From the NCBI GenBank assembly GCA_002361735.1, contig DETS01000011.1, positions 18,539 through 82,538 of the forward strand: a stretch of 64,000 nucleotides of DNA. Direction: 5' to 3'. How positions within the stretch are numbered: the stretch's first letter is position 1; each line of letters starts with the position of its first letter. This DNA comes from Lachnospiraceae bacterium UBA3282. Lineage in GTDB: Bacteria > Bacillota > Clostridia > Lachnospirales > Lachnospiraceae. A program made the position numbers and the translations under genes. Below the pieces are notes generated by a model, which was not told the DNA's origin, did not search any database, and saw only the letters and a list, made by a program, of their open reading frames with translations. Below, in pieces: positions 1 to 64,000 of the stretch.

Positions 1-1165
1 CCGACACCATGGAACGGAGACTTGCCCGCATCTCTCTGAGGGAATTTGCCATATTACCGCTCTCATCGTGTCTCTTACAGAGTTTATCGCTGTTCTCGTT
101 TTTTGAAAAATCAAAGCGCGCCGTCTTGGATACAATATCGTCGATCTGCGTAATCGGTCTGGTGATTGCCATCCCCATAACGATACCGATCACACCGGCA
201 AAGACCACCGCGATGAGGGATCCCAACAAGATCAGACGTGCAAGATGCCTGGCCGCGTCCTTCATCTCTTTCTCCGATGCCGTCATCACAAAACGCATTC
301 CGTTTGCCAGCGTCACATAACACATATTCTTATCAACGCCCTGATAGCGATAGGTAACGGCCTTTCCTTCCATGGAAGGATCCGCCAGCGCCGCCGCCAT
401 GGAACCGTCCTCCTCCAGACCTGAGATCGCGCTGCCGACATCGAGGGAGCTGTGATAAGCAATATTACCGTTTCCATCTTCCAGAAACGCATAGCCTGTA
501 TCAAATGCGGTCGTCTGATCCACATAGCCGGTAAACATACTAAATTCGACATCCATACCGATGATTCCGACGGATTCTCCGTCGATAAAAATTGGTATCA
601 CATAGGAAACCATATCGACGTCGATATTGGAATTATGGTAAGGCGCCATCCAGGTAGGCTTCCCGTTGTTCACGGGTATGTAATACCATCCCACATGCTC
701 CAGATCGTCCGGCTCATACATGGTAAAATCCGTACACGGTTCCGGCGTAAAATCATCCGCTTCACTTTTTCGGCTCCAGAAGACACCGCTCGTAGGGTCC
801 GTGAATTCCGGATTATAACGGATGTAAGCCGTCAATGCGCCTTCCGTATTGCGTCCGATCTCGTAGAGCAGCTGATTCATGGTCTGTGTGACCTTGTTCA
901 CATAGGGCTTCGACGTCTTAAAGGCATGCAGACTGTCGATCTGCTGCAGCGCCAGATTATAAGCCGTATTTACAGACTGCTCTACCCTTTGCATCTGCGC
1001 GTTCAGTCCTGCCGCCTGACTTGCGCAGATATACTGCATTTCTTTTTGGGAATCCGCATATACGGTTCCACTGGAATTCAAAATGCTGACTCCGCCGCAG
1101 ATCAAAGATGACAAAAGCGCACAAATAACAACTGTTACCAAAATTCTGCCCTTAATTGATTTCAT
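1..1165 (-). CDS. methyl-accepting chemotaxis protein, N-terminal part (signal-anchor TM, Cache-type sensor, TM2, HAMP); 3' end lies off the window
   Basis: Absent from the ORF track because it is open to the window edge. My own translation from ATG 1165-1163 (GGAGTG RBS, 6-nt spacer) gives MKSIKGRILVTVVICALLSSLICGG...WYYIPVNNGKPTWMAPYHNSNIDVDMVSYVIPIFIDGESVGIIGMDVEF...LILLGSLIAVVFAGVIGIVMGMAITRPITQIDDIV. This shows a Cache-like W..PY...vS...PI...G..GvvG.D pattern followed by a TM and a HAMP start. Confidence 0.8.
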   Translation of the reverse strand, partial: MKSIKGRILVTVVICALLSSLICGGVSILNSSGTVYADSQKEMQYICASQAAGLNAQMQRVEQSVNTAYNLALQQIDSLHAFKTSKPYVNKVTQTMNQLLYEIGRNTEGALTAYIRYNPEFTDPTSGVFWSRKSEADDFTPEPCTDFTMYEPDDLEHVGWYYIPVNNGKPTWMAPYHNSNIDVDMVSYVIPIFIDGESVGIIGMDVEFSMFTGYVDQTTAFDTGYAFLEDGNGNIAYHSSLDVGSAISGLEEDGSMAAALADPSMEGKAVTYRYQGVDKNMCYVTLANGMRFVMTASEKEMKDAARHLARLILLGSLIAVVFAGVIGIVMGMAITRPITQIDDIVSKTARFDFSKNENSDKLCKRHDESGNMANSLREMRASLRSMVS

Positions 1166-1199
1166 GTTTCACACTCCTTTGACTGTAAAGATTATTATA

Positions 1200-1901
1200 T
1201 TATGGCTGACTTGTCACGATCTTGGCAATCTGTTCGTTGCTTGCGCCCGCCGGGATTTGGAAGGTTCCCGTCCTGAGACGCTTATCATAGCCATTTTGAC
1301 AAAGATAATTATCATAATCCGATGCGGAAAAAACGACGCCCGCCTCCTCCAGCTTCTTTGCCACCGTGTAGGAACCGTCGCCGCTGACAATGGTAACCTT
1401 CACTACAGACGGCTTCGTATCGGTATTTTTCGGGGATTCCTCCGTGGGGGGCGTCTCCTTATTTCCCGTATCTTCATCCTGCTTTGTCATCTCGTTGGTA
1501 TCCGCGGTCGGCTGCTTATTCTGCGTCGTACGATTGGATGACACAGGTTCCCCGACTTCGTCCTTTGGCTGCGCGACTGCCACATCCTTCTTCACTGGTT
1601 CCGCTGCCGCCTCATTTTCCGCCGGCAGTTCCGTTTTCTCCCGGTCCTCAGCCGTTTCCGGCAGTTCCGTTTCTCCCTGATCCTCAGCCGTTTCCGGCGG
1701 TTCCGTTTCTTCCTGATCCTCAGCCGTTTCCGACGGTTCCACCAATCTTGTATTTTCCGTCATACCGAGTTCTTTCGCCCTGGCAATGATCTCAGCGTCC
1801 GTCATCTCTCTCTTTTCGCCGCGCGAAAGCACAATTCCCATGATGAGCGCCGTAACAATGATGCCAAGACCCAGCCCCCGAAAATAATACTTTTTTTCCA
1901 T
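1200..1901 (-). CDS. membrane-anchored hypothetical protein with acidic PETAED repeats and a C-terminal YceG/MltG-N-terminal-like (LysM-like) domain
   Basis: 233-aa ORF. N-terminal TM is GLGLGIIVTALIMGIVL. It has 3 copies of PETAEDxxxTEx. The C-terminus VKVTIVSGDGSYTVAKKLEEAGVVFSASDYDNYLCQNGYDKRLRTGTFQIPAGASNEQIAKIVT resembles the small N-terminal domain of MltG/YceG. Confidence 0.6.
   Translation of the reverse strand: MEKKYYFRGLGLGIIVTALIMGIVLSRGEKREMTDAEIIARAKELGMTENTRLVEPSETAEDQEETEPPETAEDQGETELPETAEDREKTELPAENEAAAEPVKKDVAVAQPKDEVGEPVSSNRTTQNKQPTADTNEMTKQDEDTGNKETPPTEESPKNTDTKPSVVKVTIVSGDGSYTVAKKLEEAGVVFSASDYDNYLCQNGYDKRLRTGTFQIPAGASNEQIAKIVTSQP
1621..1745 (-). repeat. 36-nt in-frame tandem repeat (~3.4 copies) encoding PETAEDxxxTEx
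   Basis: The unit tcctcagccgtttccggcagttccgtttctccctga recurs at 1645, 1681 and 1717 with a few substitutions. Confidence 0.85.
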
Positions 1902-1913
1902 GCCGCTACGCCC

Positions 1914-2975
1914 CTATACGCCTTCAAACAAATCAATCACCAGCTTCACTTCCCCGAGTCCCAGACCCAGTTCCTTGGCTATCGCCATATTGGATTTTCC
2001 TGCCTTGTGAAGCTCCAGAATCCGTTCATTGCTGTTATGCCCGTCGTTTTGTCCCTGCGCAAAGCGGATGTCCACTCCACGGGGCTCCTCCTTCGCCGCG
2101 CTCCTCGCTCCGGTATTCCCGAAGATACCAAGCTCCGCAAAAGCAGCGCTGGTCGAGATATCAGTCTCCTCCGCCACATAATCCGCATCCGGCTCATGAA
2201 TGATCTCCACGCGCCTGGCTTTGATGGGGGTAAACTCGACCTCCTCAGGCTCATAGAGTTCCTCAGGCAAAGGCTCCTGTTCCGGCTCTGCCGCTTCGTA
2301 CGCCTCCGCCTCCGGTTCTGCAAAAAACTCTTCCGGTTCTTCCTCTATCGTCTCCGGTACATCGTTTCTCCCGCCGCGGAGCGACCAGAAATCCGTCCTG
2401 GTATCCTCCACTGCACCCATTACGGAAACCACTGCTTCCTGTACTGCCTCCTGCGCTTCTTTCGCCGAAGCCTCCGCATTTCGTATCCTCTGGATTGCCT
2501 CCTCCGCCGCGCCCTCAGCGGTCTTTGCTTTCTTCATGGTCTCGTCTGCAGTGATCTCCGCATCCCGTATGGTCTGCCTGATCTCCTCCGCCGCCTGAGA
2601 TGCCTGCCCGATGCTCGTCATCAGCGTATCATGCTTATCGTTTAACATATCATATAGGAAGGTGACCTCCTTATGATTCTTATTGATTTCTTCCAAAACC
2701 GTGTCCGAATACTCGTTCACTGCCATGATTTTTTCGTTGGCCACGCGCTCCATCGCGCGCTCCGTTTTTTCGATGGAATAGCCGATGGTCTCATCCACGA
2801 TCTCGGAAACCCGCTCTCTGACGGTCTCCGCCTCGCCTTCCACCAGCTTCCTGATCTCTGCCTCACTGATCAGCTGTACTTCCTCGTCTGCATCTTTCTT
2901 TCCTGCCGGCAGAAGATATCCCACGATCAAGATCACCACGCCAACAACGATCAGAACGATCTCTATTACGCTCAT
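1914..2975 (-). CDS. membrane-anchored coiled-coil protein with C-terminal helix-turn-helix (possibly DUF6115-like); uncharacterised member of the flagellar-operon tail
   Basis: 353-aa ORF. N-terminal TM is VIEIVLIVVGVVILIVGYLL, followed by a long charged helical region. The C-terminus NERILELHKAGKSNMAIAKELGLGLGEVKLVIDLFEG looks like an HTH. Confidence 0.6.
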   Translation of the reverse strand: MSVIEIVLIVVGVVILIVGYLLPAGKKDADEEVQLISEAEIRKLVEGEAETVRERVSEIVDETIGYSIEKTERAMERVANEKIMAVNEYSDTVLEEINKNHKEVTFLYDMLNDKHDTLMTSIGQASQAAEEIRQTIRDAEITADETMKKAKTAEGAAEEAIQRIRNAEASAKEAQEAVQEAVVSVMGAVEDTRTDFWSLRGGRNDVPETIEEEPEEFFAEPEAEAYEAAEPEQEPLPEELYEPEEVEFTPIKARRVEIIHEPDADYVAEETDISTSAAFAELGIFGNTGARSAAKEEPRGVDIRFAQGQNDGHNSNERILELHKAGKSNMAIAKELGLGLGEVKLVIDLFEGV

Positions 2976-3005
2976 ATCTGTTCCTTTCGCACTCCGACTG
3001 CCGCT

Positions 3006-3323
3006 CTATAAATACGCGTCAAAGGTACTCACACCCTTCAAAAGTACCTTGCCGTCGGGCTCCTTTTTTTCCTGTTTTCTGTTGCGGCCGCCGTCTCCGT
3101 AATACTCGTTGCTGCCTTTTTCTTTTGCATCGTGTCTTTTTTGGCGGTTTTCCGTCTTCTCCTGCTGATTGACACGCTGTACCTGTTTTTCCACCTGCTT
3201 CGTCATCTGCTGACCGAAATTGGCCTGATCCACCATTCCCTTGGTGTCTTCATTATGCTTGATGGTGGTATAATCCTGGGCTCTTGTGATCTGCCCCTGC
3301 ATTTCCACAAAACCGATTGCCAT
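3006..3323 (-). CDS. small Lys/Gln-rich hypothetical protein (105 aa)
   Basis: I moved the start to ATG 3323 (MAIGFVEMQGQ...) because GGAGGG lies 7 nt upstream. The track start at 3338 lies inside that RBS. I recognised no domain. Confidence 0.5.
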   Translation of the reverse strand: MAIGFVEMQGQITRAQDYTTIKHNEDTKGMVDQANFGQQMTKQVEKQVQRVNQQEKTENRQKRHDAKEKGSNEYYGDGGRNRKQEKKEPDGKVLLKGVSTFDAYL

Positions 3324-3338
3324 AGCTATTCCCTCCAT

Positions 3339-3436
3339 GCGGAGAATGCTGTATTTCAGGCATTCTCCTGTACGAGACTTAGAACTTCTCCGCGAAACAG
3401 CCTCTGCTGTGAGTGGCTAGAAGTTCTTCTCGTACT
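3339..3436 (-). promoter_or_regulatory. highly structured intergenic RNA element (two stable hairpins, no U-tract)
   Basis: Hairpin B pairs 3370-3389 with 3419-3435 as a 17-bp perfect stem (gtacgaga[ctt]agaacttct / agaagttcttctcgtac) with a 3-nt bulge and a 29-nt loop. Hairpin A pairs 3341-3349 with 3360-3368 as a 9-bp perfect stem (ggagaatgc / gcattctcc). The element starts 1 nt after the fapA stop and ends 4 nt before the RBS of the next gene. Confidence 0.7.
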
Positions 3437-5026
3437 TTAAAACGGCGCCATCTTGACATCGCCGCGCTCTCTGACAAAACGACAGTAATGCGTGGTCTTC
3501 TGCACGACCATGGAGACATCTCCGATACAGATACGTGTGCCGGGATATACCTCTCCCTTTACGCGCACCACTGCCTCCGCCGGGTTTCCCGCATGTTTCT
3601 GCAAGTTTTCAAGCTCCTTATTCGCCTCAGCGACTGCCTGCGTCTTTTGCTGGTTCGTAGTCGCAAGCGTCTGGATATACTGAACCTGTTCGGGTTTCAA
3701 TTTCACGCCCTGCGCAAGTTTCTGCTTCGTGGAGACCAAAATGGGCTGTACCGTCTGCAATATCTTGGTATCCTCCATGATCTGTTTTTGCAGCTCGCCT
3801 ATGCGTTCCTTGATCTTGGGATCGGCACCCACCTCCACAATGGTGTCCGCCCCCATCTCAGAACCGAGGGTCTTCACATTGATCGTGCCCGTAGCCGTCA
3901 CTTTTCCCCCTGTGATGAATCCCCTTCTGCCGTCCACATTGATCTCACCGCCGGCAGTCACCCTGCTGTGCAGAATGGATTCGGATGCTACGTAGCCCTC
4001 CGCCTGTGCCGTAACATTCTCCAAAAACTTGGAAACGATATTGCCGCCGGCCTGCAGAGTCCCCCTGCCCATACCGTTCATTCCTCTGGCAATGATAATG
4101 TTGCCGTCAGCAACCAGTTTCGCGCCCTCGACAACACCTTTCACGACGATATCCCCTTTTGCTTTCACCTCAAAGTTTGTCGCCACATTGCCGTTAATCT
4201 GCACATTTCCCTCATATTCGATGTTGCCCGTGGCAGTATCCACGTTTTCCACCACCAACTCGTCAGAGACAAATACCGAACCCTCCACCAGTTCAACATG
4301 ACCGTCCACCATAGCCGTCAGCATATCTTTATTCTCCGACAGCTCAATATTATGCCCAAACTTCAGGGTCTCCCCCCGCACTTCCGCCGGTGCGATCCTT
4401 TCTCCGAAGACATTCTCTCCCGGCTCGCCCGGCTGCTGCGGATGCAGAACGGCAAGCACATCGCCTTTATTACAATGATTTAGTATATTCAAATGAAAGA
4501 AATCTACGCTTCCGTCTTCATTCAGGGTCGGTTTTGCCGCCTTGTCGGTATTAAATTTATATTCGATATAAGCGTTCTTTCCCTGGACGGGTTCCTTTCC
4601 CTCCGCCACAAGGATATCCTCGCAATATTCCCGTTTCCGAAAAAAAGCCTCGATCGCATCATGTTTGATTCCGCACTTAATGCCGCGATGCTCCAAATCC
4701 TCGAGCATCTCTTTTAAGGTCATATCCTCGCTGCCCTCTGAGGCAGCATAAAACTTTGCATAAGCCTGCATCTTATCCGGCTTGACTGTCAGCTTATAAC
4801 ACTCCCGCTCCGGAAGTCTCGTCTCGTTTCCGAGCGAGATTTCCTGCTCCGCGCTCTGCGCACCATCCACGGCACGCTTCAAGGTTGGCAGATCGCAGGC
4901 ATAGTCTTTCATGGTCAAATACTCAACCACATCGGTAACATCCACAGGCTTTCCTTCCCCGGTGGGCGGAAACAACTTGAGAGACGATTTCCCCTGCTGA
5001 TTCACCAATCTGAAATATCCGTTCAT
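3437..5026 (-). CDS. fapA: FapA-family (DUF342) flagellar assembly protein A-like
   Basis: 529 aa. It has the typical MNGYFRLVN...LKLFPP start and a beta-helix-like GNI/GDI repeat core (GNVQINGNV..KGDIVVKG..DGNIIIARG..GGNIVSKF). It sits directly after the sigma-28 gene, as in many Clostridia. Confidence 0.8.
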   Translation of the reverse strand: MNGYFRLVNQQGKSSLKLFPPTGEGKPVDVTDVVEYLTMKDYACDLPTLKRAVDGAQSAEQEISLGNETRLPERECYKLTVKPDKMQAYAKFYAASEGSEDMTLKEMLEDLEHRGIKCGIKHDAIEAFFRKREYCEDILVAEGKEPVQGKNAYIEYKFNTDKAAKPTLNEDGSVDFFHLNILNHCNKGDVLAVLHPQQPGEPGENVFGERIAPAEVRGETLKFGHNIELSENKDMLTAMVDGHVELVEGSVFVSDELVVENVDTATGNIEYEGNVQINGNVATNFEVKAKGDIVVKGVVEGAKLVADGNIIIARGMNGMGRGTLQAGGNIVSKFLENVTAQAEGYVASESILHSRVTAGGEINVDGRRGFITGGKVTATGTINVKTLGSEMGADTIVEVGADPKIKERIGELQKQIMEDTKILQTVQPILVSTKQKLAQGVKLKPEQVQYIQTLATTNQQKTQAVAEANKELENLQKHAGNPAEAVVRVKGEVYPGTRICIGDVSMVVQKTTHYCRFVRERGDVKMAPF

Positions 5027-5043
5027 ATAATACCCTCTATTGT

Positions 5044-5829
5044 TTATTTTCTCCTGTCCGTATCTGTGAGGATTCCGATATAATCTCCCAGTTTTCCTCT
5101 CATCTTCTGCAGGGCTCTGGTGTGAAGCTGAGAAATCCTCGACTCCGACACCTCCAGTATATTGCTGATCTCTTTCAGAGTCAGCTCCTCATAATAATAG
5201 AGCAAAATAACCTTTCGTTCCTTCTCTGTCAAGGTTTCCAGTGACTGTGCCAGCATCTTTTTCAGTTCATCCCGCTCAAGGATTTCTTCCGGCGAATCAA
5301 AAGCCGCGCTCTTTGCAGGCGCCGCCTCATTGGAAACTTCACTCCCCTGCTCCAGAAATTCGTTCAAAGACACCACGTTTGTGATCTTCATCTGGGACTG
5401 CCACTCGAGATACTCCTCATCGGTAATCCCCAGGATCTGCGCGATTTCCTCATCCGTAGCGCTCTTTCCGCTCGTCGTCTCGATCTCCCGGATCGCTGCA
5501 TCGATCCGCTTCTGCTTCTGCCTGATCGTTCGGGGGATCCAGTCCATCTTGCGGATCTGATCCAAAATTGCGCCCCTGATCCGCAGACTCGCGTACGTCT
5601 CAAATTTGACGTCCTTTAAGCAGTCAAATTTATCAATGGCATCGATCAATCCGAATATTCCATAACTGACAAGATCCTCATACTCCACGTTATAGCCAAG
5701 GTACATGCTCAGACGTCCCGCCACGACTTTTACCAGGGGGGCGTACTCCAATATGATCTTTTCCCGTATCTCAGGGGACTTCGTATTCTCATAGTCCTCC
5801 CAGAGCTTCTTTTTCCCTGCATCATCCAT
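5044..5829 (-). CDS. fliA: flagellar sigma factor sigma-28 (FliA/SigD/WhiG family)
   Basis: 261 aa. Region 2 is YAPLVKVVAGRL...DLVSYGIFGLIDAIDKFD. Region 4 HTH is LTLKEISNILEVSESRISQLHTRAL. It is at the end of the che block, as in the B. subtilis fla/che operon. Confidence 0.93.
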   Translation of the reverse strand: MDDAGKKKLWEDYENTKSPEIREKIILEYAPLVKVVAGRLSMYLGYNVEYEDLVSYGIFGLIDAIDKFDCLKDVKFETYASLRIRGAILDQIRKMDWIPRTIRQKQKRIDAAIREIETTSGKSATDEEIAQILGITDEEYLEWQSQMKITNVVSLNEFLEQGSEVSNEAAPAKSAAFDSPEEILERDELKKMLAQSLETLTEKERKVILLYYYEELTLKEISNILEVSESRISQLHTRALQKMRGKLGDYIGILTDTDRRK

Positions 5830-5869
5830 ATAGAGTCCCTACCTGCCTTTTCAGCGCAGATACGCCGCA

Positions 5870-6286
5870 TTACTGCTCCGAAGGATCCTTTTCGATGACC
5901 TCGCCTTCTTCCAGCTGCGCCTCATGTATCTGAATCTCAAATCTGTCCAGCATGATCTGCAAAATCCGTCCTACAAAATAAAATCCCACAAGTACACAAA
6001 TAAGAACGATCAGCATCGTCAGCAGTTTATAGTGCAGAATCCTCATGGCGATACTGACGATTGCCCCGGCAAGCAGTGTGACAAAAGCAGGAATCAGTCT
6101 GCGCTTTTTCTCTTTTTCCTGTCTCTCCGCTTCCTCCCGCTTCTCTCTTGCCTCCCGTTCGGCAGCAGTTTCAAGCTCCTCACCAGACTCCTCATCAAGC
6201 TCCGCCGCTTCTCCCTCAGCATCCGGCTGCTGCTTGGCGTTCTCGTCTGCTTCTGTTTGTTCCCCGTTTGTTTTTTCCCAGTCCAC
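5870..6286 (-). CDS. hypothetical membrane protein with acidic N-terminus and two TM helices
   Basis: 138-aa ORF with a GTG start and AAAGGG RBS. It is tightly packed between cheD and fliA. Residues 1-60 are rich in E, D and K, followed by LIPAFVTLLAGAIVSIAM and LLTMLIVLICVLVGFYFVG. Confidence 0.55.
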   Translation of the reverse strand: MDWEKTNGEQTEADENAKQQPDAEGEAAELDEESGEELETAAEREAREKREEAERQEKEKKRRLIPAFVTLLAGAIVSIAMRILHYKLLTMLIVLICVLVGFYFVGRILQIMLDRFEIQIHEAQLEEGEVIEKDPSEQ

Positions 6287-6320
6287 TTGCTAACCCTTTC
6301 GTCCTTCTCCTGCTTGAAGA

Positions 6321-6806
6321 TTAAATTTTATACTCCGGCTTTCCAACCGCGCGAATCACATAATCACCGGTTTCCGGATAAAAAATGACTGTTCTTCCGA
6401 AATTTTTTCCGGTATCCTCCGCCAGGATCGGTATCTTCATCTGTGCGAGCTTCTTTTTCGTCGCTTCCACGTTCCGTTCTCCCACACGAACCGTCTCGCT
6501 CTGACTGCCAAAACCGAACATCTGCGCACCGCCTGCGATCTTAGCTACCAGACGCGACCTGTTCGCGCCCTTTAAGGTCACCTGCCTCACCAGCTCCTCA
6601 ATCCCCGTATCAGCAAATTTCGGGATGTTAGAGTTGTTGCGGATCTGTGTGGAGTCCGGCAGCATAATATGTGCCAGACCACCGATCTTTGTGACCGGAT
6701 CCCGAAGCGCAATACCTACACAAGACCCCAGTCCCAACGTGGTGATGCTGTCGGGACTGACGCATACTTTTAAGTCGGCCATTCCGACTTTTATCTCCAC
6801 TCCCAT
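6321..6806 (-). CDS. cheD: chemoreceptor glutamine deamidase CheD
   Basis: 161 aa. TLGLGSCVGIALRDPVTKIGGLAHIMLP contains the catalytic Cys-His context typical of CheD. Confidence 0.92.
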   Translation of the reverse strand: MGVEIKVGMADLKVCVSPDSITTLGLGSCVGIALRDPVTKIGGLAHIMLPDSTQIRNNSNIPKFADTGIEELVRQVTLKGANRSRLVAKIAGGAQMFGFGSQSETVRVGERNVEATKKKLAQMKIPILAEDTGKNFGRTVIFYPETGDYVIRAVGKPEYKI

Positions 6807-6860
6807 AACACTGCTATCTCCTGTTTACAAATTCTTAATCCATACGCTCACCGGCAGTCC

Positions 6861-7478
6861 TTACAAACTGACCCCTAACGCCGCTAACATTTTTCCATAT
6901 GAATCCAGATCCGGAATCAGGATAAAATATCCGTCCAATACCATCTCATCAAAAAACTGGGTCTGAATCATCAGCATCCGGTCTCCCAGCGCCGCAAACT
7001 CGATCGCAGGCACGCTTATGATCGCTCCCGCCATATCGACCGTTAAGTCAGGCACCGAGGGCTGTATCATCAGATTTGTAATGCTGGAGAGAGAGTTCAG
7101 GTACGCCCCCGTAATGATGTTTCCTACCTCTTTTAAGGCAGAAAACTCCATCTCCGTAAAATCTTCTCCCTCCGACTCCATGCCCATCAGCTTCGCCACC
7201 AGATGTTTGGCGGCTTTCTTTTCCAAAAGGAACATGATGCTGCCATTGATATCGCCCTCTATGGCAAGATAAATTCCCGCCATGACCAGCTCCTCACCGC
7301 CCATGGCTTCGCCCAGCTCCTTAAATTCCAAAAGCTGTACTCTGGGAACCGACATATCCACCTTTGTCTGCATAAGCTGCGCAAGGGCAGTGGTTGCATT
7401 TCCGGCGCCAATATTGCCCAGTTCCTTCAAAACGTCAAAATACTCATTTGACATTTCATCAAGGTTAATCTCACTCAC
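6861..7478 (-). CDS. cheC: CheY-P phosphatase CheC
   Basis: 205 aa with duplicated D/E-x3-E-x2-N-x22-P-like segments (DVLKELGNIGAGNATTAL and SALKEVGNIITGAYLNSL). Confidence 0.9.
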   Translation of the reverse strand: MSEINLDEMSNEYFDVLKELGNIGAGNATTALAQLMQTKVDMSVPRVQLLEFKELGEAMGGEELVMAGIYLAIEGDINGSIMFLLEKKAAKHLVAKLMGMESEGEDFTEMEFSALKEVGNIITGAYLNSLSSITNLMIQPSVPDLTVDMAGAIISVPAIEFAALGDRMLMIQTQFFDEMVLDGYFILIPDLDSYGKMLAALGVSL

Positions 7479-7506
7479 TATGGCTCCTCCTATATCACAT
7501 CACTCG

Positions 7507-7992
7507 TCACATCATGGACGGATCCAAAACTACCGCATTCAGGTCGAGCAGAGAGATCAGACCGCCATCACTCTTTCCTACACCGCTTAGGAAACTTGCT
7601 CTCTCATCCTTGGAATCGTATGCCATCTTCTCGATTCTGTCATTCTCCAGGGTCACTACTTCTTTGACTTCATCGACGATCACGCCGATCGTGCCCTGCT
7701 GCTCCAGTTTCAGAATGATGATCCTGCTGGACTTGGTCTCCACATCCGGTTCCAATCCCATCTTGATGCGAATGCTCATAACGGGAATGACCTCACCTCT
7801 TAAATTGATCACGCCTTTCAGGTATTCATCTACTTTTGGCACCCTGGTAATGTGCTGCATCCTGACAATGTTGTCAATATACTTGATATCAATACCGTAC
7901 TGCTCATCCCCAAGCTTGATGACGATAAACTGCGTCGTTTCGCCGATGGGTCTCAATTCATCTATTTCGTTCGTCGCTACTGTATCACTCAC
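7507..7992 (-). CDS. cheW: chemotaxis coupling protein CheW
   Basis: QFIVIKLGDEQYGIDIKYIDNIVR...VINLRGEVIPVMSIRIKMGL is a typical CheW fold signature. I placed the start at GTG 7992, which is 7 nt after GGAGG. The track's TTG at 8016 contains that RBS. Confidence 0.88.
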   Translation of the reverse strand: MSDTVATNEIDELRPIGETTQFIVIKLGDEQYGIDIKYIDNIVRMQHITRVPKVDEYLKGVINLRGEVIPVMSIRIKMGLEPDVETKSSRIIILKLEQQGTIGVIVDEVKEVVTLENDRIEKMAYDSKDERASFLSGVGKSDGGLISLLDLNAVVLDPSMM

Positions 7993-8036
7993 GTTTTTTC
8001 CTCCTCTTTCCGGCAATCTGCCTCCTTTATTCTATA

Positions 8037-10199
8037 TCAGAGCAGCGCGTTGGCATCCAGGATCAGCGCCACCTCGCCGTCACCAAGAACGGTCGCTCCG
8101 CTGATGATCTTGCATCTGCTGATATACTTGCCAAGAGACTTGATAACGATCTCCTGCTGCCCGATCAACTCATCCACTACAAGACCTGCCAGCTTGTCGC
8201 CCTTCTTGACCACCACGACTACCAGATTATCCTCGGGATTCTTTTTGCTGGGGATATCCAGGATCTCGTTTAAGCGGATCAACGGAATCACCAGGTCACG
8301 CAGCTGGATGACTTCCTTTGCCTGCACCAGCTTTACATCGCCGGGAAGGATATCCTCGATGGTCTGGATCGACCCCAGAGCGATCGCATATTTTTCATCG
8401 CCGATCTCAACCATCAGTGCCTGAATGATCGCCAGCGTGAGCGGCAGTCTGATCGTCCATGTGCTTCCTTCGCCGAGTCTGGATTTCACTTCCACCTCAC
8501 CGCTCAAGGATTCGATCATGGATTTTACCACGTCAAGTCCCACGCCTCGGCCCGACACATCCGATACCACCTTTGCCGTGGAAAAGCCCGCGTTAAAGAG
8601 GAGGTCGATGATTTCCTTCTCGCTCATAGCCTCGCCCTGCTCAGGAGTGATAACGCCTCTCTCGATGGCTTTATTCTTGACTGCCTTCGTGTCGATACCG
8701 TTACCGTCATCCCTAACCTCGATCACGACGTTATTACCGTCCTGATAAGCATCCAGGAAGATGGAGCCGACTTCCGGCTTTCCTCTTTCCTTACGTACCG
8801 CTGCAGACTCCAGTCCATGGTCTGCGGAATTTCTAAGCAGGTGCATCAGGGGATCGCCGATCTGATCGACCACGGTACGATCAAGCTCCGTCTCCTCACC
8901 GCTCATGTACAGTTCCATCTTCTTGCCCAGCTTCTTCTGCAAGTCACGGACCATACGGGGGAACTTGTTGACCGTACTCTCGATAGGCACCATTCGCACT
9001 TTCATCACGGATTCATGAAGCGAGGTCGTAACACTCTCCAGATACTCAATCTGCTCATTCACTGCCTGACTCGAATTACCCGACATCGCGGAAGCCGATA
9101 CCAGAGAGTTCTTGGCTATGATCAGCTCGCTGACCAGATTCATCAGAGTATCCAACTTCTCGATATCCACTCTGACGGTCCTGTTCACCACAGGCTTGTT
9201 CGTCGTGTTTTTCTTTGCCGCGGGTGCCGTCTGCGCTGCGGGCGCCTGTGCCTGTTTCTCCGCCGGCTGTGCCGCAGGCGTCTTCGGAGCTGCCGCGGGC
9301 GCCGCAGACTCCTGTGCCGGGGTCTCTGCCGCATTCTCTGCGGAAACCTCCGACGCACCGGACGGCTCCTCCGAAGCCCCCGCACCGGTAATATCCTCTA
9401 ATTTCAAAACGCTGCCGGCAACATCCTCGATCTCAGACACGCCCTTTGCCGCCGTTACTACCACATCCAGATCTGCCTCGGAAACAATGATCAGATTGAA
9501 CTCCTGATCGAATCTCTCATCCTCGATATCCTGAGAGGAAGGATCGGAAACGATGATCTCACTGGTCTCCTCAATTGCCTTAAACACCAGGAAGGCTCTC
9601 GCCGCTTTCAGGATACAGGATTCCTGCACCTTGACGGTCAGCCCGTACACTTTCTTTCCCTGTTTGATGGCATCGCTCAAAACGCTCTGCTGATTTTCGT
9701 CCAGTTTAACGCCGTGGAAACCGCCGCCTGCTGCAGGCGCCGCAGCCTCAGCTGCCGCCGGTGCCGCATCAGCTGCCGTCTCTTGCTCCGCAGGCGTCTC
9801 GCCATCTGCGCCGGATCCGCCGGTCATGATGTCATTCAGGCGTTTGATCAGAGCGCCGTTGTCGTTCGTGCCCTCATCGGAACTCTCTCTGATATTGGTG
9901 TTGTACTCCTCCAAAGCGTCAAGACACTGGAACAGCACATCGATCATATCCGCTTTCACCTTGATATTGCCGTTTCTCACCTCGGAGAAAACGTTCTCCA
10001 TATCATGGGTCAGCGTCTGCATCCGCTTATAGCCCATGGTTCCCGCCATGCCCTTTAAGGAGTGCGCCGCCCGGAAGATTTCATTGATCGTGTCCATGTT
10101 TTCGGGATCCTGCTCCAAAGAGAGGATCTGCGTGTTGAGATTTTGCAGATGTTCATTGGTTTCATCAAGGAAAATCTCGAGATACTGACTTACATCCAT
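8037..10199 (-). CDS. cheA: chemotaxis histidine kinase CheA
   Basis: 720 aa. It has the HPt box FRAAHSLKGMAG, Ala/Pro-rich linkers, the dimerisation domain, the ATPase N/G boxes (HLLRNSADHGLE, DDGNGID, GRGVGLDVV) and a C-terminal CheW-like domain. Confidence 0.95.
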   Translation of the reverse strand: MDVSQYLEIFLDETNEHLQNLNTQILSLEQDPENMDTINEIFRAAHSLKGMAGTMGYKRMQTLTHDMENVFSEVRNGNIKVKADMIDVLFQCLDALEEYNTNIRESSDEGTNDNGALIKRLNDIMTGGSGADGETPAEQETAADAAPAAAEAAAPAAGGGFHGVKLDENQQSVLSDAIKQGKKVYGLTVKVQESCILKAARAFLVFKAIEETSEIIVSDPSSQDIEDERFDQEFNLIIVSEADLDVVVTAAKGVSEIEDVAGSVLKLEDITGAGASEEPSGASEVSAENAAETPAQESAAPAAAPKTPAAQPAEKQAQAPAAQTAPAAKKNTTNKPVVNRTVRVDIEKLDTLMNLVSELIIAKNSLVSASAMSGNSSQAVNEQIEYLESVTTSLHESVMKVRMVPIESTVNKFPRMVRDLQKKLGKKMELYMSGEETELDRTVVDQIGDPLMHLLRNSADHGLESAAVRKERGKPEVGSIFLDAYQDGNNVVIEVRDDGNGIDTKAVKNKAIERGVITPEQGEAMSEKEIIDLLFNAGFSTAKVVSDVSGRGVGLDVVKSMIESLSGEVEVKSRLGEGSTWTIRLPLTLAIIQALMVEIGDEKYAIALGSIQTIEDILPGDVKLVQAKEVIQLRDLVIPLIRLNEILDIPSKKNPEDNLVVVVVKKGDKLAGLVVDELIGQQEIVIKSLGKYISRCKIISGATVLGDGEVALILDANALL

Positions 10200-10201
10200 A
10201 A

Positions 10202-11323
10202 TTATTTTACCCCCACGTTTGTTATGATTTCCTGTGCAATCTGCTCAAGCGGTACTGTCTGATCTGCAAGTCCCGCATTTACCGCGCTTTTTGGCATCCC
10301 GTACACCGCGCACGTGCTCGCCTCCTGCGTGATCACATGAATCTTCTTTTTCAGCTTCAGGTTTCGGATTCCCTGTGTGCCGTCAGCTCCCATCCCCGTC
10401 ATGACCACGCACAATACTCTGTCGAACTTGCTGTCCATCAGGGACTCGTACATGTAGTTCGCGCAGGGTTTCACGCCTTCTCTGGCAGGTTCGTCCGAAT
10501 AGTGAATCGTGTACTTCCCGGGAGACATATACACAACGTTCAAATGTTTGCCTCCCATGGCGATGTAAACATTGCCGGGTGCAAGCACATCCCCTTCCGC
10601 TGCCTCCTTTACGTTGAGCGAACTCAGAGAGTTCAGCCGTTCCGCCAAAGAAGCCGTAAAACCGGGCGGCATGTGCTGAACCACCACGACCGGAGCATTC
10701 AGATTCGCAGGGAGTTTCGGAATCACCGCCTGCAAAGCCTTTGGCCCTCCTGTCGAACTGGCGATCGCCACGATCTGAACACCTGCATCAAAGACCGCTT
10801 TGCCTGAGGAAGCAGGTGCCTCGGGAGGCGCAAAGACCTTTCTCTCTACGGCAGCCGAGGTGATACCTACCGGTCCCATCCTGCCGCCGGGCGCCGCTGT
10901 TCCTCTCCCGGTGGACGTTGGTACATTCATCTCCGAGACAGCCTCAAGAATCCGCAGGAGCTCCTCACTAAAACTGCCGTTCCTGCAATCCATGGCGTTA
11001 TTCGGCTTATGAATAAAATCCAGCGCCCCCAGCTCCAGCGCATCCAGCGTGACCTTTGCGCCGTCACGAGTGTCAGTGCTCACCATGATGATCTTTGCCT
11101 GGATTCCTCTTTTCTGCAGCTGCCTCAAGAGCTCCAGCCCGTTCATCTGCGGCATGTTGACATCCAAAACCACAGCATCATAGTTTTTTCTGCTGAGCAG
11201 ATTCAATGCATCCAGACCGTTTACCGCACGGTCCTGTACATGGAATCGTTTGTCTGATTCTATTATATCACAGAGCACCCTTCTCATGAGTGCAGAGTCG
11301 TCAACAATCAGTATATTTTTCAT
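10202..11323 (-). CDS. cheB: protein-glutamate methylesterase/glutaminase CheB (receiver + methylesterase)
   Basis: 373 aa. The REC domain reads ILIVDDSALMRR...DAVVLDVNMPQMNG. The esterase domain reads IVAIASSTGGPKAL...VVVQHMPPGFT...GMGADG. Confidence 0.94.
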   Translation of the reverse strand: MKNILIVDDSALMRRVLCDIIESDKRFHVQDRAVNGLDALNLLSRKNYDAVVLDVNMPQMNGLELLRQLQKRGIQAKIIMVSTDTRDGAKVTLDALELGALDFIHKPNNAMDCRNGSFSEELLRILEAVSEMNVPTSTGRGTAAPGGRMGPVGITSAAVERKVFAPPEAPASSGKAVFDAGVQIVAIASSTGGPKALQAVIPKLPANLNAPVVVVQHMPPGFTASLAERLNSLSSLNVKEAAEGDVLAPGNVYIAMGGKHLNVVYMSPGKYTIHYSDEPAREGVKPCANYMYESLMDSKFDRVLCVVMTGMGADGTQGIRNLKLKKKIHVITQEASTCAVYGMPKSAVNAGLADQTVPLEQIAQEIITNVGVK

Positions 11324-11429
11324 TTCCTTTACCCTGCACCTCCTCTCTGTTTTGCATTCACCTGCTCTGTCCGTTATCCTCTATCAAAATTTCTTTTCAT
11401 ATTTCTTTTCTTTCCTATCCAATCTTCCG

Positions 11430-12146
11430 TCACCTATGTACTTTTCTCGCCTCATCGAAGATATATTGGATGATTTCTTCCCGCTCCTGCGGATCTACAT
11501 TGACGTACTGCACACGATGATCGAACACCCCGGGGCGATGCTCCAGTTCGTTCACCGCCAGTACTTTGCCTACCAGACGATATTCCTTTTCTTTCCCCTC
11601 CACCCGCAGATGATACTTACACAGGATCAGGCTGTTCACCTCATATGCGTAATAAGCGACAAAACGCAGACCGCCGCCGCTGATATCCACGATCACGCTG
11701 CTTTTTAAGGGAAGAGACGGCAAGAGCTCCTCCTGCGAAGCAACGGCGATCTCCTCCTCCTCGGCAAGCTGCCTGGAATCCATTTCCAGAGCGCAGCTGA
11801 ACCGATAATATTCCCTTCTCTGATAATTGCGCAGATTACTGGTCATATCCATCACCAGTACATACTGTCCGTTGTAACGGTATCTGTCCACCACTCTGGC
11901 ATTACACTGGTAGACCACATTGTCACCGTAAAAATACATATCGTACTCACCGTCCACCGGTAGGAGGATCAACTTCCCGTCCTCGATCGGCATGGTAATC
12001 TCCATACGATCCTCCGTCAGCACTTTAAGTACCCGGCTGCGATGAACCTTTTCTTCTTTTTCCGCCTCCTGACCAAGACCCCTCTCAATTGCCCTCAGCT
12101 CCACTTCACCGCCCGGCACCACATACTTTGACAACAATTCCGCCAT
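11430..12146 (-). CDS. PilZ-domain flagellar brake protein (YcgR/MotI/DgrA-like)
   Basis: 238 aa. Both c-di-GMP motifs are readable: RxxxR (QRREYYR) and DxSxxG (VDISGGGLRF). An N-terminal YcgR-N-like beta domain is present. Confidence 0.8.
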   Translation of the reverse strand: MAELLSKYVVPGGEVELRAIERGLGQEAEKEEKVHRSRVLKVLTEDRMEITMPIEDGKLILLPVDGEYDMYFYGDNVVYQCNARVVDRYRYNGQYVLVMDMTSNLRNYQRREYYRFSCALEMDSRQLAEEEEIAVASQEELLPSLPLKSSVIVDISGGGLRFVAYYAYEVNSLILCKYHLRVEGKEKEYRLVGKVLAVNELEHRPGVFDHRVQYVNVDPQEREEIIQYIFDEARKVHR

Positions 12147-12176
12147 ACACTACCTCCCGGCCACCTCTTTGGCATT

Positions 12177-13052
12177 CTATTTTCTGGAAATAATTTGAGA
12201 AAAAAACGCTGCCATCCCACGTCTCTTTACATTCTGATCCAACTCACGGTTCATCAGCTTCGCCGCCACCGCCTCATACGCCATGGCGGAACGCGCCTTC
12301 GGATTATCCAAGGACACGGGCATCTGCTGCATCACCGCCTTTGCAAGCTGCTGATCCTGCGGAATCATACCCAGATAGGAGATGGGCACTTTCAAATACC
12401 GCTCCACCACCGTTTGCAGTTTTGCATAGAGCGCCTGCGCCTCATTTTCTCCCGTCACCTTGTTTGCCAATACCCTGATCTGCGTCTTCTCCGACGAATA
12501 CCGTGGGTGACGGCTCAGCGCTTTCAGCAGAGAATAGGAGTCCGTGATCGAAGTCGGCTCCGGCGTCGTCACCAGAAGAATCTCTCCGCTTGCCACCAAA
12601 AATTCCAGTACCGCATCGGCGATACCCGCCCCGGTATCCACAATGATCGTGTCCGCCATCTCGTCAAGCTCCGCCAGATCCGCAATGATCGTGCTGAGAT
12701 TATCCTTATCCAGATTCGACATTCCGGTGATCCCGGAACCCCCTGAGATAAACCCGACCTCCATAGGTCCCCAGGTAATGATATCTTTAATGCTCTTTCC
12801 CTGATAAATAAAATCACACAAGTTATGTTTTGGCACCGCACCGAACATGATCTCAATGTTGGCTAACCCGAAGTCCGCATCCAAAATGATGACCTTCTGC
12901 CCCATCTTGCGAAACTGTATGGCAAGATTGATTGCCGTATTGGACTTTCCCACGCCGCCTTTGCCGCTGGTCACGGTGATGATTCTTGCCAAAGGACGTC
13001 TCGGCGGAGCGCTGCCCTTTATTATCCTTCTCAGTTGTTCAGCCTGATCCAT
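12177..13052 (-). CDS. flhG: MinD/ParA-type flagellar number regulator FlhG (YlxH)
   Basis: 291 aa. It has the deviant Walker A VTSGKGGVGKSNTAINLA and sits immediately after flhF. Confidence 0.9.
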   Translation of the reverse strand: MDQAEQLRRIIKGSAPPRRPLARIITVTSGKGGVGKSNTAINLAIQFRKMGQKVIILDADFGLANIEIMFGAVPKHNLCDFIYQGKSIKDIITWGPMEVGFISGGSGITGMSNLDKDNLSTIIADLAELDEMADTIIVDTGAGIADAVLEFLVASGEILLVTTPEPTSITDSYSLLKALSRHPRYSSEKTQIRVLANKVTGENEAQALYAKLQTVVERYLKVPISYLGMIPQDQQLAKAVMQQMPVSLDNPKARSAMAYEAVAAKLMNRELDQNVKRRGMAAFFSQIISRK

Positions 13053-13080
13053 CCGGGCTTCCTCCTTAGTTTTTCACCGA

Positions 13081-14286
13081 TCAGTTCTTTCCACCGAGCA
13101 GTCTCTTGACCGTCTTTTGCGGATTAAAGTCTTCAATGTCATCCGGGACATTTTGCCCATAGGTCACATAGGACAGGGAAGCCCCTGTATAGAGCCGCAG
13201 ATTCAGGAGATTTCCAAGCGTCGTTGTCTCGTCCAGTTTCGTAAAGATCAGCTTGTAGTCCGCCATCTCCTTATAAGAATCCGCTATGCTGATCAGATCC
13301 CGGTACTTGGTGGTGGCGCTTAAGACCAGATGCACTTCCTTCTCAACCTTATCGTCAACAGAGTGAATAATATTACACATGTTATCTTTTTGCGTGCTGT
13401 TCTGGTGGGAATGCCCTGCCGTGTCGATCATGATATAGTCGTAGTCTCTGAAATCCTCCAGCGCTTTGCCGATCTCCTCCACTGTATAGATCACGCGGAA
13501 GGGCACCTCCAGAATATTGGCATAGGTACGCAGCTGCTCCGCCGCTGCGATACGGTAGGTATCCGCCGTCAGCAGGGCAACCTTCTTCTTTTCGTCCACC
13601 CGGAACTTAGAGGCGATCTTAGCAATGGTGGTGGTCTTTCCGACACCTGTCGGACCGATAAAGAATACCAGCTTAATGCCGTTTGCCGCAGGTTCGATAC
13701 CGCTGGGCTTACCGAATTTCAGAATCATCTTTTGGTAGATATTTGCCAGCGCATAGTCAAAGGGGATATTGGGCTTATTGACGAGCTCAATCTCCTCGAT
13801 GATCTCCTGCGCATATTTCTCGTCCACTTCATTTTCCAGCATGGTATCATGGAGCAGGCGCATGAATTTATCGGTCTCAGACTCCTCCTTCGAAGGGGCT
13901 GCCGCTTCTTCCTTTTCCTCTTTTTCCTTCTCCTCCGCGGGTTTCTGGAGCTGTTGTTCCAACAGAGATTGCAGGCTGTCCAGCTTTTCCTCGATGGCGC
14001 TGTTCGTATCCCGCTTTTCCGGCGTTTCCATAACAGGTGTTTCAGTAACAGGTGTCGTTTTACTGGAAGCAATCACATTGTTGATCGCCGACACCGCCGC
14101 CGTGTACTTTTCACTCTCCTCTTCCAGCGCCACCGTCACTTCCACCATGGGCGCTTTCAGAAACGCGAAAAGGCCCTTGGATTTCACGGGCTTCACATTC
14201 ATGACGACAACGCCCTCTCCCAGTTCCTTTCTGGCGTTCTCGACCGCTTCCTTTTCGGTTTTGGCAATAAATTTCTTGATTATCAT
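13081..14286 (-). CDS. flhF: SRP-like GTPase FlhF
   Basis: 401 aa. G1 is FFIGPTGVGKTTTIAKIA, followed by LLTADTYRIAAAEQL and IDTAGHS. Confidence 0.92.
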   Translation of the reverse strand: MIIKKFIAKTEKEAVENARKELGEGVVVMNVKPVKSKGLFAFLKAPMVEVTVALEEESEKYTAAVSAINNVIASSKTTPVTETPVMETPEKRDTNSAIEEKLDSLQSLLEQQLQKPAEEKEKEEKEEAAAPSKEESETDKFMRLLHDTMLENEVDEKYAQEIIEEIELVNKPNIPFDYALANIYQKMILKFGKPSGIEPAANGIKLVFFIGPTGVGKTTTIAKIASKFRVDEKKKVALLTADTYRIAAAEQLRTYANILEVPFRVIYTVEEIGKALEDFRDYDYIMIDTAGHSHQNSTQKDNMCNIIHSVDDKVEKEVHLVLSATTKYRDLISIADSYKEMADYKLIFTKLDETTTLGNLLNLRLYTGASLSYVTYGQNVPDDIEDFNPQKTVKRLLGGKN

Positions 14287-16331
14287 TATGCTGTCACCAT
14301 CCCAACAGACTGTAATTCAATATTGGATTCCACCTCATTGTAAGACACAACGACCAGATCCCGATAGTAGTCCTCCGTCAGCTTCTTAAAGTAAGCGCGG
14401 ACGATAGGCGAGGTAATGATGATGGGCATCTTGCCCAAGTCTTCCAGCTTCTTGACCTCCGCACCCACATTTTCCATGATCTCTTTGGTCTTTGCGGGGT
14501 CTAACGTCAGGTAAGCACCCTGTTCCGTCTGCTTGACGCTTGCCATGATCTCCTGCTCCAGCTTCGGATCGAGCGTCACGACGCTGGAAGTCTCGTTTGC
14601 CGGGAAGAACTTGCCGGAGATGGCACGCTTTAAGCTCTGTCTGACATACTCCGTGAGGATATCCGTATCTCTGGTGGTGGTCGCATAGTCCGCCAGGGTC
14701 TCGAAGATGGTGAGCAGGTCCCTGATGGATATGCCTTCTTTTAAGAGATTCTGCAATACTTTCTGAATCTCGCCAAGCCCCAGAAGCTTGGGCACCAGTT
14801 CCTCCACGAGAGAGGGATTCGTCTCTTTTAAGTTGTCCACAAGACTCTGTACATCCTGCCGCGTAAGAAGCTCGGATATGTACTGTCTGATAATCTCCGT
14901 TAAATGCGTGGCGATAATGGACGGCGGATCCACGACCGTGTAGCCCATGCTCTCCGCACGCTCCCTCTGTCCTTCCGTGATCCAGATCGCCGGCAGATGG
15001 AACGAGGGCTCGAAGGTGGGAATACCTGTGATCTCCTCCTCCACATAGCCGGGATTCATCGCCATATAGTGGTCAAACAGGATCTCTCCCTCACTGACCT
15101 GTACACCCTTTATTTTAATAATATACTGGTTCGGATTCAACTGTATGTTATCTCGCAGACGGATGATCGGCACAACAGTACCAAGCTCCAATGCGATCTG
15201 CCTTCTGATCATGACCACGCGGTCTAAGAGGTCTCCGCCCTGGTTCACGTCAGCCAGCGGGATGATACCGTAACCAAACTCCAACTCGATCGGATCCACC
15301 TGCAAAAGAGAGGTGACATTTTCCGGCTGCCTGATCTCCTCCGCAGCCGCTTCCTCCTCGTCCGCCTCGTGTTCGATCACCGCCGTTTCGATCGTACCCG
15401 CCATGATCCTGCCGACCACGATAAAGACCAACCCGAGTCCCACGAAGACCACGGGGTTTAGAGGCGTCACGATTCCCAAAAAAGCAAGGACCGCACCCAC
15501 CAGATAGAGCACCTTAGGCGTTCCGAAGAGCTGGCTGATCAGCACCGTGCCGAAATCCGCCTCCTTGGAGCCCTTCGTCACCAGAATACCTGTGGCGAGG
15601 GAGATCAATAGAGACGGGATCTGGCTCACCAGACCGTCACCGATGGTGAGGATCGTATATTTGCTCATCGCCTCAGCCGCTTCCATCCCCTGACGGAATA
15701 CACCGAAGCCGATACCTCCTACGATATTGATAAAGGTAATGACCAAACCTGCGGTCGCATCTCCCTTTACATACTTCACGGCACCGTCCATGGAACCGAA
15801 GAAGGTCGCTTCTTCCTGTATCTTATCCCTGCGTTTTTTCGCCTCCTCATCCGTGATGGCACCGGTGTTTAAGTCCGCATCGATCGCCATCTGCTTACCG
15901 GGCATCGCGTCCAGCGTAAATCTTGCCGTTACCTCAGCCACACGCTCGGAACCTTTGTTGATGATCATAAACTGCACGATAATCAGGATCAGGAACACCA
16001 AGACACCGATCAAAAGATCGCCGCCGCCCACATATTCCCCGAAGGTCTGTACCACATTACCGGCGTCGCCCTTGGTGAGGATCAGCCTGGTGGAAGAAAC
16101 GTTCAACGCAATCCTGAATACGGTCGTAAACAGCAGGATCGTCGGATAGAACGACATATTCAGCACTTCGTTGGCAAACATACAGCCAAACATAATGGTA
16201 AAGGCGACCGAGATATTGCAGGCAAGAAGCACGTCCAAAAGACCGGACGAAATCGGCACGATCAGCATGATAAATGCTGCCAACAGATAGAGCGCAACGC
16301 CAACGTCTCCAATCTTTAATTTCTGCATCAC
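14286..16331 (-). CDS. flhA: flagellar export gate protein FlhA
   Basis: 681 aa. It has the conserved FHIPEP region (...FPTILLFTTVFRIALNVSSTRLIL..GDAG) and a C-terminal cytoplasmic domain. Confidence 0.96.
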   Translation of the reverse strand: MMQKLKIGDVGVALYLLAAFIMLIVPISSGLLDVLLACNISVAFTIMFGCMFANEVLNMSFYPTILLFTTVFRIALNVSSTRLILTKGDAGNVVQTFGEYVGGGDLLIGVLVFLILIIVQFMIINKGSERVAEVTARFTLDAMPGKQMAIDADLNTGAITDEEAKKRRDKIQEEATFFGSMDGAVKYVKGDATAGLVITFINIVGGIGFGVFRQGMEAAEAMSKYTILTIGDGLVSQIPSLLISLATGILVTKGSKEADFGTVLISQLFGTPKVLYLVGAVLAFLGIVTPLNPVVFVGLGLVFIVVGRIMAGTIETAVIEHEADEEEAAAEEIRQPENVTSLLQVDPIELEFGYGIIPLADVNQGGDLLDRVVMIRRQIALELGTVVPIIRLRDNIQLNPNQYIIKIKGVQVSEGEILFDHYMAMNPGYVEEEITGIPTFEPSFHLPAIWITEGQRERAESMGYTVVDPPSIIATHLTEIIRQYISELLTRQDVQSLVDNLKETNPSLVEELVPKLLGLGEIQKVLQNLLKEGISIRDLLTIFETLADYATTTRDTDILTEYVRQSLKRAISGKFFPANETSSVVTLDPKLEQEIMASVKQTEQGAYLTLDPAKTKEIMENVGAEVKKLEDLGKMPIIITSPIVRAYFKKLTEDYYRDLVVVSYNEVESNIELQSVGMVTA

Positions 16332-16364
16332 GGTTCACCTCCTTTTCGCAAAATTTGTTATTTA

Positions 16365-17477
16365 TTACACCTTTCCCTGCAAGTGGTAGACAAAAGCCAG
16401 TACCTCCGCCACCGCCTGATAAAGCTCCGGCGGCACCACGCTGCCCACATCCACGTTCGCGTAGAGCATCCGGGCAAGGGGTTTGTTCTCTACGATCTCG
16501 ATGTGGTTTTCCTTCGCCACATCCTTTATCTTCTGCGCCAGATAATCGGCGCCCTTTGCCACCACATAAGGGGCATCGTAAACCTCGGGTTCATACTTGA
16601 TCGCCACCGCAAAGTGGGTCGGGTTCGTGATGACCACGTCCGCCTCAGGCAGCTGCTGCATCATACGGCGTCTGGATGCCTCCATCATTCTCTGCCGCTG
16701 CTTACCCTTGATCTGCGGATCTCCTTCCTGGTTCTTATACTCGTCCTTGACCTCCTGTTTGGTCATCTTCATGTCGTTCTTGAATTTGATCTTCTGGTAG
16801 GCAAAATCCGCAGCCGCGATCAGCATATAAAACAGGGAGATCCTGATCCCCAGATTGATCACCAGTGTGCCCACCAGCGCAATGCCCTGATTCAGGGAAA
16901 TATCATAAAGCTGTAAGATGGGCGGCATGTTCTTTTTCAGATAATCAAACACCACATACCCGATCAGTACCAGCTTCAGGATCGATTTAAGCAGCTCCAC
17001 CAAAGAATTTTTGGAAAAAATACGCTTGAACCCGCTTACCGGATTCAATTTATTAAACTTTGGCTGAAGCGGTTTGCCTGTGATCTTCCATTTCACCTGC
17101 AGCAGATTCGCCACAAAAGCTACCAGGAAACCCACGAGCAAAAACGGGAGGATCGTCAACAGGATTCTTAACAAAGCCTCAATAAAGAGCATCCGAAAGG
17201 TCGACGCCTGAATGTGACCTTCGTAGAGCCTTGTGTATTCCGGGATCTGCGAATACAGTTCCTGCATCTCTCCCACAAAGTTGACTCCGATGTTTTCCAC
17301 CCAAATGCGAAACAGGAAAAAAGCGGCAAGCATCTCGAAGGCGCTGGTCACTTCCTTACTCTTAGCCACCTGTCCTTCTTTTCTGGCATCCTCCAGCTTT
17401 TTAGAGGTAGGTTCTTCTGTTTTCTCTCCGCCGGGACCATCTTTGGCGAAGAACTGGAGCTCATATGCTAAACTCAA
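16365..17477 (-). CDS. flhB: flagellar export switch protein FlhB
   Basis: 370 aa. The NPTH autocleavage site is present (VVITNPTHFAVAIKY). Confidence 0.96.
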   Translation of the reverse strand: MSLAYELQFFAKDGPGGEKTEEPTSKKLEDARKEGQVAKSKEVTSAFEMLAAFFLFRIWVENIGVNFVGEMQELYSQIPEYTRLYEGHIQASTFRMLFIEALLRILLTILPFLLVGFLVAFVANLLQVKWKITGKPLQPKFNKLNPVSGFKRIFSKNSLVELLKSILKLVLIGYVVFDYLKKNMPPILQLYDISLNQGIALVGTLVINLGIRISLFYMLIAAADFAYQKIKFKNDMKMTKQEVKDEYKNQEGDPQIKGKQRQRMMEASRRRMMQQLPEADVVITNPTHFAVAIKYEPEVYDAPYVVAKGADYLAQKIKDVAKENHIEIVENKPLARMLYANVDVGSVVPPELYQAVAEVLAFVYHLQGKV

Positions 17478-18253
17478 ATCATCCCCTCCACAAAGGATAC
17501 GATCATCCGCTTCATCTGTGAGAAGATATTATCCGCCAGAATCGGCATCATCCGCATCGACAAAAAGAGGATCGCCAGCCCCACAACCACCTTAAACTGG
17601 ATACCCACGGCAAACATGTTGAGCTGTGGAGATACCTTCGCCAACACGCCGAGCACACAGTTTAAGAAGATCATGGCACAGAAGATCGGCAGGATGATTC
17701 GAAAACCGACCGAAACATATTCCCCCAGAAACAGGAGAACAGACGAAAAAAGTGCTTCCGTCTTAAACACCGCGCCATTGATCGGAATCAAAGTAAAGGT
17801 TTCCGCCAGCGCCCGCAAAAGGTACTGGTAGAGACCGGAAACAATCATAAACAGGGTGAACATATACTGGTAAAACACCCCGGTAAAGGTGGCCTGCTCC
17901 TTGGTTGCAGGATCAAGCAAAGAGACCATGGACAAACCGATCTCCATATCTGCGATGCTTCCCGCAAAGGAAGTCACCGAAGCGCATATCTGTGCACCCC
18001 AGCCGACAACAAACCCCGTCAGCGCCTCCTTCATCACGATGATCGCATAGCCCAAAAGACTGTCATACACCACTTCGACCCGGTCGATCGAGTGAAAGAG
18101 CAGGTAGGACACAAAAACGGAAAATCCCACTTTTACTGTCCTAGGCACATTTGACATGCTGAAAAACGGAGCAGCGTATACAAAACAGCTAATCCGCACC
18201 AGTATCAGTAAAAAATATTCCAAATCTGCATAGGTAAAGCTAATGTCTATCAT
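17474..18253 (-). CDS. fliR: flagellar export apparatus protein FliR
   Basis: 259-aa polytopic membrane protein in the fliPQR position. It overlaps flhB by 4 nt. Confidence 0.9.
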   Translation of the reverse strand: MIDISFTYADLEYFLLILVRISCFVYAAPFFSMSNVPRTVKVGFSVFVSYLLFHSIDRVEVVYDSLLGYAIIVMKEALTGFVVGWGAQICASVTSFAGSIADMEIGLSMVSLLDPATKEQATFTGVFYQYMFTLFMIVSGLYQYLLRALAETFTLIPINGAVFKTEALFSSVLLFLGEYVSVGFRIILPIFCAMIFLNCVLGVLAKVSPQLNMFAVGIQFKVVVGLAILFLSMRMMPILADNIFSQMKRMIVSFVEGMI

Positions 18254-18295
18254 AAAGCCACTTCCTAAAAACGGAATGTAGTCCTAATACCATTT

Positions 18296-18568
18296 TCAGC
18301 GCAGGTATTGATTAAAATCGGTCCACAAAATGGTCATAAACTCTACCATCTGGTTCATGATCCAGTGTCCCATAACGATCAGCGCCAGAAAAATCGCTAA
18401 AACCTTAGGCACAAAGGTGAGGGTCTGTTCCTGAATGGAGGTGACCGTCTGGAAAATACTGACGGCAAGACCCACGATCAGGGACACCAACAGCATCGGC
18501 GCCGAACATTTTATGATGGTAAAAATCGCCTGTTCGGCAATCGTCGTGACATCATTGACTGTCATCAC
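18296..18568 (-). CDS. fliQ: flagellar export apparatus protein FliQ
   Basis: 90-aa two-TM protein. SIFQTVTSIQEQTLTFVPK is the typical FliQ motif. Confidence 0.92.
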   Translation of the reverse strand: MMTVNDVTTIAEQAIFTIIKCSAPMLLVSLIVGLAVSIFQTVTSIQEQTLTFVPKVLAIFLALIVMGHWIMNQMVEFMTILWTDFNQYLR

Positions 18569-18609
18569 TCACCTCTCCCTTTCCCGGCACATTGTCCTAT
18601 CCTTCAAAG

Positions 18610-19512
18610 CTATAGATTAAAGCTTTCCACCACGCCCTTGATCACCAGATACCAGCCGTCCGCAAGCACGAACAGCAAAATCTTAAACGGCATGGAGATC
18701 GTGGTCGGCGGCAGCATCATCATACCCATACTCATGAGAGTAGAAGCGACTACCATGTCGATCACAATAAACGGAATATAAATCAGGAAACCGATGATAA
18801 ATGCCTGTCTGAGCTCGTTAATGATAAATGCGGGCACCAGAACGCTCATCGGGATATCGTCAAGTTCTCCGTTCCATTCGGTACGGTTAATGTCCATGAA
18901 GAAATAAACGTCATTCTTCTGGGTCTGCTTATACATAAACTGCCTGATCGGTTCGGCCGCCGCCTCAAAGGCTTCCTCCTGCGTCAATTCTCCCGCCTCG
19001 AAGGGTACCACCGCCTCCGTATAGACTGCCGTCATCGTAGGCTGCATAATAAAAAACGTAATAAACAGGGCAATACCGATCAGAACCGTGTTCGGCGGAG
19101 CTGTCTGCGTATTCAGTGCCTGCCGCGTAAAATGCAGAACAATGATGACCCGGGTAAACGAGGTCAGCATAATGATCAGCGTCGGCGCGATCGCGATCAG
19201 CGTGAGAATGATCAGAATGCGCAATGCGCCATTCACAGTACCGTTCCCGCCGTCGTAAGTCACCGTCACCGTATTCGCAATATTCAGTTCAGCCAATTCT
19301 TCGGCAGTCTCAGACGCTCCGGGCGGATCCTGATTCGTCCTCTCCGCAGTGGTGCCGGTGAGATTGGAGTCCCGGTAAGGGGTATCCGTCACCGTGGTCA
19401 TCGTATCCTCCGCGGCAAAAACGATTTTCCCCTGACTAAGATACAATATGCCTGCCATCATCAGCAGGCATATATATTTTGCCAAATAATATCCGGAAAA
19501 ACATCTCTTCAT
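18610..19512 (-). CDS. fliP: flagellar export apparatus protein FliP (with ~90-aa N-terminal extension)
   Basis: 300 aa. The conserved core reads LTSFTRVIIVLHFTRQALNTQ...MMMLPPTTISMPFKILLFVLADGW. An N-terminal signal-like segment is followed by a Thr-rich spacer. Confidence 0.93.
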   Translation of the reverse strand: MKRCFSGYYLAKYICLLMMAGILYLSQGKIVFAAEDTMTTVTDTPYRDSNLTGTTAERTNQDPPGASETAEELAELNIANTVTVTYDGGNGTVNGALRILIILTLIAIAPTLIIMLTSFTRVIIVLHFTRQALNTQTAPPNTVLIGIALFITFFIMQPTMTAVYTEAVVPFEAGELTQEEAFEAAAEPIRQFMYKQTQKNDVYFFMDINRTEWNGELDDIPMSVLVPAFIINELRQAFIIGFLIYIPFIVIDMVVASTLMSMGMMMLPPTTISMPFKILLFVLADGWYLVIKGVVESFNL

Positions 19513-19892
19513 TCGTCTCGCCCGTCTTCTTTTTCCAGGATTTTTTCTCTCTGTATTTTGGCGAGCACGTCCTTAAAACCGGGCACGCCACTGGTAGACC
19601 CCTCGGAAAACTGCAATTCCTCCTCGGGAATCTCTGATAACATTGTAACAGTATCTTTGCAGACTGCAAGCGCCAAATACTTCCTGCCGATCCTGACAAG
19701 CTGAATGTATTTGGTATTGGAAAGCCGCATCGCTTCCAAAAGCTCCATATTCATGCCCGCAGACTTTCCCTTCTGGTAACCGCCGATCCATTTGGTCACC
19801 AGAGCCGTGACAGCCAGCACAAACACAAATAACAGCAATACTGTTATAAACTGCACATAGGAGTCAGCCCTATCCGATAATGCAAGGAGCAT
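19509..19892 (-). CDS. fliO: flagellar biosynthesis protein FliO/FliZ
   Basis: 127-aa single-TM protein in the cheY-fliO-fliP position. Its start overlaps the cheY stop (TAATG). Its stop overlaps the fliP start by 4 nt. Confidence 0.8.
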   Translation of the reverse strand: MLLALSDRADSYVQFITVLLLFVFVLAVTALVTKWIGGYQKGKSAGMNMELLEAMRLSNTKYIQLVRIGRKYLALAVCKDTVTMLSEIPEEELQFSEGSTSGVPGFKDVLAKIQREKILEKEDGRDE

Positions 19893-20254
19893 TATCCCAC
19901 GACCTTCTTAACAGCCTCCAGTACACGATCTGCCTGGAAAGGTTTCACGATAAAGTCCTTTGCTCCGGACTGAATGGACTCGATAACCATTGCCTGCTGA
20001 CCCATCGCAGAACACATGATAACCATTGCACCCGGATCGCCTTCCTTGATCTTCTTGAGAGCCTGGATGCCGTCCATCTCGGGCATGGTGATGTCCATCA
20101 GCACAAGATCGGGCTTAAGCTCGTTGTACTTTTCAACCGCTTTTGCGCCGTTCTCCGCCTCTCCTGCCACGTTATAGCCATTCTTGGTCAGGATGTCCTT
20201 GATCATCATTCGCATAAACGCTGCATCATCACATACTAAAATATTTTTTGCCAT
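19892..20254 (-). CDS. cheY: chemotaxis response regulator CheY
   Basis: 120 aa. ILVCDDAAFMR...LVLMDITMPEMDG...AKDFIVKPF is a receiver-domain signature. Confidence 0.95.
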   Translation of the reverse strand: MAKNILVCDDAAFMRMMIKDILTKNGYNVAGEAENGAKAVEKYNELKPDLVLMDITMPEMDGIQALKKIKEGDPGAMVIMCSAMGQQAMVIESIQSGAKDFIVKPFQADRVLEAVKKVVG

Positions 20255-20274
20255 CTCTCTTCTCCTATCACATA

Positions 20275-21498
20275 TTATTTGATGATTTCGGTTACCCGAA
20301 TACCAAAGCTTTCTTCGATTACTACTACTTCTCCTTTTGCAACAAACTTGCCGTTTACCAGCACATCGATCGGTTCGCCCGCGATCTTGTCAAGCTCTAT
20401 GATCGTTCCCGGCGCGAAATCCAGAATCTCCGAAATGGACCGTGAAGTCCTGCCAAGTTCCACTGTTACCTCAAGCGGCACATCCTTGATCAGCTCGATG
20501 TTCTCCTGACTCTGCATGGGATTGAAATCGGCTGCAAAGTTCTGGAACTGAACCGGCTGCACATTCATGCCCGGCTGCATCGGCATCATCTGCGGCATTC
20601 CCATTTGGGGCATCATCTGCGGCATTCCCATCTGAGGCATCATCTGCATCTGACTCATATCCTGTGTCGGCATCGGCATTGGCATCGGCTGCGGAGCCGG
20701 AGCTGCCGCTGCAGGCGCTGCCGCGGGTGCCGGAGCCGGTTCGGGTGCCGCTGCGGGTGCCGGTGTATCACTGTCTGCACCCTGACTGACGATAAAGGTG
20801 TGGTAGATATCTTTTGCGAAATCCACCGGATATAACTGCATGATGGTGGAATCCACCAACTCATCGATCTGCATCCTAAAGGAGATCTTAACAAAGGTTC
20901 CCTCCAGGAAATCAGCGATATCGCCACCCGACTTAAAGGCGGTCAGATCCACCAGACTTGCTTCCGGAGGACTGATGTCGATCATCTTGCCAAGCATCGT
21001 AGAGAGCGAAGTTGCGGAAGACCCCATCATCTGATTCATCGCCTCGGAAATTGCCGAAAGATGAAGCTCTCCCAGCTCGCCGTCCGTATTCGTGCCGTCA
21101 CCGCCCATCATCAGGTCAGTGATGACTTTGACGTCATGCTCCTTTAAGATCAGGATATTCGATCCATCCAATCCCTGTGTATACTTGATCAGGATAAATA
21201 CGCAGGGCTTCTCGTAATCTTCCAGTACGTTTTTCCATGTCGCCATCTTGACCACAGGCGTCGTGATGTTGACCTTGCGGTTTACAATGGAGAACAGGGT
21301 AGTCGCCGAGGCGCCCATGCTGATATTTGCGACTTCGCCGATGGCATCTTTCTCGCTTTCCGTAAGGAGCGATTCGTCGGCATCAGGTCCGTCAAACGCT
21401 GAGGTTTCTGCTGCATCCGTGACCGCATCATCACCCGATGAATCGTCTGTGCCGTTCAAGAGCGCGTTTATTTCGTCCTGTGATAACATTCCGTCCAT
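20275..21498 (-). CDS. fliY: flagellar motor switch phosphatase FliY (CheC-like + FliN domains)
   Basis: 407 aa. The CheC-like N-terminus has DAIGEVANISMGASATTL. The FliN C-terminus reads VTVELGRTSRSISEILDFAPGTIIELDKIAGEPIDVLVNGKFVAKGEVVV. A Pro/Ala then Met/Pro/Gln-rich linker joins them. Confidence 0.93.
   Translation of the reverse strand: MDGMLSQDEINALLNGTDDSSGDDAVTDAAETSAFDGPDADESLLTESEKDAIGEVANISMGASATTLFSIVNRKVNITTPVVKMATWKNVLEDYEKPCVFILIKYTQGLDGSNILILKEHDVKVITDLMMGGDGTNTDGELGELHLSAISEAMNQMMGSSATSLSTMLGKMIDISPPEASLVDLTAFKSGGDIADFLEGTFVKISFRMQIDELVDSTIMQLYPVDFAKDIYHTFIVSQGADSDTPAPAAAPEPAPAPAAAPAAAAPAPQPMPMPMPTQDMSQMQMMPQMGMPQMMPQMGMPQMMPMQPGMNVQPVQFQNFAADFNPMQSQENIELIKDVPLEVTVELGRTSRSISEILDFAPGTIIELDKIAGEPIDVLVNGKFVAKGEVVVIEESFGIRVTEIIK
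20584..20650 (-). repeat. 27-nt in-frame tandem repeat (~2.5 copies) encoding MPQMGMPQM in the FliY linker
   Basis: catcatctgcggcattcccat begins at 20584 and again at 20611. A third, diverged copy (catcatctgcatctgactcat) begins at 20638. Confidence 0.8.
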
Positions 21499-21502
21499 GC
21501 TT

Positions 21503-22483
21503 TTACTCCCCCTCTCTAATCACCGAAGTAACTCTCACAGCGTTTTTATCCCGGCTGGTACCCGGAAGTGCGGTGAATTTCTTGATATTACCCACATACA
21601 CCGTAAGATCCTGTTCTACCTCGGTATCTAGTCTTATGATGTCCCCGCGTTGCAGATTCACAAAATCGGTGACTGATATGCTCGTCTTTCCCAGTACCGC
21701 CTTGACCGGAACATCCACTCTCTTGATGAGCGCCTCGACATACTCCTCGAAATTCTCCTCATTATGCTCCTGCAGATTCGCGTACCAGTACTTCGTATTG
21801 AGCTTATCCATGACGCTCTCCAACGTGAAGAAGGGGAGACATACATTCATAAATCCTTCGACATCACCTATTTTCATATTTAAGGTGACGATTGCGATCA
21901 TATCGCTGGGGGCGATGATCTGTGCGAACTGCGAATTCGTCTCGATGCGCTCCATCATGGGATTGATATCCGCCACGTTCTTCCATGGCTCCCGCATGAG
22001 CTGCATACACACCACCATCATCTTCTCTATGATCGTCATTTCAATCTCAGTGAAATCTCTGGTCTTTTCCAGAGGATCCCCCGAGCCGCCGAGCATCCTG
22101 TCTATCATCGCAAATCCCAGCTGAGATGCCAGCTCTATCAGGATCGTACCTCCGAGCGGCTGGAAATTAACAACGCCCAGTATGACAGGGTTTGACAATG
22201 AATTTGAAAATTCTGAGAATATGACCGTCTCGGAACTTGTCACCGAAACCTGTATATTCTTTCTCAGATACACCGGCATACTCGTGGAGAGCAGTCGGCC
22301 GTAATGCTCGTATATGATTTCCAACGTCCGCAGATGCTCTTTCGAGAACTTTGTAGGACGTTTGAAGTCGTAATCTTTTACTTTCTTATCATCTGCGTTA
22401 TTTAATTCTTCGGTGTCCAGATCGCCGCTGCTTAAGGCAGCGAGCAGATTATCTATCTCACTCTGCGATAGTACCTCGCCCAC
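21503..22483 (-). CDS. fliM: flagellar motor switch protein FliM
   Basis: 326 aa. It has the N-terminal CheY-P binding peptide LSQSEIDNLL. The start is GTG, 7 nt after GGAGGTG. Confidence 0.94.
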   Translation of the reverse strand: MGEVLSQSEIDNLLAALSSGDLDTEELNNADDKKVKDYDFKRPTKFSKEHLRTLEIIYEHYGRLLSTSMPVYLRKNIQVSVTSSETVIFSEFSNSLSNPVILGVVNFQPLGGTILIELASQLGFAMIDRMLGGSGDPLEKTRDFTEIEMTIIEKMMVVCMQLMREPWKNVADINPMMERIETNSQFAQIIAPSDMIAIVTLNMKIGDVEGFMNVCLPFFTLESVMDKLNTKYWYANLQEHNEENFEEYVEALIKRVDVPVKAVLGKTSISVTDFVNLQRGDIIRLDTEVEQDLTVYVGNIKKFTALPGTSRDKNAVRVTSVIREGE

Positions 22484-22521
22484 GAAAGTTCACCTCCTGT
22501 GGTAGTCATTTTATCTAAGTA

Positions 22522-23043
22522 CTATCCAAACATGATGTCACCAAAGGACACGTTATAGATAAACTTGGAATCAAACAGCTGTTGTATTCTGCCTATGATC
22601 TCTTTCTTGATCATCTCCTGATTGTCGCGCGCCTCTTCCATTGTATACTGTGCAAACACGCCGTTGATCTCATCTTTAATCAGTCCCTCTCTCGTTGCCA
22701 GAACCTCTGCGGAGCCATATTCCTTATACCCCTCCGCCTTGGTATTGATCGAAAGGGTGATGGAAACGATACAGTAGTGATCCTTATCATCCCCCTCGCT
22801 CTTTTTCAAAGGAATCGTCATATTATCAGCAAAAGAATAAGTTTCAGTGTCCGCCATCGAGACAACCTCCGCTCCGCCCTCGCTGCTCGCCGAAAGTTCC
22901 AGATCCATGGCTGCGGCAATGTTGTTTACCAATGCAGCGGTCTGTTTGGAAGCGCCGGTCACGCTGAACATCATGATCGCCGTAAGAACGACATTCACGA
23001 TCATAAGTGCCAGAATAATAATGGAAATCAGATTCTTCTTCAT
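22522..23043 (-). CDS. fliL: flagellar basal body-associated protein FliL
   Basis: 173-aa single-TM protein with a FliL-like C-terminus (IKDEINGVF...IGRIQQLFDSKFIYNVSFGDIMF). Confidence 0.85.
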   Translation of the reverse strand: MKKNLISIIILALMIVNVVLTAIMMFSVTGASKQTAALVNNIAAAMDLELSASSEGGAEVVSMADTETYSFADNMTIPLKKSEGDDKDHYCIVSITLSINTKAEGYKEYGSAEVLATREGLIKDEINGVFAQYTMEEARDNQEMIKKEIIGRIQQLFDSKFIYNVSFGDIMFG

Positions 23044-23120
23044 AGCCTTTTGTTTCTCCTTCTATAGATATTCTAATAAATATTCTATCTATGATTTCAT
23101 ATGACTGAAAGCTCCTGAGA

Positions 23121-23954
23121 TCAATACGAGCTCATGGAGTTGTAAATCTTGATCTCTACTCTCCTGTTCTTTGCCCGTCCCTCGGGCGTCGCATTGTCGG
23201 CGATCGGAAGATATTCTCCCCTGCCCGCGTGTTTGATATTCGCCGGGTTTAAGTTTGTCACCGAAAGGATGTAGTCAAATACCGAAAGTGCACGCCCGGA
23301 ACTCAACTCATTGTTATTCGAGTACTTCGCTCCCGACATGGGGACGTTGTCCGTGTGTCCCTCGATCTCAACCGTTCCCGTCGCGTACCGTTCCAAAATC
23401 AGTCCCACCTGATCGAGCACCGGCTTTGCTTCCTCTTTTAAGAGCGTCTGCCCCGAATCAAAGAGGATCGAACCCTTCAGCGTAAGCTGAACGAACTGGG
23501 AGGTGAACTGCACCTGAACCTCGTCCTGCATATTGCTCTCATCCACGGCTTCCTGGATCTTCTCCGCCAGTTTCTCGGATTCTTCCATCTGCGCTTCCTC
23601 GAGCTGTTCTTTCGCTTCTTCCGTTGAGGCATCCCGCCCCATATCCTCATCTACGGTCTGACCCTCGTCGAGCTTACCCGTACTGTTTATAAAATCATCC
23701 AGCACATTGAGCTGGCTGACACCGTTGCTGATCAGTTTTCCATCGCCGATCGCCTGTGCGCCCCCTTCAAATACGGAAAACGCCTGATTTAAAGATGCTA
23801 CGATTGCCTCCTGCTTTGCCTCGTCCACACTGGACATCGCAAAGAGCAACACGAAGAAGCAGAGCAGAAGATTCATCAGATCACTGAATGTCGCCATCCA
23901 CGCCGGTGAGCCTTTTGGCGGGTCTTCCTGCTTCTTCTTAGCCATTTTCTTCAC
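23121..23954 (-). CDS. motB: flagellar stator protein MotB (OmpA-like peptidoglycan-binding C-terminus)
   Basis: 277 aa. It has the plug and TM region with the conserved Asp (AWMATFSDLMNLLLCFFVLLF) and a C-terminal OmpA box (GHTDNVP...NNELSSGRALSV...NRRVEIKI). Confidence 0.92.
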   Translation of the reverse strand: MKKMAKKKQEDPPKGSPAWMATFSDLMNLLLCFFVLLFAMSSVDEAKQEAIVASLNQAFSVFEGGAQAIGDGKLISNGVSQLNVLDDFINSTGKLDEGQTVDEDMGRDASTEEAKEQLEEAQMEESEKLAEKIQEAVDESNMQDEVQVQFTSQFVQLTLKGSILFDSGQTLLKEEAKPVLDQVGLILERYATGTVEIEGHTDNVPMSGAKYSNNNELSSGRALSVFDYILSVTNLNPANIKHAGRGEYLPIADNATPEGRAKNRRVEIKIYNSMSSY

Positions 23955-24732
23955 CTCCGCTTTCGCCGGTGGAGCCTCTGTCCGCAGGCGCCAGGAAGGA
24001 CTTCAGTTTCTCCTCGATGACACGGGGGTTCTCACCCGCCTGAATGGAAAGCAGGCCCTCGATCTCGATCTCCTTCACCATCATTTCCTCGTCGTTCTTA
24101 CCTTTCAGCTTCGTGGCCACAGGCGCACAGATCCAGTTTGCGAGGACAGAACCGTAGAATGTTGTAATCAGGGCCGTTGCCATGTTAGGACCGACTGCCG
24201 CCAGATCGGAAAGGTCTTTCAGCATTAGGATCAAACCGATCAAGGTACCGATCATACCCCAGGCAGGACCCATGGCTCCCAAGTTTTCCCAGAAACCAAT
24301 CTTTTCCTTATGCCTGCTCTCTACGCTGACAAGTTCCGTCTCCATGATGGCACGCACAAGCTCCGGATCGGTACCGTCCACGATCAATAGGATGCCCTTT
24401 TTCAAAAATTCGTCGTCGATATCGCTGGCTGCTTCCTCCAGGGAAAGCAGACCTTCCTTACGGGCGACGTTCGATAAGTCTATGATCTTCTGAATGATCT
24501 CCGGTACGTTCATGACGGACGTCTTGAAGATCAGCGTTATGCTCTTTAATCCGGCAACGAAACTGTTCATGGAATAACTCGCCATGACACAGCACAAAGC
24601 ACCACCGAAGGTAATTAACGCCGAGGGGGCGTGCAGGAAACTGGCGACGGTAGCGAACGATTTTCCGAACACCATACCGAATATCATCAGTGCCAAACAC
24701 GCTAACAAACCGATTAATGAAGCTATATCCAT
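23938..24732 (-). CDS. motA: flagellar stator protein MotA
   Basis: 264 aa with 4 TM helices. It has the MotA/TolQ/ExbB motif GMIGTLIGLILML...ALITTFYG. It overlaps motB by 17 nt. Confidence 0.93.
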   Translation of the reverse strand: MDIASLIGLLACLALMIFGMVFGKSFATVASFLHAPSALITFGGALCCVMASYSMNSFVAGLKSITLIFKTSVMNVPEIIQKIIDLSNVARKEGLLSLEEAASDIDDEFLKKGILLIVDGTDPELVRAIMETELVSVESRHKEKIGFWENLGAMGPAWGMIGTLIGLILMLKDLSDLAAVGPNMATALITTFYGSVLANWICAPVATKLKGKNDEEMMVKEIEIEGLLSIQAGENPRVIEEKLKSFLAPADRGSTGESGGEENG

Positions 24733-24752
24733 ATGTATACACCCACTTTACA

Positions 24753-24938
24753 CTAGTCTGCAAAAATATCCTTTCTATACGATTTTACTAAATTTTTCAC
24801 TTCTTGTCTACTTTCTTTTACAATTATTTTCCGACCGGTCGTCAAAGTCAGCACCGTATCAGGTGTTTCCTCCACAAGTTCCAGTAAATCGGGGTTGATC
24901 AGCACCTTGACGCCGTTGATCTTCGTGACCTCTATCAT
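24753..24938 (-). CDS. flbD: flagellar protein FlbD
   Basis: 61 aa. MIEVTKINGVKVLINPDLLELVEETPDTVLTLTTGRKIIVKES is the canonical FlbD sequence. The RBS is GGGGGAGG. Confidence 0.9.
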   Translation of the reverse strand: MIEVTKINGVKVLINPDLLELVEETPDTVLTLTTGRKIIVKESRQEVKNLVKSYRKDIFAD

Positions 24939-25015
24939 ACGATACCTCCCCCTCTCCCGGAAAACCAGAATCCAACTGTAGCAGAAAATAAAAACAGAAG
25001 GTCTGCAACTTGTTT

Positions 25016-25044
25016 ATTTTACCACACATTTTCTCAAACTGCAA
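25016..25044 (-). promoter_or_regulatory. sigma-A-type promoter upstream of flbD-motAB (TTGCAG -17 nt- TGgTAAAAT, extended -10)
   Basis: On the minus strand the -35 TTGCAG is at 25044-25039, the spacer is 17 nt, and the -10 TAAAAT is at 25021-25016 preceded by TGG. An A8/T-rich UP-like tract lies just upstream (25045-25080). Confidence 0.55.
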
Positions 25045-25100
25045 AAAAAATTTTTTCCAATCACAAAAAAATGCAAAAAATCCATAATATACCATACCGT

Positions 25101-25131
25101 AAAAAAGGAGCTCCCGCCTCGCGGAAGCCCC
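25101..25131 (-). terminator. intrinsic terminator directly after flgE
   Basis: The minus strand reads GGGGCTTCCGC-GAG-GCGGGAGCTCC followed by TTTTTT. This is an 11-bp stem including 2 G-U pairs. It begins 10 nt after the flgE stop. Confidence 0.7.
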
Positions 25132-25141
25132 TAACGATTGA

Positions 25142-27307
25142 TTATCTCTTAAGATTTACCAGCTCCTCCAGCATGGAGTCGGAGGTGGTGATGATACGGC
25201 TGTTTGCCTGGAAACCACGCTGTGTGGTGATCATCTCGGTAAACTCGCCCGCCAGATCGACGTTACTCATCTCCAGCACGCCGGATTCCATGGAACCCTC
25301 GCCGTCCGAGGTGATATCGATACCGACGCCGTCGAACTCGCCGGAGTTCATGGTCGTGGAATAAAGGTTGTTGCCCGCCTTAGCAAGACCTGCCGCATTG
25401 GCAAACTTCGTCACCGCGATCTGTCCCAACAGCTTGGTCATGCCGTTATCGTAGGACGCTCTGATCTTACCGTCCGAGCCGACCTCCACGCCGATCAGCG
25501 CACCTTCCTTACGGCCTGCGCCGAGGTTGTTGGAGGAACCGTCGCCGCTGTCCATGGCAACGGTAGAAGTCTTACCGTTATTGACATTTCTCATCGTCCC
25601 AAAGTCGATGGAGGTGTCATGGAAATGCCCCAAATCTACGGTCGCGCCCGTCAGATCGGTAGCGGACCCCGCAAAGTCGAGGGTCGCAGCTCTCTGACCG
25701 TTGGAACCGATGTACACAAACTCACCGTTCTCGGTATCGAACACCAGCATATTGCCCTTATAGGACTCGTTCATCTCGATGCTCGCCTGCCCGTCAGGTG
25801 CAATGTAGTTAATGGTATACTTTACGGTCTCGGTGTCTTTCAGACCATACACCCGCTCCAGAATCGTGGTATAATTCGCCTCGGTCGCATCGATGGTCTC
25901 GGAAAGCTTTCCGGTCTTTTGGTTATAATTCAACTCTTTTGTCGGCTCAAATGCCGCGGAGAAACTCACATTCACCGTGCCGTCTTCATCCACTTCCACC
26001 TTGGTGACCGTCACCTTGCCGCTCGTCTGGGTCGCTGCACCGCCGCCACCGCCTGCTGCACCGCCGCCACCGCCTGCTGCACCGTCATTCTTTCCGGTCA
26101 GTTTTTCCAGAACTTTCGCCCAAGCATCAACACCACTTTTTTCATCCAAATAGACATCCTTCGCGGGATTGGCAGACTTATCGCTGTAATAATATTTTCC
26201 TTTATTATCGCCCTCTTTGATACGTACCAGCCCGTACTCCGACTTCAGCACTTCCTCGCTCAGTCCCGTAGAACCTTCCACAACCACACTATTTTTCCCC
26301 GTCGGTGCTTTCTTTCCGTCCGTGATCTTCGTGGTATCCGTCTGCTTCTCTCCATCGATCTCAATAATCTTAAGATCTTCCGCCAGACTCATCATCGGAT
26401 TCGCGGAAAAACCGATGAGAGAGTCCCCAAAGCTGTAGTCCACCTTAAAGTTTGCAGCGGCACCGCCTGTTACTGCAGGCGTATAGGTCACGCCCTGCGG
26501 CACATCGTACACCTTTGTGACTGGGTCCATATTGCCGCCGTTTCCGAAAGTAGCGATCTGATTGATGTTGCTCAGGTTATAGTATTTCACCAGAGAAACG
26601 CCGTCTTCGTTTAAGATATCATCCAGTTCCACATAATAGTTACCATCCTGGCTCATCGCGTGGTAGCTGATCTTCGCGGTGTACTTATAGCCCAGCTGGT
26701 CAAAGAAACTAAAGGTTCTGACCAGACCGGCACTGCTGTGCACATCGGCGCAGTTCTTATCGAGGATACCCGACGCGGTACCCAGCGTGGTCGCCTCCGG
26801 GGGCGCCGTCATATTCTTCTGGTTCATGACCTGCAGAGCGGATACCGTATCGGAACGGATATCTCCGGTCTCGCCATCTACCTGCCAGCCCATCACGCGG
26901 TAGCCGGTACTCGCCATAACCAGATTGCCCGCGCCGTCAATGGTGAAGGAACCGTCTCTGGTGAAGAAGTTCTGGGAACCGCTGTTTACGATGAAGAAAG
27001 CTTCACCCGAAATCATTACGTCCCAAGGGTTGTTCGTAGACTGCGCGGAACCCTGTCTGGTGATGGCAGTGTTGATCGCTGCCGTCTTTGCGCCCAGACC
27101 GATCTGTCTGGCGTTCATACCGCCGCGGCCGGTGTCCGCGTTCGCGCCGGAAGCTGCCTGTGTCTGCTGATAGAGCAGATCGCTGAACACCATGTTCTGC
27201 GCCTTGTATGCTGTCGTGTTTACGTTTGCAATGTTGTTACCGATTACATCCATTCTGGTCTGATGGGTCTTAAGACCCGATACGCCAGAAAAAAGTGATC
27301 TCATCAT
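25142..27307 (-). CDS. flgE: flagellar hook protein FlgE (unusually long, 721 aa)
   Basis: The N-terminus MMRSLFSGVSGLKTHQTRMDVIGNNIANVNTTAYK and the C-terminus MITTQRGFQANSRIITTSDSMLEELVNLKR are canonical. A ~350-aa central insertion includes a Gly/Ala run. Confidence 0.93.
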   Translation of the reverse strand: MMRSLFSGVSGLKTHQTRMDVIGNNIANVNTTAYKAQNMVFSDLLYQQTQAASGANADTGRGGMNARQIGLGAKTAAINTAITRQGSAQSTNNPWDVMISGEAFFIVNSGSQNFFTRDGSFTIDGAGNLVMASTGYRVMGWQVDGETGDIRSDTVSALQVMNQKNMTAPPEATTLGTASGILDKNCADVHSSAGLVRTFSFFDQLGYKYTAKISYHAMSQDGNYYVELDDILNEDGVSLVKYYNLSNINQIATFGNGGNMDPVTKVYDVPQGVTYTPAVTGGAAANFKVDYSFGDSLIGFSANPMMSLAEDLKIIEIDGEKQTDTTKITDGKKAPTGKNSVVVEGSTGLSEEVLKSEYGLVRIKEGDNKGKYYYSDKSANPAKDVYLDEKSGVDAWAKVLEKLTGKNDGAAGGGGGAAGGGGGAATQTSGKVTVTKVEVDEDGTVNVSFSAAFEPTKELNYNQKTGKLSETIDATEANYTTILERVYGLKDTETVKYTINYIAPDGQASIEMNESYKGNMLVFDTENGEFVYIGSNGQRAATLDFAGSATDLTGATVDLGHFHDTSIDFGTMRNVNNGKTSTVAMDSGDGSSNNLGAGRKEGALIGVEVGSDGKIRASYDNGMTKLLGQIAVTKFANAAGLAKAGNNLYSTTMNSGEFDGVGIDITSDGEGSMESGVLEMSNVDLAGEFTEMITTQRGFQANSRIITTSDSMLEELVNLKR
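26034..26083 (-). repeat. 21-nt perfect tandem repeat (2.4 copies) inside flgE encoding AAGGGGG-AAGGGGG-AA
   Basis: ctgcaccgccgccaccgcctg occurs at 26034-26054 and 26055-26075. A partial third copy covers 26076-26083. Confidence 0.9.
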
Positions 27308-27403
27308 AGTGAAATGACCTCCTTAATCTCCGATGGAACCGTCGTCCCCTCTGTCAGTCGGGGACGCTAAGCCTCCTGTAAGGTCCGGCTTATCGTTTAC
27401 TCG

Positions 27404-27808
27404 TTACATGATTACGGCTCCGTCTATGTTTGTGAATACATTTTCATCGGTCTCCGTCTGATCCATCGCCGTGATGACCGTTTGATTCGGCACGCTCACG
27501 ATGAATGCGAGGGAATCCACAATGACCAACGATTCGTTTATCCCCTTCGCCGAAGCTTTTGCTGCACCCAGATTCAGGCGTTCCACCTGCTCCTTAGTCA
27601 GCTCAATATTCCGGTCTGACAGACGGTTTGCCGCGTGCTTGGAAAATCTTACCTCTCCGGATTCCTGAATGACATCCGTCTTTTTTGTCAGGATATCCTG
27701 GAAGCTTAACGCTCCCTGGGCAAGCGCCGCGTCTTTCTTTCTGCCTGTGCCTAAATATTGATCCTGCAGCTGCGCTATGGAAGGGAAAGAATTGCCTTGT
27801 AGCTTCAT
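27404..27808 (-). CDS. small conserved flagellar operon protein (TIGR02530-like, between flgD and flgE)
   Basis: 134 aa. The call rests on the position between flgD and flgE and on the motif VRFSKHAANRLSDRNIELTKEQVERL typical of this Firmicutes family. Confidence 0.7.
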   Translation of the reverse strand: MKLQGNSFPSIAQLQDQYLGTGRKKDAALAQGALSFQDILTKKTDVIQESGEVRFSKHAANRLSDRNIELTKEQVERLNLGAAKASAKGINESLVIVDSLAFIVSVPNQTVITAMDQTETDENVFTNIDGAVIM

Positions 27809-27855
27809 CGTCTCTCCTCCTTGAGATAGCTGCCAGTTTCCGCCGTTTTCCTCTC

Positions 27856-28527
27856 TTAAGCTTCCTCAGTCTTCTGTGCGTTTGAGACTGCCACCAGATC
27901 TTTCATCTTCTTTACATACTTCTTCATGGTGTCAACCTGCTCGTCGGTCAGGAAACTCTTTTGATAATCGTTCATGCTCTGGTACATCTCGTCTAACTTC
28001 TCCACGTTTTCCCTGTCCGTGAGAGACAGATCTTCGATCTTGGGAAGTTTGTTGTAGATGTTTAACCAGTCCGCTCCCATCTTGTAGGCTTCCAGATACG
28101 TGGGATCCGCCACCGTGTCCAGATCATCCATGGAATACAGATCGCCGTTTACGGAAAGGTATGCCTTATTGCCTTCGTAAACCACATAGTCTACATTACC
28201 CTGTACCGTGGTCTCTCTGCCCTGAGAATCTTTTACTTTCAGAAGCACCGTCTCGCCCACAAGGCTGGATGCCCGGAAAAGATCCATCGATGCGCTCATG
28301 TTCTGCATCTGCTCAAGCTCCGAGAAGGTTGCGTACTGCGAAATGTACTCGGTGTTTGACGTAGGCTCCAGGGGATCCTGATACTTCATCTGCGCCACCA
28401 GAAGCTGCAGGAAAGCATCCTTATCCAGAGTGTTGGAACCCTTTAACTTTTCCTTTTCCTTCGCCAGAGACGCCGCGGAATTGGATTCCACGAACTTACC
28501 GTTCTCTACTTTCTGTACTACTCCCAT
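27856..28527 (-). CDS. flgD: flagellar hook capping/assembly protein FlgD
   Basis: 223 aa. DKDAFLQLLVAQMKYQDPLEPTSNTEYISQYATFSELEQM is the FlgD signature. Confidence 0.93.
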   Translation of the reverse strand: MGVVQKVENGKFVESNSAASLAKEKEKLKGSNTLDKDAFLQLLVAQMKYQDPLEPTSNTEYISQYATFSELEQMQNMSASMDLFRASSLVGETVLLKVKDSQGRETTVQGNVDYVVYEGNKAYLSVNGDLYSMDDLDTVADPTYLEAYKMGADWLNIYNKLPKIEDLSLTDRENVEKLDEMYQSMNDYQKSFLTDEQVDTMKKYVKKMKDLVAVSNAQKTEEA

Positions 28528-28545
28528 ACTTTCACTCCTTTTTTG

Positions 28546-30096
28546 TTATGCCGTATAATCAACTGTGCTGCCGTTTGCCTGCATCATCTCCACCGCGATC
28601 CGCTCCGAATCCTCGAGCGTATCCAGCTCTTCTTCCTCGAGCTCATCCAGGTTGATCCTGCGTGTGCCGTTCTTCTTTGCACTCTCATTACCCTGATCCG
28701 CCGCATCCTGTCCGTCGCCGTACTGCTCGCCGTAAGAATGGTTCGCAACGGTGACCTCAACGGCTTCCACCTTGATGCCCTGCTCCTCAAACTGCTGTTT
28801 CAACTGGATCATCTGGGTTTCCAGAACCGCTTTTACGCTTTCATTCTGCGCTGCAAACTGAGCCGTGATGACGCCGTCCTTCGCCGCGATCTGTACATGA
28901 ACCGTGCCCAGGCTTGCGGGATGCAGCTGCATCTCCATCTCCTGTGTCTCAGGTTTTAAGTTAAACTTCATGTACTCCACGATCTGATCCATGATTTGAT
29001 TCGTCTCGGGCTGCGTGTATACCGGCTGCTCCGCCGGTGCCTCCACCTCTGCGGTCTGACCCGTAAGGTGCTGCAACAGGGCGCCTCCTGCGGACTGCTC
29101 TCCCGCATGGGAACCCTCCTGCCCGTGATGCTCCTCGCCCATGCCGCTCTTTTTCGCGACCGGCTCGGTCTCAGGCGCCGTCTGTGTCACCTGCTCGCTC
29201 ACGTGCTTCTCGCCGCTGGCATCGTCCACCGTCACTTTGATCTGTACCGTGCCGCCGTCCTTTGCCACGGATACCGCGTAATCCTTCATGCCTTCCACGC
29301 TCACCTCGGGTTCCTCACCCACGGGTGTCTGCACATCGGGCTGCAAGTCCTGTACGGGTTCCTCCTTCGCCTCGCTTAAATCCGCTACCAGCTTTTCCAG
29401 TTCCTCCGGTGTCAGCCCCAGTTCTTCCTGTAAGGCTCCCAGGGTCTCCTGCACCGATCCTAACAGCTGCTGCAGGTTGCCATAGAGGGTCTCATCCGTT
29501 ACCAGCGTCAGCTCATCCGTGCTCTCCGAAAGCTGCAATAACAGCTGTTTCAGATTCGCGATATCAAAGAGATCCACTGCCGTAAGTCCCAAGACTTCCA
29601 TGGCTTCCTCCACTTTTTCAAGCGGAATCTGCATCACGTCGACGATTTCGGCAACGAGCTCCTCTGCCGCCTTCTCCACAGTCTCCTGTGCGGCGGTGTC
29701 TGTTTCCTTGCCATCTTCTGTCCCGGTGATCGCTTCGCCCTTTTCTCCTTCGGCTGCCTTATCCTGCGTACCGTCCGCCGCAGTCTTTGCATCCTCGGGA
29801 TTCTTGGTCCCGGCGGTCTGCTCTGTGCCTTCCTGCTTCGCCGCATCCTTCGGCTGCGCGGTTTCCTGCGCCTTCTCTGCAGTCGGCTGTGTCTTTTCCG
29901 CAGTCACCTGCACCGCCTGTTTCGACGTCTGTGCCTGTGCTGCCGCCTGAGATTTCTGCATTCCCGCAAGCTGATCGCCCATCTTAGTCATAAGCTTGTC
30001 GAAACGTTCCTGCACGAGCTCATCCGTTTTGGCAGAAGTCTGGCTGCCCTGCACTGTGCCAAATGGCGACAGGGCTTTTACATTGTCTACCGTCAT
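28546..30096 (-). CDS. fliK: flagellar hook-length control protein FliK
   Basis: 516 aa. It has a low-complexity acidic and Thr/Ala-rich N-terminal half. The C-terminal Flg_hook domain reads EMQLHPASLGTVHVQIAAKDGVITAQFAAQNESVKAVLETQMIQLKQQFEEQGIKV. Confidence 0.88.
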   Translation of the reverse strand: MTVDNVKALSPFGTVQGSQTSAKTDELVQERFDKLMTKMGDQLAGMQKSQAAAQAQTSKQAVQVTAEKTQPTAEKAQETAQPKDAAKQEGTEQTAGTKNPEDAKTAADGTQDKAAEGEKGEAITGTEDGKETDTAAQETVEKAAEELVAEIVDVMQIPLEKVEEAMEVLGLTAVDLFDIANLKQLLLQLSESTDELTLVTDETLYGNLQQLLGSVQETLGALQEELGLTPEELEKLVADLSEAKEEPVQDLQPDVQTPVGEEPEVSVEGMKDYAVSVAKDGGTVQIKVTVDDASGEKHVSEQVTQTAPETEPVAKKSGMGEEHHGQEGSHAGEQSAGGALLQHLTGQTAEVEAPAEQPVYTQPETNQIMDQIVEYMKFNLKPETQEMEMQLHPASLGTVHVQIAAKDGVITAQFAAQNESVKAVLETQMIQLKQQFEEQGIKVEAVEVTVANHSYGEQYGDGQDAADQGNESAKKNGTRRINLDELEEEELDTLEDSERIAVEMMQANGSTVDYTA

Positions 30097-30199
30097 TCCT
30101 GCTCTTTCCTCCTTTCTGCAGTTTTCAAGGTACTGTAATGCTTTATATATAACGCGTGTTATTTTACGCGAAATATATCAAAGGTAACTCTCTTTGTTT

Positions 30200-30207
30200 A
30201 TATCGGC
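30200..30207 (-). promoter_or_regulatory. possible sigma-28 (SigD) -10 box GCCGATAT upstream of fliK
   Basis: The minus strand reads GCCGATAT, an 8/8 match to the Firmicutes sigma-D -10 consensus. It lies ~100 nt upstream of the fliK ATG in a 184-nt spacer. There is no good TAAA -35 at 15-16 nt (CTTTA is found instead). Confidence 0.3.
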
Positions 30208-30280
30208 ACATTTGCACCGCCCATAAAGCGTTTTTTCTCAAACTCCAAAAATTACACCCGTTATATCACGGTATTGCACG

Positions 30281-31165
30281 TTACAGATCCGGATCCATGA
30301 TCCTGGTCAATCTGGCTGCCGTCTCCGCATCCATCACACCGAGGATAGCTCCCCGTTCCTTCGTGCCCATCTGATTGAGGATCTTTGCCGCCAGATCCAG
30401 ATCGTCCGTCATCGCCTCGAAGATCTTCGCCGCCTGCACGGGCTCCATCTCCGCGTATGCCTGTGCGTAATTCTGAATCTGTTTATCCGTCTCTATCTGT
30501 TCGATCACCTGCTTATACAGGTACTCCGCCGTGGTGGGATCCATGGTCTCGTAATACTTCTGATACTCCTCCACACCCGGACCGTTCTCGGCGTAGACCA
30601 CTTCCTCGTAAAACTCTGTCTTGATCCGTTCAAACTCAATCTGCGCATCCTCGAAGGTCTGGAGCCTCTCGATCTCCGCCCGCAGTTCCGCCAGCTCCTC
30701 AGAGTCCACGGTGCTTGCCGCCTGCGCGTCCTCGAGCTGTAATTCCAATTCCTTGATATAATCCACTGCCTCCCGCAGGCTCGTGTAACCGCCATAGGAT
30801 TCCTCGTCATCCGTCGTCACCGTCGTATCGGAGGGCAGGATCTTGTTGACCACAGGCACATCCTTTAAGACGGGCGCAAGCACGCCGGAACCGAAACCGC
30901 CTACGTCCAACTTGATCAGCAGGCAGAGGATCGCTACCCAGATCGCGACAATAACAACTGTTACTAAAAAGACGGAAACGCCGCCGCCCTCGTCGTCATC
31001 AAGCTGTGCTTCCTGCTCGGCGATTTCCTTCGCGCGCTGCTTTGCTTCTTTCTTCTGCGCCTTTCTGTCGCTCTTGATCTTATTGCGTTCGTCCTTTAAT
31101 CTCTTTTTTTCCGCTTTTTTATCAATGGGCGGTTCCATCCCCATATTCATCGCTTCCGCTGCCAT
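30281..31165 (-). CDS. ylxF: YlxF/MotE-like protein with MgtE-N-type C-terminal domain
   Basis: It has a Lys-rich N-terminus, a TM helix (VSVFLVTVVIVAIWVAILCLLI) and the C-terminus QAAKIFEAMTDDLDLAAKILNQMGTKERGAILGVMDAETAARLTRIM. The start is uncertain, since in-frame ATGs lie at 31213, 31171, 31165 and further on. I chose 31165, which is 8 nt after AAGGA. The gene overlaps the fliJ 3' end. Confidence 0.75.
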   Translation of the reverse strand: MAAEAMNMGMEPPIDKKAEKKRLKDERNKIKSDRKAQKKEAKQRAKEIAEQEAQLDDDEGGGVSVFLVTVVIVAIWVAILCLLIKLDVGGFGSGVLAPVLKDVPVVNKILPSDTTVTTDDEESYGGYTSLREAVDYIKELELQLEDAQAASTVDSEELAELRAEIERLQTFEDAQIEFERIKTEFYEEVVYAENGPGVEEYQKYYETMDPTTAEYLYKQVIEQIETDKQIQNYAQAYAEMEPVQAAKIFEAMTDDLDLAAKILNQMGTKERGAILGVMDAETAARLTRIMDPDL

Positions 31166-31619
31166 CTTCATTTTCCTTTCCGCGCTGCCCGTAGGTGTAG
31201 CTCGTGAGCTCATCCACGACCTTGGCTTCTGCCTTCTTTTCTTCCTCTAAAAATTGAAGCAGTGCCTTTTCCTTTAACTTCTCGTGCATCTTGCGCTCCT
31301 GCATGATCTCTGTCAGCTTCTGTCTCGCAAGTTCCAATACCTCCGCCGCCCGCATCACTTCAAGCTGCTGCGCCGCGATCAGGTCGTCCATTACCATGAG
31401 GGCGTTGCGATTGTCCCGCAGATCGGTGACGCTTACCGATTTTTCCCGCAGCCGTCTGCCCTCCTCAAAATATGCTTCCTTTCTGTCGAACAGGATCTGC
31501 CGTTTTTCTTCCTCCTCCTGCAGGCGCATCTGCGCCCTGCCAACCTCCATCTTCGCCTGCGTCTCAAGCTGGTACTTGATATTCAGGATGCTCTGCATTC
31601 TGTACCGAAATTTCGCCAT
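31122..31619 (-). CDS. fliJ: flagellar export chaperone/stalk protein FliJ
   Basis: 165-aa coiled-coil protein. MAKFRYRMQSILNIKYQLE is the typical FliJ start. It is in the position after fliI. Confidence 0.85.
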   Translation of the reverse strand: MAKFRYRMQSILNIKYQLETQAKMEVGRAQMRLQEEEEKRQILFDRKEAYFEEGRRLREKSVSVTDLRDNRNALMVMDDLIAAQQLEVMRAAEVLELARQKLTEIMQERKMHEKLKEKALLQFLEEEKKAEAKVVDELTSYTYGQRGKENEDGSGSDEYGDGTAH

Positions 31620-31633
31620 GACCGGTCACCTGT

Positions 31634-32962
31634 TTACTCCTCGTCCGCTTCCGCGAAAAGTTCTCTTAACATGTCCACGGCATCCGAATAATCATATTTA
31701 GAGTCCACATCCTGCATCAAAAACTCGTTTACCGCTTCGATTTTCTCGATCGCGTAGTCAATGTTTTTGTTGCTGCCGCTCTTGTAAGCGCCGATATTGA
31801 TCAGATCTTCCGCCTCGTTATAGGTAGCGAGAACATTTTTCAGTTTTCCCGCCAGAGACTTATGCTCCTTATCCACGATCTGACTCATACATCTGGAGAT
31901 GCTCTGTAAGACATCGATTGCCGGATAGTGGTTTTGGTGCGCCAGTTTTCTGTTCAGCATGATGTGACCGTCCAGAATACTTCTGGCGGTATCCGTGATC
32001 GGCTCGTTCATATCGTCGCCGTCCACCAGCACCGTGTAAAGTCCGGTGATGGACCCCACCGCCGCACAGCCCGCCCTCTCCAAAAGGCGCGGCATCTCCG
32101 AATACACACTGGGGGGATAGCCTCTTGACACCGGCGGTTCCCCACTGGCTAAGCCAATCTCCCTTTGTGCCATGGAAAAACGGGTCAGAGAGTCCATCAT
32201 CAAAAGGACGTCCTTGCCCTGATCCCTGAAATACTCTGCGATCGCACAGGCAGTCTTTGCCGCCTTGTTTCTCTCGAGAGCCGATTTGTCCGAAGTGGCA
32301 ACCACCACCACAGAACGGCGCATACCTTCCTCGCCCAAGTCTCTCTCTACGAACTCGCGCACCTCACGCCCGCGCTCGCCGATGAGGGCGATGACATTGA
32401 TATCCGCCTTTGTATTTCTCGCAAACATACCCATCAGCGTAGATTTTCCCACGCCGGAACCTGCAAAAATACCGATACGCTGTCCCTTTCCCACGGTCAT
32501 CAGACCGTCGATGGCTTTTACGCCCAAGGGCAGCACTTCGTCAATGATCTTACGGCTCATGGCATCCGGCGGCTGCGCCTCCACACTGTAGGGCACGCCC
32601 GGCAGATACTCGCCGTCGATCCTGCCGAGACCGTCGAGCACCTTACCCAAAAGATCCTCGCTGACCGGCACCGTCAGGGGATTGCCCGTGTTTTCCACGA
32701 TACATCCCAGTCCGATTCCGTCCGTCTTATCACAGGGCATCAGGAGTGTTCTCTTGTCCTTGAAACCGACTACCTCCGCCGTGATCGGCGGAAAATCACT
32801 CCCGACCGGATAAATCACGCACAGATCGCCAAGCTTCGCTTCCGGACCCGCGGATTCTATGGTGAGTCCCACGACATTTTCCACCCTGCCCTTTTTCTTA
32901 AAAAAGGTGTCGTCCTTTATGCTGCTGTATTTATAGTAATTGATCGCCGGATTCATCCTCAA
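31634..32962 (-). CDS. fliI: flagellum-specific ATPase FliI
   Basis: 442 aa. Walker A is GIFAGSGVGKSTLMGM and Walker B is VLLMMDSLTR. Confidence 0.96.
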   Translation of the reverse strand: MRMNPAINYYKYSSIKDDTFFKKKGRVENVVGLTIESAGPEAKLGDLCVIYPVGSDFPPITAEVVGFKDKRTLLMPCDKTDGIGLGCIVENTGNPLTVPVSEDLLGKVLDGLGRIDGEYLPGVPYSVEAQPPDAMSRKIIDEVLPLGVKAIDGLMTVGKGQRIGIFAGSGVGKSTLMGMFARNTKADINVIALIGERGREVREFVERDLGEEGMRRSVVVVATSDKSALERNKAAKTACAIAEYFRDQGKDVLLMMDSLTRFSMAQREIGLASGEPPVSRGYPPSVYSEMPRLLERAGCAAVGSITGLYTVLVDGDDMNEPITDTARSILDGHIMLNRKLAHQNHYPAIDVLQSISRCMSQIVDKEHKSLAGKLKNVLATYNEAEDLINIGAYKSGSNKNIDYAIEKIEAVNEFLMQDVDSKYDYSDAVDMLRELFAEADEE

Positions 32963-32974
32963 CCCTTCTCGATA

Positions 32975-33856
32975 CTAAACTTTTTCATAAGATAACACTT
33001 GTAATTTCTTAGTCAGCTCCTCCAACTGCGTCCCTACGCCGCAGTCAAAGATCCCGCCGTCCGTCTCGATCAGACAATCTCCCTTAGAGAGGGCGATATC
33101 CTCAATGATCTCGATGATACCGCGGCCGGCAACAGCCCCCTCCATCAGGGTCTGCTTCTGCATATTGACATGAGGGTAATCGTCCGCCGACACATGCACA
33201 ATGAAGGTTCTGCTGCTCTCTACCTTTCGCAAAGTAGAATCGATCAGATGTACCAAAATGTCTCTGTTATCCATCAGATCCACGCCAAAGATATGGCTGT
33301 AGACATCCGTTATCGTCTCAATAAAGCGGGGTTCCAGATTTTCCAGCATCTCGTCGTACTCAGCTTCCAGCGCACGCCGCCTCTCAGCCAGCTCCTGCTT
33401 TAAGCCGTCCGCTTCCGCCATGCCTTGCCGGTAGCCTTCCTCGTACCCCTGCCTGTTCCCTTCTTCCACGGCGTCAGCCCGCATGGACATGCTCTGGCTG
33501 CGCGCCTCCTCAACGATCCGTCCCGCCTCGGCTTTCGCCTCCTCAATGATGGCTTGTGCCTGCTCCTCGATTTCCTCAAGACTCGGACCTGCAAGCTCCG
33601 CGGCTTTGATGACGCCGGATGCTCCCTCTCCGTCATCAAAGAGCGCGTCGATTTCTTCTCCGGCAATACCGCTCGTGAACTCCTCGTCGCCTTCGCCTTC
33701 CTCCTCGTCAAAGGATGGCAGGGCGGACGCATTGGCTCTGCGGAGATTCTCCCACTCCTCGATCCGCTCCGCAACGAGGGCATTGGAGTCGATCACGCAT
33801 TTCTCCTCGCCATCCACTCTGACCCAACCGGCTTTATATAATGTTCTTGGCTTCAT
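32975..33856 (-). CDS. fliH: flagellar assembly protein FliH
   Basis: I moved the start to ATG 33856 (MKPRTLYKAG...), 1 nt after the fliG stop. It has an acidic coiled-coil centre and a FliH/V-type ATPase-E-like C-terminus. Confidence 0.85.
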   Translation of the reverse strand: MKPRTLYKAGWVRVDGEEKCVIDSNALVAERIEEWENLRRANASALPSFDEEEGEGDEEFTSGIAGEEIDALFDDGEGASGVIKAAELAGPSLEEIEEQAQAIIEEAKAEAGRIVEEARSQSMSMRADAVEEGNRQGYEEGYRQGMAEADGLKQELAERRRALEAEYDEMLENLEPRFIETITDVYSHIFGVDLMDNRDILVHLIDSTLRKVESSRTFIVHVSADDYPHVNMQKQTLMEGAVAGRGIIEIIEDIALSKGDCLIETDGGIFDCGVGTQLEELTKKLQVLSYEKV

Positions 33857-33857
33857 C

Positions 33858-34877
33858 TTAAACAATGATCTCGTCGCCTCCGCCTCTGGAGATAACAATT
33901 TCTGCAGCGTCTTCCAGTTTTCTGATGATATTTACGATCTTCTGCTGTGCTTCCTCCACGTCCTTCATACGGACAGGACCCATAAACTCCATGTCCTCCT
34001 TGATCATGACCGCAAGACGCTTGGAGAGGTTATTGAAGATTGCATTCTGCACTTCTTCATTAGAGCCCTTGAGGGCAATCGCCAGATCGGAATTATCCAC
34101 ATCACGCAGCACACGCTGAATCGCACGGTCGTCCAAAAGCAGGATATCCTCGAAGACGAACATCTTCTTTCTGATCTCGTCCGCCAGTTCCGGCTCCTCG
34201 ATCTCCAATGTCTCCATGATATGCTTCTCTGTACCGCGGTCCACGGTATTTAAGATCTCTACGACAGCATCCACGCCGCCGATGATCGTGTAATCCTGGT
34301 TTACCAGGGATGACAGTTTGGATTCCAATACTTTCTCCACTTCCTTGATCACGTCCGGACTGGTTCTGTCCATGACGGCAATACGCTTGGTAACATCCGC
34401 CTGTCTGTCCGGCGGAAGCGCGGAAACGATGATAGCCGCCTGACCGGGCGCTAAGTAGGATAAAATAAGGGCAATGGTCTGCGGATGCTCGTCCTGAATA
34501 AAGTTTAAGAGCTGAGCCGCGTCCGCCTTTCTGACAAACTCGAACGGCTTTACCTGCAGGGACGCCGTCAGTTTGCCGATCACGTCCATCGCCTTCTCGG
34601 AACCAAAAGACTTTTCCAAAAGTTCTTTGGCGTAGTTGATGCCGCCCTCCGCGATATACTGCTGCGCCAGACATACCTGATAGAACTCATTTACCACGCT
34701 GTCTTTGAGCTGCGGTGTAATGCTTCTGGTATTGGCGATCTCCAGAGTCAGTTCCTCCACCTCGTCCTCTTTTAAGTGCTTAAAGATCGCTGCGGATTTC
34801 TCCGGTCCCAGAGCAATCATCAGGATAGCCGCTTTTTGAATGCCGCTTATCTTTTCATCGGTTGACTTGGCAGCCAT
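33858..34877 (-). CDS. fliG: flagellar motor switch protein FliG
   Basis: 339 aa. Readable motifs are KAAILMIALGPEKSAAIFKHL, the MFVFEDI motif, and the C-terminal charged torque helix. Confidence 0.96.
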   Translation of the reverse strand: MAAKSTDEKISGIQKAAILMIALGPEKSAAIFKHLKEDEVEELTLEIANTRSITPQLKDSVVNEFYQVCLAQQYIAEGGINYAKELLEKSFGSEKAMDVIGKLTASLQVKPFEFVRKADAAQLLNFIQDEHPQTIALILSYLAPGQAAIIVSALPPDRQADVTKRIAVMDRTSPDVIKEVEKVLESKLSSLVNQDYTIIGGVDAVVEILNTVDRGTEKHIMETLEIEEPELADEIRKKMFVFEDILLLDDRAIQRVLRDVDNSDLAIALKGSNEEVQNAIFNNLSKRLAVMIKEDMEFMGPVRMKDVEEAQQKIVNIIRKLEDAAEIVISRGGGDEIIV

Positions 34878-34882
34878 TTATC

Positions 34883-36487
34883 TTACCCCCAGTCCTCATT
34901 TAACCAGTTGCGCAGCAGATTCGCCGCCGCCTCCGGATTCTCTTCCACAAATTTATTGACAAGCCGTTTTTCTTCGGACTCGTTCTCGGAGGAGATTTCT
35001 TCTAACTGTACATTAGACTGCAAAAGCGTCTCCACGGACAGTTCTTCCTCTTCCTCCTCGTGCTTCTCGGTGCGCATACTCCTGAGTACCACAAAGGCTA
35101 AAAGCGCCAGGATCAGGATAATGAGCAGGATCTGTATGACATCCGTCGCCGTGATCGCGGAACCCTCCGCGTCAAAGAACAGATTTTCACTGTAGGCGAT
35201 CAATGTGATCTTGTTTTCCGCAATCCCCGTAGCGTTCGATACGACCGTCAGGAAAGACTCGTCCAGTTCGATCCTGGTACGCTCCGCATTGTTGAGCTTA
35301 TATTCCTCCCAGCTCACACCGTCCAAAAGCCCCTGCGCCTTTGCATCCTCCTCGCGGATCACGTTATAGCGAATCAGGGATGCCGCCAGAGAGGAAGCAC
35401 CGTAATTGATCACGCCGGAGGGCGTCTCCGTGGTGGTAATCTCCTCATTCGGCAGATAGTCCCTGCTCTCCTCGCTCTGCGTGGACTGGGACTTGTTATT
35501 ATCTTCCATCACATAAGTGGTATCGTCGTCATTAGAGTCCGTTCCCGGCACGCCGCCGATTCCGCTGACATTCTCGGAATTAAAGATATCCTCGTGGCTT
35601 AAGACACCCTGCGTCTGTCCTTCCGCCGGCGTATAGGTATGGGTCGTCTTTTTCTGGTTGGAGAAATCCAGCACCAGATTCGGAGAAACCTCTACATTAT
35701 CAAACTCATTCGTGCCAAGGATCACCCGGCGTACATTGTTGATCAAATTCTTTTCCGCTTCACCCTTAACGGAAAGCTGGGCGTTTGCCAGACCGGAAGC
35801 GGAATAATTCTCGTCTCCCGTAAACAGCATATTGCCCTCTGTATCCAGAATGACAATATTATTCGTCGTCTTATTTCCCAGCGCCGTGGCGATTGCACGC
35901 GCCAAATAGGCCGCGTTCTCCTGCGAGAACTCGTCCTTTAATTCCAGCTGCACCCATGCGGAAGCTTCCTCCTCCTTAGCGATCAGCGTCCCGTCATCCT
36001 TCGGGATGTTCAGTTTGACGCGCGCTCTCTTGATCGCCGTAAACATGGAGAGGAAGTCGTTTGACAGCTGTTCTTCCAAATATTTGACATGTTTTTTCTG
36101 TTTATCGGACTCGGTCGTCGAAAAACTTCCGTCCGTCACATTCTCAATGCCGTAACCCGCCGCCTGAATATTGTTGGCGCCCAACAGCAGATTCGCCCGT
36201 CCGATTTCCTCCGCTACAATGGAGACCGTCAGCCCGTCGTCCGTGATCTGGTAATGATAGCCGTCAGCTTCCAGAAGATCGCGCACTTCCGCTGCTTCCT
36301 TTGTCGTCTCGCACTCCCGAAGCAGCACATATTTAGGTCTCGTGAGCATCGTCACGATGACTACGATCGCTATAATGAGCAGCGCCACCACGCTCACGAT
36401 CAAAGTCTTCTGCTTCGCCGTAAAGCGGTTCCACCACTCCAGTATTCTATTTCCTAATTCCTTTAGTTTCTCAGCTATTCTTTCCAC
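34883..36487 (-). CDS. fliF: flagellar MS-ring protein FliF
   Basis: 534 aa. It has an N-terminal TM, a periplasmic ring-building region, a second TM (VIQILLIILILALLAFVVL) and an acidic C-terminal FliG-binding tail. Confidence 0.94.
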   Translation of the reverse strand: MERIAEKLKELGNRILEWWNRFTAKQKTLIVSVVALLIIAIVVIVTMLTRPKYVLLRECETTKEAAEVRDLLEADGYHYQITDDGLTVSIVAEEIGRANLLLGANNIQAAGYGIENVTDGSFSTTESDKQKKHVKYLEEQLSNDFLSMFTAIKRARVKLNIPKDDGTLIAKEEEASAWVQLELKDEFSQENAAYLARAIATALGNKTTNNIVILDTEGNMLFTGDENYSASGLANAQLSVKGEAEKNLINNVRRVILGTNEFDNVEVSPNLVLDFSNQKKTTHTYTPAEGQTQGVLSHEDIFNSENVSGIGGVPGTDSNDDDTTYVMEDNNKSQSTQSEESRDYLPNEEITTTETPSGVINYGASSLAASLIRYNVIREEDAKAQGLLDGVSWEEYKLNNAERTRIELDESFLTVVSNATGIAENKITLIAYSENLFFDAEGSAITATDVIQILLIILILALLAFVVLRSMRTEKHEEEEEELSVETLLQSNVQLEEISSENESEEKRLVNKFVEENPEAAANLLRNWLNEDWG

Positions 36488-36531
36488 AGTAACTCTCTCC
36501 CCTTCGGCATCCCGTACTTACAGGCAAAAAA

Positions 36532-36858
36532 CTAGACCTGCATCTGGATCAGCTCCTTATAAGCCTCCAGAAGCTTGTCCCTGATCGCCACCGTGTACTG
36601 TAGCGCCGTGGAAGCTTTCTGTAGAGCGATGGTAAGGTCGTGCGTATTCTCCGTCTCGCCCAGCGACCATTTGATCTCCTCATTCTCCGCATCCGACAGA
36701 TAGCTGTTCGTCGTGTGCAGATTGTCGATCGCCGTATGTAACATCGCATCAAAACCGTTCTCCCGGTAATCCTCGATCTTTGTGGTGGGCGCCGCCTTTG
36801 CCGCGTCCCGGATCACTCCCGAGGAGACGTTATATAATTCTGTGATATCCAAAGCCAT
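36532..36858 (-). CDS. fliE: flagellar hook-basal body protein FliE
   Basis: The C-terminus AIRDKLLEAYKELIQMQV is canonical FliE. I moved the start to ATG 36858, after GGAGGAAACAGAG. Confidence 0.88.
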   Translation of the reverse strand: MALDITELYNVSSGVIRDAAKAAPTTKIEDYRENGFDAMLHTAIDNLHTTNSYLSDAENEEIKWSLGETENTHDLTIALQKASTALQYTVAIRDKLLEAYKELIQMQV

Positions 36859-36901
36859 CTCTGTTTCCTCCATAATTCCGCGTTACAGAATAATCATCAC
36901 G

Positions 36902-37348
36902 TTAGCTATTCAGTATATTAAGCCCCATGGTCGCTATGTTCTTGCTCGCCGAAAACGCGGTGCCGTTCGCCTGATAGGCGCGGGAAGCGTCGATCAGGTT
37001 CGTAAACTCCGTGATGATGTTGACATTGGGATACATCACATAGCCGTTTTCATCCGCATCGGGGTGGGAAGGGTCGTAAACCATATTTCCCTCCGTCTCC
37101 GTGTCCTCGTAGACGCCCGTTACCTTTACGCCCGAGCCCGAATAGCGGTCCCGTTCTTTTCTGAGTACCTGATGAAAGGGCGTCTGGGAGTTTTTCTCCT
37201 CAAACACCACGATCTTTCTGCGGTAGGGCGTGCCGTCCTCTGTCCTCGTCGTATTCGCGTTTGCCACGTTCTGGGAGATCGTGTCCATACGGAAACGCTC
37301 CGCCGTCATGCCGCTCGCGTTAATATCAAATGCACTGAACATTGACAT
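36902..37348 (-). CDS. flgC: flagellar basal-body rod protein FlgC
   Basis: 148 aa. MSMFSAFDINASGMTAERFRMDTISQNVANANTTRT is the FlgC signature. Confidence 0.95.
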   Translation of the reverse strand: MSMFSAFDINASGMTAERFRMDTISQNVANANTTRTEDGTPYRRKIVVFEEKNSQTPFHQVLRKERDRYSGSGVKVTGVYEDTETEGNMVYDPSHPDADENGYVMYPNVNIITEFTNLIDASRAYQANGTAFSASKNIATMGLNILNS

Positions 37349-37387
37349 CTGTCTTTCCTCCTAAAATTGGAAATTCTTCTCATGTAG

Positions 37388-37786
37388 TTATTTCATGACT
37401 GTCTGTAAATTCTTAAATTCCTGCAGCGTGCTCTGGTAGAGTCCCTGATAAACCACCTGGTTTTTTGCCGAATAGACGCCTTCTGTGTCAGGATCCACAT
37501 TATTGCCGTCTATGCGGTAAGAATAGCCGGAGTAGTCCGTATAAGTAATGGGATTTAAGCGATTCATCTTCAGATCCCCGACCTTTGCATCCATGGACTT
37601 ATAGCGGGAATGCCGAAGCGCCTTGGCAAGCTGAACCTCAAAATTCACATCCTGCCTCTTATAGCCGGGTGTATCCGCATTCGCTATATTGTTGGAAATC
37701 GCCTCGTTTCTGAGCCAGGAAGCGTCCATCGCCTTATCCAGCACATTCACATAGTCAAAAACATTCGTATTCAACAGTGAGCTCAT
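37388..37786 (-). CDS. flgB: flagellar basal-body rod protein FlgB
   Basis: The motif NEAISNNIANADTPGYKRQDV is present. I moved the start to ATG 37786 (MSSLLNT), after GGAAGGAG. The track start at 37825 falls inside the predicted -10 box. Confidence 0.92.
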   Translation of the reverse strand: MSSLLNTNVFDYVNVLDKAMDASWLRNEAISNNIANADTPGYKRQDVNFEVQLAKALRHSRYKSMDAKVGDLKMNRLNPITYTDYSGYSYRIDGNNVDPDTEGVYSAKNQVVYQGLYQSTLQEFKNLQTVMK

Positions 37787-37823
37787 AGTCACACTCCTTC
37801 CACAATAATAGAGTCCATATTTC

Positions 37824-37851
37824 ATTATAAATAAAATACAAAAAATTACAA
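37824..37851 (-). promoter_or_regulatory. sigma-A-type promoter of the fla/che operon (TTGTAA -16 nt- TATAAT)
   Basis: On the minus strand the -35 TTGTAA is at 37851-37846 and the -10 TATAAT is at 37829-37824. It lies between the codY stop and the flgB RBS. Confidence 0.55.
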
Positions 37852-37876
37852 GTTTTTTCTCAACAAAACCAAAAAC

Positions 37877-38662
37877 CTAAAATCGTCCCTGCTCTTTGAG
37901 TTTTTCCACTTCTTCAAAGACGACATCGTTCAAAACCTTGATATAAGTGCCTTTCATCCCCGAAGAACGGGACTCGATCACGCCCGCGCTCTCGAATTTT
38001 CTGAGGGCGTTTACGATGACGGAACGGGTGATGCCGACCTTATCGGCAATCTTGCTCGCCACCAGGATGCCCTCCATGCCGCCCAGCTCGTCAAAAATAT
38101 GGGTGATCGCTTCCATCTCTGAAAACGAAAGGGTGGAGATTGCCGACTTCACCACTGCCACCTTACGGTTTTCTTCGGCATTTTCCTCGCTGACAGCCCG
38201 CAGCATCTCAAGTCCTACCACCGTTGTGCCGTATTCGCACAGGATGATGTCGTCAATATCGTACTGGTCGTCGCATTTGTAAAGAAAGAGCGTTCCCAGC
38301 CGCTCGCCCGAAATTTCGATGGGGGTGATCACTGCCTGAAAGCGGCGAATCCCCGGGCTTTCAAAGCCAAGGGTCTCGAGATTGACATTTTCTTTCGTTG
38401 AGAGCACTCCCAGAAGGCGCTCGTTTAACATCGGGTCAATGAATCCTCCCACATGATCCACAATCAGCTCCGTGATGGATTCTACCGACTCTGTATCGCC
38501 GATGCCAAGCACCTTGCCCTTTCTGCTCACCACCAGCACATTAGAGGTCAAAATCTCCTTCAGGACATCACAGATATCGTTGAAAACGACCTTTCCCGAA
38601 TTATTGTTGTGTAAAAGCTTCCCGATCTTTCTGGTCTTATCCAATAACTGCACACTGCTCAT
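37877..38662 (-). CDS. codY: GTP/BCAA-sensing global repressor CodY
   Basis: 261 aa. It has the N-terminal GAF domain and the C-terminal wHTH ASKIADKVGITRSVIVNALRKFESAGVIESRS. The codY-flgB synteny matches Bacillus. Confidence 0.95.
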   Translation of the reverse strand: MSSVQLLDKTRKIGKLLHNNNSGKVVFNDICDVLKEILTSNVLVVSRKGKVLGIGDTESVESITELIVDHVGGFIDPMLNERLLGVLSTKENVNLETLGFESPGIRRFQAVITPIEISGERLGTLFLYKCDDQYDIDDIILCEYGTTVVGLEMLRAVSEENAEENRKVAVVKSAISTLSFSEMEAITHIFDELGGMEGILVASKIADKVGITRSVIVNALRKFESAGVIESRSSGMKGTYIKVLNDVVFEEVEKLKEQGRF

Positions 38663-38711
38663 TGTGTTTACTCCCTAATCACTCATTCCAAAACCAAAAT
38701 CCAACACTTTG

Positions 38712-38740
38712 ATTTTATCACACTATTTGAGCAATTTCAA
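38712..38740 (-). promoter_or_regulatory. sigma-A-type promoter upstream of codY (TTGAAA -17 nt- TGaTAAAAT)
   Basis: On the minus strand the -35 TTGAAA is at 38740-38735, the spacer is 17 nt, and the extended -10 TGATAAAAT ends at 38712. Confidence 0.5.
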
Positions 38741-38807
38741 TGTGTCCATGCCGCAATTTGACTGTAAGTTACAAAAATTGTTGCCATTTTTTGAATATTT
38801 TGTATAT

Positions 38808-40901
38808 TCAGGACTCCTGCACTGCCTCTTTTGGCATATCTCTGACAAATCCACAGGCTTCATCGGAGCAGACCAGCTTGTTTCCCTTTTGCAGCATGAT
38901 CGCCCCGCAGCGGTCGCACTTTACATCCACAGGCTTTTGCCAAACCATGAAGTCGCAGTCCGGATTATCGATGCAGCCGTAGTATTTACGTCCCTTTTTG
39001 GTTTTTTTCAGCACGATGTCCTTACCGCACTTGGGGCAGGCAACGCCGATCTTCTCGAAATAAGGCTTGGTGTTCCTGCAGTCCGGAAAGCCCGGGCAGG
39101 CTAAAAATCTGCCGTGAGGGCCGTACTTGATGACCATCTGTCTGCCGCAGAACTCACAAAATTCATCGGAGAGCTCGTCGGCAATCTCTACCTCCGCCAG
39201 CTCCTTCTCCGCCTTTTCCACCGCTTCCTGCAGATCGGGATAGAAGTTTTCGAGCACGGTCTTCCATTTGACGTTTCCTTCCTCCACGGCATCGAGAAGC
39301 GCCTCCATGGTCGCGGTGAAATTGACATCCACAATGGAGGGAAACGCCTCCTTCATCATATTGTTGACCACCTCGCCCAGCTCCGTCACATAGAGATTCT
39401 TATTTTCTTTTACAATGTAGCGTCTGGCGAGGATCGTGGTGATGGTCGGCGCGTAGGTACTCGGTCTGCCGATGCCAAGCTCCTCCATCGCCCGCACCAG
39501 GGAAGCCTCCGTATAATGAGGGGCCGGCTGCGTGAAGTGCTGCTTCTCCTCCAGAGAGGAAAGCGTAAGCTTCGTGTTTTCCGTAATGCCCCGGATGAGA
39601 GTGTTTTCCTCCTCCTTGTCTTCCTCCTGCGTGTAGACGCTCATAAAACCGTCAAATTTGAGTTTGGAAGCCGCCACGGTAAAGCGGTGCTTTCCGGCAT
39701 CGATCTTTACCGAAGTGGTCTCATATACCGCAGCTGCCATACGGCTTGCCGCAAAGCGCTTCCAGATGAGCTGATACAGCTTGAACTGATCTCTGGAAAG
39801 GGAATCCTTGATATCAAGGGGCAGCCTCGAGATATCGGTGGGACGGATCGCTTCATGTGCGTCCTGTATCTTCTTATTATCGGACTTTTTCTCCTGCTCC
39901 GCAGCCGCCGCGTATTCCTCGCCGTACTTCTCCGTAATGTAGGCCCTCGCCGAAGCCTCCGCCTCGTCGGATATTCTCGTGGAATCGGTACGCAGGTAGG
40001 TGATGATACCCGTGGTGCCGCTTCCTTTGATCTCCACACCCTCATAGAGCTGCTGGGCAAGGCGCATGGTCTTCTGCGTGGAAAAGTTCAGGACCTTACT
40101 CGCCTCCTGCTGGAGCGTGGAAGTCGTAAAGGGCAGAGGTGCCTTCTTAACCCGCTCGCCCGTCTTCACACTGGCGATCCGATACTCTGCTCCCGCCAGC
40201 TCCTTCTTGATCTGCTCCATTTCCTCTCTGGACGCGATCGTGCGCTTCTCGCCATCACTGCCGTAATATTTTGCCGTCAGAGGTTTTTTCTCCCCCTCCA
40301 CCTTGAGAAAGGCATCCAGCGTCCAATACTCCTCCGGGATGAAGGCGGCGATCTCCTCCTCTCTGTCACAGATGATGCGCAGCGCCACAGACTGCACGCG
40401 TCCCGCGGACAGCCCGCGCTTCACCTTTGCCCACAGTACGGGCGATATCTTGTAACCCACCATACGGTCCAGGCATCTCCTCGCCTGCTGGGCGTCCACC
40501 AGATCCATGTTGATCTCTCTGGCATTTTTTAAGGACTCTTTTACTGCCGTCTTGGTGATCTCATTAAACGTGATGCGGTACACTTTTTTATTTTCCAATT
40601 TCAACGCATAGAGGAGATGCCAGGAAATCGCCTCCCCCTCGCGGTCCGGGTCAGTCGCCAGATAAACTTTCTCCGCCTTCTTCACTTCCTTGCGAAGATT
40701 CGCCAGAATATCTCCCTTTCCCCGAATCGTAATATAGCGGGGCTCAAAATCATGCTCCACATCGATCCCCAACACGCTCCTGGGCAGGTCGCGCACATGT
40801 CCCTGACTTGCCGCTACCTCATAATTTGATCCCAGAAACTTTTTCACTGTCTTTACCTTTGCAGGTGACTCCACGATTACCAGATATTTTGCCATAACCA
40901 T
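38808..40901 (-). CDS. topA: DNA topoisomerase I
   Basis: 697 aa. It has the TOPRIM start LVIVESPAKVKTVKKFLG, the active-site region ITYLRTDS, and C-terminal CxxC zinc ribbons. The true start may be the second ATG at 40895. Confidence 0.96.
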   Translation of the reverse strand: MVMAKYLVIVESPAKVKTVKKFLGSNYEVAASQGHVRDLPRSVLGIDVEHDFEPRYITIRGKGDILANLRKEVKKAEKVYLATDPDREGEAISWHLLYALKLENKKVYRITFNEITKTAVKESLKNAREINMDLVDAQQARRCLDRMVGYKISPVLWAKVKRGLSAGRVQSVALRIICDREEEIAAFIPEEYWTLDAFLKVEGEKKPLTAKYYGSDGEKRTIASREEMEQIKKELAGAEYRIASVKTGERVKKAPLPFTTSTLQQEASKVLNFSTQKTMRLAQQLYEGVEIKGSGTTGIITYLRTDSTRISDEAEASARAYITEKYGEEYAAAAEQEKKSDNKKIQDAHEAIRPTDISRLPLDIKDSLSRDQFKLYQLIWKRFAASRMAAAVYETTSVKIDAGKHRFTVAASKLKFDGFMSVYTQEEDKEEENTLIRGITENTKLTLSSLEEKQHFTQPAPHYTEASLVRAMEELGIGRPSTYAPTITTILARRYIVKENKNLYVTELGEVVNNMMKEAFPSIVDVNFTATMEALLDAVEEGNVKWKTVLENFYPDLQEAVEKAEKELAEVEIADELSDEFCEFCGRQMVIKYGPHGRFLACPGFPDCRNTKPYFEKIGVACPKCGKDIVLKKTKKGRKYYGCIDNPDCDFMVWQKPVDVKCDRCGAIMLQKGNKLVCSDEACGFVRDMPKEAVQES

Positions 40902-40948
40902 TCCCCTATCTGTATCATTCTAAGGTCAGACCCCGTCCAACATGCAAC

Positions 40949-40977
40949 ACTATACACCGATTTGCAAGAGCATGCAA
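40949..40977 (-). promoter_or_regulatory. sigma-A-type promoter upstream of topA (TTGCAT -17 nt- TATAGT)
   Basis: On the minus strand the -35 is at 40977-40972 and the -10 at 40954-40949. It lies in the 111-nt dprA-topA spacer. Confidence 0.45.
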
Positions 40978-41012
40978 GGGAAAATTTTTACTTTTTTTCA
41001 TTCTATTTTTTC

Positions 41013-42137
41013 TCAGGTTTTCAAAATCCGCATAAAATAGCTGCCGCCGACCTGCCCGGCATAGCCGCACGCGCACAGTTCCAAAAGCTCCTGAAACAGA
41101 AGCGGCAGCGCGATCGACCTGCCCTGTTTTTCCATGTATCTGCGCTGCAATTCCTCCGCCGGCAGCGGCGAAAAATCCAGGATCTCCAAAAGTTCTCCCT
41201 GTATCCCCTCCAAAAAGACCAGCTTCGTCTGTGTGCCGCCTGCGGGTGCCGCATTGTCCCCGTAAAGTTCCTCCAAAAGTTCCTCCGGCGTGCACACAAG
41301 CCCCGCTCCCTGTCGGATCAGACGGTTACAGCCGCCGCTTAAGGGGTCCGTCGCCCGTCCCGGCAGGGCATAGACCTCCCGCCCCTGCTCGAGCGCCATA
41401 TCCACGGTGATGAGCGTGCCGCTCCTCTCCCTCGCCTCCACCACGAGCACCGCGTCGCAAAACCCGCTGATAATGCGGTTTCTCGGAGGAAACAGCGCTG
41501 ATTTCGGCATGACGCCCGGCGGATACTCGGAACAGACCCCTCCTCCCGCAAGCAATGCGTCATACAGTTCCTGATTTTCCCGCGGATAACAGATATCCAC
41601 ACCGCAGCCCAAGACTCCCAGCGAATATCCCCCCTCTCCAAGCGCAGCACTCTGCCCGATGCCGTCTATGCCACGCGCCATGCCGCTGATCACCTGCACG
41701 CCTGCCTTTGCAAAAGCTGCTCCAAACTGCCCTGCCATATATCTGCCATACTCGCTGCAATCCCTTGCGCCGATCAAGGCAACCGCCTTTTTCTCCGCCT
41801 GCGGCAGCTTCCCGACATAATAAAGCGCCCAGGGCGGATCGGGAATCTCCTTTAAGCGCTTCGGAAAGGCTGTCTCCCGCTCCGTCACCAGACTGACGCC
41901 CCGTTTTCGCAGCGTCTCGTAGGCGCCTGCCACATCATAGCCTTCGCTAAATTCTGACATTTGTGTCACCTTTTTGGCATAACGCGGCGCGATACGCTCC
42001 GAAAGCTTCCCGCTGCAAAGCTGTTCGTATACCTCCTGCGCCGTCCCAAAAGACGCAAGTGAGCGCAGAAATCCCCTGCTGCTAACGCCTGCCGCCTGAT
42101 AAAGCCAGTGCAGATACGCCTTTTCCTGCTCTGTCAT
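41013..42137 (-). CDS. dprA: DNA processing protein DprA (Smf)
   Basis: The motif VISGMARGIDGIGQSAAL...GVLGCGVDICYPREN...FPPRNRIISG is present. I moved the start to ATG 42137 (MTEQEKAY), 11 nt after the comM stop codon ends. The track start overlaps comM by 80 nt. Confidence 0.92.
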   Translation of the reverse strand: MTEQEKAYLHWLYQAAGVSSRGFLRSLASFGTAQEVYEQLCSGKLSERIAPRYAKKVTQMSEFSEGYDVAGAYETLRKRGVSLVTERETAFPKRLKEIPDPPWALYYVGKLPQAEKKAVALIGARDCSEYGRYMAGQFGAAFAKAGVQVISGMARGIDGIGQSAALGEGGYSLGVLGCGVDICYPRENQELYDALLAGGGVCSEYPPGVMPKSALFPPRNRIISGFCDAVLVVEARERSGTLITVDMALEQGREVYALPGRATDPLSGGCNRLIRQGAGLVCTPEELLEELYGDNAAPAGGTQTKLVFLEGIQGELLEILDFSPLPAEELQRRYMEKQGRSIALPLLFQELLELCACGYAGQVGGSYFMRILKT

Positions 42138-42150
42138 AAAAATCCCCCTT

Positions 42151-43701
42151 TCAATTCCAGAACTTGCGGTCAGACTGCCTGTAACAGATTGCCTCCGCCA
42201 GATGGCTCTTTTCGATACGCTCGCTGCCATCCAGATCCGCGATGGTCCTTGCCACCTTTAGGATCCTGTGATACGCCCTGGCGGAGAGCTGCATCGCGGC
42301 AAACATCTTTTCCATGTAAGCCCTTTCCTCTTTTTTCAAAGCGCAGTACCGCTCGATCTCCCCCGTTCCCATATCCGCATTGAAATGCAGCTTCGTCCCC
42401 GCAAACCTTGCCGCCTGCCGCTTCCTGGCTGCCATCACGCGCTCCCTGATCTGCTCGCTCGTCTCCTCCCCGCCGCCTGCCGCAAGCTGCGCAAAGCGCA
42501 TGGGAAGCGCTTCCACGCAGATGTCCATGCGGTCCAAGATAGGTCCCGACACCCTGGAAAGATACCGCCTGACCTCATAAGGCGTACAGCGGCACCTCTC
42601 TCTATCAGGGAAAAAACCGCAGGGACAGGGGTTCATCGCACCCACCAGCATAAAATCCGCCGGATAGACATAAGAGCCGCTGCTCCTGGCGATCTGTACC
42701 TGTTTATCTTCCAGCGGCTGCCGTAAGATATCCAGCGTCTCGCGCTTAAATTCCGGCAGCTCGTCCAGAAAGAGCACACCCCTGTGCGCCAGACTGATGA
42801 CCCCCGGCGCGGGAATCCGCCCGCCGCCCGCAAGCGCCCTGCCCGTGATGGTGTGATGAGGATTTAAGAAAGGTCTCGTCATTTTCAGAGAGTCAGCTGA
42901 CTGCAGCATACCGGAAATACTGTAAATCGTGGAAACCTCCAATCCTTCCTCCAAAGACAGCGGCGGCAGGATCGACGGGATCCGCTTTGCCAACATGGTC
43001 TTGCCGGAACCGGGCGCGCCGATGATGAGCAGATTGTGAAAACCCGCCGCCGCGACCTCCGCCGCCCGCTTTAACCCTTGCTGTCCATTGATGTCCGCAA
43101 AATCCGGCTGCCCCGACGCCGCCTTCTCCGACAGCATCTGCGCCAGTTTGGCTACACCCCCGTACCCGGCGGACTGCTTTTTACTCTTTCCGGTAAGGAA
43201 GTCAAGCGCCTCCTTCACATCACCCATGCCTACGCTCTCGATTTCCCCCGTCAGCGCGCCCTCCCAGGCATTTTTCCCCGGCAGAAGGCAGCGTTTGATC
43301 CCCTGCTTTGCCGCCTCCCTCACAATGGGGAGCACGCCCTTTACGGGCTTTAACTCTCCCGAGAGCCCCAGTTCTCCCAAAAGCAGCGTATCCTGCACCG
43401 CCTCCTGCGGAAGCTCCCCCAGCGCGATCATAATGCCCACTGCCACGGGCAGATCAAACATGGTGCCGTTTTTGGGCAGATCCGCCGGTGAGAGATTGAC
43501 ATTGATGCAAACGGGCGGCAGTTTGATACCCACGTTTTTCAGCGCGACCTTCACCCGATCTCTCGCCTCCCGCACCTCGCTTCCCGGCAAGCCGACGATC
43601 TGAAAACAGGGCAGTCCCTGAGAGACATCCACCTCCACCTCGATCAGATGGCTGCAGACGCCGTAAACGGCCCCCGATATTGTTTTTCCAAGCAAAGACA
43701 T
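42151..43701 (-). CDS. comM: YifB/ComM family Mg-chelatase-like AAA+ ATPase
   Basis: 516 aa. It has a Lon-protease-like N-terminal domain, Walker A LLIIGAPGSGKTML, and Walker B VLFLDELPEF. The RBS is AGGAGGTAATG. Confidence 0.93.
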   Translation of the reverse strand: MSLLGKTISGAVYGVCSHLIEVEVDVSQGLPCFQIVGLPGSEVREARDRVKVALKNVGIKLPPVCINVNLSPADLPKNGTMFDLPVAVGIMIALGELPQEAVQDTLLLGELGLSGELKPVKGVLPIVREAAKQGIKRCLLPGKNAWEGALTGEIESVGMGDVKEALDFLTGKSKKQSAGYGGVAKLAQMLSEKAASGQPDFADINGQQGLKRAAEVAAAGFHNLLIIGAPGSGKTMLAKRIPSILPPLSLEEGLEVSTIYSISGMLQSADSLKMTRPFLNPHHTITGRALAGGGRIPAPGVISLAHRGVLFLDELPEFKRETLDILRQPLEDKQVQIARSSGSYVYPADFMLVGAMNPCPCGFFPDRERCRCTPYEVRRYLSRVSGPILDRMDICVEALPMRFAQLAAGGGEETSEQIRERVMAARKRQAARFAGTKLHFNADMGTGEIERYCALKKEERAYMEKMFAAMQLSARAYHRILKVARTIADLDGSERIEKSHLAEAICYRQSDRKFWN

Positions 43702-43858
43702 TACCTCCTTTTTACGTGATGATACAACATTTGTTACTGTTTTGATTGCTGTTACCGTTCTCTGTTTCTACTGCTGATGCTTCGTTCGGAAATCCTGCGG
43801 CGATACGCCTGAAAACTAAAATAGAATATTAGAATACTCAGAAAGTTCCGATAAGACT

Positions 43859-43888
43859 ATTATGCGGCAGGGCGTGTGCTTTTGTCAA
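43859..43888 (-). promoter_or_regulatory. sigma-A-type promoter for comM-dprA (TTGACA -18 nt- CATAAT), followed by a ~150-nt leader
   Basis: On the minus strand a perfect -35 TTGACA is at 43888-43883 and the -10 CATAAT is at 43864-43859. Confidence 0.55.
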
Positions 43889-43921
43889 GCACAAAAGAGC
43901 CCGCGCTCACGCGCAGGCCCT
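43889..43921 (-). terminator. intrinsic terminator closing the pilus-like operon
   Basis: The minus strand reads AGGGCCUGCGC-GUGA-GCGCGGGCUCU followed by UUUGUGCUU. This is an 11-bp stem including 2 G-U pairs. It begins 42 nt after the stop of the giant ORF. Confidence 0.7.
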
Positions 43922-43963
43922 CTTTCCTTTTACCCTTTAACAATTTTGTATTTTATTTAATCA

Positions 43964-46900
43964 CTATTCTAATAGGAACATTTGGGCGCGGTTTAGGGAT
44001 ACGCTGTCCATACTGAACGCCTCCACACTCTGTCCCGCCCTCGTATAACGGTTCGTGAGCATCACGCAGATCTGCGATTTCTCGTCATCCCCGTTCTGTA
44101 AGGCAATCAGCGGCGCCTTGATGCGATAGACCTTACCCGGAACGATTCCTCCCGTCACCTCCACCAGACGGTTGTTCTCCACCGCCCATATGGGGCTCGT
44201 AAAGGCTGTGTAATCGGCGGTGTTGATCGAGCCGTCCGCCTGCAGGAGTATCGTGTCTGCACCGGCGCCCGGATTCCTGTAATAGAGTGAGAAATCCGTG
44301 ACCTTATCGACTGCAATGTTGTTATCCGTAAAGCGGAAGTATACATCCACCGTATCGCCGAGGATACCGCCTTTTGCGTCTCCGCTCTGCTCGCCTTCCT
44401 TGAATGCCACATCGTAAGGAATGGTGACGCTCTCCACCTTATTCACCCCGTTAAAGCCCGCCACAATGGAGACATTGGCTCTGTGTATGCCGCCGTTATA
44501 TGCCGCCATCAACGCATTCACAAAAATCTTACACTCGTCCAGACCGTCTCCTTCCGGCCCTTTTCCGCTTTCCTTGTCATATCCGTAGGGATACTGTGAC
44601 TGTCCCACATACACCACGTTCCCTTTGCTGTAAACGTAGTAATTATTTCGGCCGTCACAGGGAGAGACACTGTAGCCGCTTGCTGTACGGCCGTCACTCG
44701 AAGCACCGGTATCGAGCAGGGTAAACCACGCCGTAGTACGGGGCTGCCCCGTTCCGCTTCCCTCTCCGGTACTGCCTTCCTCTCCGATATCCAACAGATA
44801 ATCGGGCATCGAGACCTTTGTAGCGCTGCCAAGCTGTGCCCGCGTGTTGACCTGCAGCGGCCATTGCGTGATCACCCCTTCATTGATGCGGTCCAAAAAC
44901 AGACTCGGCGTCTTGTTGAACATATACGCGTCAATGTCTTTGTAGCGATATTGAGAAGGGCTGTGCAGACCGAGTTTTCCGTAAGTCTTTCCATCCTTCT
45001 GTCCCAGAACCGCCGTAGAAAGCCCAAACCTTCCCGTCTCCTCAGAGGCGCCGGCAGAGGAGACAAGCACGCTGCCGCCTGCGGCAATGAACTCATTGAC
45101 CGCTTTAGTCACCGGTTCTCCCGGATTCCTGCTCTCGCCAAATCCCAGCACCACCACATCCCAAAGGGAAAGGTAATTCGGATTCTTATCAAGCAGTTCC
45201 TTCAGCCCATCCTTACCATTACTCGGTTCAATCGTCTTGATGTCCCACGTAATATTTGCTCTTCCCTCCGCCGTCTTCAGATAGTAGGCCAACACAGAAT
45301 TTCCTACCCTTTTATACTGCTCCTCAAAATTGGCATAATCATTCTTCGTATCATCAAGGATCTGCAAAACCCTGATCTTCGTCTTATCATTTCCTGTGAT
45401 CGTAAAATAGCCCTGCGTCGCGGCACGTCGGTATTGGTTGCCATGATCCGCCACCTCCAGCTTCCAAGGCACGATGCCGGAATTGATCTCATTGAAATCA
45501 ACGCTGATCGTACCGCCGTCCGCCGTCTGCTCATGCTGATACCCGGCAATCTCCTCTTCCGGCGCAAAGATACCGTCGTAATTCAGGTCGAGATACAGAT
45601 GTCTGTCCAGCTCCCTCCCGTAGGTCTTATTGTCCCCTGTCCTATCGCTCGAAATCCGGTAGGCAAACGTACCGCGGACGACACCGGTCCGGTCCTCCAC
45701 CGGCTCCGCAGGAATCATGCCTATCTGCTCATTCTGTTCCTCGTCCCCGTTTTCGCCGCCATCCGGCGCAGCATCGTTTTCCCTCTGCAGTTCCACCTTC
45801 GGCCGCAGAGCTTTCAACTGCATCGCAAACATAGCGCTGCTGTGCACGTCCTCGATGGTGTAGAGTCCGACATCCGACTCCTCATCCTCCTTTTGATCCG
45901 CTCTCATGGCGATTGCTTCCTCAAAGAACGCATACATCTGCGTGTCTTTGGCAATATATTTCGTATTGATATCTTTCGCTTCGGCTTTCCTGGCGCTCCC
46001 GCCCGTAAAGCAGTCATTCTCCACCACGATCGGATAGCCTGCCCGCAGATAGTCGAGCAAAGCGTTCTTTTTCTCCGCCGTGATATCGTTCTCATCGTAT
46101 CTGACATCGCTGCCCGCCACGCGGTCTCCTCTGTGGTAGACTTTGCCGTTTAAGTCCGAATCGTTGTAGACTGTCTGCAACATGTTGTCCTTATCAGGCT
46201 CTCTGTAGAGGCGCTGCCCGTCCAGACCGATGAAGATCATATTGTAAGCCTCGTTGATGTCCTCGTGACTGGTGTTGAACGCCGCCACCGAATGCAGCTC
46301 CTTGTCAATCTTTATCTTTCTGGAACTTCTGAGGATCTGCTGTCCGTCCCCGCTCTGATCCTGCCTCTTCCAGTAGAGAACGACTCTTTCCTTATCCGCC
46401 GGCGCTTCATAGTGCAAATCGGACTCTATATTCGCCGTCGGCTGCAGCTCCAGGATGGAGAGATTCTTGTAGTCCCCGACTAATCCGCGGGAGTAATTGA
46501 TGATGTACTGCACTGCCATCGCCTTGCTGACTTCTTCGGCTATCTTCTCATCATCCGCCAACATAACGTTCTCCGCCTTGATTGCCGCCAACACCTCGGT
46601 AAAGCCCGAAGTCGCTGCGGTTTTATCCATCGCATCCGGAAAATCGTCCGCCACCAGCGGTGTCGAACCATTCACAATATAGATATTTCGGTTTACATAA
46701 TGATACTTATTGTCTTTTTTGTTCGGATACTCCGTGGATTCTTTATCCGCATTCATTAAGGCACTGTTTGCCAGATCGTCTGACTTTGCCATCGCGTTAT
46801 AGTAAGCAGCAAGATCCTGTTTCAGAAAGACCTTTGCCAGCTTCTGATACTTGGTATCCGCATAATCGTTTTCATTCGTCACGATGCCGTAGTCCACAAT

Positions 46901-49585
46901 AACAGGCTTTGACTCCTCCACCGCCCCATACAGCAGACTCGTGATCACCGCATCCGAAAGATCACCCACACCGTCATCGGCATTTCCCTTTTTCTCCGTA
47001 TAGATATAGCCCTTCGGCGTATTCTGGTCAAAATAGAGCCCCGTGCCATCCTCGAGGTAGACAAGATTCGCTTCCTGTACCATCTCATACGTCACATCAC
47101 CGGCGAGCACCGTATTCACCTTGATCGCAAAATCATCAGAAGCATTGTCCTGCGCCTTCAAGGAATTAAACACATGTTTTCTGAGATAATCCTTTCCGCT
47201 GGTACACCGTATATATACGGGTGCATTCTGCACCTCGATATAATGCGAAGAAGTACTCGCCGCCGCAATCTCATAATATTCCTGCGCTGTCTGCATATCC
47301 TGTACTTCCTGTGCATCCTGCGCTGCATCTTTCATACTTACAAATTCTATATCCCGCTCTATCGGCTGTACGCCCGTTAATTCCGAAACTCTTTGAGGAC
47401 TGCCTGCCTTGGTAAGCTTATACATTCCCTTTCCGTCGCCAACATATCGAAAACTCCCCACAACAGCAGGATTCACAGCATTGGGTTCCGTATCCAAAGC
47501 TGCAGTTAAGCCGTTTTGGGACAATCCCTTTTCCAAGTGATAGGTATCATAAGGGCGCGGCTGTCCCTCGATCGAATAGAATCTGCCGCTCTCTTTCACC
47601 TGATAAAGCAGTTCCTCCTGCTCGGTCTCAACATAGTTAAATTTTATGATACAATAGGTCCCTTCCTCCAAACCGAGCGTCGGTTGAGGTTCCGGTTCTG
47701 GCTCAGGTTGAGGTTGAGGCTGCGGTTCCGGTTCAGGCTCGGGTTGAGGCTGAGGTTCCGGTTCAGGCTCGGGTTGAGGCTGAGGTTCCGGTTCGGGCTC
47801 GGGTTGAGGCTGCGGTTCCGGTTCAGGCTCGGGTTTGGGTTGAGGTTCCGGTTCAGGCTCGGGTTGGGGTTGAGGCTGAGGTTCCGGCTGAGGCTCCCCC
47901 TCGTTCATAGGCTGCGCTATTTCTACATAGTAACGCCAAGCTCCTGCCGCCCTAGACACAGACTGCACTTGCTGCTCCGACTGAGACTGCGGCTGTTCAG
48001 ACTGTACCTCCTGCTCCCCTTGTTCCATCAACTGCTCAGGCTGCGGTTCCGGCTGAGGCTCAGGTTGAGGCTGAGGTTCCGGCTGAGGTTCCGGCTGCTC
48101 CGGCTGCTCCGGCTGTGGATCGGTCGGTGCCGGATCGGTCGGCTGCGGTTCCGTCGGTGTCGGATCGATCGGCTGCGGATCGGTCGGCTGTGGATCCGTC
48201 GGTGTCGGATCGGTCGGCTGCGGATCGGTCGGTTCCGGATCGGTCGGCTGCGGATCGGTCGGTTCCGGTTCCGTCGGTGTCGGATTCGTCGGTTCCGGCT
48301 TGGTCGGTTCCGGATCGCTCGGCTGTTCCGGCTCCGGTTTCGGACGCGGAATCCCTTTCATCTCTCCGATCGTGCTGGCATAGCGATATACGCCGTTCTC
48401 AACGACATACACACCCGTTGCGTCGGAATAACTGCCGCCAAAGATCACTTCGTCATAACTGCCGCTCATGAGCAATTCCGGGCGATAACCGCTCGTCCCC
48501 ATGACCGGTCCTTCAAAAAATACCTGATACTCTCCCTCTCCGTCCGGTGCAAAGGTAAAGACATCCCCTGCTGCTGTTACAGCGGAAGACATAACCGAAT
48601 CGCCAAAAAGCGAACCGTTCGCCGGCCAAACCAGATTATAGTCATATCCCGAAAGCGCGGGAAGATTATTGATATCCGCCCCCTCAGCATCCGGCCTCCT
48701 ATCCACATAAGCGTAAAGTTCTCCTGTCGAATAGGACGCAGGTGACTGTCCGCCGTCGGGCGCGGCTTCCGCCGGATCATAGATCTGACTCCACATACTG
48801 CTTCGCAGATCCTCACCCATGCCGCCGTAAGCTTCCTGATAGCTGATTCCCTCATAACCGCTTCCCATGACCGAAGTAGTCAATTCTTTTCTTGCCGAAT
48901 AGGGATAGAACTTTTCCTTATCACTCCCCGTAAAAATACGCACCAGATCCTGCTGGATCGGCGACTGTCCCGGCGCAAGATAGCCGATGGTCCCCAGTGA
49001 AAACTCGTATTTCTTATCCGCCGAATATGCCTTTCCCGGCACAATATCCAGGATCACAAAGGGATTCTTCTCGTTGTGTTCCTCCACGACCTGCTTCATG
49101 CCGCCAAAGGACGACTTCGCCTGTACGATAGATGCCGGCGTGCCGTTCATAAAGCGAGGCGATACATAAAGTCCCGTTACCACAAGCGCTGCCGCCACCG
49201 CGACCGCCACCGCGCGCCCGAAGATTTTTTTGCCGGACAAACGCTTACGTGCTCTATAGGGCTTGATTTGCTGCGTCTGCACACTAAACACTTTCAAGTC
49301 CGAACGCGCGCTGTCACGCTCCAGACTGTCCCTGTGCTCATACTCACTGCGCAGCTGTCTGAGCAGATCATTCAGTTCCCCATCCTCCTGCACGCTGTCA
49401 CGATCGGCTGCCCCGACGCTGCCGGCTCTCCCGGCATTCTTTTTATCCTTCGACGCCCGTATGCCCAAAAACGCCGCAAAAGCTGCCGCCGCTCCCATAA
49501 GAAACGTCAAAAGGACAATCAGCGGACTGATCTGCTTTTTCTCCGTATGCTGCCGTATTATGGCATTTTTCTTTTCTCTGCCCAT
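43964..49585 (-). CDS. giant (~1873 aa) membrane-anchored surface protein with a ~200-aa Pro-Glu/Gln/Thr/Asp stalk; last gene of the pilus-like operon; function unknown
   Basis: This is a single uninterrupted ORF. I favour ATG 49585, which is 8 nt after GAGGG; the track start is TTG 49591. There are two hydrophobic segments ([24 protein letters not shown] and [21 protein letters not shown]). PTDPx and [10 protein letters not shown] repeats cover about residues 415-640. The C-terminal region is ~1230 aa. Confidence 0.85.
47682..48350 (-). repeat. coding low-complexity tandem repeats (30-nt unit = [10 protein letters not shown] at 47682-47895; 15-nt unit = PTDPx at 48036-48350)
   Basis: The unit gttcaggctcgggttgaggctgaggttccg recurs with an exact 30-nt phase from 47731 to 47880. 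ggatcggtcgg(c/t)t(g/c)c units repeat from 48115 to 48260. Confidence 0.9.
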
Positions 49586-49615
49586 ACGCAATACCCTCTC
49601 TCATCAGGCGGTTTC

Positions 49616-52600
49616 TTAACTTCCCCACTGCCTCCATTGATTCTCATTGCTCTTACACAGAAATGCTGCTACAAAATCCCCATTTGAATTAAAGAACTGT
49701 ATGGTATATTCTTTCGCCGACGGCTCATAGTAACATTTCACTTTGTGAATCCACACAGTCTCTGTTTCCTGCTTACCTTGTTTCAGTATTTTAAGATTAT
49801 AACCATTATTTTCCTGCCACTCATTCCGTTCCCGAGCAAACCCAAGCTTATCTGTAAAGGCACTCTCCGAAGGTAAGGGAATATACATCTTCCCTTTGTA
49901 TGTTTCGTTCCACATTGTAAAATCCACATCCGCCGTGCTGTTGTTCAGCTTTATCACATTGCCCGGCACCTGTGTCTGCCCCGTATTTTTAAGCTGTGTG
50001 TCAAACGTGCCCTTATCTCTCTGTGTCCATCTCTTTTGGCTCTCATCATAGCAGAACAGCCCTGCCGAGGCTTCCATATCACGGTCCCAGTTGTCATCAT
50101 GATAAGTATAGAAGAGCTTCAATTCATAACGGCCGTTCACATACTGGCACTGCATCTGCGCCGCGGAAGGCTGGTAGCTCGTTGTGTCCGTTCTCCCCTT
50201 AACGGTCTTCGCAAAGTATCCCCCTTTCTTCGCGTTCTGCCAATTTGACTCCTCTTTGTTAAAATACTGCGTAAAGTCCGGTTCTGAGGGCGCAGGGAAA
50301 TAAATCTCGCCCAATGTAAACTGATTGTTGGCATAACTCCACAGTTCCAGATTACCGCCCTCTATCACCTCATAGTAAACCGTACTCCTCTTATCCTCGT
50401 AGTACTGTTCCTGCTCATATTTCGGCGTATAACTCGTATAGTAGATACCGCTCCCGCTATAGTGGTCTGCTCCCGAGCCCTGTGTATATGTGATGGTCGG
50501 TATCACCCGGTATTTACCCGCCACCTGGGAGAACTTATCCTTTTTGTTGGTATCCAGCTTGATGTACATATTTTTTACATTGCCGATCTCACTCAGTTTC
50601 AGCGCCTGGTCATAAGGTTCGCTTTCCCCCTCGTATTGTTTCGTTTCACCGTTATACCCGTAAAGCTTTTTCAGACCGCCTTCCGTCTCCCGATACACAC
50701 TGAATTTTACATTCTGCTCGGTAAATCCCCCAAGCGACATATCTCTGGTATTCTTTACCTTATCCACACCGAAGTTTGTGGTAAACGGCCCTGCTAACGT
50801 CGTCACCGTCTGCAGTTTCAACTCGCCCTCCAGATTTTTCTGTCCATTATATTGGTAAAGGATCTCCGGAGGATAGATCATCGTCTCAAGCTTACCCGTA
50901 TGTTCATATGCCGTGCCGATATAGGTGCCGGACACATCGCAGTGAGCCAGATAATCCCCTATCATCGCCTTCACTTCCGGGTGATCGACCAGATACCCGG
51001 TCTTGCCCGCACTCAGGGCAGACCATCCGACTCCTGCCGGTAGCTCGGCTTTGGGTTCTAACGCCTGCAGGGAAAGCTGCCAGGGCTTATTGATCGTTTC
51101 CACACCGAACATATCCGGCGTCACCCGCGTGGTTTTCCCTTCCGAGAGGAAAACCATGATCTTATCGTTGCCTGTAGTGCCGTACTCCCTGATACGCGCA
51201 AAGAGCATATAATAATGAAACTTCGGATTATCAAAAGAGGCCGTAAGATCCGCCGACGCCCCCCAGAGCAGCTCGCCGTTTAAGTCGATATTTTTATTGC
51301 CCTCCACCACCTTAAAGCTAATGGCTCCCGGCACCCACCAGTCGTACTTTCTGCCGTAGGCGTTGTCGCACACGGAGAGCATGGAAAGCGCCTGCACCAC
51401 AAAGAGGTGCGTGACCTTTTCGTCCGAAGTCGGCGCATCCTTATCGATCGTAAGCGTTACGCTGTTCGGTTTCTGGTCTTTGAGCTTCGCATAGGATACA
51501 TCATAAACGCCCGGCTGATGAACTATCCATACCTCACTCCTGCCCTGCGGATTTCCCTCGTACACCACCTGTTTGTCGATCGTGGTATCGTCGCCGCACG
51601 CGCTGCAGACCTCTTCCAACTTATATCCCGTAACATCCGCAGTGATCGTATAGGTGCCGCCCGGCGATACCAAATACACGGTATTTCCCGCAGCATCCGT
51701 TTCTGTCCCGTCCGCAGTTGCGGAAAGGTTCACCGCTCTGACCCTCTTGATATGCACCGTCACGGAGCAGGTGGCCGGCAGCCCGTCATCTCCCACCGCA
51801 TTGGTCGTGATCTTCAGCTTGACATCCCCAGCCGGCTCATCCGTCGCTATCTGCAAAATACCGTTGTCCTTATCCGTAAACTTCGTGCCGCCCGAAGCGC
51901 TGTGCGATTCTTCGACAGACCACACCACGCTCCTGTCCGTTACGTTCTCACCCGTCACTCTGGGCGTGGAAAAATGATAGGTTTCGCCGGGTTCAATGAT
52001 CACGCCCGAATCCCTGGCCGCGACGGAGATGGTCTTTTTCCTGTTGAGCGGATCAAGTTCGGCGTCGTTGACCCCTACCTTATTACGGATGGTGACGTTA
52101 TTGGAGGTGACATACTCCTTGACGCCGTCCTCAAAGGTCAGGGCAAGCATCACCACGCGCTTCTCCTGGACCTGACTCAAATCCACCGAAAAATCCGTCA
52201 CATGACTTGCCAGCGTAACCCACTCGTAACCGGGGTCGCCGAAAATCGGCGCCGTTCCCGTCGTCGCATCCACTTCCGCATAAAAAAGAGTCTCCTCACT
52301 CTTATCCCAATAAAAATGATAGTTCTTGTTGCCGTTTCCATCCTCTATGATATCCGGACCGCCGCTGGGATTCTTGACTAACACGCCATTATACATCACC
52401 AGGCTCTTGTCCTCGGGGGTAAAAGCAAACTCAGCGTCTTTCAGCGCGTATACCGGGCTTCCGCTCGCGTCATAGCCCGCATAATTCACACTCCGGGTGG
52501 TGTCGATCACCACATCCGACATCTGGTTTAAGGCCAGCTGCGCTTCCTGCTGGACGCTGATATCGCTGTTTCCCGCCGCGTAGCTTCTGGAACCGACCAG

Positions 52601-52699
52601 AATAAATCCGCACACAGCCGCAACGACGATGGACAGGATCGCTACCGCTATCAATAATTCCACTATGGTGAAGCCTTTCTGATCCCTTTTCATACGCAT
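49616..52699 (-). CDS. very large modular pilin-like protein (~1027 aa): prepilin N-terminus + Ig-like repeats + large unknown C-terminal region
   Basis: It has the class III signal MRMKRDQKG|FTIVELLIAVAILSIVVAAV with Glu at +5. I chose ATG 52699; the track start is GTG 52711. Residues ~225-330 (TISVAARDSGVIIEPGETYHF...VVWSVEES...ATCSVTVHIKRV) look like a Big_2-type Ig domain, and a second beta-rich module follows. Confidence 0.8.
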   Translation of the reverse strand: MRMKRDQKGFTIVELLIAVAILSIVVAAVCGFILVGSRSYAAGNSDISVQQEAQLALNQMSDVVIDTTRSVNYAGYDASGSPVYALKDAEFAFTPEDKSLVMYNGVLVKNPSGGPDIIEDGNGNKNYHFYWDKSEETLFYAEVDATTGTAPIFGDPGYEWVTLASHVTDFSVDLSQVQEKRVVMLALTFEDGVKEYVTSNNVTIRNKVGVNDAELDPLNRKKTISVAARDSGVIIEPGETYHFSTPRVTGENVTDRSVVWSVEESHSASGGTKFTDKDNGILQIATDEPAGDVKLKITTNAVGDDGLPATCSVTVHIKRVRAVNLSATADGTETDAAGNTVYLVSPGGTYTITADVTGYKLEEVCSACGDDTTIDKQVVYEGNPQGRSEVWIVHQPGVYDVSYAKLKDQKPNSVTLTIDKDAPTSDEKVTHLFVVQALSMLSVCDNAYGRKYDWWVPGAISFKVVEGNKNIDLNGELLWGASADLTASFDNPKFHYYMLFARIREYGTTGNDKIMVFLSEGKTTRVTPDMFGVETINKPWQLSLQALEPKAELPAGVGWSALSAGKTGYLVDHPEVKAMIGDYLAHCDVSGTYIGTAYEHTGKLETMIYPPEILYQYNGQKNLEGELKLQTVTTLAGPFTTNFGVDKVKNTRDMSLGGFTEQNVKFSVYRETEGGLKKLYGYNGETKQYEGESEPYDQALKLSEIGNVKNMYIKLDTNKKDKFSQVAGKYRVIPTITYTQGSGADHYSGSGIYYTSYTPKYEQEQYYEDKRSTVYYEVIEGGNLELWSYANNQFTLGEIYFPAPSEPDFTQYFNKEESNWQNAKKGGYFAKTVKGRTDTTSYQPSAAQMQCQYVNGRYELKLFYTYHDDNWDRDMEASAGLFCYDESQKRWTQRDKGTFDTQLKNTGQTQVPGNVIKLNNSTADVDFTMWNETYKGKMYIPLPSESAFTDKLGFARERNEWQENNGYNLKILKQGKQETETVWIHKVKCYYEPSAKEYTIQFFNSNGDFVAAFLCKSNENQWRQWGS

Positions 52700-52710
52700 T
52701 TCCTTTCCCA

Positions 52711-53286
52711 CTACTTTGCCTTTACCTCAGACTTACCCGTAAGCGCCGTCATTGTGATCTCATACTTCTTACTGCCGCCCTCCACGAATATGATCTCGTA
52801 GAGATTGCCGCTGCCATCCGCCTTAAAACCGCCGGTCGCGCGATCAAACCAAATCTCGATGCTGTCTCCCGGCAGAAACTCCGTTCTGCTGCCTCCCTTA
52901 GGCTGATATGCCACAGTTACCTTTTTCGGACCGACCTTCTGCGGCTCCGACGGCACATAAGAACCGCTGCTGTCCATAACATACATTCGGGTGTACACAT
53001 TTTCATTCCCGGCATCCCGATAAAGCTCCATGTATGCCGATGCCCTGCCCATCGTAGCTACCTTGCAATCCCCGATGGCACGCTGGATATCGTTCGCAGT
53101 ACTCTTAGCATTAGCGCTGAAAATCAAAATAATCGAGTAAAAGACCGTGCCCATGATAACTGCTATGATGGCAAGAACAATGACCAGCTCGATCAATGAA
53201 TAACCATTGTTATTAAAACAACTGTTATCATTTCCCTGTCCGCCTCTTCTATGAAGTTTGCCTTTGTTGTGCTTCCCTACGCTCAA
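52711..53286 (-). CDS. pilin-like protein (191 aa) with an unusually long 28-residue leader
   Basis: The only in-frame start is TTG 53286, 8 nt after GGAAGGA. The leader is MSVGKHNKGKLHRRGGQGNDNSCFNNNG. The mature N-terminus is YSLIELVIVLAIIAVIMGTVF (Tyr +1, Glu +5). Confidence 0.8.
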   Translation of the reverse strand: MSVGKHNKGKLHRRGGQGNDNSCFNNNGYSLIELVIVLAIIAVIMGTVFYSIILIFSANAKSTANDIQRAIGDCKVATMGRASAYMELYRDAGNENVYTRMYVMDSSGSYVPSEPQKVGPKKVTVAYQPKGGSRTEFLPGDSIEIWFDRATGGFKADGSGNLYEIIFVEGGSKKYEITMTALTGKSEVKAK

Positions 53287-53308
53287 ACTTCCGTGTCCTT
53301 CCTTTTTT

Positions 53309-55948
53309 CTATTTCTTGATCCAGTTCATATAGCGCACGATCTCGCTGTAGTCAAGCGCCAGATTCCCTTCTGCGTCCATATTCGGCGCCACCGCCCCGT
53401 TTAACAGGCTGCCGCCGCCGTTCATAAACAGATCGATCGGCTTCTGGTTATCGCCGGTGCCGTCGTTTTTCCAATGTTCGCTGTTCGCTTCCAGCACATT
53501 CGCCAGTTCGGTACCGCCGCGTTTGATCTTATGCGCGCCTGTCACGATGATCCTGCCCCTGGCGATGATCAGTCCGGTAAAGTCCTGATCCACCGTCACA
53601 TTGCCGAGGCTGATCACCAGTCTTACTTCGCCCGGCCCGCCAATTGACGACAACGTTACGTCGTTTCTCGTCAAATATGCCAACTGCCCGGACGTCGTCT
53701 CGTATTTCACATGGCCCGTGTTCCCCGGAAGACCTGCCAGATAGTCCTCCACGTTGTCCGCCGTGCCTCCCGGCTCCTTGCATTTGATAATGCTCTTAAA
53801 CACATACTCCGCAGCCTTATCCGGGTCATAAGAGCTCGGCAGATTGGGATCGGCAAAGCCCGGGACCCCTCCCCCGTCCTTCAGGTTATAGGTTAAGCTG
53901 GTATAGTCTTTCCTGATCTGCGCGATGAGCTCATCCACGGTCGCGCTGCCGGCTATCGCTTCGTTTTTCACTTCCTCCGCATTTTCGCCGGTCTCCGTGT
54001 AGGCATTCGGGTCAACGGGCGCCGCCGGATCCGTGCCCCCGCCGCCTTCTTCCGGCGTTCCCGTTCCCGTGCCTGTGCCGCCCGTTCCTGTCAGATTTAA
54101 GGTCGTCTGATCCACGCCGGTCAGTAACGTCACACCGCTGTCCGTAAGGGCGCTGCTCACCAGGCTGTTACCGAGGATCGTATACTCTGTCATGGGGTCC
54201 GCAAAATCACCGAGCTGAAAACCACCGGAAAGATATCTGTTGAAATAAGTATCGATCTCTTCCCGGTTCGCATGGAAATCATAGTACTGCACAAAATACT
54301 TCTCTGCAGTGTCCTTATCCATGACCAGATAATAGTAGAGGAGCGTATCGCCCCGATAAGGCGCATAGACCTTGCGGATGTATTTCATATCGTCCGCTGC
54401 CGTATGGCCCGGCACACTTGAGCCCACGCCCATTTCCCGCAATGTTTTGCCGCCGAGACGATAGACCTTCCTGTCAAAATCCACTTCCTTAAAGCCCACT
54501 CCGTAGGTTTTTTCATTCTCTTCCGTTTTGTCGTCTATCTTACTCGCGTAAACGGGGTTCTGTCCAATCACGCTCTCCTCATTCAGCGTGCCGATGCACT
54601 CCGCAGGTACCAGATATGCCACCTGACCGCCCTTGACAGCGATGGACTCTCCCATCATCACCGGCGGGCTCGACGAGGTAAGATCCGCCTTATCGCTCCC
54701 CATATGCCCCGCCGTATTGCCAAGGTGCGGACTGATATAGGAACGTCCCGCGAGCAGCAGTCTCGTCACCGCCGACATATCGACCGTGGAATCTCTGCCG
54801 TTTATGATGATAGCGCTGCTGGCCGCAGGATCCGCAGCCGGCTCTCCCGACAGTCCGTTGAAGGCGGAATTGCCGTAACCGTAATACTCTTTCGTGAGCG
54901 CAACTCTGCTGCCCACGCCGTCAAGCGTCAAATCGTTCGCCACATACACCTTGCTGTCAAGGCTTGCCGTCCCACTGTTTAAGTTGATATTTTTCGCATA
55001 TACGCGGTTATCCTGCCCGGCCACGTCCCGGACGGTCAGAGCGGACGACGGTCCCTCCACCGTGATATCCCCCTTCGAGATCACGCGCAGGGCGTCCTCC
55101 AATACCAGACTCGTATTGTAGGTCTTTTTTATGCTTCCGTCCGCCTCCGTCTTTAAGCCGAGCGTAAGCCCGCCAACGCCGTTCTTATCCGCACCCGCAT
55201 AGATACTGCCCTCCACTTGGGTGATACCGGGTCCCTGCAGTTCCACCCCCTGATTCCCGATGAGGGCATACTGGTAGAGTCCGTCGATAGAACCCGTGTT
55301 CTCAAAGACCAGCTTCGGCACATCGAGACGGATATCCGTCTTTACGATGGACAGTCTGTCATCGGCATCCGTGCAGGAGACATAGATATTTTTGAGGATA
55401 ATGCTGTTGTTGTTTACCACTTCCATCACCGGCGCGCCTTCGGCCTCACTCAGCGCATTGCCGTGATTCCATGCCGCCACATCCACGCCCGCAGTCCCTC
55501 CGGAGAAGTCCGCAATGTCCACATAAGCCTCCAGAATCGACCTGTCATAGCGGATCGCGCCATAGGAGGGATCCTTGAGCTTATCAATCAGGGTATCCAT
55601 ATAAGTCATCATAAAGAGATTGGAACGCGCCGCCTCGGACTCCAGATTATCCCAATTTGCCAACACATCCCGGTAAGCAACGCCCACCGCCCCGGCGGAC
55701 TCCCTGCGCAGTCCCGACATGATCTGCTCCACCACTTCCTCGGCGGTGTAAAAGCTGTTCTTGTTGCGGATATCCGCCACCTTGATCATATAGTTCATGT
55801 AAGCCATCCATAGCAGGGTGGTCGCCAAAATCCCGATCATTGCCATCGCGATGATCACGATAACAATGGCGGAACCTCTGTCATCCCGCTTCTTCTTTGC
55901 CCACTGATAAAGCTGTGCAAACTTACCGCCCGTTTTTTTCATACCCAT
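53309..55948 (-). CDS. large (879 aa) PilX/GspK-type pseudopilin-like protein (hydrophobic N-terminal helix without Glu5)
   Basis: The N-terminus is ...KKKRDDRGSAIVIVIIAMAMIGILATTLLWMAYMNYM. The central region has a repetitive beta-strand pattern (GVELQGPGITQVEGSIYAG...ITVEGPSSALTVRDV...NINLNSGTASLDSKVYVANDLTLDG). A GTGGTGTGTGTPEEGGGG linker is present. Confidence 0.7.
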   Translation of the reverse strand: MGMKKTGGKFAQLYQWAKKKRDDRGSAIVIVIIAMAMIGILATTLLWMAYMNYMIKVADIRNKNSFYTAEEVVEQIMSGLRRESAGAVGVAYRDVLANWDNLESEAARSNLFMMTYMDTLIDKLKDPSYGAIRYDRSILEAYVDIADFSGGTAGVDVAAWNHGNALSEAEGAPVMEVVNNNSIILKNIYVSCTDADDRLSIVKTDIRLDVPKLVFENTGSIDGLYQYALIGNQGVELQGPGITQVEGSIYAGADKNGVGGLTLGLKTEADGSIKKTYNTSLVLEDALRVISKGDITVEGPSSALTVRDVAGQDNRVYAKNINLNSGTASLDSKVYVANDLTLDGVGSRVALTKEYYGYGNSAFNGLSGEPAADPAASSAIIINGRDSTVDMSAVTRLLLAGRSYISPHLGNTAGHMGSDKADLTSSSPPVMMGESIAVKGGQVAYLVPAECIGTLNEESVIGQNPVYASKIDDKTEENEKTYGVGFKEVDFDRKVYRLGGKTLREMGVGSSVPGHTAADDMKYIRKVYAPYRGDTLLYYYLVMDKDTAEKYFVQYYDFHANREEIDTYFNRYLSGGFQLGDFADPMTEYTILGNSLVSSALTDSGVTLLTGVDQTTLNLTGTGGTGTGTGTPEEGGGGTDPAAPVDPNAYTETGENAEEVKNEAIAGSATVDELIAQIRKDYTSLTYNLKDGGGVPGFADPNLPSSYDPDKAAEYVFKSIIKCKEPGGTADNVEDYLAGLPGNTGHVKYETTSGQLAYLTRNDVTLSSIGGPGEVRLVISLGNVTVDQDFTGLIIARGRIIVTGAHKIKRGGTELANVLEANSEHWKNDGTGDNQKPIDLFMNGGGSLLNGAVAPNMDAEGNLALDYSEIVRYMNWIKK

Positions 55949-55974
55949 ACCCCATTATTTCCTGCTATTACTTA

Positions 55975-57552
55975 TCAGTTCGTCGTGCTGCCCTGGATTA
56001 CGACTTTCCGCTTGTCAAGCGGAAAACCGCTCGCCGCTGCCCCCTCTTCGTAGACGCTGACCTCCACATCGTAAATCAGCTCCGTAACCTCGCCTGGATC
56101 AGGATCTTTGCCCATGGGGCTGCGCACGCCGTCCAACGTAAAGATATTCATGCCGCTTGTGCCGCTTAAATCCATATGCGTCCCGTTTACGGTAAACTGC
56201 GCCGGAATCTCCGGATTTGTACCGGGCGCACCGGCCAGATACTTTTCGCCCACCAGATTCAACCCCAAATTGGTCTTTAAGGTAAACTTATCCTTGTCAA
56301 AATGCGGCTCATTGACCTCGACGTCAACGTGATAGAGCAGCTCCGCCGACAGCAGCTGCGGATCGCTCAAATACTCCGGGTCACTCAGATCGGGAAGCTT
56401 CTGCCCCGGATTTGCCGGGTCGTCCATCAGTTTCTCATACCGCTGCTTCGCAATCAGGAGATTTAAGTCCAGGCCCGAGTCGTTATTTATGATGATCTTA
56501 TCGGGCGCAGCCGCGCCGTAAAGCGGATAGTAGAAAATGTTGACGTTGAGTTTTCCGTCCTCCGTTCTGGCAATGCTGCCGCCGGGCATCTTATCCACCA
56601 CGATCCCGGCGTCAATATCCCCATAGGTTGTCACCGGTATATCTATCCCGTTGATGTCTTTATAGTGAAACATATATTTCTGCGTGATCACCATATCCGC
56701 CTTAGGATCCCCGTTTTCATCGACCTCACCGCTGACCGAGAGATCTATGATGATTTCCCGACTAATCTGGTCAAAAAAGACAGGGGCATTTTTATAACAG
56801 ACATAGTTCGCCGAAAGCGGCGTATTTTTCTTCCACAGGCTCTCATACGCATCGTCAAGATCTGCGTCCGCAACCCCGGATGCTTTGAGCTTCGCCTTGA
56901 CAGCCGACTTTATATTCGTATTCTTAAAAACACTGTCAAGCACCGCCCGCCTGATCTTCGTTGACTCTACAAAGGTGCCGTTCTCTTTATCGATGCTCCT
57001 GGCGTCCGCCAAAGCCGCGTCGTTAAATATGCCGTCGTGTTTACGATCCGCTTTGAACGCGCCGCACATCGTACACTTTTCACCGTCAAAAAAAGCCTGT
57101 TCGTAGATATGGCTATGGGAAGCGAAACGTGCAGGATCCATATATCCTCTGGCGTCCACCACGATCTTAGCGTCGAACTTACTGCCCTGCATACTCACAT
57201 CCTTCATGCTGAACACATAGAGTCCGTCCGTGGGATTGCCCATACCCGGCGCCTCCTCCGCCACGCCGCCCTTGATCAGTCTGCTGTCGATCACATAGAA
57301 ACCGTCCGCAGGCTTATCAAACTGCGTCCTGATCTCCTCGATATTATAAGCCTTGAGTCCCTCCATGATATCCTGCGCCGCCGTGGTCGCCCGCAGGGTC
57401 TGTCTGGACCTGATGTTGAGTTTATTGGAAGACAGGAACAAATTCAACAGCGGGATCACAATGATAGCAAGGATAACAACTGCTATCAAAAGCTCCAACA
57501 GAGAAAAACCGGCATCTTTATTCAATTTTCGCCTGTCTGCTGCTGTTGTCAA
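55975..57552 (-). CDS. large (525 aa) pilin-like protein with prepilin N-terminus
   Basis: The start is TTG, 7 nt after GGGAGGG. The leader is MTTAADRRKLNKDAG and the mature N-terminus is FSLLELLIAVVILAIIVIPLL (Glu +5). Confidence 0.8.
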   Translation of the reverse strand: MTTAADRRKLNKDAGFSLLELLIAVVILAIIVIPLLNLFLSSNKLNIRSRQTLRATTAAQDIMEGLKAYNIEEIRTQFDKPADGFYVIDSRLIKGGVAEEAPGMGNPTDGLYVFSMKDVSMQGSKFDAKIVVDARGYMDPARFASHSHIYEQAFFDGEKCTMCGAFKADRKHDGIFNDAALADARSIDKENGTFVESTKIRRAVLDSVFKNTNIKSAVKAKLKASGVADADLDDAYESLWKKNTPLSANYVCYKNAPVFFDQISREIIIDLSVSGEVDENGDPKADMVITQKYMFHYKDINGIDIPVTTYGDIDAGIVVDKMPGGSIARTEDGKLNVNIFYYPLYGAAAPDKIIINNDSGLDLNLLIAKQRYEKLMDDPANPGQKLPDLSDPEYLSDPQLLSAELLYHVDVEVNEPHFDKDKFTLKTNLGLNLVGEKYLAGAPGTNPEIPAQFTVNGTHMDLSGTSGMNIFTLDGVRSPMGKDPDPGEVTELIYDVEVSVYEEGAAASGFPLDKRKVVIQGSTTN

Positions 57553-57617
57553 ACCGCTGCCCTCCCTTTCCTGATACTGCCTTTTGCGTTATGTTAACCA
57601 ACGCTCGGATATCGTTC

Positions 57618-58469
57618 CTATTCCGCCGCGGGTTCCTCTGCTTCACCCTCGGCATTTTCACCTTCTTCGTTTTCCGCGCCTTCCTCCAGATCGGGAAGAT
57701 TTCCCTCGCTGCGGATCACTCTTGTGCCAAAGATATTATTTGTACCCAAAAGCACACCGCCAAAGTCAGGCTCCTCGTACTCCTTGCCCTCCTGCCCGGG
57801 TACACAGAACAGATCCACTGTCGTGGAACCCTTCAAAAGCCCCGTCTGCTCATCGTAAACCACCGTCAGGTTGTTAATGACCATGCGGTCGGTCTGCATA
57901 CAGATATTTTTGACGCTGCGCTTTAAGCCCTCATAAGATACTCCGTAATTAATCGTTGCTCTGCGGTACATCAGATTAAAAGGATTCGCACCGGACGCAT
58001 CGTGTGTCACATCCGCTTCGACCGTTGTGGGATCCTGCGTCCCCGTAGCGTCCTCGATTTCTTCCACTTCTTCGATCTCGTAGGTAGCATCCGGCATATC
58101 CGGATCCTGTGCCTCCACTATCGGCACCTCCAAAAGGGCGTCTATGGTGACGGACTCCACCTCCATCGGAGAAAGCAGTTCCTGATTGATCGCCAAAAGG
58201 ATCGCGTTTTCCTCGCGCACATCCACCGGGAAAAGCTGGTAAATTTCCTCCATCTCCCTGCGCATCCGCGCCGTCTCACTCTCGTAGGTGTCGCGGTTTT
58301 CCTTCTTGCTCTGCAGATCCGCGATCCGATCCTCCAACTGCTTATTCTCCTGCATAAGCGCCTCGTTCTTTTCCGTCGTCGGCTGGAATACAAACAGATA
58401 GGAGCAAACGGCAGCCAGGATACCCAGAAAACCAACCAAAATCAATATATCTCTCTTTGATACCTTCAT
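57618..58469 (-). CDS. pilO: PilO-like pilus assembly protein
   Basis: 283 aa. It has an N-terminal TM (ILILVGFLGILAAVCSYLFV), a coiled coil (NEALMQENKQLEDRIADLQSKKE) and a globular domain. It sits after PilM-PilN. The C-terminal tail is acidic. Confidence 0.65.
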   Translation of the reverse strand: MKVSKRDILILVGFLGILAAVCSYLFVFQPTTEKNEALMQENKQLEDRIADLQSKKENRDTYESETARMRREMEEIYQLFPVDVREENAILLAINQELLSPMEVESVTIDALLEVPIVEAQDPDMPDATYEIEEVEEIEDATGTQDPTTVEADVTHDASGANPFNLMYRRATINYGVSYEGLKRSVKNICMQTDRMVINNLTVVYDEQTGLLKGSTTVDLFCVPGQEGKEYEEPDFGGVLLGTNNIFGTRVIRSEGNLPDLEEGAENEEGENAEGEAEEPAAE

Positions 58470-58481
58470 CCCGCCTGCCTC

Positions 58482-60245
58482 CTATTCCGCTGCTGCAGCC
58501 GCATCCGCGTCTGTTCCGCCGTCTTCTGTATCTTCTGTATCTTCCGTCTCCTCGGGCGGCTCATAGCCCACTGCCTGATAGGGCGCCGTCACCGTAAAGT
58601 TGACTGTATGCTCGCCGCTCTCCTGATTCTCCTCCTCGACAATGGAAGTCACTGTCACGCGATCCGGAATCAACGAGTGGAAGGTACGCATCTGCTCCAC
58701 CGTCTCACCCACATCATCCTTTGTCTGCACCTTCATATTGATGCTGACCTCGAGGGAACTGCTGGAAAAGGAAACAACATTGACATTGGAGGGCAGCTTA
58801 TCCTCGAGCTCTCCCAAAAATTCTTCCAGCTCCTCGTTCCTGCTCTCCGTCGCGTCGTACATGGCGCCTACCATAGCACGCTCCGTCTGTACTCTGACAT
58901 ATTCATTATAGATGGGGATGATATCTTCCAGACTGCCCGCCTGCGCCTTTAACTCCATATTCGTCTTTGTCAGCTTCGCGTAGTTGACCATCGGAATCGC
59001 TGCCAGAGCGGCGGCCGCCGCCAGACCAACGCCAAAGATACTGTAAGCAAGCGGCGCCCAATTCGTCCCCTTTTCCGCGCTGCTGCCTGCTTTGCCCTTC
59101 TTTTCCTTACCGCGCTTCTCCGCCTCCTGCTTAAAATCAAGCGGTGCGACAGCGGCGCCCACGCAGGCTATGTATTCGCTGAAGCACTCGTTCTTAAAGT
59201 TACGCATCAGGTTCCAGCCTGCCGCTTCCTTTAAGACCGTCACCGGCATATTGACTTCCTGAGAAATCAATTCGCCCATGCCCTTAAAGTCCGCGCCGAG
59301 ACCCGTGATGAGGATCCTTTCGATGCCTTCGCCCGAAGTCCTGGACGCATAGTAATCGATGACACGGGAGATACCGTTGACCAGCGGCACAATGGCATCC
59401 ATCACGTCCTCCAGCGCCTTGGTCTTTGCCGTCCGCACCACAGGCTGCGGCTCCGGTCTGCCGATATGCGGTTCCTCCGTCTCAACTTTCTCTGTCTTTG
59501 ATTTATCCTCCAGCGTGATACACTCGTTTCGCTGCAGCACGCGGATCGCCTGCTCCACGGAAGTAACCTCGCCCCAGCAGAGCGTGTTCATGACCGCCTC
59601 CATGACCGCCTCCACGCCGTAGGAAACGTTTCTGGTAAAGGTCATCACGGAATCCTCCACCGCCATCACCAGGGAAGACCGCTCGTCAATCTTAACGACG
59701 ATGTGCTTTCCTTTTGCACACTCGTCCTTCACTACCTGATAAATACTGTTGCTGGCGTAGTCAATCGCCGCCACCTCCAGCTTCAGCGCCTTCGCCAGCT
59801 CATAATAACCCGTAAGGAGCGAGGACGGTACTGCAATCACCATCAGCTTATACTGCTGAGAGCCCTTTTCCCCGACTGTCCCTAAGATCGTATAAGAAAG
59901 CTGATACTGGCTTAAGTCCACCGGAAAATAATCCGAAGCGTTGGCGTTGACCACGTCCGCGATCCTGTTCTCCTTTACAAAGGGGATCATGACTTCACGG
60001 CTGGCGATCTTGGAAGAACCGATCGTGAACACCACCTGTTTGGTCTTTACATGGTTCACCGCAAGCGCGCGCTGCAGATTCGCCACATATTCGGGAGTCG
60101 CATTCAGCGCGCCGTCGTTAATGATCTCCGCGCCGTTTGCCACCGTAAAACTCTTATAGATTCTGTGTGTCTTCGCCTTGTAGTCCACTTCGCAGACTTT
60201 CGTCAGCGAATAGCCGATCTCTATCGTGATCGCTCTGGAAGCCAT
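58482..60245 (-). CDS. pilM: PilM-PilN fusion protein (actin-like ATPase fold + TM + PilN-like domain)
   Basis: 587 aa. The N-terminus ITIEIGYSLTKVCEV...VFTIGSSKIASREVMIPFV...RILITGLGADFKGMGELI is PilM/FtsA-like. A TM follows (WAPLAYSIFGVGLAAAAALAAIPMV), then a coiled coil and a PilN-like domain. Confidence 0.75.
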   Translation of the reverse strand: MASRAITIEIGYSLTKVCEVDYKAKTHRIYKSFTVANGAEIINDGALNATPEYVANLQRALAVNHVKTKQVVFTIGSSKIASREVMIPFVKENRIADVVNANASDYFPVDLSQYQLSYTILGTVGEKGSQQYKLMVIAVPSSLLTGYYELAKALKLEVAAIDYASNSIYQVVKDECAKGKHIVVKIDERSSLVMAVEDSVMTFTRNVSYGVEAVMEAVMNTLCWGEVTSVEQAIRVLQRNECITLEDKSKTEKVETEEPHIGRPEPQPVVRTAKTKALEDVMDAIVPLVNGISRVIDYYASRTSGEGIERILITGLGADFKGMGELISQEVNMPVTVLKEAAGWNLMRNFKNECFSEYIACVGAAVAPLDFKQEAEKRGKEKKGKAGSSAEKGTNWAPLAYSIFGVGLAAAAALAAIPMVNYAKLTKTNMELKAQAGSLEDIIPIYNEYVRVQTERAMVGAMYDATESRNEELEEFLGELEDKLPSNVNVVSFSSSSLEVSINMKVQTKDDVGETVEQMRTFHSLIPDRVTVTSIVEEENQESGEHTVNFTVTAPYQAVGYEPPEETEDTEDTEDGGTDADAAAAAE

Positions 60246-60312
60246 TTGCCATTTCCTCCCTCATTTCGCCAGGCGCTCAAAAACGCCTGCCGATATTCTC
60301 ATCTATAAAGTG

Positions 60313-60342
60313 ACAATAAACCTGCCGGGGATGCCCGCAGGT
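60313..60342 (-). terminator. terminator-like hairpin between pilD and pilM
   Basis: The minus strand reads ACCTGCGGG-CAT-CCCCGGCAGGT (a ~9-bp stem with one bulge) followed by TTTATTGT. Confidence 0.45.
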
Positions 60343-60435
60343 ATTATTTCCTAAATTAGATTCACTCTGCCGTGCTTGAAAAACCGACGGTTTTCCTCGC
60401 TCGCGGGCTGTTCTACGCTCCGCTTCCGGCAGCGC

Positions 60436-61191
60436 TCACAGCAATCGTGAAAAGTACCAGTTTATCATCCGCTCGCCCCACAGCGCCGCGATCATGACGC
60501 CCATCGATAAGTAGGGTCCCATCGCCAATACATGCCCCTCGCCGCTTACTTTCATGCGGATCACATGGATGACTGCGCCCAAAACACAGCCGAGCAGAAA
60601 CGCCAAAATAATCAATTTCCAGCCGAGCAGCAGTCCGCAGGCTGCCATCAGCTTCACATCGCCGCCGCCGATCGCTCTGCCGCCGGTGGCATAGTACAAA
60701 ATCGCTAACACAATACTGACAGAAAGGGAGCCGATCAAGTAGGTAAGGATATTGGAGAAGTCCGTCGCCGCCCGGATCAGCCCCAGTGCCAGTATAAACA
60801 GATTGATTCCAAAGGGAATCTCATAAGTCCTAAAATCGATCACGCTCAACACAAGGAGCGCGGAAGCCAATAGACAATAGAGTAGGGAATCTATGCCTAT
60901 ACCGCCTGTCCATACGATACAAACGTATAAGATTCCGTTCGCCGCCTCAATCAGAGGATACTGGACAGAAAGTTTCGCGCCGCATTTGCGGCACTTTCCC
61001 CGCAGGGCAAGGAAGCTGAACAGCGGGATCATATCGTACCATTTGAGGTGGTAGCCGCAGCTCATACAATGGGAGGCGGTCTTTACGATGTCCTCCTTCT
61101 TCGGGATGCGATAGATGCAGACGTTTAAGAAGCTGCCGATCACGATGCCAAAGATGAATATGATGCAGTAGAGTATGATATCCGGTGCCAT
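60436..61191 (-). CDS. pilD: prepilin peptidase / N-methyltransferase (A24 family, PilD)
   Basis: The MAPDIILYCIIFIFGIVIGSFLNVCIYRIP start is followed by the Cys box HCMSCG...CRKCG. Catalytic Asp contexts are VIDFRTYEIP and GGGDVKLMAACG. I chose ATG 61191 with an AAAGGA RBS. The track's TTG 61248 would read through the G12 tract. Confidence 0.9.
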   Translation of the reverse strand: MAPDIILYCIIFIFGIVIGSFLNVCIYRIPKKEDIVKTASHCMSCGYHLKWYDMIPLFSFLALRGKCRKCGAKLSVQYPLIEAANGILYVCIVWTGGIGIDSLLYCLLASALLVLSVIDFRTYEIPFGINLFILALGLIRAATDFSNILTYLIGSLSVSIVLAILYYATGGRAIGGGDVKLMAACGLLLGWKLIILAFLLGCVLGAVIHVIRMKVSGEGHVLAMGPYLSMGVMIAALWGERMINWYFSRLL

Positions 61192-61230
61192 GTCCTGTCC
61201 TTTACGGGAAAATTGGTTGGTAACGTATTT

Positions 61231-61242
61231 CCCCCCCCCCCC
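61231..61242 (-). repeat. homopolymeric G12 tract (C12 on the + strand) 39 nt upstream of the pilD ATG
   Basis: Twelve consecutive C on the plus strand. It is the only homopolymer of this length that I noticed in the window. Confidence 0.95.
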
Positions 61243-61345
61243 ATGCAAAAATGCGTTTTTTGAAGTTCGCTTTTCTGCACAGAGGGCGAGGGGTTACGTT
61301 GTGTTGCTTATGTCTTTATCTTATGTAGGTTGTGCGGGTAGGTTA

Positions 61346-61822
61346 TCAGGTCCCGGCAGGCTTGCCAGCCATAGCATCCTGAAAAGCAGTGGTAGCTTTT
61401 CCGCCTGTGTTTGTATAAACCCAGGTAATATCACCATTAGCCCCCATTGTTCCCGTCATCGTATAAGTAGCCCATCTGGTCTTGCTGACACACTTAATAT
61501 CAGCTACCTTGAGCCCTGCCGCTTTGATTGCATCCGTTCCAACTGCTGATGCAGTACCATCTATTGTTGTGCCGGTACCCTCAACCTTAATTTCAATAGT
61601 CTGCCCTGCAGTCGCGGAAGATGATGCCTCAGGATCAGCGCACCATGTTTCAACTGCAATTTTGAGCTCGGTCGCATTCTGCAGATCGGTTGAGTTACGG
61701 GATCTCTCCACGTATTTCAGGTACTGAGGAGCCAGTACCACGATCAGGATCGCCATGATCGCGATAACGATAATCAGCTCGACGAGGGAGAAACCTTTGT
61801 TGTTCATGTTCTCTTTTTTCAT
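61346..61822 (-). CDS. pilA: major type IV pilin (158 aa)
   Basis: The leader is MKKENMNNKG and the mature N-terminus is FSLVELIIVIAIMAILIVVLAPQYLKYVE (Glu +5). The RBS is strong (GGAGAAGGAAACAATG). There are two Cys residues in the C-terminal half. Confidence 0.88.
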   Translation of the reverse strand: MKKENMNNKGFSLVELIIVIAIMAILIVVLAPQYLKYVERSRNSTDLQNATELKIAVETWCADPEASSSATAGQTIEIKVEGTGTTIDGTASAVGTDAIKAAGLKVADIKCVSKTRWATYTMTGTMGANGDITWVYTNTGGKATTAFQDAMAGKPAGT

Positions 61823-61910
61823 TGTTTCCTTCTCCTTTTCCTCATGATTCTTGGTTGTTTGGTTTTTGGTTACTCTATCTTAAACGCGGCTGTTCCCTAC
61901 TCAGGCGCGT

Positions 61911-62087
61911 TTAATTCGGTTTGTTTTTCCTCTCCCGGAATTGACGCTCCAGTCGTTTCAATAATTCTTTATTTTCCCGAAATATCTGTCTCAATTCTTC
62001 CTCATCCACATCATCTCTCTGCCCTGCCGGACAAAGGGTAATCGGTGCAGGATTAAATTTTATATCGTTCAATGTATACTCACTCAT
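61911..62087 (-). CDS. small hypothetical protein (58 aa) with charged helical C-terminus
   Basis: I moved the start to ATG 62087 (MSEYTLNDIKF...) after GGAAGGTG. It begins 16 nt after the stop of the JAB-like ORF. A short hairpin follows at 61884-61910. Confidence 0.5.
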   Translation of the reverse strand: MSEYTLNDIKFNPAPITLCPAGQRDDVDEEELRQIFRENKELLKRLERQFRERKNKPN

Positions 62088-62103
62088 TTTTTCACCTTCC
62101 AAA

Positions 62104-62697
62104 CTAATGATAAAACAGTCCAACCTCACTGCACCTTGCCAAGAAGGTCAAACTCGCCATATAATATTCCTGTACCTTTGATTTCGCTGTTAATCCAACA
62201 ATACACTCGTTATATAATTCCATAGAAGCATCGTAGTTATATTCATTATCTTTGCAAAGATAATGGACAATACCTTGATTTGTAACTACTACCATTATTC
62301 TAATTGACTCAAAATGAAGAAAAAATCTTATATCTTCTATCGATAATGTCTGCGTAGACGGATGATTATGCAAAACCACCACAGCGCATCTTCGTGATGA
62401 CAAAATCAAATGATTCGATGCCGTATCTGCACAGATATCTACTTCATGTTCATCCCCAAAAGAAATACCAATTTCTTTCCACGGATCATCTCCATCTAAT
62501 GTACAGGTTATTGCCACCTCATTGCTATTGTTTTCTGTCTGCGATGTGAGCAAAACAAGTTTCGCCAACTGATACAGCACATCACTTTCCTTGTCGCTTA
62601 GTCCCCTGTATTGTATCAAAGGAACTTTTTCAACAGCAACATCTGTAATATATATCTTTTTATCTCTCTTTTTTGCAAATAGTTTCGTTTCTTCCAC
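62104..62697 (-). CDS. JAB/MPN (RadC-like) metalloprotease-domain protein, divergent
   Basis: At about 62337-62378 the motif CAVVVLHNHPSTQTLSIEDI matches the RadC/JAMM pattern aaIlaHNHPSGxxxPSxxDI, but the spacer is one residue shorter. A candidate upstream Glu is in KEIGISF. The GTG start has a weak RBS, so the start is uncertain. Confidence 0.55.
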   Translation of the reverse strand: MEETKLFAKKRDKKIYITDVAVEKVPLIQYRGLSDKESDVLYQLAKLVLLTSQTENNSNEVAITCTLDGDDPWKEIGISFGDEHEVDICADTASNHLILSSRRCAVVVLHNHPSTQTLSIEDIRFFLHFESIRIMVVVTNQGIVHYLCKDNEYNYDASMELYNECIVGLTAKSKVQEYYMASLTFLARCSEVGLFYH

Positions 62698-62743
62698 TCT
62701 ATTTTATGCAACCGCTTCCTTAATACTCTATACTATCATTTAT

Positions 62744-63958
62744 TTACAGGTTATCCAGTGCCGCGTACATCGTCACCATAGGCGCCATCACCGCCGCGAT
62801 CAGGATGCCGACGATACCCGCCAGTACGATGATGATCATGGGCTCCATAGCCGCCATCAGGGACTGCACCGCCATCTCCACTTCTTCTTCGTAGTAGTCC
62901 GCCAGTTTATTGAGCATCTCCTCCGTGGAACCCGCTTCCTCACCGATCCTCATCATATGATAGACCATGGGCGGGAACAAACCGCAGGTCTGCACGGGCT
63001 GCGATAAGGGCACGCCGACCATGATCTGCTCGAGCGCCGACTTTAAGGCTTCCTTAAACCAGATATTCGTCATGGTGTCCGAGACGATGTCCACCGCCTC
63101 GATCAGAGGCACGCCTGCCGTCAGCAGGGTGCTTAACGTCCGCGCCATCTGTGCGCTGGCTGTTTTTACCACCAGATTCTTAATTGCGGGAATCTTTAAC
63201 TGCAGCTTCCCGAACACATGCTTGCCGGAATTGGTCTTTGCGTATGTCTTAATCAAAAATACGACAGCTATGACCACGGGAATGATGATGTACCAGTTAT
63301 TTTGAATAAAATTACTGAGGGCGACCACCGCCAGCGTGATTGCCGGAAGCTCCGTATCGAGCTGCTCAAACATATCCATATAACGGGGGATGACGAACAC
63401 CAGCATCACGATCACGACCACTACCGCAATGATTGCCACCACGATCGGGTAGATCATGGCTTTCTTTACCAATGCCTGCGTCTTTGCGGATTTCTCGAAC
63501 TGGATCGCCATGCGCTCCATCGCCGTATCCAGACTGCCGGACGCCTCGCCCGCCCTCGCCATCTGCACCAAAAGCTCCGGGAACACTGCCGGATGCTCCG
63601 CCAGGGAATCGGCAAAGCTCTCGCCCTTTTCCACATCGGCACGCACGGCGTAGAGGGCTTTCTGCATCTTCTTATTTTCCGTGGAATCCGCCAGCATGTT
63701 CAGGGTCTCGATGATCGTGACACCCGCTCTGGTGATGCTGGCAAACTGTCTGCAGAACACTGCCATATCACGGGGTGTCGGCTTGCTGCCGAAATCAAAG
63801 CTGATATCCTTGGTCAGCATATTCTGCTCTGTCAGTTCCAGCACAATAAGACCCTGATTTTTCAGATCCCTGAGCGCGAGATCCTTATTATCAGCGTCTC
63901 TACTGCCTTTTACTTCCTTGCCGCTTTTATCGATCGCAACATATCCCCAGACCGCCAT
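62744..63958 (-). CDS. pilC: type IV pilus/T2SS platform protein (GspF/PilC family)
   Basis: 404 aa with the duplicated T2SSF architecture. FCRQFASITRAGVTIIETL and MARTLSTLLTAGVPLIEAV each precede TM segments. The RBS is GGAGGA with a 6-nt spacer. Confidence 0.9.
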   Translation of the reverse strand: MAVWGYVAIDKSGKEVKGSRDADNKDLALRDLKNQGLIVLELTEQNMLTKDISFDFGSKPTPRDMAVFCRQFASITRAGVTIIETLNMLADSTENKKMQKALYAVRADVEKGESFADSLAEHPAVFPELLVQMARAGEASGSLDTAMERMAIQFEKSAKTQALVKKAMIYPIVVAIIAVVVVIVMLVFVIPRYMDMFEQLDTELPAITLAVVALSNFIQNNWYIIIPVVIAVVFLIKTYAKTNSGKHVFGKLQLKIPAIKNLVVKTASAQMARTLSTLLTAGVPLIEAVDIVSDTMTNIWFKEALKSALEQIMVGVPLSQPVQTCGLFPPMVYHMMRIGEEAGSTEEMLNKLADYYEEEVEMAVQSLMAAMEPMIIIVLAGIVGILIAAVMAPMVTMYAALDNL

Positions 63959-63980
63959 CGCATATCCTCCGTATTCCCCC

Positions 63981-64000
63981 TTATATACCCAGATACAAGA
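63981..64000 (-). CDS. 3' end of an upstream ORF (identity not determinable; plausibly the next pilus-locus gene)
   Basis: The minus-strand frame reads ...LYLGI then TAA at 63983-63981, 22 nt before the pilC ATG. Only 6 codons are visible. Confidence 0.3.

Follow-up and report, generated by a model that had tools for sequence, protein, structure and literature searches.

In Gram-negative type IVa pili, four pilin-like genes encoding the core minor pilins FimU-PilV-PilW-PilX (corresponding to GspH-I-J-K of type II secretion) follow the assembly genes, and the large non-pilin gene for PilY1 stands directly after this quartet. The complex is proposed to prime assembly and then to present the adhesin at the tip. 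In the Gram-positive host Streptococcus sanguinis, the pilins PilB (vWA) and PilC (lectin), of ~50 kDa and with recognisable domains, combine a small pilin module, preceded by a class III signal peptide, with a bulky extra module, and are predicted to be adhesive and located at the tip (PMC8179133, PMC9934059). As a class, modular pilins, in which the pilin module is joined to one or more further structural modules that do not belong specifically to pilus biology, are already known to occur widely, the largest one in the published survey having 860 aa (PMC8179133). In the type IVb systems CofB/CofJ and TcpB/TcpF of Gram-negative enteropathogens, a large tip minor pilin starts assembly and serves as an adapter for a secreted non-pilin of ~35 kDa encoded in the same operon.

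Among the Clostridia, the C. difficile pilus locus has the order pilMN-pilO-pilV-pilU-pilK, including a pilM-N fusion, and the minor pilins of C. perfringens are of ordinary size. The C. perfringens operon pilM-pilN-pilO-cpe2280-cpe2279-pilA3-cpe2277 (PMC6958937) carries minor pilin genes after pilO and ends, before a terminator, in cpe2277 of unknown function; the papers on this species call these genes simply minor pilins and assign no phenotype to cpe2277. Caldicellulosiruptor tapirins (4wa0, 6n2c; bioRxiv 10.1101/359786, 10.1101/614800) are cellulose-binding, non-LPXTG surface adhesins of about 600-700 aa, with a beta-helix core and a long loop, whose genes close a pilus locus of the Clostridia class. 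In C. bescii the order is PilO - Athe_1872 (pilin) - tapirins (bioRxiv 10.1101/614800).

The locus analyzed here originates from a mouse-gut Lachnospiraceae bacterium and lies within a stretch of 64,000 nt (the window). Every ORF named in a preliminary description of this DNA was found at its coordinates on the minus strand, including the core described there as ordinary (PilC, a 158-aa pilin, PilD, PilM-PilN and, by position and topology only, PilO). The features are given below, the genes in their order on the minus strand.

62744-63958, minus strand: pilC, platform protein, 404 aa (Pfam T2SSF, E 4.6e-63, two copies)
61346-61822, minus strand: major pilin, 158 aa, class III signal peptide ...NNKG/FSLVE (N_methyl 33.8 bits)
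60436-61248, minus strand: pilD, prepilin peptidase (A24_N_bact, E 6.4e-35; Peptidase_A24, E 3e-20)
58482-60245, minus strand: pilM-pilN fusion, 587 aa (PilM_2, E 5.9e-15)
57618-58469, minus strand: pilO-like gene, 283 aa (position and topology only)
55975-57552, minus strand: minor pilin, 525 aa, PilV/GspI-like N-terminus, G/FSLLE (N_methyl 29.6 bits)
53309-55948, minus strand: GspK/PilX-type protein, 879 aa, hydrophobic N-terminal helix without Glu5
52711-53286, minus strand: minor pilin, 191 aa, GspH/ComGD/ComGE-like, G/YSLIE (N_methyl 30.0 bits)
49616-52699, minus strand: giant pilin, 1027 aa (1031-aa ORF), ATG at 52699, G/FTIVE, ComGF/GspJ/PilW-like N-terminus (N_methyl 34.4 bits)
43964-49585, minus strand: DUF5057 protein, 1873 aa (PF16480, E 5.6e-30, 105.4 bits)
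47682-48325, minus strand: tandem DNA repeats encoding the proline-rich stalk of the DUF5057 protein (TRF)
43889-43921, minus strand: terminator-like hairpin closing the unit (14-bp stem, -27.4 kcal/mol, then UUUUGUGC)

The 158-aa major pilin gave partial matches to PilA/GspG-type models, and its gene has its own upstream region of 281 nt. An extra 197-aa ORF is located between pilC and the pilin gene, and pilB sits just past the window edge (L078). Start-codon analysis indicated that pilD probably begins at the ATG at 61191. The PilM-PilN fusion, which is also kept in relatives, matched TIGR01175 (pilM) with E 4.8e-24 and 85 bits, under the 133-bit cut-off, and its PilN match was weak (E 0.026). 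The pilO-like protein has an N-terminal TM segment, a coiled coil and an acidic tail; the HMM search gave no significant match for it (GspM, E 0.054), and a homologue is located 3' of PilMN in all related loci.

From the pilO-like gene onward through the five large genes, the gaps measure 65, 26, 22, about 11 and about 30 nt, in agreement with the spacing reported previously, and the best start codons yield 1027 and 1873 aa for the last two proteins, as had been estimated. A terminator scan detected no strong terminator inside the unit. The intrinsic terminator proposed at its end corresponds to a significantly stable hairpin (z -4.3; 0/200 shuffles as stable), which a simple terminator scanner missed because its U-tract is only UUUU. 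Directly downstream of the pilus cluster, and separated from it by this hairpin and a promoter-like site, are comM (42151-43701; Mg_chelatase/ChlI domains) and dprA (41013-42230).

The three class III signal peptides claimed for the minor-pilin block are well supported: the 525-, 191- and 1027-aa proteins, like the 158-aa pilin, match N_methyl (PF07963, TIGR02532) with 29.6-34.4 bits, all above the Pfam cut-off of 21.2 bits, and each of the four has one N-terminal hydrophobic segment. Together with the 879-aa protein, the three sum to 2622 aa, consistent with the total of more than 2600 aa given before. Minor pilins of the GspI/PilV, GspK/PilX, GspH/ComGD and GspJ/ComGF types were matched weakly, below threshold, by the N-termini of these four pilin-like proteins; the HMM matches behind the H/I/J/K assignments span only the N-terminal 20-70 residues and lie below the cut-off of each model. 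The 525-aa pilin matched TIGR02523 (PilV) with E 1.5e-7 over residues 14-68 only, and the 191-aa pilin gave partial matches to ComGE (E 1.4e-5) and GspH (E 4.7e-4). N_methyl was found in 28/28 members of the 1027-aa pilin family, and beyond it this protein had no Pfam or PDB match. The lengths of the 525- and 1027-aa proteins require extra modules beyond the pilin module, which Pfam and PDB sequence searches did not identify. A motif search revealed no LPXTG-like motif in any of the five large proteins.

The 879-aa protein had been described as carrying a PilX/GspK-type helix, and its hydrophobic N-terminus, which contains DRGSAIVIVIIAMAMIGILATT, indeed lacks Glu5, as does GspK/PilX. The position +5 in RDDRGSAIVIVIIAMAMIGILATTLLW is not Glu, a trait conserved in 29 family members. 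PilX_N (PF14341) was matched by 1/29 members (E 9.6e-4) and not by the window protein itself. Its AF2 model comprises a 41-residue helix (24-64), a 4-strand sheet (strands 130-209) and a beta-rich region (227-400); the middle of the protein is a beta-solenoid, and its C-terminal domain is conserved. Despite the long helix and the 4-strand sheet, Foldseek identified no pilin or GspK match for this model. The top match was tapirin 4wa0, although it was weak (E 0.011, probability 0.75, TM 0.31), followed by other generic beta-helices, and sequence similarity to tapirins is not detectable: the family profile matched no tapirin chain in PDB, even at E 10. The gene lies directly 3' of the pilO-like gene and the 525-aa pilin gene, as tapirin genes do. 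All 848 homologues are unnamed or annotated as hypothetical.

The last protein of the unit has no class III motif, consistent with its description as lacking a pilin N-terminus. In the recommended HMM search it matches DUF5057 over profile positions 1-376 of 378 (cut-off 27.9 bits). An N-terminal alpha/beta domain (about aa 150-425) is followed by a Pro/Glu/Gln stalk (about aa 426-640) and a C-terminal part of about 1100 aa with GATase1-like and beta-sandwich domains (AF2 of aa 770-1875, pLDDT 71.8; Foldseek probability 1.0 for the CTP synthase GATase domain). The GATase1/ThuA-like domains are considered non-catalytic. The repeats encoding the stalk (215 aa; 35% Pro, 19% Glu, 18% Gln) are organized in a 30-nt unit of 6.9 copies (47682-47889) and in 15/30/45-nt units (48110-48325). 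The C-terminus (...RAQMFLLE) is invariant, and, in view of this end and the missing LPXTG, a sortase-anchored surface protein was rejected. Homology to PilY1/PilC (IPR008707, PF05567) was likewise rejected, since neither Pfam nor the listed Foldseek matches of the AF2 model (aa 770-1875) revealed a beta-propeller; the functional analogy with PilY1 drawn in the preliminary description is retained as a proposal.

In the present clade, the hydrophobic segments of the giant comprise an extra N-terminal TM segment (aa 18-36) and a signal anchor (aa 120-138); read literally, this topology would make the large domain cytoplasmic if both segments cross the membrane. In distant syntenic giants, which match DUF5057 with E 1e-39 to 1e-60, a K/R-rich segment stands at the very start, followed by a hydrophobic segment and an A-x-A-like site; this indicates Sec export. 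Some giants of relatives have only 1236-1265 aa, with the spacer absent or very different, and one contains an additional Laminin_G_3 lectin domain.

The gene-neighbourhood census proposed earlier was carried out and showed that the order PilMN - PilO - ~450-aa pilin - ~800-aa protein - ~190-aa pilin - variable-size pilin - DUF5057 protein is shared by (i) every genome locus with sufficient flanking DNA among 67 species loci scanned, (ii) 57/58 metagenome loci and (iii) 9/9 contigs examined one by one, at identities as low as 23-25%. In ~115 loci, namely those with enough upstream DNA, the DUF5057 gene is directly 3' of the minor-pilin block in a type IV pilus cluster, and it is always the last gene of the operon; locus L110, in which a DUF5057 gene occurs but the pilin block does not, is the sole exception. 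Full-length homologues of the 879-aa protein occur in 52 of the 67 species loci. The linkage of the five genes to pilus genes is near-obligate, so that the refuting condition set in the preliminary description, homologues lying mostly apart from pilus genes, did not apply. These results support the earlier view of a single module, here one that is conserved, co-inherited and attached to PilMN-PilO.

The oversized architecture emphasized previously is in part general and in part local. Across the lineage, the ~450-aa and ~800-aa proteins are of large size, as is the giant, with homologues of the 525-aa pilin measuring 356-529 aa in all related loci. In contrast, the stalk and the size of the 1027-aa pilin are features of the present clade: counterparts of the latter range from 165 to 1297 aa, with 165-235 aa in most, and its length reflects an expansion, specific to this clade, of a pilin that measures about 190 aa elsewhere.

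No described system matching the five-gene module was found in our searches, in keeping with the earlier failure to place it, with the qualification that the giant belongs to a named, uncharacterised family; the literature searched contained no mention of DUF5057, and its homologues are annotated as hypothetical. The four pilin-like genes after the assembly genes, followed directly by a large non-pilin gene, recall the core minor pilins and PilY1. However, the order here is I-K-H-J, three of the four proteins exceed their counterparts 3-6-fold in size, sequence similarity is confined to the N-terminal helix, the Gram-positive host lacks a secretin, and the last protein is a DUF5057 member with a Sec signal anchor and no beta-propeller or vWA domain. 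The 525- and 1027-aa pilins would resemble those of S. sanguinis in architecture and location, but this species has no counterpart of the 879-aa or DUF5057 proteins. The tapirin locus also lacks a DUF5057 protein, and the interaction of tapirins with the pilus is, like that proposed for the proteins described here, putative. CofJ and TcpF are unrelated in fold to the DUF5057 giant. The gene cpe2277, which occupies the same terminal position as the DUF5057 gene, can be deleted without affecting one pilus-dependent phenotype, BsaC secretion (bioRxiv 10.1101/2024.11.04.621531).

Since the five genes are kept together next to pilus genes in >100 related genomes, they probably represent a new pilus-tip adhesion module. 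We consider it reasonably probable that they encode a large minor-pilin tip complex and a co-inherited non-pilin surface protein acting in adhesion. The locus would form the distal half of a type IV pilus operon of the Clostridia type, in which the four genes after pilMN and pilO encode the complex that begins pilus assembly, a role already suggested in the preliminary description and compatible with the N-terminal matches. This quartet would comprise a PilV/GspI-like (525 aa), a GspK/PilX-like cap (879 aa), a GspH/ComGD-like (191 aa) and a GspJ/ComGF-like (1027 aa) protein. PilD would cut the three class III leaders, and the four N-terminal helices may gather on the PilC/PilMNO platform and trigger polymerisation of the 158-aa pilin; because they would begin this polymerisation, we propose that they occupy the distal tip. 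The large extra modules (the 879-aa beta-solenoid and non-helical modules in the others) could then act as ligand-binding heads.

The DUF5057 giant would be exported by Sec via its N-terminal signal anchor or signal peptide. In the present clade, the repeat-encoded spacer of ~215 residues may set the ~1100-residue C-terminal mass, modelled as non-catalytic GATase1/ThuA-like alpha/beta domains and Ca-loop beta-sandwiches, off the N-terminal domain. Either carried at the tip or present on the cell surface beside the pilus, the giant could contribute to adhesion as a PilY1-, CofJ- or tapirin-like partner of the tip complex. The Laminin_G_3 domain in one relative and the tapirin match of the 879-aa protein hint at adhesion, and both tip-located modular pilins and non-pilin adhesins docked to minor-pilin complexes have precedents (PMC8179133; bioRxiv 10.1101/614800). 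The absence of the PilY1 beta-propeller from the giant is a counterpoint to this reading. Its two hydrophobic segments, the exception at L110, the sub-threshold HMM matches, the weakness of the tapirin match and the outcome of the cpe2277 deletion also speak against it. We know of no mechanism by which a tip complex of >280 kDa would cross the Gram-positive wall.

More tentatively, DUF5057 may define an unrecognised class of non-pilin type IV pilus partner in gut Lachnospiraceae that docks on the large minor-pilin tip complex, possibly via the conserved C-terminal ...LF(D/E/L)L(E/D/N) tail or the N-terminal alpha/beta domain. The pilus tip would then be a multi-module adhesion platform of 400-500 kDa and a third "carrier" solution beside modular pilins and the PilY1 beta-propeller, and it would become necessary to explain how a structure of this mass passes the Gram-positive wall.

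Alternatively, the giant might be a membrane-anchored, wall-spanning accessory of the machine rather than a pilus-borne protein, with the four pilin-like proteins still forming the tip or priming complex. Its N-terminal domain would lie at the membrane beside PilMNO, the Pro-rich spacer would traverse the peptidoglycan, and the C-terminal mass at or beyond the wall would form or guard the pilus exit, standing in for the missing secretin or alignment parts. The N-terminal signal anchor in all homologues, the missing LPXTG and the long spacer of the present clade are consistent with this arrangement, and so are folds of the scaffolding type (non-catalytic GATase1-like, cf. OST Wbp1) rather than typical adhesin folds. 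A part of the machine would also be expected to be inherited as strictly together with PilMN/PilO and the minor pilins as the giant is, and how pili traverse the wall of Gram-positive cells is acknowledged as an open problem (PMC6916266). We nevertheless regard it as unlikely. Since the spacer is absent or very different in the short homologues, wall spanning by it cannot be the core function of the giant; A-x-A-like sites past the hydrophobic segment suggest that the anchor may be cleaved, and the lectin-type insertion in one relative fits ligand binding better. To our knowledge, the C. difficile pilus locus encodes no such giant protein. S. sanguinis needs only ten proteins for pilus assembly (PMC6916266).

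It is quite improbable that the locus encodes a type II secretion-like pseudopilus, with the DUF5057 giant, and perhaps the large pilin-like proteins, as dedicated cargo or a surface-displayed product. Type II secretion pseudopili likewise have a quartet of the H/I/J/K type at their core, the Sec signal of the giant is an ordinary one and its gene comes last in the operon, and in C. perfringens a matrix protein can be secreted by means of clostridial pilus genes (bioRxiv 10.1101/2024.11.04.621531). However, a typical major pilin with its own upstream region is present, the 1:1 gene linkage is unusual for cargo, and a Sec-exported protein needs no second-step secretion in a Gram-positive cell, which has no outer membrane.

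A DNA-uptake (competence) pilus whose large proteins serve DNA capture, as comM and dprA immediately downstream and some partial N-terminal matches to ComGD/E/F models could suggest, is very improbable, since no DNA-binding fold was detected, the PilMN/PilO machinery is of the pilus and not the Com type, the hairpin and promoter-like site set comM-dprA apart, and these genes are placed between the pilus cluster and topA in the closest clade only, the cluster directly adjoining topA-codY in most relatives.

All of the genes named in the preliminary description were found at the pilus locus, on the minus strand, and its core pilus genes are ordinary:

pilC, minus strand: T2SSF (E 4.6e-63)
major pilin gene (158 aa), minus strand: cleavage site G|FSLVE; N_methyl, 33.8 bits
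pilD, minus strand: A24_N_bact and Peptidase_A24
pilM-pilN fusion (587 aa), minus strand: PilM_2 (E 5.9e-15)
pilO-like gene (283 aa), minus strand: recognized solely from its position, a single N-terminal membrane segment and a coiled coil

The pilB gene lies just outside the window edge. Downstream of the pilO-like gene are five closely spaced genes encoding proteins of 525, 879, 191, 1027 and 1873 aa, with gaps of 65, 26, 22, ~11 and ~30 nt (best start codons taken). A hairpin with a 14-bp stem (43889-43921; -27.4 kcal/mol, z -4.3) is located beyond the last gene.

Class III signal peptides are present in three of the proteins: G|FSLLE (525 aa), G|YSLIE (191 aa) and G|FTIVE (1027 aa), scoring 29.6-34.4 bits against a Pfam cut-off of 21.2. 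The very large pilins of this kind, which reach ~1300 aa in relatives, are among the largest class III signal-peptide proteins found. The N-termini of the three gave partial matches, all below model thresholds, to PilV/GspI (525 aa), to ComGE/GspH/ComGD (191 aa), and to ComGF, PilV and the N-terminal models of GspI/GspH (1027 aa); because of the ComGF match, the 1027-aa protein was taken as the GspJ/PilW counterpart. No match to the bodies of the 525- and 1027-aa proteins was obtained in Pfam and PDB sequence searches. Single-sequence searches of PDB with the four largest proteins, as well as profile searches with the 879- and 1027-aa families, returned only low-complexity or N-terminal pilin-helix matches. 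When 29 members of the 879-aa family and 28 of the 1027-aa family were scanned with Pfam, N_methyl was the sole match, apart from one to PilX_N in the 879-aa family (1/29 members, E 9.6e-4).

The 879-aa protein, which matches no Pfam family, begins with a pilin-like helix (...DRGSAIVIVIIAMAMIG...) lacking Glu5, a hallmark of GspK/PilX-type proteins. Judged from these N-termini, the three pilins and the GspK-like protein give a predicted full H/I/J/K-like quartet. The 879-aa family comprises 848 detectable homologues, and none of the 120 listed bears a functional name (all are unnamed or “hypothetical protein”). The AF2 model (pLDDT 68) comprises an N-terminal helix of 41 residues with additional helices and a sheet of four strands, a beta-rich solenoid (residues 227-400), two disordered stretches and a confident C-terminal domain; in this model, the helices and sheet are compatible with a pilin-like head carrying an insertion. 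Foldseek found no match at E ≤ 0.001. The best was the C-terminal domain of a Caldicellulosiruptor tapirin (4wa0; E 0.011, probability 0.75, TM 0.31), followed by a second tapirin and generic beta-helices. Since no sequence-level link to tapirins emerged from the PDB profile search of the family, this likeness is a lead, not a family assignment. Tapirins are cellulose adhesins whose genes, in the Caldicellulosiruptor pilus locus, directly follow pilO and one minor pilin (bioRxiv 10.1101/614800), which is also the place of the 879-aa gene.

The 1873-aa giant belongs to Pfam family DUF5057 (E 5.6e-30). Alignment with homologues of 36-63% identity, plus far more distant ones, revealed a shared plan: (i) a K/R-rich N-terminus with a hydrophobic signal anchor and, in many cases, an A-x-A-like site after it, (ii) an alpha/beta domain beginning ...PF(V/x)ILE(I/V)VP..., (iii) a linker that differs greatly in length and composition, (iv) a conserved block of ~1100 residues and (v) a conserved extreme C-terminus. 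In the window, the linker is a proline-rich stalk of 215 residues (35% Pro, 19% Glu, 18% Gln) and is coded by tandem DNA repeats (47682-47889, 30 nt x 6.9 copies; 48110-48325, 15/30/45-nt units), which makes length variation between strains likely. A short conserved G-W-x-x-x-V element is present between the two repeat tracts. The giant also has ~115 extra N-terminal residues (aa 1-115; 49240-49585, minus strand), which include a hydrophobic segment at aa 18-36 and a spacer rich in charged residues and which precede the signal anchor with which all other homologues start; this extension is common only to the nearest clade (homologues P0003 and P0017). Its topology is puzzling, since two membrane segments would leave most of the giant on the wrong membrane face.

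The C-terminus reads ...RAQMFLLE in the window (last 8 codons; 43964-43990, minus strand) and ...LFDLE, ...LFDLD, ...LFELN, ...LFNLN or ...LFTLS in most other giants. This pattern is kept across 23% to 90% overall identity in nearly all giants examined, including those of loci L065-L077, with the exception of the L066 giant, which ends ...GLADID. A role as docking strand or sorting signal is conceivable for this tail. Its F-x-L-E pattern recalls the N-terminus of mature pilin, perhaps by coincidence.

Residues 770-1875 were modelled with AF2 from an alignment of 37 sequences (pLDDT 71.8, pTM 0.69), and in Foldseek the model had no whole-chain PDB match. Local matches were to class I glutamine-amidotransferase-like domains (CTP synthase, probability 1.0), the yeast oligosaccharyltransferase complex chain 7oci_G and Ig-like beta-sandwiches; the amidotransferase-like domains are unlikely to be catalytic, since the Cys is not conserved in the alignment. 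Transglutaminase matches (TM ~0.1) were set aside. No beta-propeller, vWA domain or LPXTG motif was detected by Pfam, AF2/Foldseek analysis of residues 770-1875 or motif scan. The 2024-aa DUF5057 giant of another Lachnospiraceae MAG (L067:1959-8033) contains an insertion matching Laminin_G_3, a concanavalin-like lectin domain (E 1e-21). A concanavalin A-like lectin module is also present in Streptococcus sanguinis PilC (PMC8179133).

The five genes had been proposed to form one module, and their distribution supports one that is co-inherited. In a one-genome-per-species collection, 67 loci were identified, nearly all in Lachnospiraceae, and every locus with enough upstream DNA contained the five genes in unchanged order. 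Distant members with 23-25% identity (Agathobacter, Anaerobium acetethylicum, Acetatifactor and others) have kept the order PilD-PilMN-PilO-pilin-X-pilin-pilin-DUF5057, where X is the 879-aa-type protein. In a metagenome scan with short-type DUF5057 queries, 58 loci had at least 3.5 kb of upstream sequence, and in 57 of them an 879-aa-type gene and minor pilin genes immediately preceded the DUF5057 gene. The exception, a 1500-aa DUF5057 gene (L110:9761-14263), is preceded by a gene for a 359-aa T2SSE-like ATPase and unrelated genes; possible causes are a rearrangement, a second gene copy or a chimeric assembly. A word-indexed search with the DUF5057-region profile recovered 8 fragments only; exhaustive profile search widened the family to 944 clusters (50% identity) at E ≤ 0.001, or 734 at E ≤ 1e-10. 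With fragments known from the earlier search excluded, the 150 listed proteins measure 1000-3700 aa in all but two cases, and all five distant representatives inspected individually are encoded at the end of a pilus cluster. In the loci covered, the large genes thus co-occur with PilMN/PilO and PilD rather than lying mostly away from pilus genes, and the link between DUF5057 and type IV pili is near-obligate.

Across the wider set, the PilV-like pilin ranges from 356 to 529 aa, the X protein from 697 to 910 aa and the giant from 1236 to 2136 aa, while the fourth pilin is usually just 165-235 aa and sometimes absent. Therefore, the ancestor of this pilus lineage already had large proteins of the I-like and K-like types as well as a DUF5057 protein; the 1027-aa pilin and long stalk are local elaborations.

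The best-supported reading, which we consider probable, is that the pilin-like proteins would form an oversized priming or tip complex, with the giant as an adhesion-related partner, not itself a pilin, that is exported by Sec and inherited together with the complex. Its putative steps are processing of the pilins by PilD, location at the tip, contact between giant and pilins, and ligand binding. Adhesion is hinted at by the Laminin_G_3 insertion in one relative's giant and the tapirin-like beta-solenoid of the 879-aa protein. The giant would be analogous in function to PilY1, CofJ or tapirins. Of the interpretation first offered, the co-inherited module stands, as does the minor-pilin identity of the block, given the partial N-terminal HMM matches, class III signal peptides and GspK-like helix; PilY1 homology is excluded, the giant having no beta-propeller by Pfam or in the model of residues 770-1875, and a PilY1-like function is what we infer. 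That the giant is instead a wall-spanning accessory of the pilus machine is unlikely, and that it is the cargo of a secretion pseudopilus is still less probable. Downstream of the cluster are comM, dprA, topA, codY and a flagellar operon (37877-43701 and 30281-36487, minus strand). A competence pilus is very improbable and was set aside, because comM and dprA sit between the pilus cluster and topA-codY in the nearest clade only. In most relatives the cluster lies directly beside topA-codY, followed by the flagellar operon (flgB/C, fliE/F/G/H/I), so the pilus and flagellar loci are conserved neighbours. The closest genome locus is that of the mouse-gut Lachnospiraceae MAG MGBC101899 (93% identity across the DUF5057 region).

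Non-pilin partners that dock on minor-pilin complexes are known. Modular pilins are widespread, with more than 1200 proteins in 264 architectures (largest noted, 860 aa; PMC8179133). Given both, the principle is not new. What appears new is the specific DUF5057-type IV pilus link, the uncharacterised ~800-aa family with a GspK-like N-terminus and the scale of the complex. The combination had not been matched to a characterised system, and our literature search likewise found no description of a Lachnospiraceae pilus of this type and no paper mentioning DUF5057. The main pilus operon of Clostridium perfringens ends in cpe2277, of unknown function (PMC6958937; bioRxiv 10.1101/2024.11.04.621531); like the DUF5057 gene, cpe2277 is the last gene of its operon.

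Lachnospiraceae rank with the most abundant commensals of the gut, and their attachment to mucus, food particles and other cells is poorly known. DUF5057, the 879-aa family and the very large class III signal-peptide proteins gain a genomic context and a testable role. If the tip-complex model is true, it extends the idea of carrier and effector modules at pilus tips, supplies candidate adhesins for colonisation studies and offers a sharp test case for bulky tips crossing a thick cell wall; if false, these operons still have, in the DUF5057 protein, a component that is conserved and unexplained.

Between pilB and pilC, upstream of and close to window position 63958, the organism encodes two polytopic membrane proteins (614 and 764 aa; L078:1179-5406). 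Neither has a Pfam match; numerous hydrophobic segments and a large soluble C-terminal portion give them the look of GT-C/YfhO-type glycosyltransferases, and they may glycosylate the Ser/Thr-rich pilin. A GtrA-like gene is present inside the minor-pilin block of a relative's locus (L074). Between the pilin gene and pilC lies a 197-aa ORF (62104-62697, minus strand) with a GTG start and no clear ribosome-binding site; it has no match in Pfam or NCBIfam and contains ...VVLHNHPSTQ..., which we take to resemble a JAB/RadC-type metal-binding motif. Its ~200-aa homologues in two relatives (L053, L054) are placed between the DUF5057 gene and topA. Rfam detected no riboswitch or other RNA family in region 43000-64000. 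A run of 12 G (61231-61242, minus strand), the sole homopolymer of at least 10 G in the 64 kb, lies after the stop codon of the pilin gene and before the ATG at 61191 that is the probable pilD start; it could be a slipped-strand switch for expression of pilD and downstream genes.

Follow-up and report, generated by a model that had tools for sequence, protein, structure and literature searches.

Gene integrity and family membership

The question raised by this locus is what a giant protein may contribute to the type IV pilus whose genes lie directly upstream of its own. The positions of all features in the window, i.e. in the whole stretch of 64,000 nucleotides analysed, are listed in Table 1. 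A reading frame starting with TTG spans 43964..49591 of the minus strand without interruption; the likely start codon is the ATG at 49585, which gives 1873 aa and has a ribosome-binding site (GAGAGGG) about 8 nt upstream. The original prediction had described one unbroken ORF of ~5.6 kb and had named splitting of the gene in relatives as contrary evidence: The ORF is intact (43964-49585), and none of more than 150 full-length homologues (1500-1960 aa) is split. All strings quoted at that time were located in the protein (aa 176, 1043, 1404, 1477-1510, and 1685).

A Pfam search, which had been suggested as a check, established that the protein belongs to the family DUF5057 (PF16480): aa 1166-1509 cover the whole model with E = 5.6e-30 and 105 bits (cut-off 27.9). 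Among the loci fetched, DUF5057 giants are largely limited to Lachnospiraceae, and the records of the homologues carry the name "DUF5057 domain-containing protein". A search of one literature library found no paper mentioning the family, and the Pfam entry has nothing on pili or function attached. Relatives bear CBM77 or Listeria-Bacteroides repeats, both within the variable N-terminal region, or an F5/8 type C domain, which lies C-terminal to DUF5057.

Table 1. Features of the giant protein and of the adjoining pilus genes. Positions refer to the window; a slash in pilin motifs marks the predicted processing site.
Feature	Residues	Position	Strand	Remarks
DUF5057-family giant protein, whole gene	1873 aa + stop	43964..49585	minus	PF16480 match
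N-terminal extension	1-120	49226..49585	minus	hydrophobic segment 1 (aa ~18-44) and ~75-aa charged linker
Family-wide hydrophobic segment (aa ~121-145) and predicted signal peptidase I site		49118..49225	minus	alignment with homologues
Module 1, first elements	157-240	48866..49117	minus	helix, strand FVILDIVPG, helices; pLDDT 85-94; conserved in both subfamilies
Insertion, β-rich part	241-415	48341..48865	minus	strands pLDDT 60-89; largely absent from distant subfamily
Proline tract 1	416-515	48041..48340	minus	PTDPx repeats; predicted disordered
Gln-rich island	516-560	47906..48040	minus	contains GAW(550)RYYVEI
Proline tract 2	561-636	47678..47905	minus	PEPQ repeats; predicted disordered
Insertion, end	637-795	47201..47677	minus	long β-hairpins (644-726), variable acidic stretch (727-775)
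Module 1, remainder (α/β)	796-1039	46469..47200	minus	pLDDT 70-95; conserved
Module 2 (α/β)	1040-1270	45776..46468	minus	first strand LSILELQPT; pLDDT about 90
Linker and Ig-like β-sandwich	1271-1400	45386..45775	minus	all-β model, pLDDT about 90
EF-hand-like loop	1333-1344	45554..45589	minus	starts at D1333; predicted Ca2+ site
Module 3 (α/β)	1401-1702	44480..45385	minus	class-I amidotransferase/GIFT-like fold, without catalytic triad
C-terminal β-sandwich region	1703-1868	43982..44479	minus	AlphaFold model
Conserved extreme C-terminus	1863-1873	43967..43999	minus	candidate docking strand
Minor pilin	1031 aa	49616..52711	minus	G/FTIVE; immediately upstream of giant; syntenic where flank suffices
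Minor pilin	191 aa	52711..53286	minus	G/YSLIE; weak GspH-like match
Pilin-like protein without Glu5	879 aa	53309..55948	minus	G/SAIVI; candidate PilK/PilX/GspK counterpart
Minor pilin	525 aa	55975..57552	minus	G/FSLLE; weak PilV/GspI-like match
Core pilus genes		57618..63958	minus	
PilO-like		57618-58469	minus	by position only; no Pfam match
PilM-N fusion		58482-60245	minus	
Prepilin peptidase		60436-61248	minus	
Major pilin		61346-61822	minus	
Unrelated ORF within core pilus span	197 aa	62104-62697		
Platform protein PilC		62744-63958	minus	

Synteny with the minor pilins

The gap between the giant gene and the upstream pilin gene is 30 nt, both being on the same strand. The gene order is minor pilin (~470-525 aa), Glu5-less pilin-like protein (~710-880 aa), minor pilin (~180-190 aa), fourth minor pilin, and giant; it was seen in all loci with enough flank when the giant was used as tblastn query (72 loci fetched). 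The reverse search, which started from the Glu5-less pilin, found the giant in 33 of 33 loci with room for it. The synteny is obligate, and the idea that the gene terminates a pilus operon proved correct wherever the flank suffices. The same order is kept in a distant subfamily (~24-35% identity), and the adjacency to the pilus genes survives a tandem duplication. The genes downstream of the giant vary between clades; topA, its downstream neighbour, is also widely conserved. As this synteny lies almost wholly within one bacterial family, part of it could be due to inheritance and not to constraint; this is opposed by its persistence at 24% identity while downstream genes change. The 879-aa Glu5-less protein gave no match to a Pfam family; its own C-terminus is strongly conserved (VRYMNWIKK).

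Domain layout

The DUF5057 model is out of step with the structural domains, because it runs from the end of module 2 across the Ig-like domain to the middle of module 3; aa 1271-1400 by themselves match DUF5057 with E = 2e-7. Many acidic residues of module 2 are invariant, and module 3 bears an invariant D-x-x-N-N-Y-Y-x-Y motif. Three segments of the body had been called similarly phrased. As sequence repeats they do not stand, profile-profile comparison of the modules giving probabilities of at most 1.4%; in the AlphaFold models, however, each of them is the first strand of one α/β module. The suspected likeness to class-I amidotransferases is supported for module 3 but not for modules 1 and 2, for which no significant amidotransferase-like match was found; module 1 gave no significant PDB match either. 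With Foldseek, module 3 matched the amidotransferase domain of CTP synthase (7dpt_A) and the yeast OST chain 7oci_G, judged from its size probably the GIFT-domain subunit Wbp1, each with a probability of 1.0; the TM-scores are low because the query is multi-domain. In Pfam, module 3 matched IFT52_GIFT weakly, and weak matches to ThuA (best E = 5e-4) were seen for 2 of 18 members; a significant PDB match by sequence was sought for this module and not found. In agreement with the original remark, the conserved residues contain no catalytic motif or triad, and the invariants of module 3 include neither Cys nor His. Module 3 shares the three-layer α/β architecture and the absence of a catalytic triad with GIFT/ThuA-type domains (Wbp1/OST48, GldG, IFT52, ThuA), although none of those known families is tied to pili.

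Two Pro-rich tracts separated by a Gln-rich island had been recognized correctly (aa ~416-515 and ~561-636); their interpretation as a wall-spanning stalk, preceded by a 260-aa head domain, has to be abandoned. In distant homologues, aa ~241-795 including both tracts are missing, whereas aa ~157-240 are conserved jointly with aa 800-1873. Therefore, the first strand of the presumed head is part of module 1, whereas what remains of the head forms, together with the proline tracts, a lineage-specific insertion inside this module. Long proline tracts are confined to relatives of at least 58% identity; those of the giant are encoded by DNA tandem repeats at 48110-48325 (tract 1, period 15/30/45) and 47682-47889 (tract 2, period 30 x 6.9). 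Trp550 of the island is kept in at least 90% of 109 homologues. The spacing between strand 1 and module 3 differs widely across homologues (969 to 1772 aa), whereas the C-terminal part is nearly constant.

N-terminus and export

The giant possesses, as predicted, two hydrophobic segments (aa ~18-44 and ~120-146) with Lys/Arg on both sides of each. According to the alignment, segment 2 is the counterpart of the single N-terminal segment in all homologues; the N-terminal extension with segment 1 is shared by 47 of the 106 close-family homologues, the giant included. A signal peptidase I site is predicted after aa 156 (V-Q-A/K). Among the 106 close homologues, position -1 is always Ala, position -3 is V, A, T, or I in 103 cases, and position -2 is variable; the Ala sits 6-19 residues past the hydrophobic core. 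V-x-A sites of a similar kind also occur in the distant subfamily. Because segment 2 precedes such a conserved -3/-1 site, we infer a cleaved signal peptide. Judged from these sequence features, the giant is probably secreted and not anchored. An extracellular location of its body is most likely; of the two anchor types considered in the original prediction, hairpin and signal anchor, neither fits best. A scan of the giant for the LPxTG sortase motif found none, as had been noticed before.

Proposed role

With a probability of roughly 0.55, we propose that the giant is an exported non-pilin adhesin and priming factor of the Lachnospiraceae type IVa pilus, i.e. a counterpart of PilC/PilY1 which is analogous and not homologous. 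It would be exported by Sec and cleaved after VQA(156), as the conserved -3/-1 site suggests. The conserved scaffold, consisting of the three α/β modules, the Ig-like domain with the EF-hand-like Ca2+ loop, and the C-terminal sandwich, would then dock onto a complex of the four minor pilins (one without Glu5) encoded just upstream; synteny and the analogy with PilC/PilY1 point to this docking, in which the invariant C-terminal tail may serve as an extra β-strand. Polymerisation of the major pilin beneath the complex would carry the ~185-kDa giant across the peptidoglycan to the pilus tip, where the variable insertion could bind a target surface or glycan: here by a β-rich domain with long flexible proline tethers, in relatives by carbohydrate-binding modules. 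Extracellular adhesion is suggested by the CBM77, F5/8 type C, and Listeria-Bacteroides repeat domains of relatives and by the variable spacing between strand 1 and module 3.

As in the case of PilC/PilY1, the gene of a large non-pilin closes a cluster of four minor pilins, one of them without Glu5. Further likenesses are a type I instead of a prepilin signal (predicted for the giant), an N-terminal part that varies beside a C-terminal part that is conserved, and the conservation of a Ca2+-type loop and of the extreme C-terminus (PMC7541494, PMC13533445, PMC3248442). According to two reports, PilY1 function requires Ca2+ binding (PMC3248442, PMC8833165); in PilC/PilY1, a strand formed by the last ~10 residues complements a PilK-family pilin and licenses assembly (PMC13533445). 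The EF-hand-like loop is conserved in both subfamilies at D1 (57/57), N3 and D5 (55/57 each), G6 (52/57), and F/Y8 and E12 (53/57 each). The last five residues read [LM]-F-x-L-[DE]-COOH family-wide (LFLLE 57, MFLLE 47, LFDLD 45, others); the final residues of the giant have a low pLDDT in the AlphaFold model. By analogy, loop and tail would support a PilC/PilY1-type role. In contrast to PilY1, the giant has no β-propeller or vWA domain; its Pfam match is DUF5057 only, and its models show α/β modules and Ig-like sandwiches. Moreover, it is longer (1873 aa), and its host is single-membraned and has no secretin. Several observations count against a tip adhesin: The Glu5-less pilin, by its own conserved C-terminus, could complete its fold in cis with the last strand, in the manner of GspK, and would then need none in trans from the giant; the conserved Ala(-1) could be a structural feature instead of a cleavage site; and nearly half of the close homologues possess the extra N-terminal segment.

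Alternative explanations and related systems

The giant might remain uncleaved in the membrane and form a wall-zone collar or conduit round the pilus base, with the proline tracts entering the peptidoglycan, which we consider unlikely. In favour of an anchor are the hydrophobic segment near the N-terminus, 17-23 residues long and rich in Lys/Arg on its cytoplasmic side, and the additional segment of about half the close homologues, which a simple signal peptide does not usually have; Pro-rich tracts are a typical feature of proteins associated with the wall, and the linkage to the machine genes is strict. However, the conserved -3/-1 site agrees with cleavage, and the long tracts, restricted to the closest clade, lie inside the module 1 insertion and not between anchor and body. 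In addition, the plant- or glycan-binding modules of relatives (CBM77, F5/8 type C) are more sensible away from the cell, and a variable insertion in a conserved scaffold is an adhesin pattern. A collar of this kind is near to the idea of the original prediction. Similarly doubtful is a role as cargo: a large folded exoprotein, possibly carbohydrate-active or -binding, would be pushed through the peptidoglycan by pilus extension in a type II secretion-like manner and afterwards be released or loosely held at the surface. There is a precedent in Clostridium perfringens, where secretion of 70-kDa BsaC needs a type IV pilin; thick peptidoglycan is said to stop folded proteins above ~25 kDa (PMC11580942). 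Like the giant, BsaC is an exported non-pilin of a Gram-positive whose wall passage relies on type IV pilus components, but it is a vWA protein, and its gene belongs to a separate biofilm-matrix operon outside the pilus operon (PMC11580942). PilY1 itself has been described as analogous to the substrates of type II secretion (PMC7541494), and ThuA/GIFT-like folds such as that of module 3 have been proposed as sugar binders (PMC7226087). The missing catalytic motif and the separate location of the BsaC gene argue against such a cargo, and the conserved C-terminal end and the one-to-one pairing with the minor pilins favour stable docking over transient passage.

Very improbable is, finally, an independent surface protein which has its operon or neighbourhood in common with the pilus genes merely by descent in Lachnospiraceae. 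Nearly all homologues stem from one bacterial family, the wide conservation of topA shows a general stability of gene order in this region, and a 519-aa DUF5057 protein was found without pilus genes, which also counts against the tip-adhesin reading. This fragment looks like a remnant, as it shares the downstream GtrA-like, Mur_ligase/FolC-type, LRP1-like, and CM_2/PDT genes with a full-length locus (L077). Mere descent is further opposed by the short gap to the pilin gene, the presence of the giant in every locus of the reverse search with room for it, and an adjacency that outlasts sequence divergence, exchange of downstream genes, and tandem duplication.

Caldicellulosiruptor tapirins are non-pilin substrate-binding surface proteins of a Gram-positive, encoded beside a type IV pilus locus; they adopt a β-helix fold, are much smaller than the giant, and have, to our knowledge, no detectable homology to it. 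The minor pilins PilB and PilC of Streptococcus sanguinis carry adhesive modules. Unlike the giant, which has no G/FxxxE motif, they are genuine pilins and undergo processing by the prepilin peptidase. The likeness is that of large, low-abundance, operon-encoded adhesion proteins of a Gram-positive type IV pilus (PMC6916266).

Gene model and family membership

The original prediction treated the last gene of the type IV pilus operon as one unbroken reading frame. On the minus strand, the ORF indeed runs without interruption from a TTG at 49591 to 43964, and none of the more than 150 full-length homologues (1500-1960 aa) is split. The ATG at 49585 lies 30 nt past the stop codon of the upstream gene and is preceded at proper spacing by GAGAGGG as ribosome-binding site; the length of the encoded protein, in the following named the giant, was therefore set to 1873 aa. 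An internal start codon omitting the first hydrophobic segment was rejected, because this segment is kept in 47 homologues and ATG 49585 has a good ribosome-binding site. All sequence strings quoted in the prediction were found in the protein.

Residues 1166-1509 match the Pfam family DUF5057 (PF16480) with E = 5.6e-30 and 105.4 bits (gathering cut-off 27.9) over profile positions 1-376 of 378, in line with the suggestion that the body belongs to a DUF family. Apart from this hit and one low-complexity match, Pfam reported nothing for the giant; at relaxed thresholds, it gave no match for the N-terminal extension, the inserted head, module 1 or module 2, and NCBIfam contains no model for the protein. 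The family is known solely as DUF5057: a full-text literature search for this name returned no paper mentioning it, and nothing specific was found on accessory proteins of Lachnospiraceae type IV pili. When 1.84 billion cluster representatives were searched exhaustively, 680 clusters proved related at E<=1e-3. Of these, the best 150 are mostly 1200-2300 aa long and match in the C-terminal part; the shorter ones look like fragments. A third homologue search, with the profile of module 3, yielded almost only fragments. Besides the close homologues, there is a distant subfamily (24-35% identity) from Mobilisporobacter, Anaerocolumna, Acetivibrio ethanolgignens and Herbinix.

Domain architecture

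The AlphaFold2 model of aa 1040-1873 (mean pLDDT 85.9, pTM 0.87) consists of four parts; that of aa 146-1345 has a pLDDT of 70.5. Three segments had been described as similarly phrased. Each of their first-strand motifs (FVILDIVPG, LSILELQPT and the one at aa 1404) opens an alpha/beta module in the predicted structures, but no homology between the modules could be detected. As the hhalign probability was 1.4% or less, internal repeats were rejected for the three modules and also for the beta-sandwich regions.

Features of the giant, its operon and related loci (positions in the window unless marked aa or preceded by a locus handle)
Feature	Position	Strand	Source or remark
Hydrophobic segment 1	aa ~18-44		hydropathy
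Hydrophobic segment 2	aa ~120-146		hydropathy
Ordered stretch	aa 156-415		aa 146-1345 model
Disordered stretch	aa 416-635		aa 146-1345 model
Pro-rich tracts	aa ~416-515, ~561-636		either side of Gln-rich island
Trp550 motif (GAWRYYVEI)	47933-47959; aa 543-551	minus	Gln-rich island
Beta-hairpins	aa 644-726		aa 146-1345 model
Alpha/beta module 1, remainder	aa 781-1035		aa 146-1345 model
Alpha/beta module 2	aa 1040-1270		aa 1040-1873 model
Ig-like sandwich	aa 1290-1397		aa 1040-1873 model
EF-hand-like loop	45554-45589	minus	in Ig-like domain
Alpha/beta module 3	aa 1402-1699		aa 1040-1873 model
C-terminal beta-sandwich structure	aa 1704-1868		aa 1040-1873 model
Conserved C-terminal end	43967-43999	minus	homologue C-terminus comparison
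525-aa minor pilin		minus	G|FSLLE; first of four before giant
879-aa pilin-like protein without Glu5	53309-55948	minus	G|SAIVI; second of four
191-aa minor pilin		minus	G|YSLIE; third of four
1031-aa minor pilin		minus	G|FTIVE; fourth, directly upstream of giant
Apparent PilM-PilN fusion, 587 aa	58482-60245	minus	
197-aa ORF	62104-62697	minus	between pilC and major pilin gene
yifB/comM, dprA, topA, codY, then flagellar/chemotaxis (fla/che) operon	38808-43701 and 1-38662	minus	3' of giant
Lone 519-aa DUF5057 fragment	L079 10001-11560, L080 3510-5069		after ABC transporter
Tandem large genes, 1563 and 1545 aa	L078 5224-14638		Acetivibrio ethanolgignens MAG
GtrA-like genes	L076 14674-15123, L077 16102-16551, L079 11587-12006, L080 5096-5515		distant subfamily

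The proposed resemblance to glutamine amidotransferases probably holds for module 3; for modules 1 and 2, no support was obtained. For module 3, Foldseek with the C-terminal model assigned a probability of 1.0 to 7dpt_A (CTP synthase amidotransferase domain) and 7oci_G (yeast OST chain G), both with low TM-scores. Judged by its size, 7oci_G is probably Wbp1, which has been assigned as a GIFT-domain protein (PMC7226087). Sequences of module 3 also gave weak Pfam matches to ThuA (2 of 18 members, best 5e-4), IFT52_GIFT and Flavodoxin_1. The aa 146-1345 model, which covers modules 1 and 2, had no Foldseek neighbour below E = 0.1. Whole-model searches were noisy, being dominated by long meaningless alignments, e.g. 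to transglutaminases at a TM-score of about 0.1. By sequence, the whole giant matched the PDB in low-complexity proline stretches only, and the module 3 profile gave only spurious nanobody and HPPK matches. A catalytic Cys-His-Glu triad at the nucleophile elbow was rejected, as the residues invariant in module 3 of both subfamilies comprise neither Cys nor His; the strand-4 region reads [10 protein letters not shown] in the UBA3282 giant versus SVLFTHDxTS in the distant subfamily. Module 3 is thus not a catalytic amidotransferase. A vWA/MIDAS motif was likewise considered and rejected.

The original reading of a head on a proline stalk behind a membrane anchor has to be replaced. According to the homologue alignment, the distant subfamily keeps aa 121-240 and 800-1873 and lacks most of 241-800. 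Because these two regions are conserved together, the helix and the first strand (FVILDIVPG) are part of module 1. What remains of the 'head' forms, together with both proline tracts and the hairpins, an insertion that follows the first strand of this module. Among 196 family members, the distance from the first strand to module 3 varies from 969 to 1772 aa, and the C-terminal part is nearly constant. Long proline tracts, both encoded in the giant by DNA tandem repeats, are confined to relatives with at least 58% identity. The family members P0188, P0219, P0233, P0214 and P0239 carry extra modules, namely a rubredoxin-like zinc ribbon, CBM77, F5/8 type C (NedA-like galactose-binding) and Listeria-Bacteroides repeats. 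At least 90% of 109 homologues share Trp550, which is located in the Gln-rich island. The flanks of its motif are hypervariable, and a disordered proline tract lies on either side; possible readings of this segment are a short linear motif and a strand docking at another site.

Two further conserved elements are found in the C-terminal part. The Ig-like domain contains an EF-hand-like 12-residue loop ([12 protein letters not shown]; D1333-x-N-x-D-G-x-F-x-x-x-E1344), a predicted Ca2+ site nearly invariant in both subfamilies. Among the short motifs of the family it is the best conserved, and the giant has no second one of this kind. The extreme C-terminus follows [LM]-F-x-L-[DE]-COOH to the last residue in both subfamilies, with LFLLE (57 cases) or MFLLE (47) in the close and LFDLD (45) or LFNLD (9) in the distant one. 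The last residues of the giant are of low confidence in the AlphaFold2 model, which would fit a free tail.

Export and anchoring

Hydrophobic segment 2 is preceded by a Lys/Arg-rich stretch and aligns with the sole N-terminal segment of all homologues. At a site 6-19 residues past it and directly before the conserved KESFxG, position -1 is Ala in 106 of 106 close homologues and position -3 is V, A, T or I in 103, with a variable residue at -2; similar V-x-A sites occur in distant homologues. A -3/-1 pattern of this kind corresponds to the signal peptidase I rule. Segment 1, both flanks of which are positively charged, forms together with a charged linker an N-terminal extension present in 47 of the 106. 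A prepilin-type leader was rejected, as no N_methyl match was obtained and neither hydrophobic segment contains G|FxxxE. As already noted in the prediction, the giant has no LPxTG-like motif, its C-terminus ending in MFLLE, and a sortase signal was rejected for this reason; SLH or other cell-wall-binding domains were not detected by Pfam. Based on the signal peptidase I-type site and on the extracellular binding modules of relatives (CBM77, F5/8 type C, Listeria-Bacteroides repeats), the mature giant is probably extracellular and has probably been released from the membrane.

Genomic context

The operon order on the minus strand is platform protein PilC, major pilin, prepilin peptidase, PilM-N fusion, a PilO-sized gene, four minor pilins and the giant. 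For comparison, we retrieved 72 loci from species-representative genomes, with Lachnospiraceae accounting for nearly all of them; the closest relative, at 90% identity, comes from a mouse-gut MAG. Wherever the upstream flank is long enough, the giant is preceded by the same four genes, with order and strand unchanged. In the distant subfamily the gene is also terminal, preceded by PilC, pilin, PilD, PilMN, PilO and four pilin-like genes. Different downstream genes are seen in three homologues (38-46% identity) that occupy the same operon position; topA is found 3' of the giant in most related loci, yifB and dprA only in the closest clade.

The reverse experiment started from the Glu5-less pilin, which has no Pfam family. 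In a metagenome scan seeded with a four-sequence alignment (an eight-sequence alignment was too divergent), the giant was present in all 33 loci that had 8 kb or more of downstream room and absent in none. Synteny in both search directions thus supports the postulated link to the pilus, and we regard it as very improbable that the adjacency is a mere inherited neighbourhood. One lone 519-aa DUF5057 fragment without pilus genes nearby was found; as its downstream neighbours match those of a full-length locus, it is probably a remnant left when the operon was lost.

Comparison with PilC/PilY1

PilY1 is encoded with four minor pilins, among them PilX without Glu5; together they prime the pilus and occupy its tip (PMC7541494). 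PilY1 requires Ca2+ binding (PMC3248442, PMC8833165). In 2026 it was reported that the last ~10 residues of PilC/PilY1 add a beta-strand to a PilK-family pilin and thereby license assembly, and that GspK provides this strand in cis; Gram-positive type IVa pili are outside the scope of that paper (PMC13533445). A review of Gram-positive type IV pili lists no PilC/PilY1-like component, describes Gram-negative late-stage and outer components as missing, and assigns adhesion to modular minor pilins (PMC6916266).

The giant resembles PilC/PilY1 with respect to gene position, a partner set of four minor pilins including one without Glu5, the presumed signal type, a variable front and a conserved back, a predicted Ca2+-type loop, and a conserved C-terminal tail. 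In contrast to PilC/PilY1, it lacks a beta-propeller and a vWA domain: its C-terminal 834 residues were confidently modelled as alpha/beta modules and beta-sandwiches, without the PilY1 propeller. It is therefore an analogue and not a member of that family. The comparison shows a strictly operon-linked non-pilin of unrelated fold, with PilC/PilY1 hallmarks, in a major gut and rumen family.

By analogy, we slightly favour (probability about 0.55) that the giant is secreted, associates with the pilus and acts as adhesin and priming factor. Its conserved Ala(-1) might be structural instead of marking a cleavage site. Given the signal peptidase I-type pattern, we consider an uncleaved component of the machine in the wall zone unlikely. 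Equally doubtful is that the giant is cargo secreted in a pilus-dependent manner, for which BsaC of C. perfringens is a precedent (PMC11580942). A more specific proposal is tentative: DUF5057 giants could be the missing Gram-positive counterpart of PilC/PilY1, i.e. a convergent, Ca2+-dependent non-pilin of ~200 kDa, whose invariant tail would complete the Glu5-less pilin by beta-strand addition and thereby be needed to start assembly and to hold a swappable tip adhesin module. The Glu5-less pilin itself ends in the strongly conserved VRYMNWIKK-COOH and might complete its own sheet in cis via this C-terminus.

If the counterpart proposal is true, both piliation and attachment to surfaces or glycans would depend on one gene in a dominant gut family. 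Its confirmation would extend the beta-strand-addition licensing principle to Gram-positive type IVa pili and assign a function to a Pfam family, so far uncharacterised, that comprises about 680 sequence clusters. The giant would then most likely set what Lachnospiraceae pili stick to (mucus, plant fibre, other cells), and the swappable insertion (proline-tethered domain, CBM77, discoidin, Listeria-Bacteroides repeats) could serve as a specificity marker in metagenomes.

Additional observations

All four minor pilins (525, 879, 191 and 1031 aa) are unusually large or modular. The apparent PilM-PilN fusion has an acidic, low-complexity C-terminus, and fusions of the same size occur in related loci. 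The comM and dprA genes near the pilus operon are related to transformation. The 197-aa ORF contains VVLHNHPS, a JAB/MPN-type metal motif, its sole Pfam hint being RadC-like JAB (E = 0.059). It lies in the 2-kb stretch with the lowest GC content of the window (0.47, 62001-64000) and may be a gene inserted into the pilus operon. In the distant subfamily, a gene for a GtrA-like small membrane protein directly follows the DUF5057 gene. In the Acetivibrio ethanolgignens locus L078, two large tandem genes follow the minor pilins; P0183, the DUF5057 match, is the second of them, and the first, for which no Pfam match is recorded, is assumed to be a paralogue on the basis of size and position.
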